Of a DNA stretch of 64,000 nt, positions 1-64,000 are shown piece by piece. The DNA is taken from contig OY253679.1 of NCBI GenBank assembly GCA_958009085.1, positions 124,001-188,000 of the forward strand. Direction: 5' to 3'. The notes under the pieces are model-generated. The model was not told the DNA's origin. It saw nothing but the letters and a program-made list of their open reading frames with translations, and made no database searches. Within the stretch, counting starts at the first letter, position 1. The number at the start of each line of letters is the position of its first letter. This DNA is from Protoeuglena noctilucae. Lineage: Eukaryota. Position numbers and translations under genes: made by a program.

Positions 1-847
1 GTGTTCGCCCCGCAGCGTCTTGACGTCCTTGATCTCGAAGGACTGCGCGGGCGAGCGACGGTGGCTGCGTGGCGAGCAAGCGACAACGGGCACGGGTGCA
101 TGGCGAGCGAGCGTGAGGGAGGCATCGGTCTTGGAAATCCCGGTAGGGCCCGCGCGCCTCGACGTAGAGGTCGTCCAGCCGCAGCAGCGCGACGGCGTCT
201 TGGACCTCGAAACCCAGAAGGAAGGCTTGCACAAAGTCGGCGGCCTTCTGCAAGGCGCCCACGTCCTCCGTGTCCGCCTTCGTCTTGATCTCCACCTTGC
301 GCGTCTTCAGATTCATCCGCATGTCCAGCTTCATGTGCTCCGTCACCGGCTTGAACAGCTGCAGCCAGTTGTTTTTCAGAGGCGTAAACCTGCGTGAGGG
401 GTCACCGGGACGGATTCCAGCGTAAGCGAGACAAAGAGACCACCACGAAGCTCTGAGCGATCCTCAGCGATCCACCGCACCTGTGCTGCGGGACCGGGAC
501 TCTTCGGAACTCGGTCTTGCGCCCCCCGCCCTCGCGCGCCCCGCCCTCGCGCGCCTCCGTGACTTTCGTCAGCGGCGGGAACTTCGGAGCTTCAACCGGG
601 GCATCCTGCGGTCGACAAAGGACCTCGAGATGCTGGGAGCGGCCGAGACGGACACCGCGCACGCAGATACACGCCGCTGACCCTTCGCTCCGTCCGTACG
701 CCGCCGCGCGCGACACCTTGAGCGGGTTGTACCGCGGGCGCGCAACGCCCATCGACGGACGCTATCTAACGCACGCCCGCTGCTCACCGCGGGCACCGCG
801 ACGGCCTCGGCAAGCACGTCGCCCCTCTTCTTCACGACCTTGGGCAT
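1..847 (-). CDS. PNO1: RNA-binding protein PNO1/Dim2 (KH domain, 40S biogenesis); 3' end runs off the window
   Basis: Exons 847-788, 605-481, 389-158 and 42-1 splice to MPKVVKK...EFRRVPVPQHRFTPLKNNWLQLFKPVTEHMKLDMRMNLKTRKVEIKT...LQKAADFVQAFLLGFEVQDAVALLRLDDLYVE|SFEIKDVKTLRGEH, which matches PNO1. Intron 157-43 is GC-AG. Confidence 0.95.
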
Positions 848-1284
848 GCTCCAGGCGGCCGGGCGCCGGAGCGCCGCGCGGGAAACGCCCCCGGCACCTA
901 GAAATATTCTACGGCGCTGCTCCGATGAGTCAGGCGCGTCAGGTACGGTACTGGCGGCGATCCTGGGGCGCCGGCCCTAGCACACAGAAAAGCCGCCGGA
1001 GCACGTCGCACGCAAGTCCGCGAGGAAGGAGAGCAGCACTGGCGCAGAGTGGGATGCAATATGCTGCAACGGGTGGCCAGCAACGGCTTAAAGGTGGCTC
1101 CGCCCGCTTGTCCCCGGCCCTGACTCGAGAACCCTGGCGGCGTCGGGCGGCCGTTGGCTGCGTGCGGGCGGCTGGGGTGCTCAATTCGCCGTCGTCGAGA
1201 AGAACAGGCGCCCCAAGCAGCGAGCTGCTCTTCGGATTCGTCTCGTCGTGCTCAGATCCCCCTGGCGTCGCAACGAAGGAACGC

Positions 1285-1936
1285 ATGCGAGTTGCCGGGA
1301 TCGAGGGGGCTGGAATTGATGAAAACGAGTTGGGCGGCGTTGCAGAGCAGCGGCAAGTCGAGGTTCATCGCGCCAGCTCCTCATCCCGAGGTGAGCCGCG
1401 ACGCCTCGCCGACCCGCGGTTTCTCCGTCGCGAGAGAACCTCGAATTGCCGGCCGCGGGTCCTGAGGAGTTCTGCTTCGCCGGTTTGGGGAACGCCGCTT
1501 CGCGGATGGATTGCGGCGTGGCCCTTCTCCGCTGGAATTCACTGCGTACTTTGCCCGCCTTGCTCCCCGCGTGGACTTGGTGCCCTTCCAGCGGCACCCC
1601 GGCCCGCGCGACGGCGCGCCAAGCGTTTGCGACCGGCCGGGGGCGTTTCCGGGCCCGCCAGCGGTGTCGAAGGCCGTTTCTCGATGCTGTTTCGGACGCT
1701 CGATCGCTCAGGGACACCCTCCGGGTCCAGGGCCCCCGCCTCGCGTGGCCCGCCCGCTTTTTTGCTATCGACCCTAAGCCCGCTGTCCCGCGCAGGCTGC
1801 GGCGAGACGGATGGCCCACACCTCGTGTTGAGAGAGGGAGACGTCGTCTTTGTTCGGGAGATCGGGCTCGAGTCGTCCCGCTGCCTGGTGAAGTCGCATT
1901 GGGGTCGCGCGGGCCACGGGCGAAGGAGGGGCAGCC
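1285..1936 (+). promoter_or_regulatory. eIF5 5' leader with probable intron (1391-1795) and poor-context upstream AUGs
   Basis: GAG|GTGAGC donor at 1391; ccctaag branch-like motif and cgcgcag acceptor ending 1795. Upstream AUGs at 1285, 1319 and 1811 all have a pyrimidine at -3; the main AUG at 1937 has G at -3. Transcription start unknown. Confidence 0.55.
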
Positions 1937-4735
1937 ATGTCCGGCCTGGTCAACATCGGGGCGGAGAACGCCGACGATGGGTTCTACAGGTGCGACGAGT
2001 CTCTCGGGCGTGCACGCTGGCGTCGCTGCGCTCGCGGCTCGACCGGCAATTCCGACGCGCTCCCGGCGGGTGCCGCGCAGGTACAAGATGCCGCAGCTGG
2101 TGGCCAAGGTGGAGGGCCGCGGCAACGGCATTCGCACCAACGTGGTGAACAACGGGGAGATTGCGAAGGCGCTGAGCCGGCCCCCCGAGTACGTGCTCAA
2201 GTACTTTGGGTGTGAGCTGGGGGCGCAGACGCGGTTCGAGAAGGACATGGGCACGTCGATCGTGAACGGGGCGCACACGCAAAAGGTGCTGTCGGACCTG
2301 CTCGAGGGCTTCATCAAGAAGTTCGTGCAGTGCTACACGTGCGGCAACCCCGAGACGGTCATGAAGGTGCGCAAGGACTTTGTCACGCTCAAGTGCAAGG
2401 CGTGCGGGGCCAAGTCCGAGGTCGACCCCCGGCTGAAGCTCAACACCTTCATCCTTAAGAACCCCCCCGAGGTGCGGAGCCGGATTTGCGGTGTTGTGGT
2501 GCTGGGTGCGTCGGGGGCATGGTGGCCGGCAGCGGCGACAATGGTCTCGGTCACTTGTGGTCGGCCCACCGTTGCATTGCGGCAGAGTGCGTGGGGGTTG
2601 AGACGAGGCTGGTCCGCCCTAGCTTCACCAGCCGTGCGGGCATCGCTGGAGTGAGGGCATCTTCACCAGGCGTGAGGGGTGACAAGGACTGATGCGTGAC
2701 TAGGAATCGTGTGATGCTCACAGGAGAAGATCTCCAAGAGTGAGAAGAAGGTTAAGGAGGACATGGAGAGCAAGGTCGGGGACCTGTTAGAGGCCACCAC
2801 GCCCAAGAAAGAGAAGGGGAAGGACAAGGACAAGGACAAGGCGAGGGGGGGTGTTGGTAGAGAGACTGCCTGCATGGGGTGGGATAAGCATGGCATTGCT
2901 GGAGCGTGTGCCTGCATGGGATGGGTCAGGCATTGCGGGGAACGGGGCGCGAGGTGGCACGCCGCTGCCACCACTGCGTCGTCGCTGTTCGTGCGATCGT
3001 CGCTAACAACCTCGTCATGCTGTCCCATTGCAGAAGAAGGACCGCAAGGATCGTTCCAGTAAGAGCAAGAAGTCCGAGGCGGAGGAGGGGCCAGGGGACG
3101 CGGCCAACGGAGAGGGGGCGGCAGCGGAGGGAGAGGGCGCGGGGGCGGAGGGGGCGCCGGCCGAGGCCAACGGCGCTGCGGGCAGCGAGGTGAGAGGCGG
3201 CGGGGCAGCGGGGCAGCGGGGCAGGGAAGAAGCGGGGCGGTGGAGCAAGGTGTTACCACGCTGGGGGTGTCTAGGGTGTCCAGGGTGTCAACCCTCCCAG
3301 GCAGGGGCAGCGCTGGCTGTTGGCCCAAGTTGCGCTTTCGTAGCCCCCCGCGCAGGACAGCGCAGACGAGGAGTTTTCCGTGGACACGTCGGCGGAGGCC
3401 GCAGCCGAGCGCGCGCGCCGGCAGCTGACGGGGGCGGCGGCCGCGCTGGTGTCGGGTGACCTGGCGAAGCAGGTGGTGCAGGGGGTGCGTCGGGAGGCGG
3501 AGCAGGAGGCCGAGGAGCGCGCGCGGCGCGAGCGCGAGGTGGCGGAGCTGTGCGAGCAGCTGCGGGGGTCCCTGAGCCTTGAGGACGCGGCGGCCAAGCT
3601 GCGGCAGGTGAGGGGCGGGGTGGGGTGGGGTGGGGTGGGGTGCACTTGGGTGGGAGTTGCGGTGGGGTGGGTGCAGTGGCGTGTTATTGGGCGGGGTGGG
3701 GGGTCGCGGTGGGGTGGGGTGCAGTGGGGTGGCGAGGAGGTGTGCGATGGCGGTTGGCCCTCTTGCCTCGCTTGTAATGGCTTTGCCTGAGCCACGGCAC
3801 GCCGGGTCAGAGACGGCTGGGTGTTTGTCTTATTCAAGTCACCCCCACACGGTCCTCCCCCCCGCAGGTGCTGCCCTTCAAGCGTCCCCTGGAGGTGCAG
3901 GAGATTGTGGTGGGCATGGCGGTGCCCAACGGGAAGGTCGGCCGCATGTTCGCGCTCTTCGACGCGGTCTTCACGGGGCCCGGAGGCGCCGACCCCGGCG
4001 TCAGGTGAGGCGCACACACCGCATATGAGCACAAGACCATCCGCATGCACACACCCTTTTTCTTGTGACGGCCTGCGCCTGGGCCACTCCCGATGGGATG
4101 CATGGAGAGTGTGTGCATGACGCAAGCCAGAGCCACACTCTCCTCGCCGTTGTGCCAACTCCGCATGGTATTATTGGTGACCCGTCCGTCCGCGTGTGCA
4201 ATGTGCCCCGCATGGCAAATTGGTAGCACATAGGTGCCTGTCTGCGTTTCTCTCTCCCAGGCTGGACAAGCTGGCGGAGAAGTTCAAGGCGTACCTGAAG
4301 GCCTGCGCCCCCGACGAGGCATACCAGGCGGCGCAGCTCATCGCCCTGGAGCGCCTGTGCGGGTTGTCGCTGCCGGCGCGCGTGAAGGAGGTGGCGCTGG
4401 TGATGAAGGTGCTGTACGAGTATGACATCGTGGGGGACGAGACGTTTGAGCAGTGGGAGGGGTCGGGGGACATCGTGCGCAAGTTCAAGATCCCCGCCGA
4501 GGGTGAGTCGGAGCATTTGGCAGGGACCGTGTGTGTCGCTGTGTCTATAAGGCATGGTGCATCAGTCGGGGAGGTTCGCGTGCACCGCTGGGACTGTGGG
4601 GCATGCCGGTGCGTGCGGAGGTGACTCAACATGCGCTCGCCTGCCCGTCTTGCAGCGTCGATGCTGGTGCGCACGGCGGCAGAGCCCTTCATGGCGATGC
4701 TCGCGGAGTCGTCGTCGGAGGAAGACGAGGACTGA
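1937..4735 (+). CDS. EIF5: Eukaryotic translation initiation factor 5 (eIF2B/eIF5 N-terminal domain plus W2 domain)
   Basis: MSGLVNIGAENADDGFYR|YKMPQLVAKVEGRGNGIRT...KYFGCELGAQT...FIKKFVQCYTCGNPET...CKACG, then a Lys-rich linker and C-terminal LYEYDIVGDETFEQW...PFMAMLAESSSEEDED*. Eight coding exons; GC donor at 2841. Confidence 0.96.
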
Positions 4736-5205
4736 TGAGACTGCAAGCGTGCGGGGGCTGTTGGGCTTTGTATAGACCCTTGGTTGCTTGCACGGGAACA
4801 CCCACACTCGCCACCCGCCCGTGCCAGTTGTCCCCATCTGCGCAGGCGCGAGCAAATATCACCCATTGTTCATGGTGTCGGTTTTGAATTGCTTGAGTGC
4901 GTACACATGATAGAAAGTGAGGCCAAAGGCGAATTGCAAGCTGCCACGGAGCTTGGCAGGGAAACATCTGCCCTCCCGACCTCTCCCGCGCCTCCTCAGC
5001 CCTTCCCGCGCTGCCCCCGCGTCCACGTCACCCGTCGCACTCCCCCCGTCCGACGCCACGCCCCCGTCCGACCCGTGACCTGGCACACTTGCCCGCGGCC
5101 TCGGGGCCCGCCCGGGGGCTCAAATAGGCCCGGGCGGCCCCGCCGGGCGACAGATCCTCGGCGACTCGCTCCGATCCGACAGCCACCGCACCCGACCACC
5201 CCACC

Positions 5206-6586
5206 ATGGCCCTCCTTCGCGCGATGCGGGCGGTCGCCCTGGCCCTGGCCCTCGTGGTCGCGGCGGCGTCGGCGACGCGCGGTGAGGCCTGAGGGGGCGG
5301 GAGCGGGGCGACCGTCGACGATGCGGGCGCTGCGGGTCGCGCGGGGCCCGGCCACGCCCCCCACCGCCCGCGCGGGCCCTCGCGAGTGCGACCCGTCGGG
5401 CCGGCCCCCGCGCGCGGGGAGACGTCGGGAGGGGGGACTGAGCAGCGCAGCGAGCGGCGTCGGGCGATGACCACCCGCCACCCGCTCCTCGCCCGCAGCC
5501 GCGCTCCCCGACATCGACATCGACGCGCCCAGCCGCACCCTGCTGCAGACCGGGCAGACCAAGTGAGCGCGGCGCGGGGCGGGGCGGGGATGCGCGGGGT
5601 GCGATGGACGCGGCGCTCATGCATCGGGCAGCGCGGGCGGGCAGCGCGGCGACTCAGGCTGTGCGGCGAGTGCGTGTGTGGCATGTCACACGCTTTTGCC
5701 GCGGCCTTGCAAGTCGGTCCATGCTCCTCGGCGCCCGCAGCGCCCAGGCCGGCGGCGGCGGCGGCGCGGGCCGCGGCAACAACCTCATCAACCAGGCCCT
5801 CGGCAACGGCGGCTTCGGCGGCGGCTTCGGCGGCGGCACTGTGGGCCAGATCAAGTGAGTCCGCGCGCCGCCCTCCCGCCCGCGGCTGCGACGGCGAGCG
5901 AGGGATGCGTGCTCTGAGCGGCGAGTCGTCAGGGCGGCATGGGATCAGTGTCACGCGCCCCATCGCACCGCAGCGCGCTGACGGGCGGTGGTGCTGGGGG
6001 CAACAACCTCATCAACCAGGCCCTCGGCGGTGGTGGGGGCTTCGGCGGGGGCAACGTCGGGCAGATCAAGTGAGGCGACATGGCACGGACTGCCGCACTT
6101 GCTCACAGCCTCCCGGGCGCTCCCTCATGCTGCCATGTGCCCTCACCTGCAGCGCGCTCGCGGGCGGCGCTGGCCGCGGCAACAACCTCATCAACCAGGC
6201 TGTCGGCGGCAACGGCGGTTACTACGGCGGTGGTGGCTACGGCGGCCTCGGCGGGGGCAACGTCGGGCAGGTCAAGTGAGGCTGGCTGCAGAGCATGCGG
6301 GCATGGGCGGGCCTCGTCGCAAGCCGCAACTCGTAATCATTGCCGCTGTTACATGCCCCTCTCAAAGTGTCTTCACCCGCACCCCGCTTCTCTCGACACC
6401 CGCAGCGCCCAGGCTGGCGGCGCTGGTGGCGCTGGTGGCGCTGGCGGCAACAACCTCATCAACCAGGCCGTCATCCCTTCCACGTACTACGTCCCCACGG
6501 GCAGCACGGCCATCAACAGCGGCGTGGCGGGCAGCGGGTACCCCGGGTACGGGTACAAGTGCCACCCCTGGCTGGGGTGCTACTGA
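5206..6586 (+). CDS. Secreted Gly/Asn-rich repeat protein, copy 1 (4 GNNLINQA repeats, about 217 aa)
   Basis: Exons 5206-5281, 5499-5562, 5741-5854, 5974-6069, 6153-6275, 6406-6586. Signal peptide MALLRAMRAVALALALVVAAASA, pro-segment ending SRTLLQ, repeats GQINA(L/Q)xGG..GRGNNLINQA(L/V)G, tail GYPGYGYKCHPWLGCY*. All introns GT-AG. Confidence 0.88.
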
Positions 6587-7082
6587 GAGGTGCCTTGGTC
6601 GCACCGGACGACGAGCGAGCACGCCTGCTTAGGCTTCCTAAGCGCTCCACAGCCTAGAGCCTGTCTGCGTCCTAGTAGCTATCCCGTAGACGCCATGCCA
6701 TGCGCTTGAAGATGTACATAGCAGTCTTTCACAGTCGCCTCCATGCTGGCAGCCAGCGCCAGTCACTGGCACTTCCCCTGCGGTGCACTGGCCAACACAG
6801 ACACCTGCGACCCTCAGACAGTCAGCCGCACTCCTGCACAGCCTCCGCTTGCCTTGGTTGTGCAAAGTCTCATCTGTGCAGAGGCGCTGCCCTTGCGCCT
6901 GCCATGCTGCAGTGCCGCCATCCGCGCTTAAAGCAAAACACTGAAGCGCGGTCAAAGCACGTCTAGCGTATCATATCATCTGCCGACCCCCACCCTGCGA
7001 CGCTGTGCGCGACCCCGCTGCCACACATGCCTTGCCGCCCCTCATACAAGCTGCGCCTCAAGTCCCCCCAGCACCCTCTCCG

Positions 7083-9458
7083 TCACTCAAAGTCGTCATG
7101 CGGGTACTCCTCCTCCGCCCCGTCTGTCCCCAAGTCCTCCAATTCCCCTTCCTCCACCGTGGCCAGCCCCGCACCCGATGCATCGTACCCACGCCCACTG
7201 CGCGCACTCTCCGCCCTCGCGACCGCGTGGCCCTCCCCTGCGCCCGCGTCACCGCCCTCCTCCCCCTCCCGCTCGCCCGCGGCGCCCTGGGTCCCCTTCC
7301 CCGCAGCAGCATGTGCGTCCCTCGCACCGCCCTCCACCACTCCCACCTGCGCCCCCGCGCTCACCGCCCCCTCAGATCGCGGCACAATCCCGCCCGGCGG
7401 CCCTCCGGCTCCATTGCCCCCAGCCGCCGCCGCTGACGCTGACGCGGGTGCACCCCCCGCCCCCACCTCTGTCGCAACCACGGGCGCACGGTAGGGGCTG
7501 TTGCGGAGCCTGCCGGGAGAGGCCCTGCGCGGCGCGGAGGGCTGCGCTCGCGGCGCTTGCAGGGGGTCTCTCGCAGGTGGTCTCTCCCTCGCGGCGTGGC
7601 CCGTGGAGTGCGGGGATGGCTGCGGGGCCCGGGTGCCCCTCTGTGGCGCGGCTGGAAATGCGGCACGGCTCCTGCGATGCGAGACGGGAGATGAAACACG
7701 GTTTGCAATCGGCGCTTGCTGTGTGCGATCGAGATACGCGGCAGCAAGCATGGCAGAGGGAGGGCACGCCTGTCGCTGTCGGCACCAGGTGCAGAAGACA
7801 GTGCACCTGTGGCTACCCTGCGCAATCCACTGCATTCACCACTCACTACACAACCGCATGCCGTCGCCCCTCGTCACCTGGTCGACCCCAGCATGCCCGA
7901 CCCCTCCCCCCGCGTGGCCGCCGCCATGTATGCCCCAAACTCGGCCGTTTCCTTGGCCTCGCGGCTGCCCGCCACGGTGTGCGGGAGGGACTCGAGGCGC
8001 TTGGCGGCCGCGGCCATGAGCGAGCCCGTGGTGCGGGGGCCTTTCACTGTCGAGGGAGCGGGGCGGGCCGGGGGGCGGTGGCGCGCCTGGTAGCCGGGGA
8101 AGTGTCGGTCGCGGAATGCGGAGTAGGATGACCGAAAGGCCGCGAGCATGCCGGAACCCTCCCCGTACGCCGCCTCCGCCACCTGCGGGGCAGCGGAGGG
8201 TGGCGGGTGGCGTGGTGGGGTGGGGCGTGGTTGGTCGGGATGGTGCGTCCAAAGAGTTGGCAGCGGGTGGGACATGTGAGGTAGAACTCATGACATGCAA
8301 ACGTCCCCCGTCTACGCTTTGCATTTGAATCCCTCGCCTTGAGGCAGGAGCGGTAGGTGGAGAGAGCCGTGCGTGTCATGCCGCAGTGTTCCATCTCCAC
8401 CGCCATGTTGTGCAATGCCACAGCGAGGCTGCCGGCAGCGGGGGGCAGCTGGCCGCCGCACTCGTCCTCCAGCACGCGCAGCCACTCCTCCAGCGTCGGA
8501 CTGCGGGCAGTGGAGACAAGAGACTGACATCAGACTGACATGCGACACTCCACAGTGCGGCCCTCCCTCGTCGCCACCCCTTGTGCCTGTCATGGACCCC
8601 GCAGCCCGGCCCCAGGTCTCACCTGACGGCGTTGGGCCTCGGGGGCCGCACGGGCAGTGCCGACTCAACTTCCATCACCGCCTGCCGGGCATACTGCAGC
8701 GCGGAGCGGTGGTCTCCCAGCTTGCTGCACACCGTGCACAGGTTGAGCAGCGTGCTGGCCGGGTCCTGCGCCGCGAGCGGGAAGGCCTCCTCGATGTCCA
8801 GGGCCTCCAGGAGACACGCGAGGGCGTCCGCGTGCTTGTCCCGGTACTTGTGGAAGCATCCCAGGTTGTTCAGCGTAGCGGCGCGGAGGCGGGCGCATGT
8901 CTCGGGCTCGGAGCCCATGATGGAGTCCCCGCGAGTCAGCAGCTCCGCCTTATCCAAGAGATCTTTCGCCTGCGCACGCGGGGCGGCCGGACTCCGCGTC
9001 GCGGCTCGGGGAGCGATCGCCTGCACGCAGCAGTCTGCTCCCGCGACCCGCGCGGTCCGCGTGAGCCGCCGGGCTCCGCGGAATCACGAGCGCTGCATAC
9101 CATGGCGTTTTTACTGTCCTCCATCAGGTTCATCGCCGCGCTGTTGCACAGCGTGGCCAAATGCGCGCATGTGTGCACCGCGCAGTCCTCCTTCCCGTCC
9201 GAGACGAACTGAGAGGGGCACGATGCTCGCGCATTTCGAGGGAAGAAGCGAAAGGAGCGGGAGAGCTCCGCGGTCCTCGCGACGTTGCGACAAGCCCTCA
9301 TTATCTGGGGGAGCACGCACCTGCTCGAGGCCCCGCTCAAGAATCGCGATGGCTTCCATCTCCTCCCCCGCGTTCTTCTTTTCATCTGCCTCCGCTATCA
9401 GCTTCTGCACCTCCGGCGGCACGTCCATGGCCGGCACGCTGGGGATGGTGCCCAGCAT
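7083..9458 (-). CDS. TPR-repeat protein with low-complexity acidic C-terminus
   Basis: AATLNNLGCFHKYRDKHADALACLLEALDIE, ASTLLNLCTVCSKLGDHRSALQYARQA and AVALHNMAVEMEHCG...ALSTY are TPR-like helices. Six exons, GC donor at 8337, ends TGA. Confidence 0.8.
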
Positions 9459-9849
9459 GTCCGCAGGTCCACCCCCCTCCCGCGCCCCCGACTGGGCAGC
9501 AAAGTCTCTCCACAGCAATAAGCTTGTCTATTTATGACTGGATTTGGCGGAACTCGGTCGAAGACGACAGGGAACGCCGCGGAGAAGTGTCGCAGCAAGC
9601 ACGCAGTTGTGTTTCGATTCCTCGCTAGCTCGCCGGCGGGGCCCGACGATATCCTACGCGCGGTGTAAGCATGCACGTACGTCCAGGCTGCGTATCACGC
9701 GGCGGAGGTCGCTCTGACAGCTGCCTTAACCTACCCAGCGTGACTTCAAGCTGGCTCTAGGCTGCAGTCCCGGCCTATCCTTATCGCAAATCCACGTTGT
9801 TTGAAAGACCCGTGTTATCTTCTCGGCCCCGCACCCGACACGTGCAGCT

Positions 9850-10663
9850 TCACACGACCACCTGGTACTCCTTCCCCTGCGGCAGGTGCAGGGGCAACGA
9901 GCGTTGCAGCGCTGCGGTCGCGCCTGGCTCGTCGCGATCCAACGCGCAGCGTTGCATCCCTTCCCGCGCACCCCATCTCCGCGTGCTCGCCTGGACCAGC
10001 GCGTTCCAGCGCTCCTTTTCGTAGTCCTCGGGCGTCTTGAAGTCCAGGTCGCAGTACGAGCGCCACGTGAAGGTGTAGCAGTCGAGGCAGAAGATCTCGC
10101 TCTCCCATTTCTTCTTGCCCCGGCACTAGATCTGCACGAAGTGGTGCTCCTTGGTGTTCTTCGAGCCGCAGCAGAGGCAGTCGGGGAAGTCGTCGTTGCG
10201 CTTCCAGTTTGCCGACCACTCGTCAAACGTCATGACCTTGTAGCCATCGCCGATGGACGGGTTGATCTGCACCGGCTCGCCTGCGGCGACGACCGCACGG
10301 GGCACGCTGTCTTGGCAGCAGCGCGCGGGATCACGCGCGCAGGCTCGGGCTCGCGCAGCACAGCTGCGATGTACTAGTTGCTTGCACTCGCCATTCATGA
10401 TCTTGAGCCATTCGCGCGAGTGCACGAGCGCCCGGGGCGCCTGCTGCGTGGACGTCTCAATGTCGACCACCAGGTCCTTGTTGTACTGCAGACCCTCCGC
10501 CTCCTTCTTCATCTTGCCTGCGTGAAACGAACGGCACGTGGGGTGGGGGGCGCCGGACCCGCGCTGAGCCGCAGCACGGCTGCCTTCGGCCTGTCCTTGA
10601 TTCCATTCCCCGGTGCGCTGGGACGACGAGGCATCCCCGTAGCGTGTCACCACACGCAATCAT
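9850..10663 (-). CDS. Small protein with two Cys pairs (zinc-ribbon-like), carrying an in-frame TAG
   Basis: Exons 10663-10651, 10517-10392, 10280-9991, 9876-9850: MIACGKMKKEAEGLQYNKDLVVDIETSTQ...WLKIMN|GEPVQINPSIGDGYKVMTFDEWSANWKRNDDFPDCLCCGSKNTKEHHFVQI*CRGKKKWESEIFCLDCYTFTWRSYCDLDFKTPEDYEKERWNALVQ|GKEYQVVV*. GC donors at 10391 and 9990. Could be a recoded gene or a fresh pseudogene. Confidence 0.8.
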
Positions 10664-11415
10664 TGACGAGCTATTCAATGAAAGCGCTCGTGTCCCTGCA
10701 CCTGTCGTATCCCACCGCCGGGAGCGGGACGCCGACTCGTCTTCCGAGCGCTTTTCCGTAAAGCAGGCGGCCAAGAAGGCGAGGCTAAGGTCAACAGCTG
10801 GCTTGTCGGAAGAAATTTGCCTTGCGGAGAGCCGCTAGGTCAGGTTGTCTCTCGGCGCAGGGGAATCGGGGACGCACCCCCGTGCCAGGCTAGTGTTTCG
10901 CGTGCGCGATGGCATTTAAAGCGCTTCTTCATGTGTTAGTGGCTCTATCAGCCGCTGCCTGCGTGGGAGTTGGCTTGCGGCGGATACGGGCCCTGAACAG
11001 CAGAGAATTTGCAGCCGCAGCCGCAGCCGCAACGCTTCCTTGCCTGTGTAATCCAGCCTATCTAGCCCCATTTTCAGAACCCCGTGCAGATATGACGTCA
11101 CGACAAAACCTCATTGCGCTGGCACACGCATCGCCCTGAACCAGCCCGCGTCGCCTGCCAATGAATCATCCACGTGACGCAAGGCCCCCCGCCATCAATA
11201 AGGCGCAAGCGTTTCCCGCGCTGCCCCCGCGTCCACGTCACCCGTCGCACTCCCCCCGTCCGACGCCACGCCCCCGTCCGACCCGTGACCTGGCACACTT
11301 GCCCGCGGCCTCGGGGCCCGCCCGGGGGCTCAAATAGGCCCGGGCGGCCCCGCCGGGCGACAGATCCTCGGCGACTCGCTCCGATCCGACAGCCACCGCA
11401 CCCGACCACCCCACC

Positions 11416-12572
11416 ATGGCCCTCCTTCGCGCGATGCGGGCGGTCGCCCTGGCCCTGGCCCTCGTGGTCGCGGCGGCGTCGGCGACGCGCGGTGAGGCCT
11501 GAGGGGGCGGGAGCGGGGCGACCGTCGACGATGCGGGCGCTGCGGGTCGCGCGGGGCCCGGCCACGCCCCCCACCGCCCGCGCGGGCCCTCGCGAGTGCG
11601 ACCCGTCGGGCCGGCCCCCGCGCGCGGGGAGACGTCGGGAGGGGGGACTGAGCAGCGCAGCGAGCGGCGTCGGGCGATGACCACCCGCCACCCGCTCCTC
11701 GCCCGCAGCCGCGCTCCCCGACATCGACATCGACGCGCCCAGCCGCACCCTGCTGCAGACCGGGCAGACCAAGTGAGCGCGGCGCGGGGCGGGGCGGGGA
11801 TGCGCGGGGTGCGATGGACGCGGCGCTCATGCATCGGGCAGCGCGGGCGGGCAGCGCGGCGACTCAGGCTGTGCGGCGAGTGCGTGTGTGGCATGTCGCA
11901 CGCTTTTGCCGCGGCCTTGCAAGTCGGTCCATGCTCCTCGGCGCCCGCAGCGCCCAGGCCGGCGGCGGCGGCGGCGCGGGCCGCGGCAACAACCTCATCA
12001 ACCAGGCCCTCGGCGGTGGTGGGGGCTTCGGCGGGGGCAACGTCGGGCAGATCAAGTGAGGCGACATGGCACGGACTGCCGCACTTGCTCACAGCCTCCC
12101 GGGCGCTCCCTCATGCTGCCATGTGCCCTCACCTGCAGCGCGCTCGCGGGCGGCGCTGGCCGCGGCAACAACCTCATCAACCAGGCTGTCGGCGGCAACG
12201 GCGGTTACTACGGCGGTGGTGGCTACGGCGGCCTCGGCGGGGGCAACGTCGGGCAGGTCAAGTGAGGCTGGCTGCAGAGCATGCGGGCATGGGCGGGCCT
12301 CGTCGCAAGCCGCAACTCGTAATCATTGCCGCTGTTACATGCCCCTCTCAAAGTGTCTTCACCCGCACCCCGCTTCTCTCGACACCCGCAGCGCCCAGGC
12401 TGGCGGCGCTGGTGGCGCTGGTGGCGCTGGCGGCAACAACCTCATCAACCAGGCCGTCATCCCTTCCACGTACTACGTCCCCACGGGCAGCACGGCCATC
12501 AACAGCGGCGTGGCGGGCAGCGGGTACCCCGGGTACGGGTACAAGTGCCACCCCTGGCTGGGGTGCTACTGA
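11416..12572 (+). CDS. Secreted Gly/Asn-rich repeat protein, copy 2 (3 repeats, about 182 aa)
   Basis: Near-identical to copy 1 including introns, but lacks 224 bp equivalent to 5805-6028, giving a hybrid repeat exon in frame. Same CHPWLGCY* tail. Confidence 0.88.
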
Positions 12573-12921
12573 GAGGTGCCTTGGTCGCACCGGACGACGA
12601 GCGAGCACGCCTGCTTAGGCTTCCTAAGCGCTCCACAGCCTAGAGCCTGTCTGCGTCCTAGTAGCTATCCCGTAGACGCCATGCCATGCGCTTGACGATG
12701 TACATAGCAGTCTTTCACAGTCGCCTCCATGCTGGCAGCCAGCGCCAGTCACTGGCAAGCTGCCCTTCAGCGCATTGGCCGATGCAGACACCTGGACACC
12801 TGCAGCCCTCAATTTGTGCTTCTCTCGACCCTCTCGGGTGCGCTGAGACTAGCTGTCGCTCGCTGCCGTGTTGCACCAACCCTTAAGACTCTTTCTCTGC
12901 GGACTCGTCAAGCAAAGCCCC

Positions 12922-14496
12922 ATGTCTTGCATGTCATGTCATCGGCCGAGCCTTCAGCTACGGCTAGGGAGGCCCGTGGCCCGCCCTCTTGCCTTCGTCC
13001 CTCATCGACATTTGGTTGCTGTGCGAGCCGTGAGGGATGCGGATATCGTCGATCCCCGGGGCCCATATAAGTTCCCCGCATGGGTGACGGATGCAATTTT
13101 GGAGGTACAAGAGCCCGCTGCACTGGAGATGGCGCAGCGCTTGCGCCGCGCCCCAGTGGAGGTGCCGGGAGTTGGCACGATCCTCACCGCGTGCGCCGGC
13201 CCGGAGCCGGAGGCCGCCGTCGGGGGTCCGACGATCGTGATGTTGCACGGCTTCGACAGTAGCTGCCTCGAGTTCCGGCGCTTCTTGCCGCTGCTCGACG
13301 GGAAGGCGCGAGCCTGGGCCGTGGACCTTGTGGTGAGTAATGCGCGGGCGATGAGGACGCGCTGGGTCTGCGGACGACTTGAACGCTTTTCCACGGTAAT
13401 AATCCATCCATCGCGCCTACACTCAACCCTCCTGCGCGCCCCTCTGCCTCCAGGGCTGGGGATTCACAGACAACTTGCACGGGGGAGGCAAGAGCGTTGC
13501 CATCACGCCCGAAACCAAGCGCAGCCATCTCAGGTGCGATGATACGCAGCTATCGACCAGCTGGCTGCTCCCCCTCGCCGCGCATACACGCGCACACCGC
13601 CCTTTCTGTGCGAGGGGCGTGCACCACCCTTCTCGCTCACGCCGTGCTCGTCGCAGGGCATTCCAGGACCAGGTGCTGGGCGAGGAGAAGATGGTCCTCG
13701 TGGGCGCATCGCTGGGCGGTGCGGCGGCCATCGACTTCGCTTTCCACCACCCCGAGCGCGTGGAGCGGGTAAGTGCCACGGCTGTTCCAAGGCCTATTAT
13801 AGCTAACGAGCAGGCTTTGTTCAACCGTCAAGAGAGTAGAGCAGAGCAGAGTAGAGTACAACGTAACCTCTTCGGGAACGCACAGCCGAGCAACACACGC
13901 ACGTCGATCTCAGCTTGTCTCGCCCCCCGCACCCGCAGCTCGTGCTGGTGGACGCCCAGGGCTTCATCGATGGCATTGGTCCCATGGCATCGATGCCCGA
14001 CTGGGCCGCGCGCGCGGGCATCCAGGTCCTCCGGTCCTGGCCCCTGCGCGCCATGGCCAACAACATGTCATACCACAACCCCGCGCTCGCCACATCGGAC
14101 GCCGTCGGTGGGTGCAAGGCGGGCCATGCCAGCACCACCACAGCTGCCCCTGTCGCTCCGCATCTCCCGCGCCCTTCTTCCCCCGCAGCCGTCGGGCGCG
14201 TGCACACCTATGCGGACGGCTGGGCCGACGCCAATCTGTCGTGGATGCGGAGTGGGGGTTACGCGGTGAGCGCCCTCGTCCCCCAGCTGACGATGCCCGT
14301 GATGGTCGTCTGGGGCCGCGAGGACCGGGTCCTGGAGCCCAGCAACGCGGAGAAGTTCAGAGCGGCGCTGCCGGCGGCGCGCGTGGAGGTAGTGGCCGAG
14401 TGCGGCCACGTCCCCCACCTGGAGCAGCCGGGGAGGCTAAGGGACCTCGTGATGGACTTCGCTGCGAACGTAGCGGAAACGACCGTGAACGCGTGA
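12922..14496 (+). CDS. Alpha/beta hydrolase fold protein, probably plastid-targeted
   Basis: IVMLHGFDSSCLEFRR, VDLV|GWGFT, nucleophile elbow VGASLGG, VVWGREDRVL and ECGHVPHLEQP. Arg/Ser-rich N-terminus; five exons. Confidence 0.92.
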
Positions 14497-14689
14497 ACAC
14501 CGTGAACATGCCGACCGCATACTATGCAGCTGCCCGACTGGGGTCGACTGTTGACGCATGAAGCTGCCCGACTGCCAGCACCAGCACCTGCCCGACTGCC
14601 GTACTGTCGGCACCCGTAACCTCTCCAATACGCCTCTGCATCACCCGTGACCACCCCGTCGCCACCCCACCATACCACACCACAGCGCG

Positions 14690-16090
14690 TCACCCGCGCC
14701 CGCCCCGCCTGGTCAACCCTGCACTCTCCGGCGCCAGCTTCAGCGCCGCGAGGACCATCTCCCCCAGCCCAGCCGCCCCGCACGCCTCCGCGAGCGCGCC
14801 CATGCCCCCCTCCGCCAGCTCCTCGAATGCGATGGGCAGACATCGCATCGCCTCTCTCGCATCAACAGACGCTGCGGTGTGCAACTCCTCCACTCGCACC
14901 TGCATGGCCTGCCAGGGCAGCGCCCGCACCCTTGCCACGAACTCTCGGCAGTCGCCCTCGTCCCCCTCCACCACGATAATGCCGGGGAAGCCGGGCTTGC
15001 AGAAGCCCCCCAGCCGCAGCTCCCGCGCCCACGCCACGATGTGGCGGCGCTTGCCGGGGTTCTGCGGGGCGTCGTGAGGCAGGGGAGAGGTGACTGTAGA
15101 TTGCGTGTTGATGACTCGCAATCGATGCAGTCATACACGCACTGGGTGCGCTGTCATTGCATCCATGCATGCACCGGGCTCGCACAGAGACTCTTTGCCA
15201 CGGCGTGGCGCCCCGCCCGAAGCATCCAGCCCCACCGCACATAGTAAGCATAAGCTGTCCCTTACCCGCATGGCCCAACTACAGAGTCCAAGTACTTGCT
15301 ATCTGACATCCAACGACGCTCATCGACCGACCCTTCACCTTGATGTGATGGAACCAGATGAGCCGCCTCCCCAGCGCCCAGTCAGCGCCATTGCGGCACT
15401 CTTCTTCCCGCACACGCTCCCCGTCAACCACCTCCCTGCCCCCACCCTCGCCCGCTAACTTGTCCAGCTCCTCCCCTCGCCTCGCCACCTCCTCCCCCAC
15501 CTCCTCCACCAACCCAAGCAAGCACCCCGCCCCAGGGACCCAGCAGCGCGACAGGGCGCATCCCGCTGCGTCTGCCAGTGCTTCTGCCAAATCGCGACCG
15601 GCCCCCTCAACACGCAGGCGCGTTGATGGGGGGGACGTGGCAGGGTAGTCAGGAGGCAGGGACAGCCGGAGAGTGACAGGGCGGCCGCCCACCTGCGGGT
15701 ATAACGACGCTCGGAGGAGAGCGTCGCAGATCAGATGTCAAGGGTGGTGGCGGCGCGTTGCTTGCACCTGCAATTGGCTGAGGGGGCGCTTGCCTGGGCG
15801 GAGGGCAGCTGAAGGGCGCATGACAGGGCCGGGTGCTGCCACCCTGCGCCGTTCCCACCACCGCATATACTTCGTGCGTCCTCAATTGCTGCGACCTCAT
15901 CGGGCTCCAAAATGACTGCGGGAAGGACGCATGGTAATGTAATGGACCGCATGGGCTAAAACAGCGCGTCCAGGCTGCCAGGCGGGCCTCGCGCACCTTC
16001 ATCGGGATACATGCATTGCAGAGCCTCGATCTCCTCGATCTGAGCCTTCAGCGATTCCAGGTTTGCGTCCGCGCACGCCTCGGCGCTCAT
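14690..16090 (-). CDS. RWD-domain protein, RWDD2 family
   Basis: MSAEAC...QIEEIEALQCMYP, LSLPPDYP (RWD motif), RRLIWFHHIK|NPGKRRHIVAWARELRLGGFCKPGFPGIIVVEG...FVARVRALPWQ. The frame requires a GC donor at 15793. Confidence 0.88.
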
Positions 16091-16994
16091 GATGGGGCGG
16101 GCGCCATGTCCAGCTAAGAGCTAGAGGCTCTTGCGAGTGTCCAAAGCATAGCAAAAGGGAGCCGTAACAACTGGGCACGCTGCGGCTTCCAGGCGGGGCT
16201 TGTTCACCGCGCGGTCGAGTGCCCGCTGCCAGTGCCAGATGTTTGCCATCCTCGGATGACATCGCCGTCCTCGGGGCCTCTCTGCGCGTTCAGTGTTCAT
16301 TCGGCTGCGAGCCCGGCCGGGATAACTCGTCATCGGTCGCATGGATCCGCGGAATCGGCACACAGATCCCTCGGCAATTCACGCCCGCTTGCACGCGCCG
16401 GGAAGCCGCAGGCAGCGGCTAGGCACTACGCACAGATTCTTTGTGACGCACGGGTCCGCCCCAGGTGCGCTGCCTTCCGCGGGATGCGGCCGGGGCGTGC
16501 CCATCGCACGGCAGAGTTTAAAGTTGGTGCCTTTCCCGTCGCCGCGCAATTGACCGAGTCGCTGGCGTTGCAGCCATGAGAGAGAAGTGCTCGTTTCCCT
16601 GCACGTGCTTCCCGTCGTCCGGGGCCCTCTCCTGCGGCGGAGCAGGGCACCGATGCTGGGGCATGGCTGGGCTGGGCCCAGCACCGGCTCCGCGGAGCCA
16701 GTTTTCCTTCGATGAGCCCCTTACAATCGACAGTTCCCGTTACGCAGCGTCGCGCGCCCGCTCCGCACCTCGCCCCGTCGCACCAGGCACCCGCAGGACC
16801 AGGGATACCCCTCCCGCGCTGTCCGCGCGCGTCCGTGCCATGATATGAATATCTGAGCAATACAAGAAGGTGAATTAGTTTCAGAACGCACCCATGTGGA
16901 TGCACGCCGCGCCCGCCGCGATGCATGGGCGTCTCACAACGCCCACGTCGACGCTCTCGTCTCGCTCGCTCCGCCCACAGTGCTGTGCGTTGCA

Positions 16995-19393
16995 ATGGAC
17001 GGCACTGGCACCCCGCCCCGTCCGCCGGGCAGCGTACCCTCGACGCCCACCCGGGCCTCGCAGCGATCGCAGGCTTCGGCCCAGCCCTCCACGCCGCCCC
17101 GCAAATGGACACCCCGCCGACCCCCCACCCCCGCCAAGACACCAAGGGGCGCCGCGAGTCCACTTATTGAGAACTGCGACGCACCCGGCGACGTGGAGAC
17201 CGCTCCCCTCCCCGCACCGTCCCCCTCGCACCCCGCCACTGCCTCGGCTGTGGCGGTGGGTGCGTTGGGTCATACCCTGGGTGTGGGTCATACCCTGCTG
17301 TGCGAGGTCACTCCCGCCAAGGAGGGACCACGCAGCCCGGCGCTGGCGTTGCCGGTGCTGGAAACCGGTGCGGGGGAGTGGGGCTGGGGTGTGGGAGAGG
17401 GAGAGGGCCTGGGTTTGGAATGGGGGACAAGAATGGGGATTGCGTCAGTGATGGGAGGAGTGGGAGACGAGGGGATGGGAGCGGTTGAGCGGGTGGCAGA
17501 GGGCAGGGGATGGGGCAGTGCAGCGGGGGAGGTGGGAGTGAGTGCATCACGAGTGACGCCTCACAACACGCCACAGCGAGGGGCGATGATGAGGGGGGTG
17601 AGCACAATGCCCGTTAACACCCCAGATCGGGGCGTGGGTGTGAGTGGTGTGCCTGTAGAGGTAAGCACGCCACCTCCTGCCACACCTGAGCGGGGCGTGG
17701 GGGCAGGGGCAAGCACCCCACCCGCTGGCACTCCACAGCGGGGCGTGGGTGTATTGGCAGGTGTGACTACTCCACCTCTCCGCACTCCACAGCGGGGTGC
17801 GAGGGGAAGCGAGAGCACGCCGCCTGTCGGGACGCCTGAGCGGGGCATGGGTGGTGGCGCTGCGGGGTGGGTGGACGCTGGGCAAGGGAGGGGGGGGTTG
17901 GCAGAGGGGGCGACGATGGGGGTGGCGTTCGCTGGGACAGTGGGGGGGCATGGAGGGGTGTCGATGGGGGTGGGGTTAGAAGACGGGGTGGTTGCAATGC
18001 CTGGAGAGGGGTCGCTGGCGAGGGCGGGAGTGGGAGAGGGTGGCGTGGGGGTATTGCCAAAGCATGAAACAGAGGGCATGACAGACAGTGGGGCTGGTGC
18101 GGCAGCGGCGAGCGAGGGTGGGGCGGTAGTTGGGGTTGAGGGCGGGACGCCAGCAAAAACAGAGGGTGGTGTTGTGGCTGAGGATCCGAGAGGGGCGCAG
18201 CTGGGCACAGAAAGTGGGAATGTGGCAGGGGCAGCGGGTGGGTCACAATCGGGGACAGAGGGTGCACGCGAGAGCGGCCGCACACGCCGCCCCCCCGCCC
18301 GCCTGCGCGATATGCTGACAGAGGGGGCGGACGGGGTTTCTGGCAAGAGCGGCGCGCGTGGCAAGCGTGGTTTGGCGAAGGAGTTGCAGGGCCTGGCTCC
18401 CTTTGCCTGGGACTCCCGAAGGTCCCTGCACCCGGTGGGGGCGGCCATGCAGCAGCAGTTCGGGGAAGTGAAGGTGAGGGGGGGTGGGTGTATGGGGTGT
18501 GTGTGAGTGCATGGGTGGGGGCGGCCATGCAGCAGCAGTTCGAGGAAGTGAAGGTGAGGGGGTGGGTGGGTGGCATGTGTAACAGCATGAGTGGAAGAGC
18601 GTCACCGGTGCATGTTGGTATCTCTCTGTTCCTATGCCTCCCATCTCCCATCACCACAACCTCTCGCTCACCCCACCCCACCCCACCCCACATTACCCCC
18701 CCAGGTGACCCTCAAGTCCCTCATCGACGCCGGCGCGATCGTCCCCGGCCCCCGCGCCCTCACCGTCCCCTTCCGCGGCCACGTCATGCACGGCGACCTG
18801 ACAGCCCAGGGAACCGTGCTCTTTCATGGGAAGGAGTTCGCCACCCCCTCCGCCTTCAGCCTCGCCGCGAAACGGGTTCTGACGCCCGAGCGCCAGGCGG
18901 ACGACGGGTGGCGGGCGGTGCACTTCAGGGGGGAGGCGTTGGAGGGGATTCGGCGAAGGCTGGACTTGGATGGGGGCGCGGGGGGGAGGGGCAGGCGGCG
19001 CGGGGTGAAGGGGGAGGGGGGGGAGGAGCAGGTAAGGGGTGGTGGTGGTTGGGGGTGGTGGGGTGCGTGAAGGGGGGGGGGGGGTGATTAGGGGGGTGAG
19101 AGACGGGCGGGCTACGGTTGCTTATGGATGTTACTCAGCCATCGAATCGCAAGAGAGTCCCTGCCCCCGACATACGTGACACATGACACCCCACACACTC
19201 ACTCACCCCCTCCCATCGCCCTTCCCTTCCCCTCTCTTCGCAGTCGCGTGACGCCGCGGATCGCAAGCGGCCAAGAGAGGCAGGCGGGGCAGCGGGGGCG
19301 GAAGTTGGGGTGGCAGAGGGGGGCATAGCGGGCAGCGTGACGGTGGGGGGTGTTGGTAAAGCACAAGCGGTGGGGGGCGGGCAAGAGGCTTAA
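16995..19393 (+). CDS. RAMA-domain protein (MPND N-terminal type) with TPxR-repeat disordered N-terminus
   Basis: Exon 18705-19031 encodes VTLKSLIDAGAIVPGPRALTVPFRGHVMHGDLTAQGTVLFHGKEFATPSAFSLAAKRVLTPERQADDGWRAVHFRGEAL, resembling the MPND RAMA domain. Start and end uncertain: first stop is TAA 19391-19393, close to the gap. Confidence 0.72.
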
Positions 19394-19516
19394 AAGCAGC
19401 GCAAAGGCTGCGGGGACGGGGGCGGCTGCGGAGAGAGCGGCGAAAGGAGCGGGGGCGCGGGTCAAGGGCGCCAAAGTGGGCGGCAATGGCAGCGGTGCGT
19501 GGGTGGGGAGGGCATT

Positions 19517-19716
19517 NNNNNNNNNNNNNNNNNNNNNNNNNNNNNNNNNNNNNNNNNNNNNNNNNNNNNNNNNNNNNNNNNNNNNNNNNNNNNNNNNNNN
19601 NNNNNNNNNNNNNNNNNNNNNNNNNNNNNNNNNNNNNNNNNNNNNNNNNNNNNNNNNNNNNNNNNNNNNNNNNNNNNNNNNNNNNNNNNNNNNNNNNNNN
19701 NNNNNNNNNNNNNNNN
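19517..19716. other. Assembly gap (200 N)
   Basis: Run of exactly 200 N between G-rich low-complexity flanks. Confidence 0.99.
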
Positions 19717-19899
19717 TGTGGGGGTCGGGGGGTCCCTGGCTGAGGCGTGAGGCGCGGGCGCGGCCGGTGGGGCTGGGGGGGATGGGGGGGAGGGGGGGGC
19801 GGTTGAGAGAGGGGTGAGAGAGGGGGGTTGTGGGATGAGAGAGGGGTCCAAGAGTCTAAGTCTAATCAGAGTAACTTTACCCATTAAGAGTGACAATAT

Positions 19900-22800
19900 T
19901 GACACTGAATATGACTCATCCCATCCACGCAATCTCACCCGATGGACCCGTCGGACCTCTCCCTCTCCGCCAGCCCCAGCAGTGCTGAGAGGGGGGGGGC
20001 GGGGCGGCTGCCCCTGGTCGCGGAGTGGGCGGAGTGGGAGGCGTGGGGGTGGGGATGAGGGTGGGGGTGGCTGGCAGCGAGCGATGCCTGCAATGGCGGG
20101 GGATGGGTGGGTTGAATGGCCGGAGTGGGAAGCATGAGTGTTGGGATGAGAGTGACTGGCGGCGATGGATGCCTGCGATGGGAGGGAAGGGGGTGGGTTG
20201 AATGGGTGGGGTGTGATGAGGGGTGTGGAGTGGGGGGCGTGGGTATGTGCGTGGGGGTGAGCACCAGTGCATTCCCAATCACACATCAGAGCAGCCACAC
20301 TCCCACGTCATCAGTTCATTCCCAATCACACACCCAACACAGAACTTCTCCCCACCCCCCTCTCGCCTGTGACACCCCACCTCCCCCTCCCCCTCCCCCC
20401 CCCGGCCCGCGCCTCTTGCCCCGCTCGCCCCCGTGGCCCACCATGTCGGCAGGCAGGGGGCGGGAGGAGCCCTGTTAAATGGAAAGAGAAGAGGGATTGA
20501 GAGTTGAGTGATTGATATAACGAGAGAGGAACCCTCAATGAGATTTGAGTGAGTTTGATGAAGAGGGCATGGGCAGAGATAACGATCGCGATCAAATGAG
20601 AGTGATAAGGGAAAGCACACAGAAAGAATATCAAAAGCAATAACAGAATAGCAATGCGCATCATTCCTCTTCCTATCGCCCCCATCACCGCATCCCACCC
20701 CTCACCTGCAGCGCCACCCCCCCCGCCCCCGCCGCCACCCTCAGCTGCCCATCGCTGCGCCTCCGCAGACCCATCAGCCCGCCCCCCCCCGCTCGCCCCT
20801 CATTGCCCGGCGCGGGCAGGTGCGGCAGCGAAGCGGCAGACCCCGCATTTGACACCCTGCCCGCCCTCTGCCCCCCACCCGCACCCTCGCCCGCTCTACT
20901 GTGATGAGAAGCGGCATGCCCCCATCCCGCGGCGTCCCACTCCCGCGGGTGCGTATGCGATATGGATGGCATGGACTGCATGTGGATGTGTTGTTCGGGC
21001 ATGCTAGGGGCGCGTGCCGACGCGGGGAGGGGCGGGGAGCGGGGGGCGGAGGAGAGGGATGCGGGGGTGTGGGTGCGGATGAGGGATTCGAGGGAATGGA
21101 TGCGGTGGAGGGTGGAGTGGAGGGGGGCTGCGGGGGTGGGGTAAGTGTGGTGGTGGGTGATAGGTGGGGGTGGGGGTGAGTGTAGGGGTGGGGGTGCATG
21201 TGCAGGGGTGCGTGTGGGGTTAGAGGGGGTGGGGATGCGTAGGAAGGAGTGGATGAGTTGCCCTGTGCACAGCTGCTCTCAAGTGCTGCGCTATGCACAA
21301 CACCCAACAATCGCTGCCATACACCATACCTTCCCGCCCATCGCTGCGTTTCTGCATCCCCACCCCCACTCGCCTTGCGCGGCCCTGCCAGGTGATGCTT
21401 CTGCGCTGCTGGGCCCGCTTCCCCTGTCGTGCGCCCACGCCGCCCCCGGGCGGGAGGGGCGCGACGACGATTGGCCCGACACGCCCGGCGCATCGGCGGG
21501 GGCGGCCCTGAGGGGGGGTGGGAAGGGGTGGGAGATGAGGGGCTGTTGAGCGTGTGTGGGGATGTGGAGTGGCGGTGGTAGTGCACCCAGCATCTCATAC
21601 TACCTTCACCGCTCCTGTCACACTTATCCACTCTACACCCCTTCCCCTCACCACCACCACTCCACACCCCATCCCCTCACCTCCTTCCCCCCGGCACCAT
21701 ATCCCGCATTCCTCACCACACCACCACCACTCACACCACCACTCCCAACTAGTCCCACCGTGCTTGCCCCATTCACATCACCCCTCTTCTCACCTCCTCC
21801 CCCCCGGCACCATGTCCTGCGCCCTCAGCCGCATGCGTGCGAGCACGTCATCTGGCAGAGAGGCGCTTTTAGCAGGGACGGCGCGGGCAGCGGGCGACAA
21901 TGGCGGTCGGGGCACGAACAGCGCGGGGCTGGTGGGGGAGAGGGGGGCGTTGGCGACCGATGAGATGCTGACCGCCAAGTGGCGCAGGGACTGGGGGGAG
22001 GGGGAGTTGGTTTGTTTTTTGAATGAGGGTGGTGGTTGGAATGAGAGTGGTGGTTTGGATGAGAATGGCGAGTGGGGATATGCCAGACCTGCACTGCACT
22101 GCAATCCACCACATCACCCTTCACACATCCCCATTCCCTTCTCACCTTGCTCGCGGCCAGCACTGCTGTCCTCACATCATCTCATCCTCACATCAACCCC
22201 CATCATCTCTCAATCTAAATCACCATAAATCACCACCATATATAACTAAATTAGCCAATGCCCATTCACCTTGCTCGCCGCCAGCACCCCCCGTGGCGAC
22301 ACGGCCCCCCCGGCCCCGTCCGCCCCCGCGCCCCCCACCGCCAGCCCCAGCGCCAGATCCGCACGCGACCCCGTGCCGCCCCTCATCGCGTGCAATCGCG
22401 CGAGGGTGGTCACACCAGAAGGGTTTTCGTCGGACAGGCGGCGGCTGAGGCTGCTGGAGCGGGGGGGGCGGTCGGGGGCGGCGCGGGAAGCAGTGGCGGT
22501 GGCCTGGGGGTGGAGAGGGTGGGGGTATGGGTTAGGGTGAGGAGTTGGAATGGCGAGGAGTTGGGATAATACCACCCAGCTTTGCCCACACTAGTCAACC
22601 CACAACGAACACTCACACAAACCAATCACCAACTCACACTCGCATACACCAACCCCACTCTAAGCCACCCCACACCCCACCCCCCCCCCAACCCCACGCA
22701 CCTCCTCCTCCCCCATCACCGCCCTCCGCGAGTCGCCCCCCGTGGCTCCCGCCACCTCCACCGAACTGCTCTGGTCCGAAGCCGCCCCCGCACGCATCCC

Positions 22801-25800
22801 CGCCACCCCCCTTGACTCCCCATCCCCATCCACATCCGTGCTCCCCTCCCCCGCACCCTCCGAAGCACCCACCCAGCTTCCCCCGGCGCCCCGCGGCCCG
22901 ATCCGCGCACCCGACCCGCTTTCCACCACAGGGGACAACCCCGCGGGCCCAACGGCAACCCCATTACCACCCCCACTACCACCTGCACCAATACCCACAC
23001 CCCCACCCCCACCCGCACCACCAGCCCCACTTGCACCGTTCGGCACCGCCGCCCACCCCCTCTGCGGCGGCTGCAGCTCCAGCGACGGCGCCACGCGCCT
23101 CACAGAGACCGCGGAGTCGAGGGAGCGACGCGAGGGCGGGGGGTCCATCGATAGCCTTAGCGTGTCTTGCGAATTACGCCCAGCTGCAGCTGCGGCGGCG
23201 GTGCTTGCGCCCCATGCAAGTGCTGCGTCCGGGGCTGCGGTGTGCACAGCCACAGTGGGGTTAGGGCTATCGGCAGGGGCCACACGCCCGCTACGCCCGT
23301 TGGGGCCCGCCGCCACCGCCACCACCGGCGCAAACGTCATCCCCGCCCCTGTTGCCGTCACTGCTCCTGTTGTTGTTCCGTTTGCTGGGAACGGCGACTC
23401 TCCCGCAATCCCCGGCGCTACCCTGGCGCTCCCCGCGCCCCACCAGGCGCCGCCGGTTATAGCAGCCGGAATGGCGCGTGCGGCCGTGCGCCCCTCCCCG
23501 CCCCCACCCCCTCCCCCCGCACTGCTGTCGTCCCTATCGACACCCGTATCTGTGTTATGGCTGCGATCGTGGTCTCGTTCTCGCCCGTTCCTGCCCTGGG
23601 GCAGCGTGCTGGACCCGTGGCGGGAGGGGGTGAAGGCGTCGGATGGGCGGAGAGCTGAGGTCGTGTCGGGGAGGAGGAGGATGCCGCGGACTGAGAGAGG
23701 GAGAAGGGGTGAGGATGGGGTGAATGTTAATGTGAATGTGGGGTGTTGATGTTAGGTGTAATATGACGTGAGGGGTGTTGATGTGAGGGGTCAGTGGGTG
23801 TGGGGTGTTGCTGTGAGAGGGGGGAGGCGGTGTCGGGGAAGAGGAGGATGCCACGGACTGAGGGGGGAGGGGGATGGGGAGGGTGGGTGATGTGAGGGAT
23901 GGGGTGAATGTGGGGTGTTGATGTGAGGGGTGTTGATGTGAGGGGTGTTGATATGAGAGGTGTTGATGTGAGGTGTCGGGACATCACGACGTGGCACCCC
24001 GCGTCGACGGATGCAAGTGACACTAACATGCGCCTGTCTCTGGCCATTTCCCATCAGTCTCATCTCGCCTGTCTGCGTGCCCACGGACGATGCCGGCCCC
24101 TGGTCCCCCCAGGGCGGTCCGCTCTCAGGGGCAGACACGGAAGGGGAAGGCGCGGCTGGGGGGATGAGAAGGGAGGTGGCAGTGAGGAGTGCTGAGTAGT
24201 GAGAGAGGTGGTAAGTGATTGGTTCAAGCTGCCACCTAATTGCTCCCCGCTCACCTGCTTGGTCCATGGCCTCACTGCCCGTCCACCTGCAGCAGCCTCA
24301 GCACAACCACAGTGTTCTTTGAAGCTGTTCCCTTCCTAGTATCACTGCCCGTCCGCCTGCAGCAGCCTGAGCTTGGCCGCCGTGTCTTTGAAGCTCTCCC
24401 GCCTCCCCAGCACGGGCTTGGGAAGCGGCGCGGCTCCCTCGGCGTCCCCCTCCGCCAGCGACGGCAGCGATGGCACGCGGGTGTCCAAGTGCGTGGGGGA
24501 GGAGAGGTCACCGCCGGAGCTTGGGCGCTTGATGCTCGCGGACACGCCCAGGCGCTTCTGTGGGGGGGAGTGGGGTGGGGTGGGTGGTTAGGTGGATGTT
24601 GGGAGGTGGCTATCGTGTCATGCACATGTGACATATGAAGCGGGGGGTAGATGATGGCAGTCCGTGGCGCTCCGTCCCCCCCTCTCTACTTCGACAATTG
24701 CAATACAAACAGTGCAGGACAGCTCTCGCCTGCGACAGGCTCTTGAGCGCCTTGAGTCGGTCCGTCTCCGTCACACGCACGGGCTCGGCAGCCCCAGCGC
24801 TACCACCAGCAGCTGAGGTGGTGGCGCCGATCTCGGCGTTGTCAGTGTCGATCCCAGCGGTTGCGATAGCGTTGGGGCTGGTCGAGGCGAGATAAGGGCT
24901 GGGGGCGGTGAGGTCGTGGTCGTCTTTTTCAAATGGGTCGCCCAGTGCGTCCTCGGTGAGACTCGAATTCGGGATCACCGCGTGGTCCTCGTGGTAAATC
25001 TGGGGAGATGTGAAAAAGAGAATCCAGGTGAGAGTCGAAGGGGGGGACCGCAGACGCGACGCAACAGGGTGAGGGGAGACAAAAGACAGAGGCCAGTGCC
25101 AACAGCGGACTCCTAGTCCCTGACCAATTGACATGAGCATTCGTGCCAGCATCGCACATCTAGCAACTCGTGCGTCCATCGTGCTCTGCCCCGGTGTGCA
25201 TGGCAACCCCCCTCTCGCCTGCGACCCCCTTCGGCGGAAGGAGAGGCTCCGCAGCGCCGCCTCCTTGGTCCCCTGCGACACGGGACCGACCGACGCGGCC
25301 GGGGCGGGGCGGGGCGGCGCTTCGCCGGACGGCGCACCCTTCAGTGACCGCAGCCGCAGCAGCCCCGGGCGTGCGGGGGGCGAGGAGTCCTGCTCCCCCG
25401 GGCTCTCCGCGTCTTGTGACGCTTCGGATTCCTCCTCAGGGTCCCGCTGCTGCGACGCGGACACGCCCAGGCGCCGGGAGCGGAACGACGCGATCGCTTG
25501 CAAAGGGGCGGCGGGGGTGGGGCGCGAGGCGGGGGTGCGGGAGGAGGGGGAGCGGTCGGGGGAGAGGGGGGAGGACTCGCGCGCGGTCACGAACGACGGG
25601 TCGGCTGCGGGGTGGCGGATGGGAAGGTTGAGTTGGCACATGGCACGTGGCGACAATCAGTGGCGCTAGCTGCCGGCGCAGCCCTGGCCCACCTTGCGCG
25701 GGTCCCGCGCGCGCGGCTGGGCTCAGGAGCGACGCGGGGCGCGGGCGCGCGTCGCCGTGGGAGGTTGGCGCGGTGGGCGAGGGGGAGGGGGAGGGGCTCG

Positions 25801-26400
25801 AGCGGGCGACGGGCGGCGCGTCAGCGCCGGTCGCGAGGAAGGGGGGCTGGCGGTCGAGAGCGGACGGGTGGCGGGCCCCGGGAATCACGGGAGTTCCGGA
25901 AACGGGGTCTGTCTGGGCGGAGGGGGCCTGGCGCTTGCCCTTGCTGCTGCTGGACCGCTTCTTGCGCGGCTTGGGGGGGTCGATGCGGTCGTGGATGAAG
26001 CGCGCGAGGGCTCTGCGGGAGAGGAAAAACGTTTAGATGTGAAAGGATGCGACGGCGGGGTGCGCGGCGCCGCAGGGGAGGCTGGGCCGGCGCAGGCGCC
26101 CTAGCTGTCGTCGCACGGAGCCAACGCCGCTCCGGTGAGGTCCGGAAGGTCCCTCCGCTGCACGCGGCATGCGCAGTAGGCGATTGTCACCTAAGGGCGA
26201 TGAGACCGAGGATCCACGGCGCGGCGCGAGCGGCGAGCTGTCCCAGCGGCTGGGGCGGGGACGGGCCCATCGGACGTGCGGAGGGGGGCGCGTCCTCTCC
26301 TGGACTCGTACGCTGCGGAAACAACGTAAGTACAGGAAGTCCCCCGGCGCATCGCGGGGCTCGTGCACGGCCGCCGCGCGCGGGTCAGGCCTCTCGCAAG
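19900..26400 (-). CDS. Long multi-exon gene for an uncharacterised low-complexity Ser/Pro/Gly-rich protein; both ends uncertain
   Basis: Phase-consistent exons, e.g. ALARFIHDRIDPPKPRKKRSS (about 26014-25694), ...LRSLSFRRRGSQ|IYHEDH...LKSLSQ|KRLGVSAS, VRGILLLPD..., APLHSTLHRIHSLESLIR. GC donors at 25218, 24729, 24068 and 21373. No domain recognised. Confidence 0.6.
23740..23975 (+). repeat. Intronic minisatellite, unit about GGGGTGTTGATGTGA (15 bp)
   Basis: About four near-tandem units at 23912-23972 plus scattered copies at about 23740 and 23773. Confidence 0.8.
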
Positions 26401-27451
26401 GGTGGGAAAGCGCAAAGCCGCTGCAGCGCTGCGGCTGGCCTAGAAAGGAGAAACGCCATGGGTGACTTTCCACGAAAAAGGACAACGCGACAACTGGGAA
26501 ATGGGAGGCCGAAGAGGCCAGCGCGCCGCGGCCAACTCCGGCACGCTCGCATGCGTGGAATGGCAGCCCTGGTGCAGGGACAAGCGGGGCGCAAGGGCAG
26601 GACTGAGACGAGCGTGGGCCCGAGCGCGTTGCACGCTGTCTACAGCGCCCGGAAGAGCCAACGGGCCAACAACCCCGGGACCGCGCGCTCCTGCGAAAAG
26701 GTCCGCGCGTTCACCAAAGCCGGCGAGGCGAGTAAGTAAAGAGTTGATTATCCCCGCAGGATCCACGGTGGAAACGGGGGTGCGTGCGAGCGATTGGTGC
26801 GCGGGATCGCGGCGTGTCGCTCACCAAGTTTCCTGACGATCCCTCAAGATAAAGCTGTGAACGGGACAATCAGCTCATCATCCTCCCCTCGGCGAGCGGC
26901 CGAGCCAACTCTCAAGGCGAGCCAATTTTCTGACGTCAGAATTCCTGTTGCTTTTTAAGAACAAAGCCGATTTCGACGCGGGCTTATGCGCGGAGTGCGC
27001 GTTCATGCGTCTGTCGAATCGGCAGGGCGCGCGGTCGGACCACCAGCCCCACCTATCACCCGCACTTGGCCCGTGCGCGAGCGCTACCCACATCTTGGCA
27101 TGAAGCGGCCGGCGGCGGCAAAGGCGGGCGCGGCTGAAAAGGTGAATGGCCTCGCCGTTGCTCCGAGACAGCCACGGACGCTCTGCCTGCGTCCGCTCGA
27201 CGCTGTGCGCGTAGCAATTCTTCGGAGCTCTTCCATCGCCGCCCTGCTGATTTTCTCCACCGCCGCGCGAGCGTTGGGGCTTTGCGGTCGCGTATCGATA
27301 TCGCGCCGCGTTGTTGCAAGACCAAGGAGCCCGTAGTGCAACGACCGCACGTCCCTGGGTTTGTGCGGGAGGCATGGCGCCCTGCGAGGGCCCGCCAGGT
27401 CTCCCACGCTTTCTCAGCGACACGCTGCGAACTCAAACGCAGGAGAAGGCG

Positions 27452-30400
27452 ATGCGTCGGAGCATGGAGGCCGGGCCCTCGGACGCGGGGGCGCCGAGCG
27501 AGGAGTGGCAGTGCCCCGCGTGCACGTTCCGCAACGCGTCCGACGCCGCCCGCTGCGACATGTGCGGGACGTCCAGAGGTGTGTCGGATCGACGCGCGCG
27601 CGCGAGGCCGGCGTCGCTCTGCCGCGTGCGAAGGGGGGCGCAGGTCGCATCGCGATTCCCTCGCCGCTGCAGGATCCGGGGCCGGTCCCCGCGTCTCGGA
27701 GGACCGCAGCGACGACGATTACGAAATGACATACGAATCGGACGGTGAGCGGCGATGGCGAGAGGTCGCGCTCGCCCCGCAGGCCCCATAAGAGCCCGGA
27801 ATGCAGCCATCCCCGCCTGCCGCGCCACGCCCCGCCACGCCCCGCCCTCTCTTGTTCCCAGAATCTGCGGAAGCGGGATCGGAGCCGGATGAGGAGCCGG
27901 ACAGCGACAGCGGCAGCGAGAGCGAGAGCGTGGATGCCGGTGGAGGAAAGGCGGTTGCACCCACCCCTGCCTTCCAATGCGCCGCGTGCCACGCCGCCTG
28001 CCCGTCCATGTCCCACGTATTGCGCACGTCGCAATCGCGGCAACTCTGCTGCGTGCCCTGGTGAGACGCCCCACGCTTCTGGCCCGGCCATTCCCCTTCA
28101 CTCTCCGTCTCCCCATCGCAACACCATGCAACAGCAGCTGGTGCCTGCCTTTATACCCACCCTGTTTCCCCATGCTCTCGTTCACTTTCTCTCACCCACT
28201 TACCCGCTCCCTGCCCCACCTGCCCTCACCCCCTCACCACCCCACCACCCCACCACCTCACCCCCTCACCCACCCCCTCCCCCTCCCCAGCCTCGTCCGC
28301 GCCTGCGAGTCCGCTCTTCGCAACACCGTCCGACTGGCAGACGCCCACCCTATCCCCGAAGACCCCACTACGTCAGACGCACCACCAACAACCACCACTC
28401 CCGCCTCTGCCACTAAGAAACCCGGCGCTGCCTTAGTCAAGTCCGCAACACCCAAGTCCGCACCCACCACCCCCGCACACGCAATCAATGCACCCGCACC
28501 CTCGCCCGCATCTGCCAGCAAGGCAGCGGCCGCCGACGGCCCCCCTCCCGGCCCCTTGCGCCCCACAGCGCCCGGCCTGACCCTCGCATCGCTGCAGTCG
28601 CTCTTCTGCAACCCAGCGGACAACACGCCGCTGTCAGCTAACGACGTGCTCGCCATCGGCGGCGCGGGGCTGTTGCTCCATGCCTGTGCGCTCCTGCGCC
28701 CTCTGTCAGAACGTGCTGTGCTGGACCAGTCATCTACCGGGCGCCTGATTGCGAGCGTGTGGCAGCTGCGTGCGCTGTCGGGCGTGGATGCCGAGCCGGA
28801 CGCGGTTGCGTTGCTGGAGGGGGAGTGGGCGCAGGGGCTGCGGGGGCGGGCGGGGGTGGCGGCGGGGGCGGCGAGCGGGGCGGGGGCGGGGGAGGGTGCT
28901 GGGGTGGCGGCGGGGGGTGCGGGTGCGGGTGGTGTGAAGGGGGGTGCGCGTGGTGGGGGTGGGACGGGATATGAGCCTGAGAGGGACAGCAAAGACACGG
29001 CGGTGCTGATGACGATGCGCAAGATGCAGAAGCTGCAGCGGGACACGGGTGAGTGAGTGACTGAGTGATGGCAGTGGGTGAGTGAGTGGCGATGGCGAGA
29101 GGTGGCGGGGTGCAGCGCTCACAGCCAAGTGTCGCTGGCTATCACCCTCGTTGCACAGCTCATATTCTTCTTATTACTCTTATCCAATATAACTCTTCCC
29201 ATATCCTCTCTATTCAGACCGTGTGATGGCGGAGGTGCTGAAGGAGGTCAACGACGCGTTGGACGAGCTCACGGGGCTGTACCCGGAGGCACCCAGGTGC
29301 GATGAGAGTCGTTGCTTGATTTTGATCACATACTACGATCGCATATACTGTGATTGCACACTCGTGTGTGCTTACATTGGCTTGCATTCACTTACCGTTT
29401 GACAATCCCATTCATCCCTTTCCAATCTACCATTTCCAAAACCCACCATTCCCTCTCCTCTCCTCTCCTTTCCCACAGATGGGACTGTTCCGACATCGAC
29501 CTGCCCCTCCCCGCATTGGCCTCGCTGTTATGCGGGGGCGTCCCTCAAGTCCTCTCCTCCCTCCTCTCTTGCTCCATGGCAGCGATTGCTGAGCGCATTT
29601 CTCTCGTCCGGCGCGCTCTGACGCTCCTGCGTGCTTGCGCCAGCCACCGCCCGCTTCTGCCGATCGTGGGGCTGCCCGAGGGGGCGCTGCGGTGTGCGGT
29701 GGGGAGCGCGGTGGCGGCGAGGGGCCTCGCGGATTGGGGTGAGAGGTTTTGGGGGGAATGGGGGGAATGCGAGGGTCGATTGGTGGTGGGTATCATGGGA
29801 TGGGGGGTGGGGGGGTCGGGAGATCGTTTGGGGGATGGTGGATGGATGGTTGGTATCACACACTTTATCCCATACCAACCCAATTGCATGTATCTATTCT
29901 AATCCGATCACAAGTATCAACTCGACCCCGCACCCCTTCCCCTCCACCCCCTCCACCATTCCAGGCCCTTCCGTGATGGCGCGCCTGTCCGAGCGCGGTC
30001 AGCAGGCGGCCATGCTCCTGAAAATGCCGTGCGGGGATTCGGAGGAGGAGATGGGGATGCACGTGTGCGCGGGTGAGATATGAGTGTTTGTTGGGAAGTA
30101 AGATAGAGATAAGAGAGATGGGGATGCACGGTGTGCAGGTGGGTGTGGGTGCATGTGGGCGTGGGTAGCAGTGCGGGTGTGGGTGCATGTGCGGGTGAGT
30201 GTGGATAGCAAGCGCACCTCACCCCCACCCCTCTGCCCATCCAGCTAACACTCAAACTGACCACATATGACCACTGCCCCATTTACTACCCCATCCGCTC
30301 CCCCATTTGACAGTCAAACTGACCACATATTACCACTGCCTCATCCACTCCTTCCCCATCCGCTCCCCCCTCTCCCCACCCTCGCAGCCGACGTCAACAG

Positions 30401-33391
30401 CTCTTACAACCAGAGCTCGCTGTCGGTGCTGCAATGGCAGGGTATGTGCCGGGACGCCATGTGTGGGGAAATCCAGACATTCGCGACATCTAATGGGGTG
30501 CAATGGGGTGGCGCTGCACATGCCACTGCTTCTGCAGCTGCGGGTGGGGTGGGCGGTGCGGGTGCGACGGGCGGGGGGGTCGGCGGTGGGGGCAAGGAGG
30601 GGAGGAGGCAGGAGGGGGGTCGCGGGGGTGTGGATGCGGCGCCAGCGGCAGCGGACGGTAATGGTGGGAGTGGTAATGGTGTTGGTGTTGGTGTTAATAA
30701 TAACAATGGCAAAGCGGGGCCGTCGGGGTCGCGGGGTGGGGGCGACGATTATGCAAGGAGGATGGCGGCGTTCCGGTGAGCGAAATGAGGGAACAATAGT
30801 AGTATACTAAGTAGACATGTATTTAGTAGATGTGTACTAAACAATAGTCACTAGAACAATACCATTACACCACCCACCACCCACTCCTTCCGCTCCCACT
30901 CTCACTCACCCTTTCATCCCATCACCCCCAATCATCACACTTGTTCAATACTCGCCATCACCTGTCATCTCGACCCCCCCTCATCGAGACCGATTTGAGC
31001 ACCACCCACTTCTCCCGCCCGCACCTCACTCACCACCCCCACTTCCATCTCAATACTCTCATTCACGACCATCACCCCTTATCCCCATCCCCATGGCAGT
31101 CTGATCGAGGCCGACCTCAGCACCACCCACTACTTCCGCTCGCACCTCACCACTTCCGCATCCATGGGCGGCGACCAGCGCCGTCGGTGGAACAGACGCG
31201 TGCAATCGGAGATATCCACATTGGCCACGAATCTCCCATTGCACATGGACTCTGCCGTGTTGATGGCCTACGACCCGCGGCACCTGGCGCTCATGCGGTG
31301 AGGGTGCTGGGTTGAAGAGGGAATGTAGTAGATCTGTATAGTACTATTATGGGAACAGGTAAGTGGCACGCGATCCCAGGCTACCAGAGGTAGATACGAG
31401 AGTGATTAGATGGTAATAAAATTGATATTATGTTTTAATAATAGATCATACAAGTTACTCATTACCCCTCAACCCCTCCCCCCCCAGCGTTCTCATCTTC
31501 CCTTCTCCCGACACCCCCTATGCCCACGGGGCTTTCTTGTTCGACCTCTATCTCCCCGACAGCTACCCCAGCCGGCCGCCCATGATGCAGTTTCTGACAA
31601 CTGGGTCGGGGAGGGTCAGGTTCAACCCCAACCTCTACAACAGCGGGAAGGTGAGGGGTGGAGTGGGGGGGGGGGGGGGGGGGGGGGCTGTTATGTGGGT
31701 GAGAGAAGAGGGGTGAGTGAGATCCGACCCCCACCACCACCCCTCTTATTACCACCACCCCCACCCCCACTGCCACCCTCACTGCCACCCTCAACCCCCC
31801 CCCATCCTCAGGTCTGCCTGTCCCTCCTAGGCACCTGGCAAGGCCCCAGCTGGGACCCCATGCTATCGAGCATCGAGCAGGTATTGTTGAGTATCCAGAG
31901 CATGGTGTTCTGCGAGACGCCGTGGCTGAATGAGCCAGGACACCAAGTGCAAACCGCCAACGACCGGGCGTGCGCCCAGGACTACAACCGGGCCATTCGG
32001 TGAGGGGCAGCGGTAGTTGGTGTTGTGGGATTGATGATAAGCATTATTCTCTTATTTTTGTTGATGCGACGGTAACCGGGCCATAAGGTGAGGGGCCAGG
32101 GCATTGCTACTATTACGATAAGTGTAACTGTTATTATTACTATTACTATCACTACTACTACTGCCATTATTATTACTACTTCTACTCACTATTGCTATCA
32201 CTAGCAATTAGTATCAACACGTTTTAGTAATATATTGTTCTATCTTCCCCTCTCCCCAGGTACCACACCCTGGCGTTCGCCATCCTCCCCCACCTCCGCA
32301 AGTCAGATCCCGTGTTCGGCCCTGCTATTAAAGAGCATCTGCGCATCAAAGCGAATGCGATTAAAGCCACGGCAGAGGCATGGCTGCAGGAGCTGGGGCA
32401 GGAGGGGGGGGGCAGGGCGAGGCACGGGTGGCCCAGGACGCCGTTCGGGGGGGTGGTGAGTGGATATGGGGGTATTTGTGACAATAAGTACATTATATAT
32501 CTAATGTGTTGAATTGGCAGTCGATTGGTTGCTGTGGATGGGTGGGATGCGGTAAGCAAGACGTCGGTGGGGTATGAGTTTTGAGCGAATGGGCAGCGCT
32601 TGTGATGCGAGTACTGTTAACTAACCAGTAGTCCTTCTCTTGCCAATTAGGTGACGCTGGATGACGATTACGTGGCGAGGAGGACCGAGGAGGGCGGTGG
32701 GGATGGGGGCGGGGGGGTGGCACCTGTGGCGGGGGTGGGAGAGGAGTGGGACAGCGATGGGGGTGAGGGGGAGGGTGAGATTGATGGGAATAATGAGAGT
32801 GATGGGGATGAGGCGATGTCGGAAGATAACGGGGGAGAGGCGGCGGCAGGGGGTGCGAGCGGCGGTGGGGATGCGGGTGCGGGTGCGGGTGCGGGTGCGG
32901 GTGCGGGTGCGGGTGCGGGTGCGGGTGCGGGTGCGGGTGTGGGTGGTGGCAATGCGGGTGCGGGTGCGGGTGTGGGTGTTAACAGCGGCAGTGGCGGTGC
33001 GAACGGTGCGAATGGGGCAGCGGGTGGCAAGTCGTGGTGGTCGAGTGGCATCGCGTCGACGATCGAATCCTGGCGAAAGGGGGCCAAGGTGGGTGGGTGG
33101 GTGTGATGTATTGATAAGCGCCTTGTTCTTTTTTGCTATTGACATAAGGCTGGCATGGGGGTGCATGCACGGGACCACCATCCCATCCCATCGCATGCGC
33201 ACGCCATGCATCGTTACCAAAAATACACATGCAATAAGAGCCCACGCTGAGCTGGGTCGCGATATTCGTTAGTGTTATTGCGATCTGTCTCCCCCCCCCA
33301 GTCCGACTCATTTCTGGCGAAGATGGCGCTGCTGGTGGGGGCGGTGTCGGCGGGGCTGGACGCCATGGAGGGCAAACCGCAGGGGAAGTGA
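27452..33391 (+). CDS. NZF/RanBP2 zinc finger plus BIRC6/UBE2O-type ubiquitin-conjugating enzyme
   Basis: N-terminal WQCPACTFRNASDAARCDMC. UBC core LMRVLIFPSPDTPYAHGAFLFDLYLPDSYPSRPP...GRVRFNPNLYNSGK|VCLSLLGTWQGPSWDP...LLSIQSMVF.ETPWLNEPG, with catalytic Cys present. About 13 exons, ends TGA. Confidence 0.9.
32873..32970 (+). repeat. Coding (GCGGGT)n hexamer repeat encoding (Ala-Gly)n
   Basis: About 11 perfect units inside the exon starting at 32651 of the E2 gene. Confidence 0.9.
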
Positions 33392-34132
33392 GGGTATTAT
33401 ACCCAACAAGCAGGGTTATACCCAGCAACGGGGTTGTACCCGAAAGAACTGGGCTATACCTGACACAACTGGGCTTGGAAGTGGGAAGCAGGAAGTGAGG
33501 GCATCACAGCACGTTCGTTTGTTGCATGGTTGGTTGGACAAGTGCGGCACATCAGATGGCACTTGCAATTTTGGGTTGTTGGTTCGTTGACAGTTGCAGC
33601 TAAGTGTCGGCACGCGAGAGATGCCCGGTGCTGGATGCTGGCGGTGAAAGCGGGCGCGGCGTTTGAATTGAAGCATCCCCATTGCAGCAATTGCCACCGC
33701 CACTGCCACCTTGTTGCCACCCCCACTGCCACCCTCATCACCGCCCTCATTGCCACCCCCACCTGACCAGCGGGTGGCTGTGCGCTCCCACCTGGCTGCG
33801 ATGGCTGCGTGGCTGGTGCTGCATGTGTCGCTAACCCAGCACTGCCGATGACAAAAGCAGCCCCTCAGCCCACCATACAACGGGGCTGTAACTAAAGCGC
33901 AGAGGAGCCCGCGTGTGCCGAAAGTGATCGAAGAGTATCCAGATGAGAGATTAGTGGCCAGATAAGGATATATGGGCTTCAAACATATGCATGTAGCTAC
34001 CAAAGCAGTCGACCCTGCCTGCGGGCCCAACACAGCAGGCCTAAGCATAAAGCTACGCTTGCGCACTAGCACAGTGAGAGCCGTCGCCATCGCTTGCTGT
34101 TGCTGGAAGTCCTGGACACGCACCGTCGTTGC

Positions 34133-35616
34133 TCAGGGGAAGGCAGAGTTGATGAGGTTGTTGCCGCGGCCAGCCCCGCCGCCACCGCCGTTACCGTTGC
34201 CGGACTGCGCACTGCGGGGAGGGGCAGGCAGAAGGCTGTCATGCCAGCGCAAGCGGGGTGGCGCCAAGATTGCACATGCTTATGCCATCAAAGCAATGAA
34301 ACATGCTCGAAACCTGCGTGTATGTCGACTCACTTGGCCTGCGCGATGTTGCCGCCCCCGAAGCCGCCGTAGCCGCCGCCGAAACCACCACCGCCCATGG
34401 CCTGGTTGATGAGGTTGTTGCCGCGGCCAGCGCCACCAGCGAGCGCGCTGCGTATCAGAAAGCACGGCAGAGCGTCAAAGAGCGCTCAGGCAAGCAAGAG
34501 AGCAAGAGGCGCGGTCGGACAAGCCACGCTGCCTCACTTGATCTGCCCAACGTTGCCCCCGCCAAAGCCGCCATAGCCGCCGTAGCCACCGCCGTAGTAG
34601 CCGCCGTTGCCGCCGACAGCCTGGTTGATGAGGTTGTTGCCGCGGCCAGCGCCGCCCACGAGCGCGCTGCAGGTGAGGGCACATGGCAGCATGAGGGAGC
34701 GCCCGGGAGGCTGTGAGCAAGTGCGGCAGTCCGTGCCATGTCGCCTCACTTGATCTGCCCGACGTTGCCCCCGCCGAAGCCCCCACCACCGCCCAGGGCC
34801 TGGTTGATGAGGTTGTTGCCGCCGCCGCCGCCGCCCGTCAGCGCGCTGCGGTGTGATGGGGCGCGTGCCGCTAATGCCCCCATCTCCCCTGACGACTCGC
34901 TGCTCAGAGCACGCATCCTCCACTCGCCGTCGCAGCCGCGGGCGGGAGGGCGGCGCGCGGACTCACTTGATCTGGCCCACAGCGCCGCCGCCGAAGCCGC
35001 CGCCGAAGCCGCCGTTGCCGAGGGCCTGGTTGATGAGGTTGTTGCCGCGGCCCGCGCCGCCGCCGCCGCCGGCCTGGGCGCTGCGGGCGCCGAGGAGCAT
35101 GGACCGACTTGCAAGGCCGCGGCAAAAGCGTGCCGACATGCCACGCACGCACTCGCCGCACAGCCTGAGTCGCCGCGCTGCCCGCCCGCGCTGCCCGATG
35201 CATGAGCGCCGCGTCCATCGCACCCCGCGCATCCCCGCCCCGCCCCGCGCCGCGCTCACTTGGTCTGCCCGGTCTGCAGCAGGGTGCGGCTGGGCGCGTC
35301 GATGTCGATGTCGGGGAGCGCGGCTGCGGGCGAGGAGCGGGTGGCGGGTGGTCATCGCCCGACGCCGCTCGCTGCGCTGCTCAGTCCCCCCTCCCGACGT
35401 CTCCCCGCGCGCGGGGGCCGGCCCGACGGGTCGCACTCGCGAGGGCCCGCGCGGGCGGTGGGGGGCGTGGCCGGGCCCCGCGCGACCCGCAGCGCCCGCA
35501 TCGTCGACGGTCGCCCCGCTCCCGCCCCCTCAGGCCTCACCGCGCGTCGCCGACGCCGCCGCGACCACGAGGGCCAGGGCCAGGGCGACCGCCCGTATCG
35601 CGCGAAGGAGGGCCAT
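34133..35616 (-). CDS. Secreted Gly/Asn-rich repeat protein, copy 3 (5 repeats, different C-terminus)
   Basis: Inverted copy with near-identical promoter and first exons (M7I change). Extra exon ALAGGAGRGNNLINQAMGGGGFGGGYGGFGGGNIAQA and last exon AQSGNGNGGGGGAGRGNNLINSAFP*; no Tyr/Cys tail. Confidence 0.88.
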
Positions 35617-36188
35617 GGTGGGGTGGTCGGGTGCGGTGGCTGTCGGATCGGAGCGAGTCGCCGAGGATCTGTCGCCCGGCGGGGCCGCCCGGGCCTATTT
35701 GAGCCCCCGGGCGGGCCCCGAGGCCGCGGGCAAGTGTGCCAGGTCACGGGTCGGACGGGGGCGTGGCGTCGGACGGGGGGAGTGCGACGGGTGACGTGGA
35801 CGCGGGGGCAGCGCGGGAAGGGCTCAGGAGGCTGTGAATCGGTGAGTATCTTCAAAGATTTCAAGCCAGATAGTTTTTATGGCATGCAGGGTGCTTGAGC
35901 AGCCACCCTGGCCCCGCTTGCACACACAGACGTCATCCACAAGATCAATTACCTACAACCTTTTGCACAGCACCGCTCCCACGCCGCGGCCAGATGCAAA
36001 AAAGAGATTGGTTCGCTGACACGTCCTTGACTTGCACTATCCTGCGCCCGATTCCTCATGCTTTGCACATGATTGTTGCATCTAATCAACAGCACATGCT
36101 GCTGATGCCGTTGCATTGACCCCGCGGCGAGGGGAGGCCCCCCGGCACGTGTCATTGTGTCGCTCCCGTCTCTCCCGTCGCCATCGCC

Positions 36189-39100
36189 ATGCCTGGGCAG
36201 GGAGATGACGCGGACGGGCGTGTGTTGCAGGACACAAGCGCTCTCTTCGACGAGGACGACAGCAGCGACGAGGATTACCAGCTGCCCAGCAGCTCGGCGA
36301 CTTCCACAGGCGCGCCCGCGCGAGATCCTGCGTTGTTGCATCCGCTAGTTTTCCAAGCGATGCATATATGCTAACTCTACCTGTTAAGCTGCGTTTGGGC
36401 GGCACCGGACGTCGCTCCCGGCGTGCCGACCTCGTTACTCGCCCAGCGTGCCCGTCGCGCGCCGTCCCCGCGCAGGCGACGACTCCTCCGCACCCGTCTC
36501 GGGGTCCGAGAGCGACTCCGACGAAGCACAAAGTGATGACTCGGACGCTGCGGCTTACGTGACCCTCGAGTCGATCGCGCGGGGCCGCGCCAGCGTGCCA
36601 GCCCCGCTTCCCGGCTCCATCTTCAACGTCCGTGCGCACGAGGGGGCCGCAGGCGAACATACGCGACGAAGACATGCAGGCGAGCGCGGCGCACGAGCGC
36701 GGCGTGGCAGGAGCGGCTCGCGGGGGCTCGCTGCTACTGCGTTGTGTCCAAATGCATTTGCTCCTCGCCGCCGCGATCGCAGGCGGAGCGGGCGGTGCGG
36801 ATGTGGAGGTTAATCACAATCGCACGCGCACGCACGCCGCGGCGTCGACCAGCACGGCGGGCAGGTCTACGGGGCGCTCTGGTCGCAAAGTGACCACCGC
36901 ACCGCTCTCTAGGGCTCTCGACAGCGCCGCAGAGGACACTCACACAAAGCACCGGGAACTGGCACTGGAGTGGCTCTTCGCCTGTGGGGCCGTGGACATG
37001 GGTGAGGACTCTTATGCACGCGATGGCATGCCAAGTCGGGTCCAGCCAACAAGCGTGGCGTGGTCGTGCATTCAAACCCTCACAGCTCATCACCTTTCCT
37101 TTCCCCCCCCCTTTACTGCGCAGCGGATGAGCACGACATCGACGATCTTCTGCACCCGCCCTCGCCCTCCCCGCACCCCACCACCACCACTGCTACCCCC
37201 ACCGCCACCGCCACCGCCACCACCGCCGCCCCCACTGCCACCATCGCCACGCGCAGTCGCCGCGACTTGCGCCGCTTCGACATCGATCAGCTCGCGGCAG
37301 CCGACGCGGGGTCCCATGAGCCGCTGCTGGGCCTGTGGGATGAGGACGAGGAGTACGGGGCATTCCTGGCGGGGCTGGCGGGGGCGGGGAAGGTGAGGGT
37401 TGATGTGTGATGTGGGGGCGTGGGTGTTGTTGGTGGGTGGGTAGGTGTGTTTGGGAGGGTGGGGGTGTGTGTCTGTGCAAGCTTGCCACCACCCTCACCC
37501 CTCTCACCACCCATCACTCACCACCCTCACTACCCCCACCCCCACACCCCCACACCCCCCCCCCCTCTCAGACTGCCCCGCTGTCTCCCAGCATGGATGC
37601 GGATGGCGATGAGGATGATGACCCGGACTTCCGAGTGGAGTGGGAAGAGTTGTTTGGGAGCGATGGGGAGGGGGAGGGAGGCGATGCGGAGATGGGTGAG
37701 ACTTGTGATGAGTGGGGTGATTGGATAGTATCATGGTTACTGTCATTGCTACTGTTACTATTGCTTAGTGTTGCTGGTATGTTTTGCATGCCCAGCTACC
37801 TGCACAGCAGGCAGTTTGATTAATTGCTTCTATCACTCTCATCCTTATCTGTCACTATCCTTTTACGCTCTTATCCTCTTATCTACAATATCTCCACTCT
37901 CCATCTTGCCAGAAAACGACGAGCTGAGGGGTCGATTGCGCGAGAGCATCCACCGCCGTCGGTTGGATGTGCTTTGCCACTCCAAACAACAAGGGACCAA
38001 TGGCAGGGAGTTGATAGAGACAGCAAGCGGCAGTGCGAATGCGAGGGACGGTGTTTATATGAATGGGAATGGGAATGGGGGCGCGGGCGGGGCTCGAAGT
38101 GGGATGCGTGTGGATGCACCCCCACCCCACCCGCTCTATCAGCGGGATCCCGGCTGTGTTTGCGAGGAGGCCATGCCGGGAGGGCCGTTCACGTGAGTGT
38201 AATTAGGAACACGATATTTGATGATTGATGATTGTCATTGCATGGAAGATAGCAACCGTGATCCATCGATAACAACTGGCCGCTTGATCGTTGCTGCTGC
38301 TGTAATACTATTATATTTGTTCTATATCCACGACAAGCTCTATTGGATATTATCCAATACAGTCCATAATCATGCATATTTCAAACTCAAACCCCTCCCC
38401 CGTCTCCCACCGCCCGTGCAGGGACCGTCAGTTGGCGTTGTTGGCGCGCCAGTCCCACGCGCACGCCCAGCTGCTGGCGACCGTGCTGTGCTGCGCTTTC
38501 AATAATAAAAAACACCTTAAGACGGAGAGGGAAGCGAGGCGGCTGATGGCGCAGCTCATGCAAGCCAGGGACCGGTGAGGTGGATGTGATTGATGGTAAT
38601 ATAGTTACTGTAGAAAGATATTATGTTACGTATGTGATGGATGGGGCTGTATAGCATGCGATGGATGGATGTTATTATATCAATTTAGAAAGGATTACTC
38701 AACCACTCACACCCCACCGTTCATCACTCTCACCCCCCATCCCCCAACCATCCACCCACCCACCCCCCCCTCCCCCGCAGTTTTGCATCTCTCAACCAAT
38801 CCCGTCTCACCCACCCCCTAGACCCCCTCGCATGTCGCCCCGTCCCACCCCCACCCCCCCACCGCCACATCCCCGGTCACCACTACCACCTCCCCCCCAG
38901 CCCCGCCCCGCCCTCCGCACCCCGCCACGGCCACTCGAAATTCAAAAATCGCGGCGCGGGGGCCCCCCAGTGTCAAACACCGACGCCGGCGGCGGCGGTG
39001 TCGGAATCAATTTCGCTGAGAGCGCCGGGTACGGTGCTGGTGGGGGTGACGGGGGACTTGCGGGGTCTTTACCCTCGCGACTGGGCGCCGCTGAGTGTGC

Positions 39101-41298
39101 CCGGGAGGCCGGTGTGGACGTTCCTGGACAACGCGTTCCTCAGGTGAGCGTATAGTACTAGTATAATTATTATATTATTTATTATTGTAAGTAATTGTTG
39201 AGCAATATTTAAAAAACATTTTTTCTTCACTTTTCCCCAGGGCACTTCCTGCCTTCCTTGCCACCCTCGCCGCCCTACCCACCGCCAATACACCCGCACC
39301 CGCCCCCTCACTCCTACCATCCACCATCACCCCACCCTCCCCATCCCTCTCATCCTCTATCGGCCCTGCATTCGCGTCATCCTTCTTTGGTCTTTTCAAC
39401 CCCCGCCTGCTCCCCACCCCACTGCGCAAAGTCGATGCGGGGGTGAAGGGGCACGGCATGCCCCACTTCACGCCGGTGAGGGGTGGGATGGGAAGACGAT
39501 TATAATTATTTAAGTTATTGTAGTTGTTGTTATTGTAGTTATATTATATATTAATCAAATATGCTTGTGTATTACTGTTGTCATGTGGTAGTGATGATCA
39601 CTGATGTGCTGGGACTGTTACCGGCGGCGTTACTGTTACTTATTGACCGCCTTCCATTCATATTCAAATTTCCATCCATATGCAAACCCATTATTCCCCA
39701 TTCATCTCATCCCCATTCTCAGTCCGAGGACCTCTTGCTGGCCCGATGCATTGAGAAGTGGGGTTGCGATTACGACAGCATGTCCGCCGATCTGCTGCCA
39801 GTATACTATTCGGGAGACATCGCTGTCAGATTGAGGGAGCTCAAGAAACGAGTGGGGTGGGGGAGGCATCCGGCTTGCCATGCATTGGGTGAGGATGGGT
39901 TGGAGGGGGTTGGTTGATGAGATAGGGATTGTGGGGATGTGGTGGGTGAGAGGGGAGTGGGGGTAGAGATATGTGGGATATTGTGAGGATGGATGTGGGA
40001 TGTGCTGGGTGAGGGGGGTTAGAAATGAGAGTGGGAGCGGCTTTGGAAAGGCGAGGGTTGTGGTGAGATGGCATGGCGATCCGCAGGATGAGGGGATGTG
40101 CAAGATGAGACTGAGTTGACAATAACATCAACATCAATTGACTACACAATTCATCACCTCTATCACCCCCTCCCTAATTGATAACACAATTTATTACCTC
40201 TATCACCCCTCCCCCCACATACCCCCCGCAGCTGCCCAGGACGCCCCCCCTTCTCCCGCGGAGTCCCGTTTTCTGGCAGCGCTGGTGGCGTCAGAAGGGG
40301 CGTTTTCTGCGGCCGAGAAAGCACCGGGGGATTTGCCCTGGCGAGATCCCCGCAAATTGCGAGCGATTCTGACGGGGGCAGTGCGGGCGGCGAGGGGTGG
40401 GAAGGGGAGGGGGAGGGGCGGGGGAGGTGAGGGGGTGTGGGGGGGCAATGGGGTGCGGGTGTGGGTGCGGGTGGGGGGGGGGGGGGTGTGGGTTTGGGTG
40501 TTGGTGTGGGTGTGGGTGTGGGGCTGATGGGGTGTTTGGGTGCCAGTGCTGGCGATGGGGTGAGGGTGTGGGTGAGTTGGATCTGTGTAATTATTAAGTA
40601 TTAATCACTCTCTTAATCCCTGGCCTTCCTTCGCAGGCCTCATGTCAGCGTCCATGGCTGTGCCAGAAAGGGACGTGCTGTCTGACAGCGATGACGACGT
40701 GGATATGGAAAATGGAATGGGAATGGTAAGAATGGGAATGGGAGTGGGGATGGGAGTGGGGATGGGAGTGGGTGTGGGGATGGGAGTGGGAATGGGGATG
40801 GGTGCAAGTGGCGTGGGTGGGATGGCAATGGGGAGGGCGGAGTGGGGCGCGGCAGCAATGGCGGAGAGGGACGTGATGTCGTCCGATTCAGGTGAATATT
40901 ATGGCTATTCAACGATGATAATAACAACTATATATCTTTTAGCACCTATCTTTTAGCACCAAAATGTATAAGATAGGGAGGGTGAAATGTAAAATAAAAC
41001 ATACTATTTATTATTGTTTTATTTCATTTTAGTCAACTCCACGTACGCTCCCTCCCTCCCCGCAGACGACGCTGCTCCGCCCCCACCCCTCGCCCACCCC
41101 GCCCCTCCGCCCCCCGCCACGCACTCAGCGGCACCCGAGCGCGTCGTTCTTTCCGATTCTGACAGTGAGAAAAATTCAAATGATTCAAATTCAAATTCGG
41201 AAGGGGACGGCGACTACGTGCCCAAGAGGCGGGGGCGGGTGGAGGGGCTGGGGGTGCGGGACCGGTTGCGGCAGCGGGGGAGGGGGGAGGGGGGGTAG
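36189..41298 (+). CDS. DUO3/GON4L-like nuclear protein with Myb/SANT-like domain
   Basis: IATRSRRDLRRFDIDQL, DEDEEYGAFLAGL, DEDDDPDF, PFTDRQLALLARQSHAHAQLL, FFGLFNPRLLP and FTP|SEDLLLARCIEKWGCDYDSM occur in the order of DUO3/GON4L conserved blocks as I recall them. GC donors at 36310 and 36680. First stop is TAG. Confidence 0.75.
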
Positions 41299-41654
41299 AT
41301 GAGGATTGGGGATACATGGGAGTTGTGGATAGGGTTGTTAAAATTCATATTGTGAATATTTTGTAACATTGTCAGTGGCCCAGTTGTTGTGCAGGGTGGG
41401 ACATGCGATGGGATGGCACCCTATTGCATTATTATTAATATTAGAGTTTGTTTAAGACTCGCTCGCGTTTCGCCAATCTCAGCGTGCGCGTATCGCGTCT
41501 CTCACATTTCAAAGATAAGATAAGACGGGGTGTTATGGAACGTCAACGCACGCCAGAGTGTGTGGGTGCAGCCAAGAGCACAAAAGCACAGTTCAAGGAC
41601 AGATATAGATGAGTAGGAAAGTAAACGCGCTGGCAGAGAGACAACAACCCCCCC

Positions 41655-44600
41655 TCACTCCGCATCCGCTTCGGGGATGAACAGCTTCTGCCTCCTCACG
41701 ATGTCCTTGCGGCATATGGGGCACTGGTCGATTCTACGGCTGCAACGCCGGCACATTACCGTGTGCCCGCAAGGGACCAGCGCGACCTGAATGGGCTTCT
41801 CGTAGCATATCACGCAATCGTGGCCCACCAGGCCCGCCGGCCGCTCGTCCCGCCGCTGCTGTGATGCGACAACCTTGCCGCCCTCCTCCTCACTGCTACC
41901 CCCCACCCCATTGCCACCCGCATTACCACCACCCGCGTTGCCACCCGCAGCGCGTACCTCGCCGCTCCCCGCGCTGCTCGCCGCCCGCCCCCGCAACCCC
42001 AACTGCCCTCCCTGCCACCCCCGCCAGCCCTGGGGCGGCGACGGCGGTGTGGGAGACCCTGCTGGTGTCGCTAGGGCATTATCCCCATTCGCTTGCACGC
42101 GGGGGGTGGTGGCGGAACCTACTGGGGTCGCTAGGGTGTCACCCGCCGGTGTGGGTGCGGGTGCGGGTGTGGGTGTGGGTGTGGGTGTGGGTGTGGGTGT
42201 GGGTGTGGTGGGGGGCGTGGTGGTGGCAGTGGGTGATGCGAAGGGTCGCGTGGATGACTGCCCAGGAGTGCGGTCGGCGATGGGCGTGGCGCCGGTGGGG
42301 GTGGCCATGCTGGTTGCAGATGGGGTGGCAGGGGTGGCAGCAGAGGGTGTGGCGTTGGCGGTGGGGGTGGCGGGGGAAGGGGGCGGCGACGCGGCTCTTT
42401 GCCGCGTGCGCGGCGCGGCGGTGGGAGTAGCCGGGCCGGGAGTGGCGGGGCCCGGAGAGACATGCGCATTGTCACATATCGCCACCTCCGCCCCCGCACC
42501 CACATCCACCCCCGCCCCTTGCTCAGCAACCGGCGGCATCCCCGCCAGCATGCGCCACGCCTGCGCCAAACCCTCCGCACCCCCTTCCGCCCCCTCATCT
42601 GTCCCATCCACCCCCGCACCCTCTCCCCCCTCCCGCACCCCACTCCCATCCGCCCCCGCCCCCTCCGCAGCCCCCAGCGACCCCTCCCTCACGTTTCTGG
42701 CAAACGTCGCCTCGCTGTCAGGATACGGCGACTGATCTCTGTCATCCCTCTCATCCACTCCCACAACATCCCCATCCACCCCCACCCCCACTGCTACCCC
42801 CACTCCCACCCCCACCCCGCGCCCCCAGTCCCCTTCCGGCGCCCACACGCCCGGCTCCGATGCGGTGTCCGTCCCCGCCAGGTTCGCGACACCGCTGACA
42901 CTGGCGCCCGCACTGGCACCCCATTCCAGCGCGGCGTCAGAGTCGGAGTGTCGGCGCGGGCGGGGCAGCGACGGGGCGGCATCCAAGGCTGCGAAGGGGG
43001 GGGAGGAAGGAGAACAATGGATTGTTCGTGTTGGTGACTGACGCATGTAGTACTACTAGTACAACACAGATGGCGCAGTCGCAGTGCTGCAGTCGATCTC
43101 GACTGTCTTGTCCCCTAGCATCCCCCCCTCTCCACTCCTCATGTCACCCCCCTCATGTCATCCAACCCCATCTCAACCCCCTCACCTCCCTTACCCCCCC
43201 CCATTCCTCATCACACCCCCACCGCTACCACCCCCTCACCTCCCTCGATGCCCCACTCCTCGTCCCCCTCATCCTCCGTGCAAGTGTCCTGCGACCCCAC
43301 AGACCCCATGTCGTCCTCCCCAAAGCGGAGAAGGGGGCGGGTGTCTGCGGGCAAAGAAGGGGGCGGGTGTCTGCGGGCAAAGCAAGATGGAAGGCACGTT
43401 TGTAGCGCAGGCGCAGAGCACAAAGCATAAGGCACCAGTCACATGCATCCTTCGCCCACTGCCACTCCGCGTTACATCTCTCATGTACCACCACAGAACC
43501 CTTCATCCACTCCCTATACCGCACTGCACCCTTCACCCACCCCCACCGCCACCCCCCACTGACCCCCCCAACCCCCCTCCCCCCCCCCCCTCACCCGAAT
43601 CGTCGTCGCTCTCCGCCCCCTCCCACGGCATGCGCTGGAACCCGTCCGTATCCGCATACACCTTTGCCACCAGCGCCCCCAGCACCGACACGCCCGTTGC
43701 CGCCCCCACCACCATCACCACCAGGAGCCACGCCGGCATGGACCAGAAGCCGCCGGAGCCGTCGCGGAGGGCGAACTGGGGGGGGGGGGGGGGGGGGGGG
43801 GAGGCGGGGGATTTGAATAATATTTGGAAAGTGTGTGGGAGAGGGTTAGGGAGGTGGGGCGGGTGCCCTTGCAGCCAGAAACCAAGGACAGACCCACTGA
43901 GAGAGCAACAATGTGCTAATTACCAACCACTCTTCGTGACACTCGCACACACCCAACCAAACAGTCCACAGTCACCGCCCCACTACCCCATCATCACCCA
44001 CCCCTACCCCCCCTCTCACCCGGCAGTCCGCCCCCCCCCACCCCTCGTGGCACTCGCACACGCCGAGCCGGCACGCCCCGTGGCCGTTGCAGTCATCCAG
44101 AGCCTCGCAGCCACCCTCGGCAGGCACCTCGTCCCCCACGCACATCCCGCAACACTCCACCGGGGCAACTGGCACCACGTCGCCGTCGCGGGAACGACGC
44201 GTGCCGCCATAGCCGACCACCGAGAGACCTGGGGGGGTGGGGAGTGGTGGTGGGTGGGGGTGGGTGATGTGGTGGGGCGGTGGGGGTGCGTGGGTGATTG
44301 GCGGTGGGGTGGGGTGCGTGGGTGGGGTGATGAGCGATGACGGGGGGCGAGCGAGCGGTGAGCGCGACAGTGATGAGCAAGGCAGTGATGAGCGTGAGCG
44401 AGGGGTGAGCAGGTGCACATACACACGTTGCGTCACACACACCGCGCAACAAGCTCCCACCTTGTTCCGGGCCCCCGCATCCGACGCCACTGGGCAGGGA
44501 CCTGCACCCGCATCGCGTGATGCGGAAAGCGCGGCCGGAGCGCAGGAGCAGAGCGGGAGAGCAGCATGACAGGGGGGCGTACGGGAAGTATAGGCTGTCC

Positions 44601-45560
44601 GCGACGCTGATGCTCGATCCGTCCGCGAAGCCGGTCGCGAAGTAGCCCACGGTAGAAGACGATTCGCACATCACGGCGTCGTTGCCGCGGCCGCTCGCGG
44701 TGTGGCAGCCGAGAGACACGACAGCGACGGGGGGGTCGTCTTTGAAGTCTGCGCGCGCGGGAGTGGGCCGGCGGGGTCGCAGGAAGGTAAAGGATAATAC
44801 GAAATCGCGACTGCGGGCGGCGGCGCACCGGGGAGGCCGGTCGGGGGGTCCTGCGGGTCGGGCAGGCATGGGCGACAGCAGACCGCGGGGGAGAGCGGCA
44901 CGAGGCCGCCGCCGAGCATCCAGGAGCCGATGTGCTCGAAGTCAGCCACGAAGAAACCGTCCTTCTGCGCGGGCGGGCGGGCGCGGGGGTCGCTGCCGGC
45001 GTCGTGCAGGTTGCCCTAAGAAGAAGACCGGACGAGCCGGGCGCCGGGGGGCACGCCGACCCGCGGGACGCTGTCCGGAGAGCAAAGCATCGACACTCGC
45101 CTCGCAGCTGAGATTCCCGGGCTCTCCCTGCGCCGCCTCGCAGTCACAGAGGGACAGCTGGGCCGTGGCACCCGTGGGGGCCACCTCGCCCGGGCCGCGG
45201 ATCGCCTGGGCATGCGAGTCGCCGAGGAACGTCACACGCGGTGCGAACGCGGCGTCGGCGAGGGCCAGCGCCGGGGCGAACGCCAGGACGACGGCTGCGA
45301 GCGTGGCGACACGGGACGCTGCGGGGGCCGCGGGTGCGGGGGCGTCGTCGAGCCCGGTGGGCGCGGGAGGTGTCTCTATGTCTCGTCGCTTCGCCCCACG
45401 CCGGCAAACGCCCCCGCTAGGCGCTGCTCGCGCGTGTCCGGCCTCCCAGCATTGCGTCGCGCAAGCATGACGAGGGCGCGGGGCCGCCGGGCCGCGCCGT
45501 TGTCAGTGCGCGGCACTCACCACGCCCCGAGCGCCCCGGCCGGCGAGCCGAAGCCTTCAT
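41655..45560 (-). CDS. Type I membrane RING-HC E3 ligase with Cys-rich and EGF-like ectodomain
   Basis: Signal-like [18 protein letters not shown]; Cys-rich segments ([21 protein letters not shown]); [92 protein letters not shown] donor at 45100. Confidence 0.85.
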
Positions 45561-45914
45561 GACTGCAATCGTGCACCAAAGATGTCACGGAGAGCAAGAG
45601 CTAGGCGCGGTGGTGCCGCGTCGATGCAGTTCTACTGTTCTTGACGAGTCCGTGCAGCCGGCCTCGTTTACCAGAGGCCAGGCCTTGCAGAGAGCCAATG
45701 ATTTGAAATGCTAGAGGATGACGAAGAGCTGGGCGCCGCGGCACGGTCAGCCGAGCGATAAACCCTACCCTAAGGCTGCACCATTTTGGTCGTCCGTTCG
45801 CTCGGCAAGATAGCCAGTCCTGCCCATTCTGTGATACTCCTCGTTGAAGTGCTCATAAAAGTAGCGCCCTGGAAAGCTTCACACACGGGCTTCGGGCACA
45901 GCTGAGCAGGAGCC

Positions 45915-47323
45915 ATGGCGAAGGAGGACGAGACGAAGGCCAGCGGCAGGGAGAAGCGGCCTGCTGCATCGGAGACTGCCCCAGAGGATGCCCGTCCGTA
46001 TCGCGTGCAGCTGGAGTCGTATGGATGGCTGGCGAGCGGCAGCACGGGTACGCGATGGCAGCGGAATGAGGACCGCCCGCGTCCGCGCACATCCCTGCGT
46101 CGATTCGGCATCCCGTCCTCCCCCGCAGCCGGGAAGCGAGCGAAAGTGATCGAGGGCGTCGGCGGAGCGACGGCGCTGGGCCTGAAAGCGCAGCTATACA
46201 GCGCGCAGGAGGCAGCGCGGCAGCGTGGCCCCGGCATAGCTGCGCCGAGCGCGCGGGAGATCGCCGCGCTGCGGGACCCGTATGCGCGCAAGAACCGTGG
46301 ACTGGAGGAGCGCATGGCGCGCGACGACGCGGCGCGGGCGGCGGAGGACAAGGAGGCGACGTATCGGTGCGCAGGGATGGTGCGCAATTCATGGCGATGC
46401 GCGTGCGGAATAGGAGATTTGCGCGCTTGACTTTTTCTCCTATGTCACCTCCTCACGCAGATCCAACTTGGAGCGCAAGGCTGCGCTTTACGAGCGCCTG
46501 GCGTCCGGGGCAGCAGCGGACGGGGACGGGGGCGAGGCGTCAGCGCGATTCGAAGTGGACTTCCTGGCCAAGAGTTTTAAGGGTAATGCGGGGGCCGCTG
46601 TGGGGGAATCGAGCTGGCGGGACGCGGGGGGCGACGCGTGGGATGGGGACGGGTGGGGCGGGTCGGGGGTGACGGAGGCGGACGGGCGGCGGATGGTGTC
46701 GCGGGCGGGGGTGCGGGGCCGCGCGGGGCTGGGGGACGCGGCGGAGGGGCGGGCCGCGTGGGAGAGAGACGAAGCGGAGGTGGGGAGGGGCGGGGATGCA
46801 TGGCGGGTGGTGTTGCAGAGCGCACTGTCGCGCAGCGATGCGCAGTGCAGCCTCGCGTGGGCGGGCGATGCCTCGGGGTGTAGCAGCGATCGGCTTGTGT
46901 TGTTTCGAGTGCCTGCAGCGCGCGGTGGCGGCGGAGGCGCGCGCAGAGGAGGAGCGGCAGCGTCGGGTGCAGCTGGTGCGGGAGGTGGGCGCCGAGACGG
47001 CGGAGGGCCGGGCGCGGGCGGCAGAGCTGCGGCGGAGGCAGCAGGACGAGCGCAGCGCCAAGAGGGAGCGGCTCAAGGCCATGCTGATCGAGCGTCGCGT
47101 CGCGGAGGCGAGTGCGATGTGCTGCGACGTGTTTGCATGCGCTTGCGGCGTTGCTCCTCTCTGTCCGGGCCTGGCACAGTCTTGATTTCTTCAAGATATC
47201 AATGATGTCTCTCGAGCGCAGGAGAAGGCCAAATTGGAGCAGGAGTCCCCCGGGGTCATCGTAGAACTGACCAAGCCCGCGCCCGCGCCGGACAGCCGCG
47301 AGGGAGGAGGCGCGGGGGGCTGA
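45915..47323 (+). CDS. CCDC174-like coiled-coil nuclear protein
   Basis: IEGVGGATALGLKAQLY, KNRGLEERMARD, LERKAALYERL, RFEVDFLAK, then a charged coiled coil. GC donor at 47108; TGTAA at about 47378. Confidence 0.7.
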
Positions 47324-47768
47324 GGACTTCACACGTTCGCTGCGGAAGCGATTGCCGACGCGAGTGAGGGCAATGCGTGTAACCCGGCGGCCGGGTCAAA
47401 CTCGCCGGGTCAAACTGCCAGCTAGGCATCTGACACCCGCAGCGACGCAACGCGGCGCTTACGCGGCTCCAGCGCGGACCCGAGAGCCATTGCGAATGAA
47501 TCGCTCGCTCCTGTGGCATCTGCAGAGCTAGATACCCCTCCTTGACTGTCTAACAGGCGTTCACGGGTGACCCGTGGCCAGGCGTTATCGGTGAGAGCGC
47601 GGGGCCGACTCGACCGATATGGCCGCACCAAACCTCGTTATATATGTTGGTTTTACATGTCGCGCTCATCGGGGCCAAAGGTGCGTGCGCGTTTGTGTCC
47701 CCTTGCTGGCGCCACGTCAACGTCGCTCCCCTAGACCCGCCCGCAGGCCCCCGCTGCGCTGCGTCAGG

Positions 47769-50100
47769 ATGCCGCCCCTCATGGCAGCGGACGTCCCGGC
47801 CTTCGTGAAGGCCTGGGAGACGACGTTCAAGCCCGGCCGCATCCGCGTGGGCTGCGCCATCGACGGATCGACCGCGGCCGAGCAGACCTACGAAGCCATG
47901 GCCAGGCGAGGGGCGCAGTGGGCGAGATGGTTGGAATGTCATATAGTGCGACTTCCCAGGCTTTGCAAGGGGTATTGTGACGCTAACAGGAACACTGTAC
48001 TGTGCTGGGGGCGCCATGTTGCATCCGCCCGCACCCTGCACTGTGCGTCACCCAGCATCTATGCTGCAATCTGATGCATGTGTCCTTTTGGGTGGGGCCG
48101 TTTGAGACCGGTTGCCTTGCTACGCCCCCCCTTTTCGGCAGGGCACCTGCCACAGCACGTCCGTAGTACTAGCATGTGGACTAGCATGCCCGTGGCATGT
48201 ACTTGTGAGCCTCTGCAACTTTTGACAGCGTCGAAAGTTTCCAGCTGAGAAGAAACGTGACGAGCAGCACGGCGAAGCAACTTAGTCCGACAAAGGCTGT
48301 CGTTCTCTTTCTGCCGCTCATGTCGGACTAGTTCTCTTCGCCGTGCTGCTCGTCAGAGTTTCTTGTGACCTCGATGCTTTTGACGATGTCAAGGTCGCGA
48401 TGCTCACGTACATTGCATGGTGCATGCCACCGTTGCACTAACAGTGCCTGTCCTGCAATGTGATGCATACGTCCCCACGTTGCAGTAGAAGTACTACTCA
48501 CTCCATCCGATCCCCGCCCCGCCCCTCCCCGTCCCCAGGATGTGCAAGGCTGAGGGGATGGACGTGTTCGTGCTTCACGTGACCACCCCCGAGGCCGCCC
48601 GGGGGGACTACCGGGAGAGCCCCGCGCACTTGATGCGGCAGTACGAGATGCATCGCATGCACTACATGCCGCTGGTGCCGCAGCAATTCATCTCGAGAGA
48701 GAAAGCCCCGGGACGCGGCACGGCCGAGTCGCTTTTACAGCTGGCAGATGAGTGCGCGCTGGACATCCTGTTCATGGGCGCACACGGGCGCAAGGGGTTC
48801 AAGGCGGCGCTGGGCAGCACGGCGGCGGCGGCGATGCGCCAGGCGGCGTGCTCGGTGTGCGTGGTGGAGCATCCGGAGCCCCACGACATGCTGTCCAAGC
48901 GCAAGTGGGTGGTGGCGGTGGACGGCGGGCGCGCGTCCATGATGGGTGAGTTGTCTATCGGTGTGAGTCAGTGTGAGTTAATGTGAGTAACCCGTCATTT
49001 GTGTGCTTGGATAGGCTGGGATTGGGTGAGGGGCGGGGCATGGCAGACGTGTGGTGGGTGCCGTCGTGCATGGGTACACAGGCGTAGCTAGACTACTATG
49101 GAACCCTGAACTCGCCTCATCCTTTCCCCCGCAGCGTTCGCGTCGGTCCTCAAGACGTACGCCCAGCCCGGCGACACCATCTGCGTGTGGATGGAGGACT
49201 TTCGGCCGTCCGCGGAGGCGAGGGGCGACGATGACAATGTACATTATCGCAATACCTTGGCACATTATGGCATGCTGGCTTGGCCTGCATGCACACCACA
49301 TCACATCGCATCGCGTCGCTAACCTCGGCACTCCCTCATCGCGACTCACCGCATCGCACCTCACCGCATCGCATCGCTTACTCCGTCACAGCACTCACAT
49401 CGCCACCCGCCCCGCCCCGTCTCTCTGCAGATATCCTTGGACCCCTTCCGCCGCGCATTGGAGGAGGACGGCCGGTTCAAATTCTAAACCAAGTTCATCC
49501 TCATGCCGGATCAAGGGGCGGGCTTGGAGCATCCAGATTCAGGTGAAGAGGACAGAGGGAAGTGGACGAAAGAGGGGCGACATGCTTGACACAACATCGA
49601 TGCAGCCTCTGCGGTGATAAGGGTGTGTCTGGGGTGTGTGTGTGGGCGGGGAGGGGCAGCATGCAAGGAGATCGCGCTCTCCCTCACCACGCAAACCCCC
49701 CTGTCCCCAACCCTGCACTTCTCGCAGTGCCAGAATCTCTGGTTTCGCGCGCCGAAAGAGCCCAAGCCGACTACCTCGTGATGGGCGTCTCGGGGCCCGT
49801 CAAGCTGGGGAGCGTGTGCGACAGCGTGCTGGCACAGGGGTGAGGTGCATCCTGCAGCACATTGGCACGTGCTATGGTGTGGTACTACGCAGGCGCCCAT
49901 TGTTGTTGTTGCGATGGCGATGAGTGAGTCAATGGACAGAAGGTTGCCTCTCAACGCATCATACTGAAGCCCTATTTGTTCTGCCCTATCACCGCAGTTG
50001 CCACGTGCCCGTGTTGATGTACAAGGATGACGGGGAGGCCAGCAGCAAGCGGAACTTGGAGAGCGCCATTGGCAGGTCGCCCACCATCAAGGGGATGTGA
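47769..50100 (+). CDS. Tandem universal stress protein (two USP domains) with an in-frame TAA
   Basis: IRVGCAIDGS, VLHV, DILFMGAHGRKG...LGSTAAAAMRQAACSVCVV; second domain WVVAVDG...DYLVMGVSGPVKLGSVCDSVLAQGCHVPVLMY. Exon 49431-49542 contains TAA at 49485-49487. GC donors at 47906 and 49218. Confidence 0.85.
48184..48427 (+). ncRNA. Intronic long imperfect hairpin, candidate pre-miRNA/hpRNA
   Basis: 48258-48277 (TGACGAGCAGCACGGCGAAG) is the exact reverse complement of 48336-48355. Pairing extends inward (tagtccgaca/tgtcggacta) and outward with bulges and G:U pairs to gcatgc at 48184 and 48427. Confidence 0.62.
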
Positions 50101-50502
50101 AGCTGGGTGTGATGGGATGTGAAGAGGGGTGCTCGTGGCAAGGTGACATGCCAGGTGTCATGGACAGGTCGAACGAACCAAGAGAACAAAAAGCGAGACG
50201 GGGTAGTAGAAAGCGAGACTACAGGATGCGAAGATTGGCGCTGCGTTTGACTCAGTTGCGCATAGCGAGTAGCTGCCCTAGAGCCGTCCGTGTTCACGTG
50301 GCTGTCTGTTCGTCCGTTCAACGCTCTGCGAACTGACACGCTGCTCAGTGTACTAGAAGTGAAGTTAAAGAGGTAGTGTAACTTCTATACATCACTCAAA
50401 CCTGATGCCTGCCACACCGCTACGTCACTCCGTCCCCCCCAATGTCGGGGACTCCACCAGTCACTGTCGAACTCTCACTCCACAACCAGAGCGCTCAAAC
50501 CC

Positions 50503-51928
50503 TTACTCCGCAGCCCTCACGCCCCCCCGCGCCTGCGCCAAAGCCGTCTCCGCTTGCACCGCCCTCACAGCCGGCATCGCGCGCGCATACGCCTTGCGCA
50601 TCATGCCGTGGAAGTCCCCCAGACTCCACAGATTCGCTTCACGAAAGGTCACGCGCCGCGACCTGACCACGTGAACGGCGCCGTCGCCCGGGGCCACCGA
50701 CACCGCGTCCCGGCCGCTGAAGGGCGTGCTCCTGCGGGAACGCAAGAGTTGTTATTGCGTGGTTGACGTGACTATCACCACCTAGTAACAGTCGGCAGAA
50801 TCAGCATGTGATGCAACCTTTCACACCATATTCACCTGGATATGACGTGCACGATGGCGGGCGGCGCGGCCCCTCCCAGCTGCGCGCGCCGCCGCTGCCG
50901 GAAAGGCTCGACGCAAACTCGATCAACGAGCCCGCCGTCGACGAAAGGGGAATCGGGAGAGCCGGGGATCTCCACAGCTGCGGGCAGGCGACGCAAGGGC
51001 ACATGGTAAAAGTGACCCGATTGCGGCGACTTCGCGATGTATAAGGTTCGGGTCGACATCGCGATGAATTTATCATGTATATCGGATTCGTCCTGTGCCC
51101 CTCTCCGCTCCCCTCGCACCTCGGAAGACGAGCGGGACGCACGCCGAGGCCGCCACGGCTTCCGGCAACGGACCGGAGTCGAGGAGGACGTGGCGGCCCC
51201 GCGCGTCGACGGCTCCGACGACAAAATCACGGTCCAGCTCCTCGAACGTGGCGGGGAGCAAATCCCTGCGAGGCAGGCGGCGCGCGGGGCCAGGTTTCGC
51301 GCGCTGCAAGACCGAGCTGCCGCTGCGTGGGCGCGAACGGCCCCGCACCGCAGCCGATTGACGACTCCGTCCAATACGAAGAATCCCTCCCAGGTGCGCG
51401 CGTTCCTCCGCAGCAGGCGAATCGGCGGGACGCGGGAGAGCTCGCGCGCCACCGCCGTGGGCGAATACCCCGCGGCGTACAGCGAACCCGCGAGTGCGCC
51501 GCTCGAGGTCCCCATCACGGCGCTGACTCGAAGCCCCGCGTCCTCGATGGCCTGGATGACGCCCGAGTGCAGCGCGAAGCCGAGCCACCCGCTGGACAAG
51601 ACCAGGTCGACGCTCCCTGGACCCGGGCCCGGCCTGCGATTGGAGAGCGAAGGTGCGGCGGTGTGGAGCACGTCCCGACGCGCGCCCTCGTCGGCTCGTA
51701 AGTGAGCTGCGCGCCCTAGCAATCCGTGGCCTCGTCGACGGGCGCGGCCCGCGGCGCTCACCTCTCCACCGACTCATCCTCAGACAGCTCCACAGTCTGC
51801 GTGCCCGCCAGCTGACCCAGCTGTCCCGCCGGCGACCCGTACTGCCGTGTCCGGCCCAGAAGCCCTCGCGCGTGCGAGGTTCGCAGCGACGCGAGGGCTC
51901 CACTCGCGCCGATTCTCGGCACCGGCAT
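50503..51928 (-). CDS. Patatin-like phospholipase
   Basis: VDLVLSSGWLGFALHSG (oxyanion block), MGTSSGAL (GxSxG), EAVAASACVP, FVDGG (catalytic Asp). Five exons; first stop is TAA. Confidence 0.9.
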
Positions 51929-52672
51929 CTATCTACCCACACCCGTTGCCCTCGGCCGAAATCGCCGCGCCGAAAGGCGCCGTGCGCGGTGTGCCTCAGG
52001 CCGCGAAAGTGGTGGCTTGCCTATCCCAGCCTGCAAGAGTGGCCCGCGCAACCCCGAGTCGCCTGCGTTGTGGGCACCAGTTTCTGCAACACCACAGCAG
52101 CGGCAAGGTACCGAAACCCAAGTCGGCCCTGACGCCAGTCGGACGCGCCCTGCCAGGAGAGCTCTTCCCGGCAAGCCCGACCCAGCCAGTGACATTGCTA
52201 CGCTCCCGTGTCTCGTTCGTGGCGTGTCGGGGTGCAGGGCCGGCGTGGCAAGGCGATCGGGGGGAATCCCAGCGCAGGGAGCGACCGGCAGGCGAGTGCG
52301 GCTTCCCCGGTCGCGGACGAGGAACGTGGGGCGTCATGAGACCGCGCGGCGGTCCTCTGGGTTCGCCTCCTCGCTCGCATCCGCCGAGCTAGGCGAAGGC
52401 GATGTGCGCGACGCTTTCGTTGCCTCACACGGCCCTCGCCGGCGTTCTCCTCCGGCGATGTCGTGACAATGCCTTGGAGACGTGCAGAGGGAGGCGTTCG
52501 CGCCCGGCCGGGGTCCCCCGGACTCGTGGCATCCCGGCAGACGCTGCCCGGGCCCTCATCGTGAGACGCGTGCGAGTCAACCACGCCGATCGGCGCCAGA
52601 CTCTTCCTCGTCCACCTCGCGTTCCGCAGGGCGACTTTCTGGAGTCTGGGAGCGGGAGGGGAGCGCGCAGAG

Positions 52673-53372
52673 ATGGCCGCCAGGCTCGGGCTGTTCCGCG
52701 GCCTCAAGCAGCGGATTTTTGACTCGTACACCAAGAGCCTGGACAAGAACTTGCGGGCGCTGGGTCTGGTGAGCGGCGGCGCGCCCGGCGTGAGCGGGAG
52801 GAGAGGGTGGGACCGTCAGCGAGCGCGTCCGAGCGCGTCCCCGCGCTCCCGCACCCGCAGCGGTACGACGATCTGCTGGACCCGCTTCAGGACCCCGACG
52901 TGGAGGTCGCGCTGCGGCGCATCCCGGCCGCGGAGGTCGAGGGCCGCAACGCGCGCCTCCGCCGGGCGCTCAACCTCTCGATGAAGAAGGAGGAGCTGCC
53001 GGAGGACATGCAGGTGGGTCTTGCGAGATGGGCGCTCGCGAGAGATTAGGGATCGTGGTCGCAGGTGACCAGCAGAGTGCCGACCAGCTCGGGATCCACT
53101 GCGCCCCGCCTTTTCTCCCGTCCTGCAGGCCATGCAGACGCCCTTCATGCACTACCTGCTTCCTGAGCTGAAGAAAGTGCGGATGGAGAACCGGGAGGCC
53201 AAGGTGAGAGGGCGATTGCTCGCGTGTGGGTCGCAAGGGGCCTGCGTGTGCACTGATTCAACCCCTAGCGCCGCACAGTTCGTTCTGAGTTCACTGTTCG
53301 ATACCAGTTATCCCTGTCGTTCGCTCGCAGGCCCTCAACACCCCCCGTGCTTATCGCCGGAGCCTCCCGTGA
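52673..53372 (+). CDS. QCR7: Cytochrome bc1 complex subunit 7 (14 kDa)
   Basis: LRALGL|RYDDLLDPLQDPDVEVALRRIPAAEVEGRNARLRRALNLSMKKEELPEDMQ|AMQTPFMHYL...ENREAK|ALNTPRAYRRSLP*. Confidence 0.93.
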
Positions 53373-53758
53373 CGCGCCCCTGCGTGCTGGGCTGCCCGGA
53401 TGGCTCTAGGCGGATAGGCCGGCTGCCCGCGGTCCACTTCCCCTCCATCAAGACTTGGGAGTCTAGACCAGGGCTCCGCAGCGTTTGAAGGACTGGCACT
53501 CGACAGAAACCTTGTCCAGCGGCCGGTAGCAGCGTTATCGACCCGGTCGACGCCCTCCTGGGAGCAGAGCGTGCCGCATTTGCATCTTCAGATCGTCACG
53601 CACAGCTTCCTCGGCCGAAACTGCCATAATGTGCTTGTGAATCGCTTTTCCGACCCACGCAAGCGTGCTTGGCGCCCGTATCCGATCGCGCGAGATCTGA
53701 TTTCGGGCTGAGGGCGCACCCGTCGCGGGTCTAGGGCCTGTCCGGGCCGGGGCTCGGG

Positions 53759-58816
<5,058 letters not shown>

Positions 58817-59091
58817 ATGCAGCGACGCGGCAGGGGCGCGCGAGGAGAGACGCTCGCGCGCACTCAGGGCTGCGCCAGTTGAATTGAATTTTGCCAGTTT
58901 GTGGCCCGGCTGGCCGCGCCTTCTGGGGCTGACGCTGCCGTACCGGCTCTCTCGTCTCTCGTGACGCTGGCGTCGACCCCGCCCGCGAGCTCCCGTCCAC
59001 GCATCGGCTGGATAAAGCACCGCTCCAGGTTCCCCCGGCATATCGAGTCCCCGGGCGCTCTCTTTTGCTCGATTCGCGTGACGAGTTCGCG

Positions 59092-61653
59092 ATGACTCTC
59101 TGCGGCGTTACCACCGCGCTGCCCCTGGCCCGCAATGGCGCATGGGCCCGCAGCACCTCTCGCCGCTCCAGCGCGGGTGAGGTGGCGGGGGAGGTGGCGA
59201 CGGGCGCGTTCGGTAGTAACGAGCGCGTAGGAGCCGCGCGGGGCCCGGCGCGCCCCGCTCGTCGCCCCCCGCGATGGCGGAAGCCGGACGACTTTGATGG
59301 ACCCGCCGAGCGGGCTTTGGGGGCGTCCGCAGCGCGCGCGGGCCATACACGGTGCTTTTCCCGACATGCATTGTCCCGGTAGCCACTTGGGAGGTCGTGA
59401 TGTCCTTTCTCGCCGGCGGACTCGCGCTCGCCTCGTTGGGATCCTTCCGGAGCCGTGCCACGCGACCCCCGATCCCCGGGGCGACCCTGCCGATGCTGGA
59501 GGCGTGTTTACGATCCCGTGCTGCGTGCGGCGCCCCCGCTGCGCCCTTAACGTTGCCGGGCGCGCCCATGCGCGACCAGCGCGCTGGATGCCGCACGACG
59601 GGCCTCCGACCGCCTCCCCACCTGGACGCCCCCGCCCCTCCCCGCCCGCAGTCGTCCGCGCCGTGAAGGACAAGCAGGCGATCGCAGCCGTCACCGCCGC
59701 GGCGCTCCTCTCCGCCCCCTCGGCCAAGGCCGACTCGATCGGCGGTGCGTGTCTCCCTCCCGCCGCGCCCCCCGGTCCCCGCCCGCCCCTTTCCGGCATC
59801 TATCCGAACTCTCCTCGTTCCCGCGCACCTCCCTGCAGACGCCGTGGACTCGATCACGGCGGGCGTGCAGACGGCGGGCGATGCGGCGCGCCTGGCTGTC
59901 GACTCGGCCAAGGCTGCCCTGGAGGTCGCCAAGCAGGCCTACGAGGCTGCGGTGCCCGTGGTGACCCCCTACGTGAAGCAGGCCGCGGAGGTGGCGGCCC
60001 CGGTGGTACAGGAGAGCGTGAAGCTGGGGACCAAGGTGGCGGGGGACGCCTTCAGCGCGGTCGGTCCCTCTCTGGATGAGGCGCTCAAGCAGGCGAGGGC
60101 TGTGGTGTGTGTGTTTGTTGGGATGTGCGGGTGGTTGTGATCAGGTTGGGAAGCGGTGAGGACTGGAAGCGGTGAGTTCGTTGGCATCTGCTCTGTGTGA
60201 GAGATGGTGCTGGCTCAGTCTCTCTCCATCTCACACCCACCCACAACCCACCTCAACAACCTCACAACCCCCCCTCCCTCTCCCACCCCAGGCCACCGGC
60301 GCCGTGGCCGGCCTGGGCATCGACGACAAGCTGGTGGACAGCGTGGCCACTGCCGCCAAGCCCGTTGTCTCTGCCGCGGGTACCGTCGCCGGCAGCGCCG
60401 CCGAGGTCCTCGCCACCTCCAGCCCCGTCACTGCTGCCGAGTACGTCGCGGTTGCCGCCCTGGGTGTCTACCTCACCCCCTCGCTCTTCGGCCTGCTGTT
60501 CGACTTGCTTCGCGGGTACCGGGGCGACCTCACCGCCACCCTGGCAGTGGACAAGCTCCAGTCGGACCGGTCCGCGGTGCTGGTGGACGTTCGTGCTGCG
60601 AAGGAGAAGGACGTGGCTGGCCTGCCCGACGTCCCTGGGTCGGCGGCCGCGCGTTTACTGGCCGTGGAGTTCGCCACCACCGAGGACCGGCAGCTGCGCA
60701 ACCAGCTGCGCAACCCCACGGCGGTCGAGACCACCGTCACGGCGCTGCAGGTGAATATCGGGGGGGGGGGGGGGGGGATGGTGGTGGATGGGTGGTGGTA
60801 GTGCGTGGGGTGGTGTGGGGGGGGTGCGCGACGGTGGGCAGTGTGTGTTGTTGTTAAGGGCGGCACTCCATCGCTCCATCGTTAGTTTTACTCGATTGCC
60901 GCTACCTCTTGCCACCCCACTCCCACACTCGCCTGTACCCCACTCACCCCACGCAACCCCCACCTCTACTTACCCCCGCTCAACCCCACCCCATTCATCC
61001 CCCCCCCCCCCCCCCAACCCCAGATCGCCAACCTGAAGAAGGTCGCCAAGGGCTCCCCCATCCTTCTGCTGGACCAGAACGGCGGCCAGTCCAAGTCGGT
61101 GGCTCGCGAGCTCTCTCGCCTCGGCTTCAGTCAGGTGTATGTCGTGGAGGACGGCTTCAAGGGGTGGGTGGCGTCCAAGCTGGCCACCAAGGAGGGGGGG
61201 TTCACCACCACGGGTGAGTGTTATGGATATATGTGTGATTAGCCACGTGTATGTATATATGTGTGATAAGTCAGGGTGTATGTGGTCGAGGATGGCTTCA
61301 GGGGGTGGGTGGCCTCCAAGCTGGCCACGAAAGAGGGGGGGTTCACCACCACGGATGAGTTATTGCAATAGCGATAGCGATAAGTGTGAGAGATGTTCAG
61401 GGAGTGCTCACCACCATGGGTGAGGGAGGGTGATGGCGACAGCTGGAATGGTGGCGATAACTGTGGGCGGCACCCACCTCGCTCCCTCCCCACTATTACC
61501 CAAACCAACATCTCTCATCTCCTCCCCCCATTCGCAGTCCTCCCCGGCAGCACCATCTTCGGCCGCCCGGGCACCTCGGTGGTCCCCGCCACCTACGACG
61601 CCAGCAAGGCGAGCGCCAACGGCAAGAGGGCACTCCCCTCTCCGCGCAAGTGA
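59092..61653 (+). CDS. CAS: Thylakoid calcium-sensing receptor CAS (rhodanese-like)
   Basis: Bipartite transit peptide ending SAKA, TM segment, RGYRGDLT...LVDVRAAKEKDVAGLP...LRNPTAVETTVTALQ|IANLKKVAKGSPILLLD...VARELSRLGFSQVYVVEDGFKGWVASKL. GC donor at 60093. Confidence 0.9.
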
Positions 61654-61798
61654 AGTAAACGACTCGCTCATGCGCAATCGATTTGGGCTAGTCGTGTGCC
61701 TATGATGACGCTACCCGCGGCTGCAGTGGTGTGGCATGGCATCGACTGTCCCCTTGCGTTGCGATGCGATGCCCTGTGCTCTGCCTCTGTAGCTCACG

Positions 61799-61826
61799 CT
61801 CTCTCTCTCTCTCTCTCTGCTCTCTC
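61799..61826 (+). repeat. (CT)n microsatellite in CAS 3' region
   Basis: About 10 CT units followed by a short degenerate run. Confidence 0.85.
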
Positions 61827-62085
61827 TTACTCTAGCGTTTGAAGACTTGAGAAGAAAGCTGGTTGTACTTTGCGAGCAAAGTACAACGTCGATACCAAGT
61901 GACATAACAACTTTCAAAACGCATTGCCTGGCATTATCTCTGCTAGTGAAAGAGTCTGGTAGTTTGTGGATATCACGCTGTGCTGCCATTGTCCCCTCTG
62001 CCACCCCTCCACCCACTGCCTCTCTCACTCCCCACCTCCCTCCCTCTCAATCCCATCACCCCACCCCACCCCACCCCACCCCCCC

Positions 62086-64000
62086 TCACTCCCCCCCCTC
62101 CCTCTCCCCCCTCCTCTCCCCCCTCCCCACCCTCTCCAGCCACATTGGCTTCCCCCCCACATCCGAGTGACCCCCCACCCCTCTCTTCCCAATCGCTGAC
62201 AAACTCTCCTCCAATTGCCGAGCAAACTGCTGCGTGGCGCTGCTCTGGTGGTCGTGGCTGGGGGGGATGACCTGGGGTAGACAGGGATGTGTGTGGATGG
62301 AATGAAACCATACTGTTAATTTGAAGTCAGTAACACTGCAGTGGCTAAGACAACCACCCCCACCCCCACCCTCCCTCACCATGCCCCCCAGGTTCATCGC
62401 GTTTGCCGCCTTCGCCTTGCTCTTCTTCTGTTCCGATAGCCTCGACTGGGCATAACTGCGAATATTCTCCGTCTCAAATGCGATGCGGAATCTCTGGCGG
62501 GCCTCGCGGGTGCAGGAGATGGCGCCGGTAGTGAGGTCGACGCGGGAGGGGGTGAGCTGGGGAGGGGCGAGAGATGGGGGGCATTGATGCTATATACAAT
62601 GTAACCGATCATACCAGTCACTCATTCTATTACCAGTATTACTATCATTAGCAGTCCACCACTCACCACCACCTCCGTGAGATGCGACACCTTGAAGCCC
62701 CGGTCGGACATCAGCCACCCATCACATCATCACCATAACCACTATAATTTATCATCATAATTATCATTATCACCACCCCTCCATCCCCACTCACCACCAC
62801 CTCCGTCCGATGCGACACCTTGAAGCCCCGGTCCGACAGGACGTCGATCAACACCTCGCACGCCAGCGGCTGGTCGTCCCAGAACGGGGCCGTGCTGGTG
62901 TATTCGAAAAACCCGGCCAGCGACGATTTCAAAACCCCCGGCAGCACCTCCTCTTCAATGACAGACACCACTTGGTCCAGCAAAGGGCGGTGGTCGGTGT
63001 AGTAGCGGTCCAGCCGCTGCACCAGGCTCTGGCGGGACTGCATTGGGGAAAGTAAGCAATATCTTTGAGTGTAATAGATATTATATGTTTGAAATGTTTA
63101 ATAGCAATAGCGGTCCAAGCGCTGCAACAGGCTCCGAGAGGACTGGGAGGGAGGGGGGGACAGGGAGGAAGAGATTAGGTTATACTATGATTATAATTAC
63201 TATAATGGTTAACACAAAAGATCTACATTACTAAATATTTTATATTTATACAATATTTATAACATTTATTGTTTAGGTTATGATACTATGATAGCACCCC
63301 CCACTTCCTTGGCCAGCGGCAGGTGCGCCAGCGCTCAGTAGGTCCGTTGTAAGTGACAACCATTACATATGACAGTATAATAACATACATTCACTATAAA
63401 TATAACACCCTCACCTTGGTGACCACTTCCTTGGCCAGCGGCAGGTGCGCCAGCGCTCGGTAGGTCCCCTCTAAGAGATCCAGGGAGCTCTGGTATCGTA
63501 GCTCTTGCGCAATTTGCTGTTGGCACGACTCCAGGGATCCCATGGCGTCGATCAGGCAGAAGGGGAAGTGCTGGGGGGTTGGGACAGGGGTAACAGGTGA
63601 TACGTCATAGCTATAACATCTAAAATTAAGTGATAGTAAAAGTAAATCAGTAACAAACGATAATGACATAAAATAACAAAGTAAAGTGATACGTGACCAA
63701 TAGATACCACCGCGTCTCGCCTGCATGAGCCTCAGCAGCGTGCCGTAGTGCTGCTCGAATATCAGGCACCAAACAGTCACATGATTCATAGATAACATGA
63801 CCCATACATACAACACCGTTCTCTCGCCTGCATGAGACGTAGCAGTGTCCCGTAGTGTTGTTTGAATATCAGGTACCGCTGCTGGGCCTTCTCTATGTCC
63901 ACGTCCGTAGCACGAACCTCCTCTGAGGAACAAAGCACGATAGTAAATGGTGTCAAGAAGAATGTTCTTATAAGAAAGAAGGCAACCAAGCATCATTGGA
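62086..64000 (-). CDS. 3' part of an adenylate-kinase-like protein with C-terminal extension; 5' end outside window
   Basis: RATDVDIEKAQQRYLIFKQHY, HFPFCLIDAMGSLESCQQQIAQELRYQSSLDL, RQSLVQRLDRY, LIDVLSDRGF, PSRVDLTTGAI resemble, from memory, an atypical NMP-kinase family. The P-loop is not in the window. GC donor at 63827. Confidence 0.6.

Follow-up and report, generated by a model that had tools for sequence, protein, structure and literature searches.

Few letters of eukaryotic genes are as strongly conserved as the U at +2 of introns. C replaces it in about 1% of introns in most lineages and in 15-55% in a few algae. A preliminary description of the Protoeuglena noctilucae window (the whole 64,000-nucleotide stretch analyzed here) claimed GC-AG ends for about 22 of roughly 120 introns. 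Are these donors real, and what permits them?

GC donors in the window

All 22 donors listed in that description read GC on the strand given (22/22 coordinates). RNA contigs from four metatranscriptome runs of one study were aligned to positions 44001-64000, and among the RNA joints listed (15 of 48) ten are GT..AG and four GC..AG; the remaining one, which reads AC..TT and whose short side spans 21-23 letters, was dropped as it looks like a paralogue artefact. No GT register fits any of the four GC..AG joints (RNA-confirmed in Table 1). The donor count from spliced RNA that had been proposed as a check is thus available in part: GC..AG ends, a feature of U2-type GC-AG introns, occur in 4 of the 14 readable joints listed, a count that covers 14 junctions from one study only. 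Homology settles further sites. At 57101 the flanking exons match residues 166-220 and 221-267 of AFG3L2 (6nyy_A), at 10391 the homologues run unbroken over the junction, and beyond the window two GC introns of Prp8 were settled likewise.

The gene finder returned a posterior above 0.9 at 17 of the 22 listed sites and 0.67 at 21373; at 9990, 15793, 36310 and 36680 it was 0.03 or less, and frames joined by hand are open over these four junctions. The gene holding 9990 has an in-frame TAG upstream that blocks the gene model, which explains why its intron went unpredicted. For the intron at 47906 a different acceptor from the hand-set one was preferred by the gene finder. By Viterbi the window holds 122 introns (91 GT, 24 GC, 4 GA and 3 GG), and its confident introns number 89 (72 GT, 14 GC, 2 GA and 1 GG).

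Table 1. GC-AG introns listed for the window, with gene assignments (presumed where so marked) and gene-finder posteriors.
Feature	Positions	Strand	Gene	Evidence
GC-AG intron	43..157	-	presumably PNO1/Dim2-like	donor posterior 0.93
GC-AG intron	2841..3033	+	presumably eIF5-like	posterior 1.0; open frame
GC-AG intron	8183..8337	-		posterior 1.0
possible GC-AG intron, last in gene	9877..9990	-	small Cys-rich conserved gene	unpredicted; homologues uninformative there
GC-AG intron, donor TG|GCGAGT	10281..10391	-		posterior 1.0; homologues contiguous over junction
probable GC-AG intron	15693..15793	-	presumably RWD-like	posterior 0.03; joined frame open, 316 aa
GC donor, acceptor uncertain	20894..21373	-		posterior 0.67 / 0.60
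GC-AG intron	23691..24068	-		posterior 0.99 / 0.87
GC-AG intron	24558..24729	-		posterior 1.0
GC-AG intron	25000..25218	-		posterior 1.0
possible GC-AG intron	36310..36476	+		posterior 0; joined frame open
possible GC-AG intron	36680..36782	+		posterior 0; joined frame open
GC-AG intron	45016..45100	-		posterior 1.0 / 0.96
GC-AG intron	47108..47221	+		posterior 1.0
GC-AG intron, acceptor by hand	47906..48538	+	presumably USP-like	donor posterior 1.0; joined frame open at junction
GC-AG intron	49218..49430	+		posterior 1.0
GC-AG intron	57101..57288	+	AFG3/FtsH-type protease	AFG3L2 match both sides; posterior 0.99
GC-AG intron, RNA-confirmed	57433..57595	+		joint in 4/4 runs, only GC..AG fits
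GC-AG intron, RNA-confirmed	58064..58219	+		joint in 4/4 runs
GC-AG intron, RNA-confirmed	58430..58594	+		joint in 4/4 runs
GC-AG intron, RNA-confirmed	60093..60291	+		joint in 4/4 runs
GC-AG intron	63571..63827	-		donor posterior 1.0; joined frame open

As a side observation, the exon end and GC donor of the last intron in Table 1 recur inside it as an echo copy at 63720.

Frequency across the genome

The enrichment is confirmed and genome-wide, amounting to about one intron in five. In 79 other 10-kb stretches (about 3% of the genome), a decoy-controlled, purpose-built predictor rather than RNA gave 189 GC donors among 1,072 confident introns, i.e., 17.6% (CI 15–20%; EM 20%). GA and GG decoys total 6–7 in the same stretches, each below 1% and about 30 times rarer than GC calls, and planted donors are recovered about equally (GA 149/200, GG 134/200, GC 147/200); the GC excess is therefore more than chance. 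Lowering the GC prior to 0.01 still leaves 153 GC donors among 1,084. They occur in 70 of the 79 stretches without heterogeneity (p 0.34) and show no clustering within genes. The artefact reading, in which the real donors are neighbouring GT sites, is refuted where RNA was read and is almost certainly wrong as a whole: an in-frame GTR does lie within -27 to +30 of 76 of the 189 GC donors, and the predictor does err, with spurious GA/GG calls in the relative L096, but it is countered by the four RNA joints, by homology (57101, 10391, the two Prp8 introns and CK1), by decoy symmetry and by the planted control.

Both the consensus AG|GCGAG and the near-constant exonic AG noted earlier are borne out by the larger sample, the 189 GC donors carrying -2A in 95%, -1G in 99%, +4A in 94% and +5G in 99% of cases, and AG preceding 178 of the 189 compared with 444 of 876 GT donors. 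GC and GT introns are similar in length, GC content and acceptor (-3C in 99% of both), and the former have a U2-type acceptor and, apart from +2, U2-type complementarity to U1. An apparent effect of intron phase vanished once exon-end AG was controlled (26-30% GC in every phase).

Comparison with other lineages

U2-type GC-AG introns make up 0.4-0.9% in five species (Sheth et al. 2006, PMC1557818), and the plant mean is 1.2% (Pucker and Brockington 2018, PMC6310983). The introns described here resemble those of model eukaryotes in their stronger U1 match elsewhere, in sharing the same acceptor and in GT-GC switching between orthologues, but differ in their share of 18-20%, in a consensus AG|GCGAG with +3G and in GC outnumbering GT in the best context.

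GC-rich donor sets are already known from pelagophytes, Emiliania and dinoflagellates. Aureococcus anophagefferens and Pelagomonas calceolata have 14-17% GC-AG, ascribed to genome GC (10.1101/2024.10.30.620910; 10.1101/2021.10.25.465678). These GC-rich marine picoalgae show a similar share, yet they are stramenopiles with fewer than one intron per gene and repeated introners with GT or GC donors, whereas the genes here carry many introns, among which the sample of about 3% of the genome showed no families. About 55% of donors are GC in Emiliania huxleyi (PMC7779022), and GC-AG dominates the introner-derived introns of dinoflagellates (PMC11282704). Both likewise tolerate C at +2 genome-wide, but neither is related to the present lineage and their shares are higher; in dinoflagellates the GC donors are linked to introners. 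Dinoflagellates also have GA donors, which lack a counterpart here (GA and GG below 1%).

Among green algae, annotated GC-AG plus AT-AC introns reach 8.5% in Ostreococcus tauri, 7.0% in Micractinium conductrix, 5.7% in Chlorella sorokiniana and 5.6% in Micromonas pusilla (PMC6310983 supplementary file 8). These chlorophytes also exceed the plant mean, but at half the present rate or less, from annotation and in a table without a pedinophyte. The 8.5% is the highest green-lineage share that we found in the literature, where we found no report on a pedinophyte. This genome offers a clean green-lineage case, free of introners or altered snRNAs, and a natural system for asking what keeps +2 so conserved elsewhere.

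U1 pairing, neutral composition and a proposed mechanism

The GC share rises steeply with the number of other U1-matching positions (of six): 0/53 at three, 10/523 at four, 127/420 at five and 52/74 at six, i.e., 0, 2, 30 and 70%. In a logistic fit, GC became more likely with each position that pairs with U1 or U5 (z 3.4-9.6), and +7, +8, phase and intron GC content had no effect. The highest share, 0.70, matches the intergenic GCG/(GCG+GTG) ratio of 0.686. Other references give 0.47-0.58 (intron interior) and 0.81 (synonymous sites); the claim of neutrality hinges on the reference chosen, because 0.70 exceeds intron-interior composition (p 0.03 against 0.58). A null model fitted to GT donors only, with C counted as the loss of a single pair, leads one to expect 108-297 GC donors (189 observed) and 76-949 GA or GG donors (3-4 observed), although it is crude, with a wide range and an imperfect bin-by-bin fit. 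GT and GC also interchange: an orthologous CK1 intron begins AAG|GTGCGC here and AAG|GCGAGC in the relative L093, and GC stands in 5 of the 31 echo copies of GT donors that lie inside introns.

Since the share tracks the U1 match and tops out at the intergenic ratio, C at +2 appears equivalent to the loss of about one U1 pair, followed by GC-biased filling. The reading that we favor, with reasonable though far from full confidence, is that these are ordinary U2-type introns served by a major spliceosome whose snRNAs are unaltered, that the rule at +2 is pyrimidine rather than U, and that GC bias fills the allowed sites. As the statistics above show, C first costs about one U1 base pair and persists only with good pairing at -3, -2A, -1G, +3R, +4A, +5G and +6T. 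The later U5, U6 and Prp8 steps would then refuse A or G at +2 while adding little cost for C. Finally, GC-biased substitution, which CpG decay moderates locally, would push the permitted +2 towards its neutral C:T ratio, a step supported by the data, with 18-20% GC donors overall as the outcome. If correct, this amounts to a quantitative rule in which C equals one U1 pair lost and the neutral ratio sets the ceiling of the share.

GC-biased substitution, one of the two causes first put forward, is thus supported by the agreement between the best-context share and the intergenic ratio. It may be insufficient alone, because the equally GC-rich Micromonas commoda is annotated at 0.7% (36 GC donors of 5,375). 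The interpretation first offered is partly supported, and the two causes, posed there as alternatives, would rather work jointly. In strong contexts the GC share climbs from 0.28 to 0.48 with the intron's own CpG retention (p 0.001), a weak effect (joint fit z 1.9; p 0.054 using the gene's other introns). Nucleosome-linker CpG periodicity, a DNMT5-type idea, was rejected as a driver: CpG autocorrelation is not periodic and CpG o/e is 0.94. The genome contains METTL16-like and C5 DNA-methylase genes.

Prp8 or an ordinary spliceosome

A protein-level loosening of the +2 check is likely, with Prp8 the best candidate. Its QACLK stretch is unaltered. Changes shared by the clade (human numbering) are G667T and, in the RNase H domain, G1867T/S/A, M1868L and H1875N; Pedinophyceae sp. 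YPF-701 retains G667, M1868 and H1875. In C. elegans the cryptic-5'-splice-site suppressor G654E corresponds to human G662, and G667T sits five residues away. Tentatively, the pedinophyte-clade substitutions, possibly together with changes in U1C, might abolish discrimination between U and C at +2 after U1 leaves, with purines still barred. If so, +2C would be a nearly neutral allele wherever the donor pairs well, with neither an invasion of transposons nor altered snRNAs involved, and the Prp8 residues named here could be tested in model organisms.

The spliceosome could instead be wholly ordinary. Tolerance of GC in strong contexts would then be universal, and the rate would follow solely from high GC, from +3G creating a GYG context and from the many exons that end in AG. 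We regard this as unlikely but deserving of real weight. Five model species show compensation at GC donors (PMC1557818), pelagophyte GC-AG follows genome GC (14-17% vs 0.32%; 10.1101/2024.10.30.620910), other green algae reach 5.6-8.5%, and the snRNAs and QACLK are unchanged. Additionally, a change in the spliceosome may be needless because, given a strong context, GC donors hold their own even in humans (PMC6280755). Against this stand the Micromonas pair (M. commoda, 63.8% GC, at 0.7% and M. pusilla, 65.9% GC, at 5.6%, both annotation-based), the failure of intron GC content to predict GC donors within this genome, and the GC-rich loci L169 and L170 from outside the clade, where 4/4 donors, a tiny sample, are GT.

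Intron origin, selection and variant snRNAs

Old introner (transposon-derived) bursts, or duplication of AG|GC proto-splice sites, might have left GC donors whose other traces have decayed. Intron positions do turn over fast in the clade (at least 13 Prp8 introns here and none in L093; five and three CK1-core introns, none in common), and Pelagomonas and dinoflagellates have introners with GC donors. This origin is nevertheless improbable. Among 1,071 introns compared, from about 3% of the genome, we found no introner families and a cross-locus BLAST match for one intron, a GT one; small families could escape notice in a sample of this size. Terminal inverted repeats, target-site duplication and terminal complementarity (4.76 vs 4.67 +/- 0.07 shuffled) are not clearly enriched in GC introns, their junction repeats are on a par with those in GT introns, and the exons that follow are not enriched for a GC start (p 0.26). 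Introner origin, proto-splice duplication and GC-specific 5'-3' pairing are thus unsupported by the intron comparisons. In GT introns, terminal complementarity is slightly raised (4.91 vs 4.68).

Positive selection for GC at over-strong donors, capping U1 binding or serving regulation, is very improbable: GC outnumbers GT 52 to 22 in the strongest class, above the intron-interior ratio, and GC sites would average -10.8 kcal/mol if they carried U (real GT sites, -8.5), but the strongest-class ratio equals the intergenic neutral one and 99 GT donors exceed -11 kcal/mol in strength.

Least credible among the biological alternatives, and scarcely to be entertained, is service by a U1 with a compensating G, by a minor spliceosome or through C-to-U editing, even though a U1 variant has been proposed to explain copepod GA donors (PMC7072748). 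A single U1 locus with a canonical 5' end was found among the best 41 of 427 U1 candidates scored, and the U6 ACAGAGA box and U5 loop 1 are canonical. The compensated 5' end has four exact matches, about chance (control 2) and none U1-like, and no U12 snRNA matched at E<=0.1 among the best 42 of 119 candidates scored. The RNA contigs aligned to 44001-64000 listed no letters deviating from the DNA, which carries no weight for or against editing. The variant U1 or U6 suggested at the outset finds no support from these snRNA results. The donors, with 99% +5G, are U2-type rather than U12-type, and their dependence on the remaining U1 pairs indicates that normal U1 is in use.

Relatives and consequences for annotation

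At least two related lineages share the trait, with GC donors (3/8 and 4/4) in two syntenic relatives. The placement of L093 and L096 comes from Prp8 identity together with shared residues and synteny. A Prp8 FastTree groups the genome with Pedinophyceae sp. YPF-701 (SH-like 100), as a one-gene tree without bootstrap in which long-branch joining is possible and which samples a single named pedinophyte and few named prasinophytes. Of the 209 intron-containing genes with complete predictions, 93 hold a confident GC donor, Prp8 among them, and U1C, read by eye, probably has one too; annotation restricted to GT would mis-splice many genes of this genome.

Junctions in the window

The preliminary description had read about 22 of roughly 120 introns in the window (64.5% GC) as GC-AG, and GC is indeed present at 22/22 of the donor coordinates listed. 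Four of these are established as RNA-forced GC..AG junctions without any GT register, which rules out an alternative nearby GT. The RNA consists of contigs from four metatranscriptome runs of one study (window 44001-64000; 15 of 48 joints listed); with all equivalent registers enumerated for 14 joints, and one AC..TT joint with a short overhang left out, 10 are GT..AG and four GC..AG. Two further donors are fixed by homology, one of them with flanks that match AFG3L2 residues 166-220 and 221-267. Additionally, two of the 13 modelled junctions in the host Prp8 gene are GC, both gap-free against homologues and one within an invariant stretch. A gene finder gave 17 of the 22 sites a posterior above 0.9 and one 0.67, and assigned 0.03 or less to the remaining four.

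Genome-wide rate

The rate rests on prediction with controls. The finder, a two-strand HMM with forward-backward posteriors, fixes +1 as G and gives C, A and G the same prior at +2, so that GA and GG serve as decoys. Training started from four window genes and went on by self-training on 79 stretches of 10 kb, scattered over 23 contigs of the assembly (26.3 Mb, 27 contigs); the window, which lies on contig C12, was left out of these stretches. Of 1,253 Viterbi introns, 1,071-1,072 were confident (posterior >0.9 at both ends). Under a prior of 0.7/0.1 these comprised 878 GT, 189 GC, 4 GA and 3 GG; the corresponding counts were 734/197/6/10 under a flat prior and 930/153/1/0 under 0.97/0.01, and EM ended at C 0.20, G 0.01 and A 0.00 for +2. 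The high GC-AG frequency proposed from the window is thus borne out in predicted introns (189/1,072, 17.6%; 15.3-19.9% by bootstrap over stretches), with GC donors in 70/79 stretches and no heterogeneity. Planted donors were recovered equally (GA 149/200, GG 134/200, GC 147/200), also after non-AG exon ends, and therefore the finder neither favours C nor makes the AG rule. It reproduced 13/14 RNA joints exactly, an agreement that is not fully independent because those joints sit in seed genes. In one case a real GC donor, in CK1, was miscalled GG, and GC donors are probably undercounted.

Donor anatomy and U1 pairing

Compensation at GC donors is established. They carry -2A in 95%, -1G in 99%, +3G in 85%, +4A in 94% and +5G in 99%, versus 55%, 93%, 94%, 73% and 89% of GT donors in the 79 sampled stretches, and the two intron types have median lengths of 127 and 130, with GC% and acceptor alike. 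The preference for exonic AG already remarked upon holds in each phase (GC share 26-30% after AG, 1-5% otherwise). The GC share by matches at the other six U1-pairing positions was 0/53 for three, 10/523 for four, 127/420 for five and 52/74 for six. A logistic fit returned positive terms for -3A, -3C, -2A, -1G, +3A, +4A, +5G and +6T, whereas +7, +8, phase and GC% had none. Since the term for -3A exceeds that for -3C, the fit suggests that U5 loop 1 contributes besides U1.

In the same stretches, intron 5' ends are G-rich and 3' ends C-rich, the branch motif is weak (CTRAC in ~10%), and 5'-3' terminal complementarity is slightly above expectation in GT introns.

Origin of the GC donors

GC-biased substitution, one of the causes initially proposed, finds support in the data. 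The GC share among donors with all six positions paired, 0.70, equals the intergenic GCG/(GCG+GTG) ratio (0.686; synonymous sites 0.81, introns 0.47-0.52) and lies above the intronic ratio (p 0.03 when tested against a ratio of 0.58). In strong contexts the GC share climbs with the intron's CpG retention from 0.28 to 0.48 (p 0.001); the relation to CpG retention of the same gene's other introns is weaker (p 0.054), and in a joint fit z is only 1.9. A crude null model, fitted on GT donors and counting +2 like any other U1-paired position, leads one to expect 108-297 GC donors (observed 189) but 76-949 GA or GG (observed 3-4); it indicates that a separate check sparing C removes purines at +2. 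+2C would represent one lost U1 pair drifting towards neutral base composition; we infer that it is near-neutral at well-paired donors and that later splicing steps tolerate it.

Altered splicing proteins could also be involved. Host Prp8 keeps QACLK, which contacts the donor GU, and departs at 67 listed columns otherwise at least 93% fixed, including human-numbered G667T, G1867T, M1868L and H1875N; many of these changes are common to three relatives and absent from Pedinophyceae sp. YPF-701. In C. elegans Prp8, the change G654E suppresses cryptic 5' splicing (PMC9723624); by alignment offsets this residue corresponds to human G662. The closeness of G667T to this site may be a lead to the cause of +2C tolerance, and only a lead because so many other Prp8 differences exist. 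U1C differs from human, the sole comparison, at T11S, Y12F and R28L among others; its gene has an apparent GC donor, judged by eye.

Variant U1 or U6, also proposed at first, finds no support: among the best candidates scored in the host genome, the single U1 has a canonical 5' end, the U6 ACAGAGA and U5 loop 1 are canonical, and neither a U1 with a compensating base nor a U12 match was found. METTL16-like and C5-methylase genes are present; besides spliced C5 DNA-methylase matches, three lie in long open frames, possibly mobile-element borne.

Introners can carry GC donors (PMC11282704; 10.1101/2021.10.25.465678; PMC4540971), but here only 1/1,071 sampled introns had a cross-locus match, terminal repeats of GC introns showed no clear excess, and exons downstream of GC introns showed no surplus starting with GC.

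Internal exon-end copies occur in ~3% of introns (1,250 introns examined, 25 with a donor-side and 17 with an acceptor-side copy; shuffled 0.25), and 5/31 echoes of GT donors read GC; such copies could give rise to new introns or to alternative splice sites. Echo-bearing introns are longer and G/T-rich, with one or two copies of the adjacent exon end including the splice site.

Relatives and lineage

The GC-AG feature is real, genome-wide and common to relatives. One metagenome scan yielded 80 Prp8 loci, and the finder was applied to six. Two, L093 and L096 (89% and 82% Prp8 identity), are syntenic with the host and have the clade Prp8 residues; GC donors occur in 3/8 introns of L093 and 4/4 clear introns of L096, leaving out two spurious decoy calls and one ambiguous first intron. 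At the four loci further removed from the host, the finder called 7 GT introns, no GC and one decoy. The comparison of orthologous introns suggested at the outset gave one CK1 intron that starts with GT in the host but with GC in L093, where it also has the stronger +4A. The host's Prp8 gene contains at least 13 introns, whereas that of L093 is intronless and that of L096 has one or two, differently placed; no CK1-core intron position is shared between host (5) and L093 (3) despite kept gene order; judged from these sequences, intron turnover in the clade is very fast.

Database matches of host Prp8 are chlorophytes. A FastTree of 38 proteins (three land plants plus the algal entries left after redundant ones were dropped, from 120 matches) placed the host, three further proteins and YPF-701 in one group (SH-like 100). 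The host is probably a pedinophyte, and only probably because the tree is of one gene, lacks bootstrap and samples prasinophytes thinly.

Comparison with other genomes

These introns belong to the U2-type GC-AG class, with the same working. Published values are 0.37-0.87% GC-AG with compensation (Sheth 2006, PMC1557818), a plant mean of 1.2% (PMC6310983), 14-17% in pelagophytes, ascribed to GC content (10.1101/2024.10.30.620910), and ~55% GC donors in E. huxleyi (PMC7779022); see also PMC6280755, PMC7072748, PMC3488318 and PMC10639083. Annotation-based GC-AG plus AT-AC shares (PMC6310983, file 8; ranking by our arithmetic) are highest in O. tauri (173/2,044) and Micractinium (8,057/114,347), then C. 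sorokiniana (7,090/124,435) and M. pusilla (496/8,831); M. commoda has 36/5,375. 'Splice' is absent from the main text of the YPF-701 preprint (10.1101/2021.10.04.463119), whose supplements could hold intron statistics, and 'GC-AG' from PMC12574857; the open-access literature searched contained no report of GC-AG enrichment in any pedinophyte. New are the lineage, a GC-AG share roughly double the top figure found for green algae and plants, and the evidence that C at +2 acts like the loss of a single U1 pair and drifts towards neutral composition.

Other features

In the gene for a small Cys-rich algal protein, an in-frame TAG stands where 22/22 homologues have an invariant Trp; a nonsense allele, A-to-I editing or an error in the consensus may explain it. 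As an ordinary stop, TAG ends 48/228 predicted genes. An in-frame TAA interrupts a modelled USP-like gene, open on either side. The Gly/Asn-rich repeat genes have one exon per repeat, phase-2 introns and AA|GTGAG donors.

Coordinates of features (window positions unless a locus or contig is named)
Feature	Position	Strand	Remark
RNA-forced GC donors	57433, 58064, 58430, 60093		
Donor fixed by homology	57101		AFG3L2
Donor fixed by homology	10391		
Echo introns	57075-57190, 55180-55310, 55505-55690, 61140-61360, 18440-18560, 63715-63860		examples; also L003, L010, L054, L058
U1C gene	L092:2382-3100		G000 C1; GC donor L092:2753
C5 DNA-methylase open frames	C21:426430, C6:60845, C23:379692		L173-L175
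In-frame TAG	10126-10128	minus	
In-frame TAA	49485-49487	plus	
Gly/Asn-rich repeat protein genes	5206-6586, 11416-12572, 34130-35617	minus	secreted-looking; three near-identical copies
Assembly gap	19517-19716		200 N; inside low-complexity gene region

Follow-up and report, generated by a model that had tools for sequence, protein, structure and literature searches.

A conserved green algal gene, for a small protein that we read as zinc-ribbon-like, carries an in-frame TAG at a position where nearly all its relatives encode Trp (TGG). The gene lies on the minus strand of the window, i.e., the whole stretch of DNA that was analysed (64,000 nucleotides), and the TAG occupies positions 10126..10128 (codon 92 of 146). 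The TAG is present in the DNA of every assembly that holds the locus, the ancestral residue is Trp, and the coding sequence is intact on both sides. A sequence-only reading of the locus had left five explanations unranked: sense reassignment of UAG, restorative A-to-I editing, programmed readthrough, a recent nonsense allele, and a base error. We prefer the fourth, which fits all the data: it is probable that a recent, fixed nonsense mutation produced a TAG that is read as a stop and that the protein is truncated.

Gene model and genomic evidence for the TAG

The minus strand reads CAC CAC TTC GTG CAG ATC TAG TGC CGG GGC AAG AAG AAA TGG, with the TAG at 10128..10126, inside an otherwise intact exon and between two Cys pairs (CLCC and CLDC), as the sequence-only reading had described. 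We modelled the gene as three exons (438 nt, 146 codons), in line with the length of its homologues (~140-150 aa). Exon 1 (10392..10512, minus strand) starts with the ATG at 10512-10510, comprises 40 codons plus one base, and encodes a peptide (MKKEAEGLQYNKDL...IMN(G)) that aligns with the N-termini of homologues. Intron 1 (10281..10391, minus strand; 111 nt, GC-AG, with boundaries G/GCGAGT ... CGCAG/GC) is supported by the homologues, which pass from IMNG directly into (D/E)PVEINPS. Exon 2 (9991..10280, minus strand) contains the TAG and encodes the conserved part of the protein, a zinc-ribbon-like core that includes the two Cys pairs; its peptide, written with X for this codon, is EPVQINPSIGDGYKVMTFDEWSANWKRNDDFPDCLCCGSKNTKEHHFVQIXCRGKKKWESEIFCLDCYTFTWRSYCDLDFKTPEDYEKERWNALVQA. 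It is followed by a putative intron 2 (9877..9990, minus strand; 114 nt, GC-AG, with boundaries CAG/GCGAGC ... GCCGCAG/GGG) and by exon 3 (9853..9876, minus strand), which encodes GKEYQVVV before a TGA stop at 9852-9850 (codon 146).

Codon usage follows this model. In the exons, GC3 is 0.92 upstream of the TAG and 0.96 downstream, the latter including the 45 exon-2 codons past the TAG (about 45 GC3-rich codons had been noted at the outset). Both introns are open in frame, with an in-frame GC3 of 0.65 for intron 1 and 0.79 for putative intron 2, versus 0.92 in the exons. Apart from the TAG, no second stop or frameshift was seen in the gene model, and the window holds one copy of the gene. The TAG could not be removed by splicing: the sole GT..AG that spans it is 12 nt long (GTGCAGATCTAG), as already pointed out from the sequence, and conserved residues abut the TAG on both sides, so no intron could excise it without losing some of them.

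Both intron donors of the gene are of an unusual type (G/GCGAG). This type is real in the organism, as a transcript-derived eIF5 protein (P0085, 475 aa) fixes one GC-AG intron with the donor AAG/GCGAGG. The eIF5 gene (1937-4738, plus strand) has at least seven exons and closes with TGA TGA at 4733-4738, and the GC-AG intron (2841-3033) is one of its six resolved introns. In the searched fragment, P0085 is 100% identical to the eIF5 of the window, and its tblastn pieces are 94-100% identical to it, except for the last piece, which spans a further intron. The best named relatives of the eIF5 fragment are from Pedinophyceae sp. YPF-701 (78%) and Apatococcus (77%), which indicates that the organism is a chlorophyte.

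The terminal part of the gene had been proposed to consist of a splice junction and a TGA-terminated last exon. The TGA is there; the splicing of intron 2 is putative, and the sole RNA-library contig over it is unspliced. An unspliced message would reach the same TGA, since putative intron 2 is open in frame. Around the gene, two metatranscriptome runs provide contigs of depth ~3.6 at 9682-9855 and at 9844-10073 (run X9). The latter is the one unspliced over putative intron 2, and it ends 53 bases short of the TAG. RNA-labelled contigs at 9000-9400 likewise run across a GT donor (9320) without being spliced, and the two observations together make DNA carry-over or pre-mRNA a likely source of the metatranscriptome contigs. 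Sampled words of the locus are nearly absent from runs X16-X19 (labelled "RNA?", organism A), which is no evidence of absence.

The TAG is in the genomic DNA, and a base error is excluded as far as contigs can show. A 1-kb stretch was present in 10 of the 22 listed sequencing runs, from three studies, and the runs holding the locus were marine metagenomes and runs labelled organism A (in culture). We aligned the contigs of 4 of the 22 runs to the window. Those of X3 (depth 278) and X6 (depth 21), both labelled organism A and both from a study (P2) that differs from that of the possible source, match the window over 9000-11242 without a single difference or gap. They break at 11213-11242, where the depth approximately doubles, and this fits a repeat: a segment of ~0.8-1.3 kb occurs three times in the window at 94-98% identity (4990-6817, 11213-12805 and, inverted, 34531-35832), with Gly-rich open reading frames (ORFs) that end in ...GNNLINQALG..GGNVGQIK and then TGA. 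In a collection of 5.8 billion proteins, the ORF of the window is found with three start variants (P0079, P0083, P0084), all ending in ...HHFVQI, i.e., at the residue before the TAG, on 6 + 3 + 2 = 11 contigs (ENA and Logan assemblies). No near-identical form with Trp was found in this collection, either among the proteins of 53-170 aa (65 matches) or among those of 171-2000 aa (14 matches). These comparisons concern contigs, which drop rare variants and may hide a minor TGG allele.

Protein family, ancestral codon and constraint

When the exon-2 peptide was searched with X at the TAG, all 65 candidate proteins (53-170 aa) matched at E <= 0.001; the best reach E = 1e-47, and their alignments span 97-100% of the query at 74-76% identity. 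The frame is thus no chance ORF. The named homologues are all from green algae ([Myrmecia] bisecta, Bryopsis, Coccomyxa, Trebouxia, Nannochloris). A profile search of 1.84 billion representatives, whose matches include many single-exon fragments, returned 242 proteins at E <= 0.001, 168 at E <= 1e-10 and 38 at E <= 1e-30. Pfam gave no family at its cut-off in any of 20 family members. One source names a Coccomyxa homologue as an HNH endonuclease, and we rejected this name: no HNH family appears in the 20 members even at E 0.5.

The AlphaFold2 model of the exon-2 peptide (pLDDT 77, pTM 0.57) predicts three strands (residues 42-49, 57-64 and 70-76) and a helix (83-96), with the break introduced by the TAG at residue 51. 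Four cysteines, C34, C37, C64 and C67, are invariant in our alignment of homologues (A2). Among known structures, the model comes closest to the zinc ribbons of NrdR, TFIIS, ZPR1 and Rpb9, all of them weak matches (Foldseek E 0.1); a weak match to a zinc ribbon has Z 4.6 and an rmsd of 2.6 over 45 residues. We interpret the family as a small protein without assigned function that resembles a zinc ribbon.

The residue at the TAG position is Trp in 18 of the 19 homologues of alignment A2, and Arg in one. Across the 331 non-window proteins, the motif CRG..W-E-S-E that follows the TAG was found in 79, and the preceding residue is Trp in 75 of them (Arg in 3, His in 1). In 3 of the 4 exceptions the sequence just upstream is unrelated, and the residue may come from intron read-through. 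We also retrieved 11 related loci from JGI metagenomes, the best with 73-76% identity and none from the same species; all six loci that show the site (L001-L006) have TGG. In four of these six, an acceptor-like ...CAG immediately precedes ACN-TGG, which suggests that many relatives have an intron just upstream that is absent from the gene of the window. The ATC TAG of the window and the ACN TGG of the relatives are of equal length, consistent with a plain substitution. The presence of Trp in algal homologues, put forward at the outset, is thus borne out: the ancestral codon is a Trp TGG, from which a single G-to-A change would have given the TAG.

The coding sequence around this codon is as well preserved as in the relatives, in agreement with the earlier claim that the gene has neither a frameshift nor signs of decay. 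Among the 42 columns conserved at >= 90%, the peptide of the window departs at two (E4Q, P78L), within the range of the 19 relatives (0-3). The related loci are too distant for a useful dN/dS, so we used protein identity and a relative-rate count. The nearest relative (P0013), which is 82% identical overall, has the Trp and is known from one Logan contig, matches the window at 29 of 35 residues upstream of the TAG and at 38 of 46 downstream, i.e., 83% in both halves; P0002 agrees with it at 72% of the residues upstream and at 78% downstream. When the remaining sequences served as outgroup, the changes specific to the window were 0 upstream and 3 downstream (M69T, P78L, E85D), and those specific to P0013 were 4 upstream and 3 downstream. 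The contrast between 0 and 3 hints at relaxation downstream of the TAG, in numbers far too small to test. In these comparisons we found neither relaxed constraint nor further defects past the TAG, and by its sequence the gene appears to be without detectable decay, its downstream part as conserved as its upstream part.

Interpretation of the interrupted codon

We propose that the TAG arose in this alga from the conserved TGG by one G-to-A substitution, and that translation most likely ends there as at any normal stop. Of the 145 residues, the first 91 would then be made, with one strand and the first CxxC knuckle; the second knuckle, the other two strands and the C-terminal helix would be missing. 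According to the structural model, such a protein should not bind zinc or fold, because of these losses. With intron 2 spliced out, the last exon junction would come 135 nt after the stop, and nonsense-mediated decay would then target the mRNA. The rest of the gene is without decay and fits only a very recent event, which suggests that the mutation is young when measured against the divergence from the nearest, 82%-identical relative. The locus would then be a newly made unitary pseudogene or null allele. Two observations sit less easily with a null. The culture and several marine samples all seem to be fixed for the allele. For a null of a gene that many green algae have kept, this is unusual; drift, or a gene that is dispensable, would account for the apparent fixation. 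In addition, an intact downstream half is also expected of selection on a recoded gene. It counts against the null reading, and it keeps the readings in which the codon is recoded alive.

If the ordinary reading is right, the locus captures the death of a gene at its first step, a single fixed nonsense change in a small conserved gene, and suggests that the gene is dispensable in this marine alga; it is then also a warning to annotators that the locus will be split or mis-modelled. If the codon is rescued by editing or readthrough, stop-codon correction would extend to green algae.

The function could also be supplied from elsewhere, by an intact TGG allele (a second haplotype or a minor variant) or by a paralogue, the copy in the window being a dispensable null. 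We regard this as doubtful. The loss of rare variants from contigs leaves room for such an allele, and the Trp protein P0013 exists. However, the gene is single-copy within the window, and the absence of a near-identical Trp form concerns a protein collection that holds the locus 11 times. P0013 is present on one contig, against 11 for the ORF of the window; this is better explained if it belongs to another, rarer organism than if it is a paralogue from this genome.

Readthrough is more doubtful still. In this reading, a near-cognate tRNA lets some ribosomes pass the UAG, and the full-length protein that they make suffices to maintain selection on the downstream half. Readthrough would account for a downstream half as conserved as the upstream one. 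The local sequence gives it no support. The type I readthrough motif is UAG-CAR-YYA, and the codons after the TAG of the window are UGC-CGG. The 171-nt stretch around the TAG folds no more stably than its shuffles (z +0.74), so that neither CAR-YYA nor a stable 3' structure was found. Furthermore, readthrough of UAG inserts Gln, Tyr or Lys rather than Trp, yet the position is Trp in those 75 of 79 relatives. A measured precedent in a green alga speaks for the reading: the TMV-type UAG-CAA-UUA is reported to give ~2.5% readthrough in Chlamydomonas (PMC7440625).

Below readthrough we place restorative A-to-I editing, in which UAG becomes UIG and is read as Trp, perhaps only at certain stages or under certain conditions, as for premature-stop genes of Fusarium and Neurospora; we consider it improbable here. 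The A of the UAG lies in a 7-nt loop of the minimum-energy fold of the surrounding 61 nt, with a U at -1. This U is automatic for any UAG, and the hairpin is not above background (z +1.09; 178 of 200 shuffles fold as well). Fungal editing is described as preferring an edited A in a hairpin loop with U at -1 (PMC11156358), a preference with which the local fold is compatible, and restorative UAG-to-UGG editing as rescuing premature-stop genes in Fusarium graminearum and other Sordariomycetes (PMC10776026, PMC11156358, PMC5496914). A genomic TAG that coincides with an ancestral TGG, the gene being intact in all other respects, matches the signature given for these fungal genes (PMC10776026, PMC11156358). 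Against this, a limited literature search brought up no account of mRNA editing of the A-to-I type in green algae (nuclear transcripts of Chlorophyta), and the window has only one such site in 64 kb. Nor did the protein-collection matches (53-2000 aa) include a spliced transcript-derived protein of the gene, edited or unedited, whereas the neighbouring eIF5 has one; this difference is a weak hint of a low mRNA level and no evidence of a silent gene. If editing proved true, it would be the first restorative editing of nuclear mRNA in a green alga and would parallel, with an independent origin, the ADAT-based system found in filamentous fungi.

That TAG has become a sense codon throughout the genome, as in the TAR=Gln code of some Ulvophyceae, is unlikely, and as the explanation of this codon we give it very little credence. 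Of the in-frame stops of the window, 399 are flanked both before and after by 40 or more open codons, and three of these pass a filter for coding-like GC3. Two are antisense frames: a TAG at 2333-2335 (minus strand), rejected as a second interrupted gene because it lies in the antisense frame of an eIF5 exon, and a TGA at 52816-52818 (minus strand), rejected as a third candidate because it is antisense to a plus-strand exon of the gene for the cytochrome bc1 14-kD subunit (Pfam UCR_14kD). The TAG at 10128..10126 is the sole one left, a lone in-frame TAG in the coding-like sequence of 64 kb, and it stands at a Trp position, not a Gln one. TAG also appears to serve as a terminator. In an AFG3L2-like FtsH gene, the last exon can be aligned with human AFG3L2 as far as ...LLEKEVL...GPRPFA, and its frame continues for 47 residues beyond GPRPFA, with a GC3 of 0.93, to a TAG at 58814-58816, after which codon bias falls. 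By homology and codon bias, this TAG very probably terminates the gene. The 475-codon transcript product of eIF5 is without in-frame TAG. In favour of reassignment, TGA dominates among the candidate likely terminators of the window (24 of 32), and the eIF5 gene itself ends in TGA TGA. No tRNA genes were found within the 64 kb. The pattern of NCBI table 6, i.e., in-frame TAG or TAA recurring in conserved genes and TAG absent as terminator, was not found, and this alga probably uses TAG as an ordinary stop. These observations speak against the sense codon that had been among the initial options.

The scan of the window brought other features to light. The AFG3L2-like (m-AAA) protease gene (~55779-58816, plus strand) has many short exons, and the GC content of some introns is far below that of the remaining window. 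An ORF at 18591-19067 (plus strand) matches RAMA, the Restriction Enzyme Adenine Methylase Associated domain, with E 5.6e-18 and lies just upstream of a gap; the gap, 200 N at 19517-19716, indicates that the window comes from a scaffolded assembly. Between ~40400 and 42470 there are dinucleotide-repeat-like stretches, with ORFs of VW or HT/TH runs and a very high GC3, which probably represent microsatellite DNA rather than genes.

Lastly, a sequencing or assembly error over a true TGG retains practically no credence, given the identical contigs of X3 (depth 278) and X6 (depth 21) from another study and the 11 contigs whose ORF ends at this same codon.

Comparison with known systems

A zinc ribbon has two CxxC knuckles on a three-stranded sheet; the predicted protein has the four invariant cysteines and three predicted strands, and its matches to known zinc ribbons are weak.

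Three systems in which a stop codon is decoded offer partial parallels to the interrupted codon. The variant nuclear code of Dasycladales, Cladophorales and their relatives, with TAA and TAG read as Gln (PMC2984419), shares with the present case a green algal host, an in-frame TAG and frequent TGA terminators; compared with the code as that source describes it, there is here a single TAG, at a Trp position, in a genome where TAG seems to terminate the FtsH gene. The TMV-type leaky stop, as described in PMC7440625, likewise places a UAG in a nuclear mRNA of a green alga, followed by open, coding-like sequence, but with CAA-UUA after the stop instead of the UGC-CGG found here; our stop lies inside a conserved domain and not at a C-terminal extension. 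The edited premature-stop genes of Sordariomycetes, as their sources present them, resemble the locus in the genomic TAG at an ancestral Trp codon, in the intact conserved gene and in the U at -1. They differ in that the host here is a green alga, the hairpin is not above background, and the case is known from DNA alone.

The closest parallel under the preferred reading, a recent nonsense mutation read as a stop, is the unitary pseudogene or null allele made by one nonsense substitution. The locus shares with it the TGG-to-TAG transition at a conserved codon, the lack of an intact copy in protein searches, the predicted truncation and the likely targeting of the mRNA by nonsense-mediated decay. 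Unlike a typical unitary pseudogene, it has no second defect and no excess of divergence downstream of the stop, which would place it, with its presumed loss of function, at the very start of decay.

Follow-up and report, generated by a model that had tools for sequence, protein, structure and literature searches.

Introners are transposable elements that create introns and are known from marine algae. Polymerase-theta end joining, or synthesis-dependent MMEJ, produces templated inserts in both direct and inverted (snap-back) orientation, usually under 30-50 nt. In the potato RdRp gene, introns or new intron positions are reportedly gained by tandem duplication of exon sequence that carries a proto-splice site. 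The part of PMC2891723 that concerns Drosophila likewise describes intron gain and new intron positions via tandem duplication of exon sequence with a proto-splice site. In human F7, intron 7 contains a minisatellite whose first 37-bp unit crosses the exon 7/intron boundary; its identical pseudo-donors downstream go unused, since splicing selects the site lying furthest upstream, as stated in the sections of PMC1557585 on this repeat. Finally, for Ostreococcus tauri, the junctions presented in PMC8002553 include an NHEJ-like one with a 518-bp duplication and an 83-bp insert of unknown origin.

The window analysed here, in full a 64-kb stretch of DNA from a GC-rich marine alga, presumably a haptophyte of the Emiliania/Gephyrocapsa kind, supplied all event counts below. 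It contains at least 17 junctions with an exon edge, acceptor as well as donor, echoed in the adjoining intron. The copied segment of 16-135 nt comprises 12-85 nt from the end or start of the exon together with the splice-site consensus, and its copy lies 26-167 nt away. As with introners, insertion events have altered the introns and left direct repeats at the splice sites; unlike introners, these events involve no repeated element family, and their duplicated target greatly exceeds a transposon's target-site duplication in length. With polymerase-theta/MMEJ insertions the echoes share sharply bounded short patches whose source lies within ~100-200 bp of a break; the near absence of inverted copies and patch lengths of up to 135 nt set them apart.

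As in the F7 repeat described in PMC1557585, an exon end and its 5′ splice site are repeated in the adjoining intron, and the upstream authentic donor is used in the RNA-supported cases. F7 as presented there is, however, a single locus with head-to-tail units, whereas here at least 17 junctions are affected, 16 of 17 pairs have an unrelated spacer between the copies, and acceptor edges are included. With the tandem-duplication intron gain treated in PMC2891723, the echoes share a local duplication that includes splice-site sequence and the conversion of one former exon copy to intron; there, the new intron lies between the copies, whereas here the echo sits inside an existing intron and the mRNA is unchanged. 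The outcome is intron growth, not intron gain. The arrangement of target copy, unrelated insert and target copy, in direct orientation, matches the O. tauri scars of PMC8002553, with duplications of tens to hundreds of bp and filler of 55-83 bp. Those examples come from a green alga and experimental plasmid DNA; our case lacks foreign DNA, and its spacers of 15-102 nt, which may or may not be new sequence, are intron-like and G/T-rich.

All 16 pairs listed in the initial annotation were re-found by local alignment at their coordinates, with offsets of 26-167 nt and identities from 16/16, 26/26 and 27/27 down to 115/144 and 37/47. This spread, from 100% to about 75%, is the range of divergence that an ongoing process is expected to leave, as had been suggested. 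We searched for ungapped local HSPs with non-overlapping arms at offsets of 12-400, using mirror (reversed, not complemented) and inverted sequences as controls. Direct HSPs scoring ≥20 numbered 53, against 7 in the mirror; at ≥28 the counts were 20 and 0. After complexity filtering, direct, inverted and mirror HSPs numbered 67, 2 and 4 at ≥16, and 39, 1 and 0 at ≥20; the copies lie strictly in the same orientation. This confirms that the echo pairs are neither chance nor low-complexity matches.

Comparison with DNA contigs of a marine metagenome shows both copies on single contigs with 0 differences for at least five pairs (57077/57160, 57250/57292, 61129/61269, 62660/62788, 63003/63108, 63715/63822). 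One contig covers both copies of 62660/62788 and of 63003/63108, another extends without differences over 61009-61745, and contigs break between the copies of 63301/63423. For the pairs spanned by these independent contigs, an assembly artefact, raised at the outset as a possible explanation, is dismissed. The echo observation is confirmed as real.

Each junction was represented by 30 nt of exon edge and 8 nt of intron and compared with its own intron and every other intron of the same class. In the low-complexity-intron class (9 loci, 152 junction ends, 17.2 kb of intron), 23 of 152 ends score higher in their own intron than in all 75 others, where ~2 are expected, and 15, or about one exon end in ten, reach ≥16 in their own intron. 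The remaining loci (92 junction ends, 6.5 kb of intron) yield 1 of 92 and 0 of 92, respectively (Fisher P=0.0007). The proposed restriction to genes with low-complexity introns thus stands. Their supposed CpG poverty applies to whole introns only (CpG o/e 0.43-0.66) and is for the most part an artefact of base composition: against an expectation computed locally over 30 nt, the values are 0.90 for low-complexity and 1.04 for other introns, largely because G and C sit in separate intron halves.

Exon edges are identified by an RNA joint, by RNA exon block lengths, by Pfam matches on single exons and, for the remainder, by a purpose-built splice-aware HMM, which supplied the gene models outside 44-64 kb and leaves strands uncertain at 19.7-26 kb and 36-45 kb. 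The excess of third-codon-position mismatches reported below further supports taking one copy of a pair as the exon edge. The first donor-type pair (+) repeats the exon end and GTGAGG of 18435-18490, in an HMM exon ending at 18473, at 18515-18572 after a 24-nt spacer (55/58). The exon next after this donor carries a RAMA domain. Two donor-type pairs came to light beyond the initial list. On the minus strand by HMM score only, an exon end with GTGAGAAG at 21781-21820 recurs at 21668-21707 (spacer 73 nt, HSP 25, offset 113); also on the minus strand, an exon end with GTGA at 22266-22287 recurs at 22142-22163 (spacer 102 nt, HSP 19.5, offset 124). The copies 23657-23791 and 23824-23961 (115/144) lie within 15-nt GGGGTGTTGATGTGA arrays and cross a predicted junction on either strand, acceptor 23690/23691 (-) or donor 23664/23665 (+); the own-intron score is 28, against 10.5 in the best other intron. 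Next to it, a minus-strand exon end with GTGA at 24342-24395 is echoed at 24272-24326 after 15 nt (46/55), and the echo donor outscores the authentic one, 5.6 vs 3.2.

Further along the plus strand, an exon end (30072) with GTGAGA at 30048-30094 recurs at 30115-30159 (37/47). The gene in question has RanBP zinc-finger and UQ_con exons. An acceptor-type pair joins the exon start at 31101-31153 (exon from 31100) to an upstream intronic echo at 30980-31033 (45/54), scoring 16.5 in its own intron and at best 11 elsewhere. At 31988-32008, an exon end (31999) with GTGAGGGGC is copied to 32076-32096 across 67 nt (19/21); the UQ_con match covers 31812-31997. On the minus strand, 43330-43381 holds a 26-nt acceptor-type unit twice, comprising 11 nt from the end of the intron, CAG included, and 15 nt of exon start, with the exon from the HMM only. 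With 26/26 matches, it is the sole perfect head-to-tail pair (TRF: period 26, 2.1 copies, 100% matches).

A donor-type pair (+) in an FtsH-like gene consists of 19 nt of exon end and GTGAGGGG at 55179-55205, repeated 27/27 at 55282-55308 beyond a 76-nt G/T-rich spacer. Also donor-type (+), the exon end (55533) and 74 nt of intron at 55503-55607 recur at 55649-55755 (88/111, own-intron score 35.5). A GC donor follows on the same strand: the exon end (57100) with GCGAGG at 57077-57134 is echoed at 57160-57215 (52/61), and exon 56936-57100 has an AAA match and agrees in length with a 165-letter block of an RNA contig. On the acceptor side (+), 57292-57307, 3 nt inside exon 57289-57432, matches intronic 57250-57265 (16/16); this exon has an AAA_lid_3 match and an RNA block of 144 letters, again its exact length. 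In a rhodanese-domain gene (+), the exon end with GTGAGT at 61129-61219 is echoed at 61269-61360 (83/92), with the donor mutated to AT, and a third, partial copy at ~61399-61424, absent from the initial list, shows up as an HSP with an offset of 206. Splicing of intron 61214-61537 is seen in three RNA runs, the joint at ~61213/61538 being read directly.

The last four pairs lie on the minus strand. An exon end with GTGAGTG at 62788-62838 recurs at 62660-62710 after 77 nt (48/51); CAG and the exon start at 63003-63040 form an acceptor-type pair with 63108-63145 (31/38). The exon-internal source 63423-63478 stops 8 nt before the donor at 63415, and its intronic echo at 63301-63356 (51/56) has no splice site. 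Lastly, an exon end with GC donor (GCGAGA) at 63822-63877 is copied to 63715-63770 (47/56).

The layout of these pairs can be written A-S-A′-R: a spacer of 15-102 nt, without recurrence after the second copy, is found in 14 of 16 spacer-bearing pairs. Compared with the rest of the window, the spacers give no matches above control level, and they are heterogeneous in length and sequence. On the exon side, identity beyond the copy is at background in 17/17 pairs, including those 94-100% identical; in 15/17 it has dropped to the background mean of 0.41 by 20 nt past the intron-side boundary. Ordinary tandem duplication across the exon-intron boundary, by minisatellite-like replication slippage followed by fast decay or replacement of the second unit's intronic part, is an improbable source for the set. 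It would suit the perfect repeat at 43330/43356 and the tandem arrays plentiful in the same introns, and a unit straddling the junction would survive because the mRNA is unchanged. In 2 of 16 pairs the spacer does resemble what follows the second copy (P≤0.01): weakly for 62660/62788 (P=0.005, identity 0.60), and for 63715/63822 (P=0.01), where similarity runs ~25 nt further into the intron (blastn, 80 nt at 79.5%) with an identity past the boundary of 0.75. However, only 1 of 17 pairs is head-to-tail, and the pairs with an unrepeated spacer include very young ones, 18435/18515 and 55179/55282 (spacer vs sequence after the echo, P=0.61), too recent for their intronic half to have decayed to background. 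Moreover, within aligned segments the intron part is barely more diverged (22/203 mismatches) than the exon part (49/547). The local duplication or templated insertion invoked initially is upheld, and templated, patch-like copying is favoured over plain tandem duplication.

We consider it probable that the echoes are neutral scars of local DNA copying that acts, in a subset of genes, on their low-complexity introns, the most likely cause being break-repair or template-switch scars tolerated by selection. Each echo would be the one-step product of repairing a break or stalled fork within the intron. The exon edge nearby could have served as template for a short patch that was then placed further into the intron; alternatively, filler DNA (S) may have been captured at a staggered break, overhang fill-in duplicating the target (A). 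The NHEJ-like O. tauri junction is a precedent, in a marine alga, for filler flanked by a long direct duplication of the target. Copies landing in exons would be purged by selection, and intronic ones would persist because the splicing machinery still uses the exon-contiguous site. A point against this reading is that 1-2 inverted and 39-67 direct local copies do not match polymerase-theta-type repair in its usual description.

The same activity could yield duplications without any exon part, as well as short tandem arrays, and low-complexity introns would therefore lengthen and turn cryptically simple. About ten purely intronic duplications of comparable kind occur in the low-complexity introns. 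TRF reports 38 arrays in these 17.2 kb; the other introns (6.5 kb) have 2 and the intergenic DNA (14.9 kb) has 4, which gives 2.2/kb against 0.3/kb elsewhere (7-8-fold). The echoes belong to a broader local-duplication activity confined to low-complexity introns. Junction-spanning sources are in excess (17 vs 10.7 expected under random placement, P=0.0096). These intronic duplications and dense arrays show that the process also acts away from splice junctions.

That excess, and the clustering of the intron-side boundary just past the splice consensus, at +4 to +9 (P=0.001), speak against randomly placed scars. They raise the alternative that copying depends on the splice site, or on the exon's border with the low-complexity tract, through a recurrent break just 3′ of the 5′ splice consensus or through synthesis primed by microhomology of the true site with one of many GTGAG-like decoys; exon ends would then be preferentially recopied and introns would grow from their ends. 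We hold this to be possible, if rather unlikely. The intron part of the copy is short, with a median of 8 nt and a mean fraction of 0.28 vs 0.5 expected (P=0.0009), and is ≤9 nt in 9/15 pairs vs 3.4 expected (P=0.0016). For the 61213 exon end, each of the three copies terminates at GTGAG or ATGAG. Under a random-source model, 8.0 spanning and 6.8 exon-internal sources are expected and 15 and 2 observed (P=0.003). Donor-like motifs in low-complexity introns, about twice as frequent as in shuffles (94 vs 40 ± 5), would offer microhomology. Set against this, the 15-17 events come from a single 64-kb window, junction positions derive partly from the purpose-built gene models, and the purely intronic duplications need no splice site. 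Because the low-complexity tract starts directly after the splice consensus, a process anchored to the splice site itself cannot here be told from one anchored where a slippage-prone tract begins. Microhomology is readable only against the ancestral allele, and a search for an allele or orthologue without an echo found none.

The echoes leave decoy splice sites and lengthen introns, as first proposed. Echoes add ~950 nt, and echoes with spacers ~1,830 nt, to the 17.2 kb of intron (hand sums of aligned pair lengths). A GT/GC donor scoring at least as high as the authentic one is retained in 9 of 10 mapped donor-type echoes and outscores it in 4; at 30048, the eleventh aligned donor pair, donor mapping landed on a different decoy. 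Such retention would suit a function kept by selection, be it as decoy U1/U2AF sites, as splicing enhancers or as splice sites for alternative use, and the parts of PMC4028052 on E. huxleyi splicing describe pervasive intron retention and unusual splicing. Nonetheless, we find a function of this kind very improbable. Splicing at the echo donor would cause a frameshift in 9/10 mapped pairs (10/11 including the different decoy at 30048), and the sole in-frame echo has lost its GT. Decay forms a continuous range, and the 63301-63356 echo is entirely devoid of a splice site. In the three RNA-supported pairs (57100, 57289, 61213), use of the authentic site, upstream donor or downstream acceptor, is shown or implied, and RNA contigs, from which rare isoforms drop out, display only authentic junctions where they are readable. 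Alternate donors are also rare in the E. huxleyi introns inspected in PMC4028052 (5 events in 535). Exon-vs-echo mismatches distribute over codon positions as 12/13/24, with 24 of 49 at the third (P=0.014), which shows coding selection acting on the exon copy as the echo decays.

All 16 pairs of exon edge and intronic echo listed in the initial annotation align in the window where it had placed them; each is named by the start positions of its two copies. Their identity runs from 100% to about 75%, which bears out the range of divergence claimed for them. A scan of ungapped local matches (HSPs) at offsets of 12-400 returned 200 direct HSPs. With non-overlapping arms, direct matches numbered 53 against 7 in a mirror control at a score of at least 20, and 20 against 0 at a score of at least 28. 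In this control the neighbours are reversed and left uncomplemented, so that local composition is preserved, and it rules out chance or low complexity as the source of the pairs. The scan also added two minus-strand donor-type pairs, 21781/21668 and 22266/22142, and detected a third copy of the exon end at 61213 near 61399-61424.

We then aligned exon edges (30 nt of exon and 8 nt of intron) with their own intron and with other introns of the same gene class in the 64 kb; own-intron matches exceed those to other introns. In genes with low-complexity introns, 23 of 152 junction ends match their own intron better than any other, where about 2 are expected, and 15 of the 152 score at least 16. 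In the remaining genes, 1 of 92 ends does so and none reaches a score of 16 (Fisher P=0.0007). All statistics reported here come from the 64-kb window.

The pairs are not an assembly artefact. Single contigs of the metagenome DNA run X5, which belongs to another study than organism A (below), span both copies: those on 56761-57509, 61009-61745, 62134-63330 and 63429-64000 show no differences or gaps, and each covers both copies of one or two pairs. At 63301/63423 the metagenome contigs are interrupted between the two copies, which a 36-nt exact repeat in a short-read graph would be expected to cause. Stretches outside the contigs listed, such as 55179-55513, count neither for nor against. Sampled words of 54001-64000 are present at 0.98-0.99 in the DNA runs of the coded organism A, at 0.92-0.94 in marine metagenomes of a study separate from organism A, and at 0.35-0.40 in marine metatranscriptomes.

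The window is nuclear eukaryotic DNA with a GC content of 52-70% per 2 kb and a single gap of 200 N at 19517-19716. RNA contigs on 44001-64000 yielded 49 joints. The 15 listed are all plus-strand introns after the stated shifts, 10 of the GT-AG and 5 of the GC-AG type, the latter at 52292-52629, 57433-57595, 58064-58219, 58430-58594 and 60093-60291. Many GC-AG introns are also described for E. huxleyi, with its genome of 65% GC, in extracts of PMC4028052, a likeness that may point to a haptophyte of this type. On the RNA-confirmed exons and introns we trained a splice-aware HMM, composed of a 3-periodic Markov exon model with donor and acceptor matrices, admitting GT and GC donors and keeping the frame across introns. 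It supersedes an earlier coding HMM without splice sites, which drifted onto G-rich repeats and missed lower-GC genes, and it recovers the confirmed internal exons of an FtsH-like gene (53759-58813) and a rhodanese-domain gene (59652-61649).

For several loci the strand is supported by Pfam matches of single exons: RanBP zinc finger and UQ_con at 27464-31997 (plus), EGF at 44020-44226 (minus), and further exons matching Usp, Patatin, UCR_14kD, AAA/AAA_lid_3/Peptidase_M41 and Rhodanese. The exon at 18705-19031 (plus) matches the RAMA domain (PF18755, E=3.6e-17); the family owes its name to an association with prokaryotic restriction-methylase systems, and occurs here in a spliced eukaryotic gene. 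Strands at 19.7-26 kb and 36-45 kb were assigned by HMM score alone. The working annotation comprises 22 loci, 130 introns and 152 exons.

The introns form two classes, split by gene rather than by region, with the loci of both interleaved along the window. Among the 21 intron-bearing loci, 9 have long low-complexity introns and 12 have ordinary short ones, to which intergenic DNA is akin. Every junction event lies within the former 9 loci, so the restriction of echoes to genes with low-complexity introns holds. The description of these introns as CpG-poor stands for whole introns: their observed/expected CpG ratio lies at 0.43-0.66 in the 9 loci that carry echoes, compared with 0.78-1.31 in the 12 others. 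When the expectation is computed locally over 30 nt, the ratio reaches 0.90 in the echo-bearing class against 1.04 in other introns: the shortfall arises mostly because G-rich 5' halves and C-rich 3' halves sit apart. We therefore reject CpG depletion as a sign of methylation decay.

A G/T-rich 5' half followed by a C-rich 3' half is found in the introns of the loci at 17333-33600, 36189-45365 and 53759-63900. Low-complexity introns contain 94 donor-like motifs in sense and 121 in antisense, compared with 40 +/- 5 in shuffles; this excess on both strands indicates that one half approximates the reverse complement of the other. Predicted folds of these introns exceed dinucleotide shuffles in stability by a mean of 1.1 SD (z<-2 in 15 of 70), whereas other introns differ by 0.09 SD (z<-2 in 4 of 40). 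This architecture could be either the cause of the echoes, as slippage- or break-prone DNA, or their product, as accumulated degenerate echoes of both splice signals.

Read on the sense strand, each pair is laid out as A-S-A'-R, where A stands for the exon edge and its splice consensus, S for a spacer, A' for the echo and R for the remainder of the intron, which continues for 60-180 nt past the echo to a separate acceptor. Echoes are essentially always in direct orientation, and in 15 of 17 pairs the copies span the junction. The spacer measures 15-102 nt in all pairs except 43330/43356, a perfect 26-nt tandem and the only one of 17 with head-to-tail copies. Against dinucleotide shuffles, the spacer recurs after A' at P<=0.01 in only 2 of 16 pairs (62660/62788 and 63715/63822), with three further pairs at P 0.075-0.09. 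Within 20 nt past the boundaries, identity falls to background (mean 0.41, 95th percentile 0.60); this applies to the exon-side boundary of all 17 pairs and to the intron-side boundary of 15, even where A itself is 94-100% identical. The sharp boundaries and unrepeated spacer show that most echoes are discrete patches and not halves of decayed tandem units; simple tandem duplication is rejected for most pairs on the same grounds. The spacers are G/T-rich and C-poor, resembling ordinary 5' intron sequence. When 15 of them were compared with 60 random intronic controls, no match elsewhere in the window rose above control level (best non-self 19.9-33.4 bits), which discounts the spacer as a repeated element.

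The scan retained 34 filtered events. In 18 of them (the 16 listed and the two new pairs) one copy spans or abuts a junction; the rest comprise one weak case with its source inside an exon (43927/44038), 10 events that stay within introns, and 5 repeats from exon to exon, which sit in repeat-containing proteins. The intergenic DNA, 14.9 kb in all, holds no filtered event. Arrays called by Tandem Repeats Finder have a density of 2.2 per kb in low-complexity introns, 0.31 in other introns and 0.27 in intergenic DNA. Together with the intronic events, this array density places the echoes within a broader local-duplication activity, limited to introns in 9 loci out of the 21 that contain any. The observation made by the initial annotation is thus confirmed, and its reading as local duplication was largely right; the process extends beyond splice junctions.

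For null tests we kept 17 junction events, omitting 23657 (strand uncertain) and 43927 (weak), and 10 intronic events of the same class, including arrays nested in junction events (61222, 23909); the intronic events 2854 and 49334 belong to the other gene class and were left out. Random placement preserving the mRNA predicts 10.7 junction events against the 17 observed (P=0.0096). Much of this difference could be explained by the twofold longer detectability of a pair in which one half is constrained. Detectability does not explain the imbalance between spanning and internal sources. Intronic, spanning and exon-internal sources number 10, 15 and 2, where a random-source patch model gives 12.3, 8.0 and 6.8 (chi-square P=0.007; P=0.003 for spanning versus exon-internal). 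In addition, the intron part of A has a median of 8 nt and a mean fraction of 0.28 instead of 0.5 (P=0.0009), and it is at most 9 nt long in 9 of 15 pairs, compared with 3.4 expected (P=0.0016). The copy therefore tends to stop shortly after the splice consensus; the low-complexity tract starts at this same place. Donor edges outnumber acceptor edges by 13 to 5 (P=0.10). A junction-linked signal remains, yet the process is not junction-specific in a simple sense.

RNA identifies the exonic copy where the pairs can be read. All three RNA runs splice out the intron 61214-61537, which makes 61129-61219 the exon end followed by GTGAGT and places its echo in the intron. In run X10 the shorter sides of joints 56720|56933 and 57430|57594 measure 165 and 144 letters, the lengths of the predicted exons 56936-57100 and 57289-57432. 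These matching block lengths imply splicing at the authentic sites, donor 57100 and acceptor 57289, the connecting joint lying outside the 15 listed. Thus, in the pairs readable in RNA contigs, which drop rare isoforms, splicing uses the exon-contiguous site, as shown by a joint at 61213 and implied by block length at 57100 and 57289.

Sequence divergence points the same way: mismatches in the exon part number 12, 13 and 24 at codon positions 1, 2 and 3 (P=0.014; 16 pairs, leaving out 63715/63822 and 23657/23824). Such a third-position excess is expected if the exon copy gains only synonymous changes while its echo drifts. In 63822/63715, the exon end 63822-63877 and its echo 63715-63770 share an 11-residue translation, QHYGTLLRLMQ, although 5 of the codons differ (CGT versus AGG among them); over 16 codons there are 9 differences, 6 of them at third positions. 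The pattern is striking, yet agrees with an old event followed by synonymous drift of the exon.

We examined 12 donor-type pairs and mapped the echo site in 10; 30048 mapped to another decoy 122 nt downstream. Nine of the 10 echoes carry a GT or GC donor that equals or, in 4 cases, exceeds the authentic site in matrix score; at 61213 the echo has AT in the donor position. Outside these 10, both copies of 63822/63715 contain GCGAGA. Among 11 aligned pairs, only the dead 61213 echo has its donor a multiple of 3 away from the authentic one, so splicing at any of the others would shift the frame. Judging from sequence, the echo process routinely places strong decoy splice sites 26-167 nt from authentic ones. 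The organism is therefore a natural test bed, in which a spliceosome handling many GC-AG introns chooses among identical sites. Echoes are also likely to mislead automatic annotation of this genome; our own HMM placed spurious micro-exons inside echoes at 55665-55679 and 24255-24296.

The echoes are a variant of known local-duplication phenomena. In the minisatellite of human F7 intron 7, the first unit spans the exon 7/intron boundary. There, units lie head to tail and the whole unit recurs after the second copy; here, copies are adjacent in 1 of 17 pairs and the spacer recurs in 2 of 16. The two systems share a unit that contains the splice site (15 of 17 span it here) and the use of the exon-contiguous site (three RNA-read sites here). 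The continued use of that site matches the F7 experiment, in which identical downstream pseudo-donors are silent (PMC1557585).

Duplicated or mutually exclusive exons would bring their own acceptor and a frame-preserving length, whereas only one of 11 distances is a multiple of 3 and that echo reads AT; the spacer of 63715/63822 is without AG. An introner or transposon would leave a multi-copy inserted family, and in the 64 kb searched the spacers stay at control level. Further cases of intron gain by proto-splice-site duplication are reportedly found in potato RdRp. This route, described in PMC2891723, shares elements with the echoes; it produces a new intron bounded by the two copies, whereas the echo lies inside a longer intron. 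F7 and proto-splice-site cases thus involve head-to-tail repeats or a new intron, unlike the spaced echoes here. The full-text literature searched, a scope that leaves aside the E. huxleyi genome paper (doi 10.1038/nature12221), yielded no description of pervasive or genome-wide spaced exon-edge echoes.

Most likely, each echo is a scar left in the intron by a single event of break repair or replication template switching: sharp boundaries, an unrelated spacer, direct orientation and a continuum of ages all fit. Polymerase-theta/SD-MMEJ templated insertion uses both direct and inverted (snap-back) local templates. Snap-back copies are essentially absent here, since complexity-filtered direct, inverted and mirror HSPs number 67, 2 and 4 at scores of at least 16, and 39, 1 and 0 at scores of at least 20. 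Junction microhomology, a further feature of such insertions, would be hidden inside the aligned copies of the extant sequence. The layout is that of a break-repair scar, in which target, unrelated insert and target follow one another directly with sharp boundaries. A patch templated on the nearby exon edge might go in between S and R; otherwise, filler S might enter a staggered break, whose filled-in overhangs would duplicate A. For this second version, extracts of PMC8002553 provide an experimental precedent in another marine alga, an Ostreococcus tauri integration site with a 518-bp direct target duplication and an 83-bp insert of unknown origin. Exonic copies would be lost by selection, and intronic ones would persist while the exon-contiguous site stays in use. 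A metagenome scan that looked for orthologues or empty alleles, using the FtsH-like exon 55905-56084 as query, gave 80 loci of at most 71% identity and no close relative.

More speculatively, and in our view rather doubtfully, the mechanism that copies exon ends into introns could be tied to the splice-site consensus or to the border between exon and low-complexity tract, growing introns outward from both ends and building their architecture. Such anchoring might come from breaks that recur a few bases inside the intron, or from synthesis primed on splice-site-like microhomology; the donor-motif-filled, G/T-rich 5' half, mirrored by the C-rich 3' half, would be its outcome. The non-random copy boundary may point to a link of splice-site sequence with DNA breakage or repair, and the interest of the system would rise if splice-site anchoring were true genome-wide.

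Intron lengthening and cryptically simple introns are poorly documented at the level of single events. The window offers a dated series of them, in an ecologically important marine algal group. Intron growth here appears to be driven by local copying in direct orientation, confined to the introns of some genes and absent from intergenic DNA.

Two further repeats were observed. Three paralogous genes for glycine-rich proteins with repeated GNNLINQA motifs lie at 5206-6583 (plus), 11416-12569 (plus) and 34136-35616 (minus); they are built of tandemly repeated exon-plus-intron units of about 180-220 bp, and the predicted translations of the first two have an identical N-terminal part. Finally, the sole strong local inverted repeat of the window (48258-48292/48321-48355; score 25, 35-nt arm) has one arm in the predicted exon 48229-48321 and the other starting from the first bases of the next intron, and could form a hairpin across that donor site.

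Follow-up and report, generated by a model that had tools for sequence, protein, structure and literature searches.

Members of the USP family are expected to be encoded in an uninterrupted reading frame. The gene considered here, a tandem-USP gene with two USP domains and six coding exons on the + strand at 47.7-50.1 kb of the window (the whole stretch of 64,000 nucleotides that was analysed), departs from this expectation by a single TAA at codon 228 of 317. How does a gene whose transcript is correctly spliced come to carry a stop inside its second domain, and is this codon read as a stop at all? The first-pass annotation of this DNA had placed a TAA at 49485-49487, within exon 49431-49542 of a tandem USP gene, and the codon is indeed present there in the DNA as well as in spliced RNA contigs. 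It had also called this TAA the second in-frame stop of the gene. This count does not hold, as the frame supported by RNA contains exactly one internal stop.

The coding sequence spliced from the RNA-supported exons runs from the ATG at 47769-47771 to the ancestral stop TGA at 50098-50100 and comprises 317 codons with one internal stop, codon 228. Upstream of it, record 1 of the RNA run X10 carries 362 letters that precede position 47746 and end loose; the last 30 of them match window positions 47560-47589 and thereby imply a 5'UTR intron of 156 nt (47591-47746, GT..AG). Exon 1 (47747-47905) holds the start codon, and an in-frame TGA lies upstream of it in the preceding exon. Intron 1 (47906-48538, 633 nt) is of the GC..AG type and is seen as an RNA joint 47901>48535 with five ambiguous letters. 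Exon 2 (48539-48945), also contained in X10 record 1, encodes most of USP domain 1 together with strand beta1 of domain 2. It is followed by intron 2 (48946-49134, GT..AG, 189 nt), which is deduced from an RNA contig whose loose end, at 49134, is identical to the closing letters of exon 2, giving the joint 48945/49135. Exon 3 (49135-49217) encodes helix 1 and strand 2 of domain 2 and ends in phase 0. Intron 3 (49218-49430, 213 nt) is again GC..AG, with an RNA joint 49215>49429 and two ambiguous letters. The stop-bearing exon 4 (49431-49542, 112 nt) encodes helix 2 and strand 3 of domain 2 and is bordered by the acceptor TCTCTCTGCAG at 49430/49431 and the donor CAG/GTGAAG at 49542/49543. Its TAA is followed by an A and lies 55 nt before the junction of exons 4 and 5, and an in-frame ATG (49503-49505) is found five codons past it. 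Introns 4 (49543-49727, 185 nt) and 5 (49840-49997, 158 nt) are both GT..AG and both supported by RNA contigs of X8 and X10. Between them lies exon 5 (49728-49839), which supplies domain 2 with helix 3, strand 4 and its glycine-rich loop, and the coding part of exon 6 (49998-50100) completes the frame. The RNA contigs extend past the coding end to at least 50315 in X10 and at least 50400 in X8.

After the ambiguous letters have been shifted, the joints in the RNA contigs fall at 47905/48539 and 49217/49431 (GC..AG) and at 49542/49728 and 49839/49998 (GT..AG). The limits, acceptor and donor that had been proposed for exon 4 are thus borne out by the RNA contigs, as are the two junctions that flank it, 49217/49431 and 49542/49728, and the other three. 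The claim that this exon can be read in one phase only holds as well.

Several features of the introns deserve mention in their own right. GC donors are used in two of the six introns (47906-48538 and 49218-49430), both confirmed by RNA contigs and both reading AG/GCGAGG at the exon border (AG/GCGAGGGG). Together with a GC content of about 65% and the short tandem repeats of intron 3, these donors would be in keeping with a haptophyte of the Emiliania/Gephyrocapsa type: for Emiliania huxleyi, PMC4028052 gives 56% GC-AG junctions at 65% GC and describes intron retention as frequent. GC..AG introns must be permitted in gene models for this genome, and finders restricted to GT-AG would mis-model the gene. 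Intron 1, which is unusually long at 633 nt, contains an inverted repeat (48258-48292 and 48321-48355) with arms of 35 nt that are 89% complementary and 28 nt apart; by eye the pairing goes further on both sides, and the repeat may be a small hairpin-forming mobile element. Short tandem repeats with periods of 5, 10 and 15 (CACCG and CATCGCAACTCACCG) occupy 49337-49377 of intron 3, just upstream of the stop exon. Contigs of the RNA run X8 (47610-49315) span introns 1, 2 and 3 while introns 4 and 5 appear spliced; their cover of introns 1-3 could reflect intron retention, pre-mRNA or other unspliced RNA, or carry-over of DNA. Finally, X10 implies a 5' exon that extends into the 3'-terminal part of the preceding + strand gene, whose stop TGA lies near 47320. 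The USP transcript and that of the upstream gene may overlap, or the X10 contig may fuse the two.

A search of public runs returned 12 that hold this stretch or part of it, from three studies, and four of them were compared with the window over 47600-50400: X2 from organism A (its kind unrecorded), the DNA of metagenome run X7, and the metatranscriptomes X8 and X10. No differing letter was found in any of the four (two DNA or undetermined, two RNA), the TAA included. Record 2 of X10, in which exons 3, 4, 5 and 6 are joined, covers 49429-49539, and record 17 of X8 covers 49340-49539; both contain the TAA and not one letter that differs from the window. Equally free of differing letters are the DNA contigs of X2, which cover the whole stretch, and X7 record 10 (49110-49791). 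As all four runs are represented by assembled contigs, minor alleles, among which there may be a sense allele in the same cells, and rare isoforms are invisible in them, and because samples and year are common to the metagenome and metatranscriptome studies, the runs amount to about two independent sources (one 2016 campaign, and organism A) and the breadth of sampling is small. Missing cover in the RNA contigs, for instance of X10 over the introns, carries no evidential weight. The first-pass annotation had named two ways in which its claim could fall, namely transcripts that skip the exon or use other splice sites, and reads that show a sense codon; neither was found, as the RNA contigs keep exon 4 and show TAA. 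The agreement of RNA and DNA at this codon also means that editing is absent at the level of the consensus. That the true codon is a sense codon, hidden by an artefact of assembly or base calling, has in our estimation a negligible probability: nothing was found in favour of it, though the evidence consists of contigs and X2 was flagged as a possible source of the window's own DNA, and against it stand identical letters in all four runs, including RNA contigs of two samples and a DNA contig of a third. We regard it as confirmed that the TAA is a genuine in-frame stop which is kept in correctly spliced mRNA.

What, then, did the codon replace? Exon 2 matches Pfam PF00582 with 41.1 bits (cut-off 24, E=3.4e-10), and domain 1 is complete. 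Taken singly, none of exons 4, 5 and 6, each of which encodes fewer than 40 residues, gives a Pfam match, yet combined they align colinearly with the orthologue P0009 and with the metagenome locus L001. The presence of a second USP domain is further seen from the AlphaFold model of P0009 (18-sequence alignment, mean pLDDT 89.3), which shows another alpha/beta domain of five strands and resembles tandem USPs of solved structure. Its top matches in the PDB are Rv2623 of Mycobacterium tuberculosis, UspE of E. coli and TTHA0350 of Thermus thermophilus (E 5.8e-08 to 1e-06, TM 0.55-0.65 on the query). These proteins likewise contain two PF00582 domains per chain; different from them, the window gene is eukaryotic, is interrupted by introns and has its frame broken inside domain 2. 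It also has a short glycine-rich loop in domain 2 when compared with the ATP-binding motif of the USP family, which we take to be G-2x-G-9x-G-[ST]: its translation reads G-x2-G-x8-G-S in domain 1 and G-x2-G-x4-G-S in domain 2, the domain 2 loops of the orthologues being similarly short.

An exhaustive profile-free search supplied five orthologues for alignment, P0009, P0025, P0012 (Pedinophyceae sp. according to the label of its source), P0005 and P0010. Locus L001 encodes the closest of them, P0009, and is intronless over the aligned part; its tblastn alignment with the window gene extends over 197 residues with 51% identity and is colinear over every junction between exons 2 and 6. Because an intronless locus aligns colinearly across all of these junctions, the frame that contains the TAA is ancestral. 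At the position of the TAA, the alignment shows Glu (P0009, with the codon GAG in L001), Ser (P0025), Asp (P0012) and Asp (P0005), and a gap in P0010. A polar residue had been expected at this position from the sequence of the window, and four of the five orthologues agree with that expectation. The proposed placement of the stop in strand beta3 agrees with the model as well, in which E130 of P0009 belongs to the third strand of domain 2 (residues 128-135). The alignment together with the coding sequence thus puts the disabling mutation at an ancestrally coding position.

Relatives beyond this set are few. Word-indexed protein searches with exon 2 and with P0009 found no full-length close homologue: exon 2 returned nothing at the lengths classed as longer and, among near lengths, its own ORF and P0002 (71%), and P0009 retrieved itself only. 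The fragments P0002 and P0006, at 66-71% identity, are present in the databases and may be paralogues or come from a different species. A scan of metagenomes gave two loci, L001 and L002, of a single orthologue type, and the window contains no USP paralogue. In a tblastx comparison of 43001-54000 with L001 and L002, the USP gene was the only convincing match among the L001 rows, and synteny is thus not apparent.

The part of the gene that follows the stop shows no decay. The downstream exons had been described as intact, and so they are: the frame stays open for 89 codons without further stops, frameshifts or lost conserved residues, and its splice sites are all used. An open frame taken alone is weak evidence, since 839 of 5000 shuffles of this GC-rich sequence stay open too. 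Then again, conservation does not fall off behind the stop. Of the residues aligned with P0009, 37/70 are identical behind the stop as compared to 33/62 in the part of domain 2 that precedes it, and in columns where at least four of the five orthologues agree the gene keeps 18 of 18 behind the stop and 35 of 38 ahead of it. A relaxation of constraint is therefore not seen behind the lesion, with no further lesions and all 18 columns retained. Only a recent event or continued selection would account for such an undecayed downstream part, and we take the nonsense mutation to be probably recent. The explanation that we favour, with a probability of roughly 0.8, is that the TAA is an ordinary, evolutionarily young loss-of-function nonsense mutation at a former Glu-type codon and is read as a stop.

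But could the codon be decoded instead? Were TAA a sense codon in this organism, it would be found in frame at sense positions of many conserved genes, and this was not observed: all TAA-bearing open segments with a length of 100 codons or more were scanned against Pfam with TAA as X, and in none of the 92 does a match span a TAA. Two of these segments do match, with the TAA outside both matches; they are parts of an FtsH gene, matched by AAA and Peptidase_M41, in which the TAAs presumably sit in introns. Segments containing TAG and TGA were enumerated (109 and 286), the test of reassignment covering TAA only. Another possibility is readthrough of a programmed or conditional kind, in which some of the ribosomes would decode the UAA by means of a tRNA near-cognate to it (Gln, Lys, Glu or Tyr) and the mRNA would yield a 227-residue form next to the full tandem USP of 317 residues. 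The 89 open codons and the 18 of 18 family-conserved columns behind the stop fit continued translation also, for which reason readthrough retains a small probability, and two samples contain the spliced mRNA. An undecayed downstream part is equally expected after a recent mutation, however, and the remaining evidence points away from readthrough. The stop occurs in none of the five aligned orthologues, four of which have sense codons there. Its context is UAA A-CC-AAG, the next codons being ACC AAG, and to our knowledge UAA-A does not figure among the leaky contexts. RNA structure in the 60, 90 and 120 nt of spliced mRNA downstream is no better than in dinucleotide shuffles (z = 0.1, 0.5 and 0.05), and TAA is crossed by none of the other Pfam domains of the window. 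The window contains neither tRNA genes nor Rfam matches, and literature searches for readthrough in haptophytes showed nothing relevant in titles and abstract openings. Readthrough genes, among them viral leaky stops and cellular genes of animals, fungi and plants, resemble the present gene in that an in-frame stop is followed by a long open and conserved frame. Their stop, though, is usually conserved and commonly lies in a leaky context, often as UGA or UAG and sometimes with structure after it, whereas the present stop is UAA-A, is matched by sense codons in the relatives and is followed by no conspicuous structure. Nothing, in sum, positively supports a special decoding of the TAA, and we judge readthrough to be unlikely. 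A shade less likely yet is its most specific form, that ribosomes pass the UAA at an appreciable rate, perhaps one that depends on stress, so that one mRNA gives both a single-domain-like USP of 227 residues and the full tandem USP. If true, this would be the first regulated UAA readthrough in this algal group, and should the downstream half be translated, the gene would serve as a natural test of readthrough, or of how far premature stops are tolerated, in the lineage.

The transcript might also escape the stop by splicing, or the protein be made in two pieces. The sequence permits the former, as an AG at 49492-49493, two codons past the TAA, could serve a minor isoform as acceptor of intron 3; its use would delete 49431-49493, that is, 63 nt or 21 codons including the TAA, and keep the frame, and a rare isoform of this kind would be invisible in contigs. 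We nevertheless hold it to be very improbable, because both RNA contigs that reach exon 4 keep 49431-49493, because the AG is not preceded by a pyrimidine tract, and because the isoform would lose a segment, helix 2 of domain 2, that is conserved between the gene and P0009. Two translated pieces would require reinitiation at the in-frame ATG 49503-49505, after which the halves might reassemble, and the intact downstream part would be in keeping with this. The Met at 49503 is found in three of the five orthologues (P0009, P0025 and P0012), though, and is thus ancestral rather than a new start; moreover, reinitiation after a reading frame of 227 codons is inefficient in eukaryotes. The chances of a two-piece protein are accordingly, in our opinion, slighter even than those of the isoform.

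We therefore return to the young nonsense mutation and to what it would mean for the protein. If the TAA is read as a stop under the standard code in this organism, translation from the ATG at 47769 ends after 227 residues, and we think that this termination probably takes place. The resulting product would keep domain 1 and, of domain 2, strand 1, helix 1, strand 2 and helix 2; it would be devoid of strands 3, 4 and 5, of helix 3 and of the glycine-rich loop. Given that the gene is still transcribed and correctly spliced, it would encode a truncated stress protein that consists in effect of domain 1 only, or else it would be a transcribed young pseudogene. Domain 1 could still act alone. Exon junctions downstream of a stop mark candidates for nonsense-mediated decay, and with junctions 55 and 167 nt past the TAA the mRNA has the features of a target of this pathway. 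As the mRNA was assembled from two metatranscriptomes, its decay, if any, is incomplete, contig depth being unable to rank expression.

Young unitary pseudogenes and nonsense alleles offer a close parallel. They resemble the window gene in having one disabling stop where the ancestor had a sense codon, with exon junctions following it, and the likeness extends to a gene that is transcribed, spliced and without further lesions. Different from such pseudogenes, the window gene has a complete domain 1, and its loss of function is putative. The case is one of a premature stop in an expressed and correctly spliced gene of a marine alga, and it carries a warning for annotation: gene callers will truncate the gene or invent splice sites, whereas the model supported by RNA contains the stop.

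The remainder of the window is eukaryotic DNA with a GC content of about 65%, ranging over 52-70% in 2-kb steps, and a run of 200 N at 19517-19716 indicates a scaffolded assembly with a gap. Pfam matches on long ORFs identify, in order, an eIF5/eIF2B domain (1395-2651), an alpha/beta hydrolase (13403-14558), a RanBP zinc finger (27251-27745), a RING finger (41658-43052, - strand) and a teneurin-like EGF domain (43975-44670, - strand) ahead of the USP gene, and behind it a patatin-like phospholipase (50835-51773, - strand), which is convergent with the USP gene, and the multi-exon FtsH protease (56394-58813). An Atlas look-up with an eIF5 piece gave no usable match. Between 32185 and 33503, long low-complexity tracts yield runs of Cys-Gly (+ strand) and His-Pro (- strand) in read-through translations, which indicates a GC-rich microsatellite.
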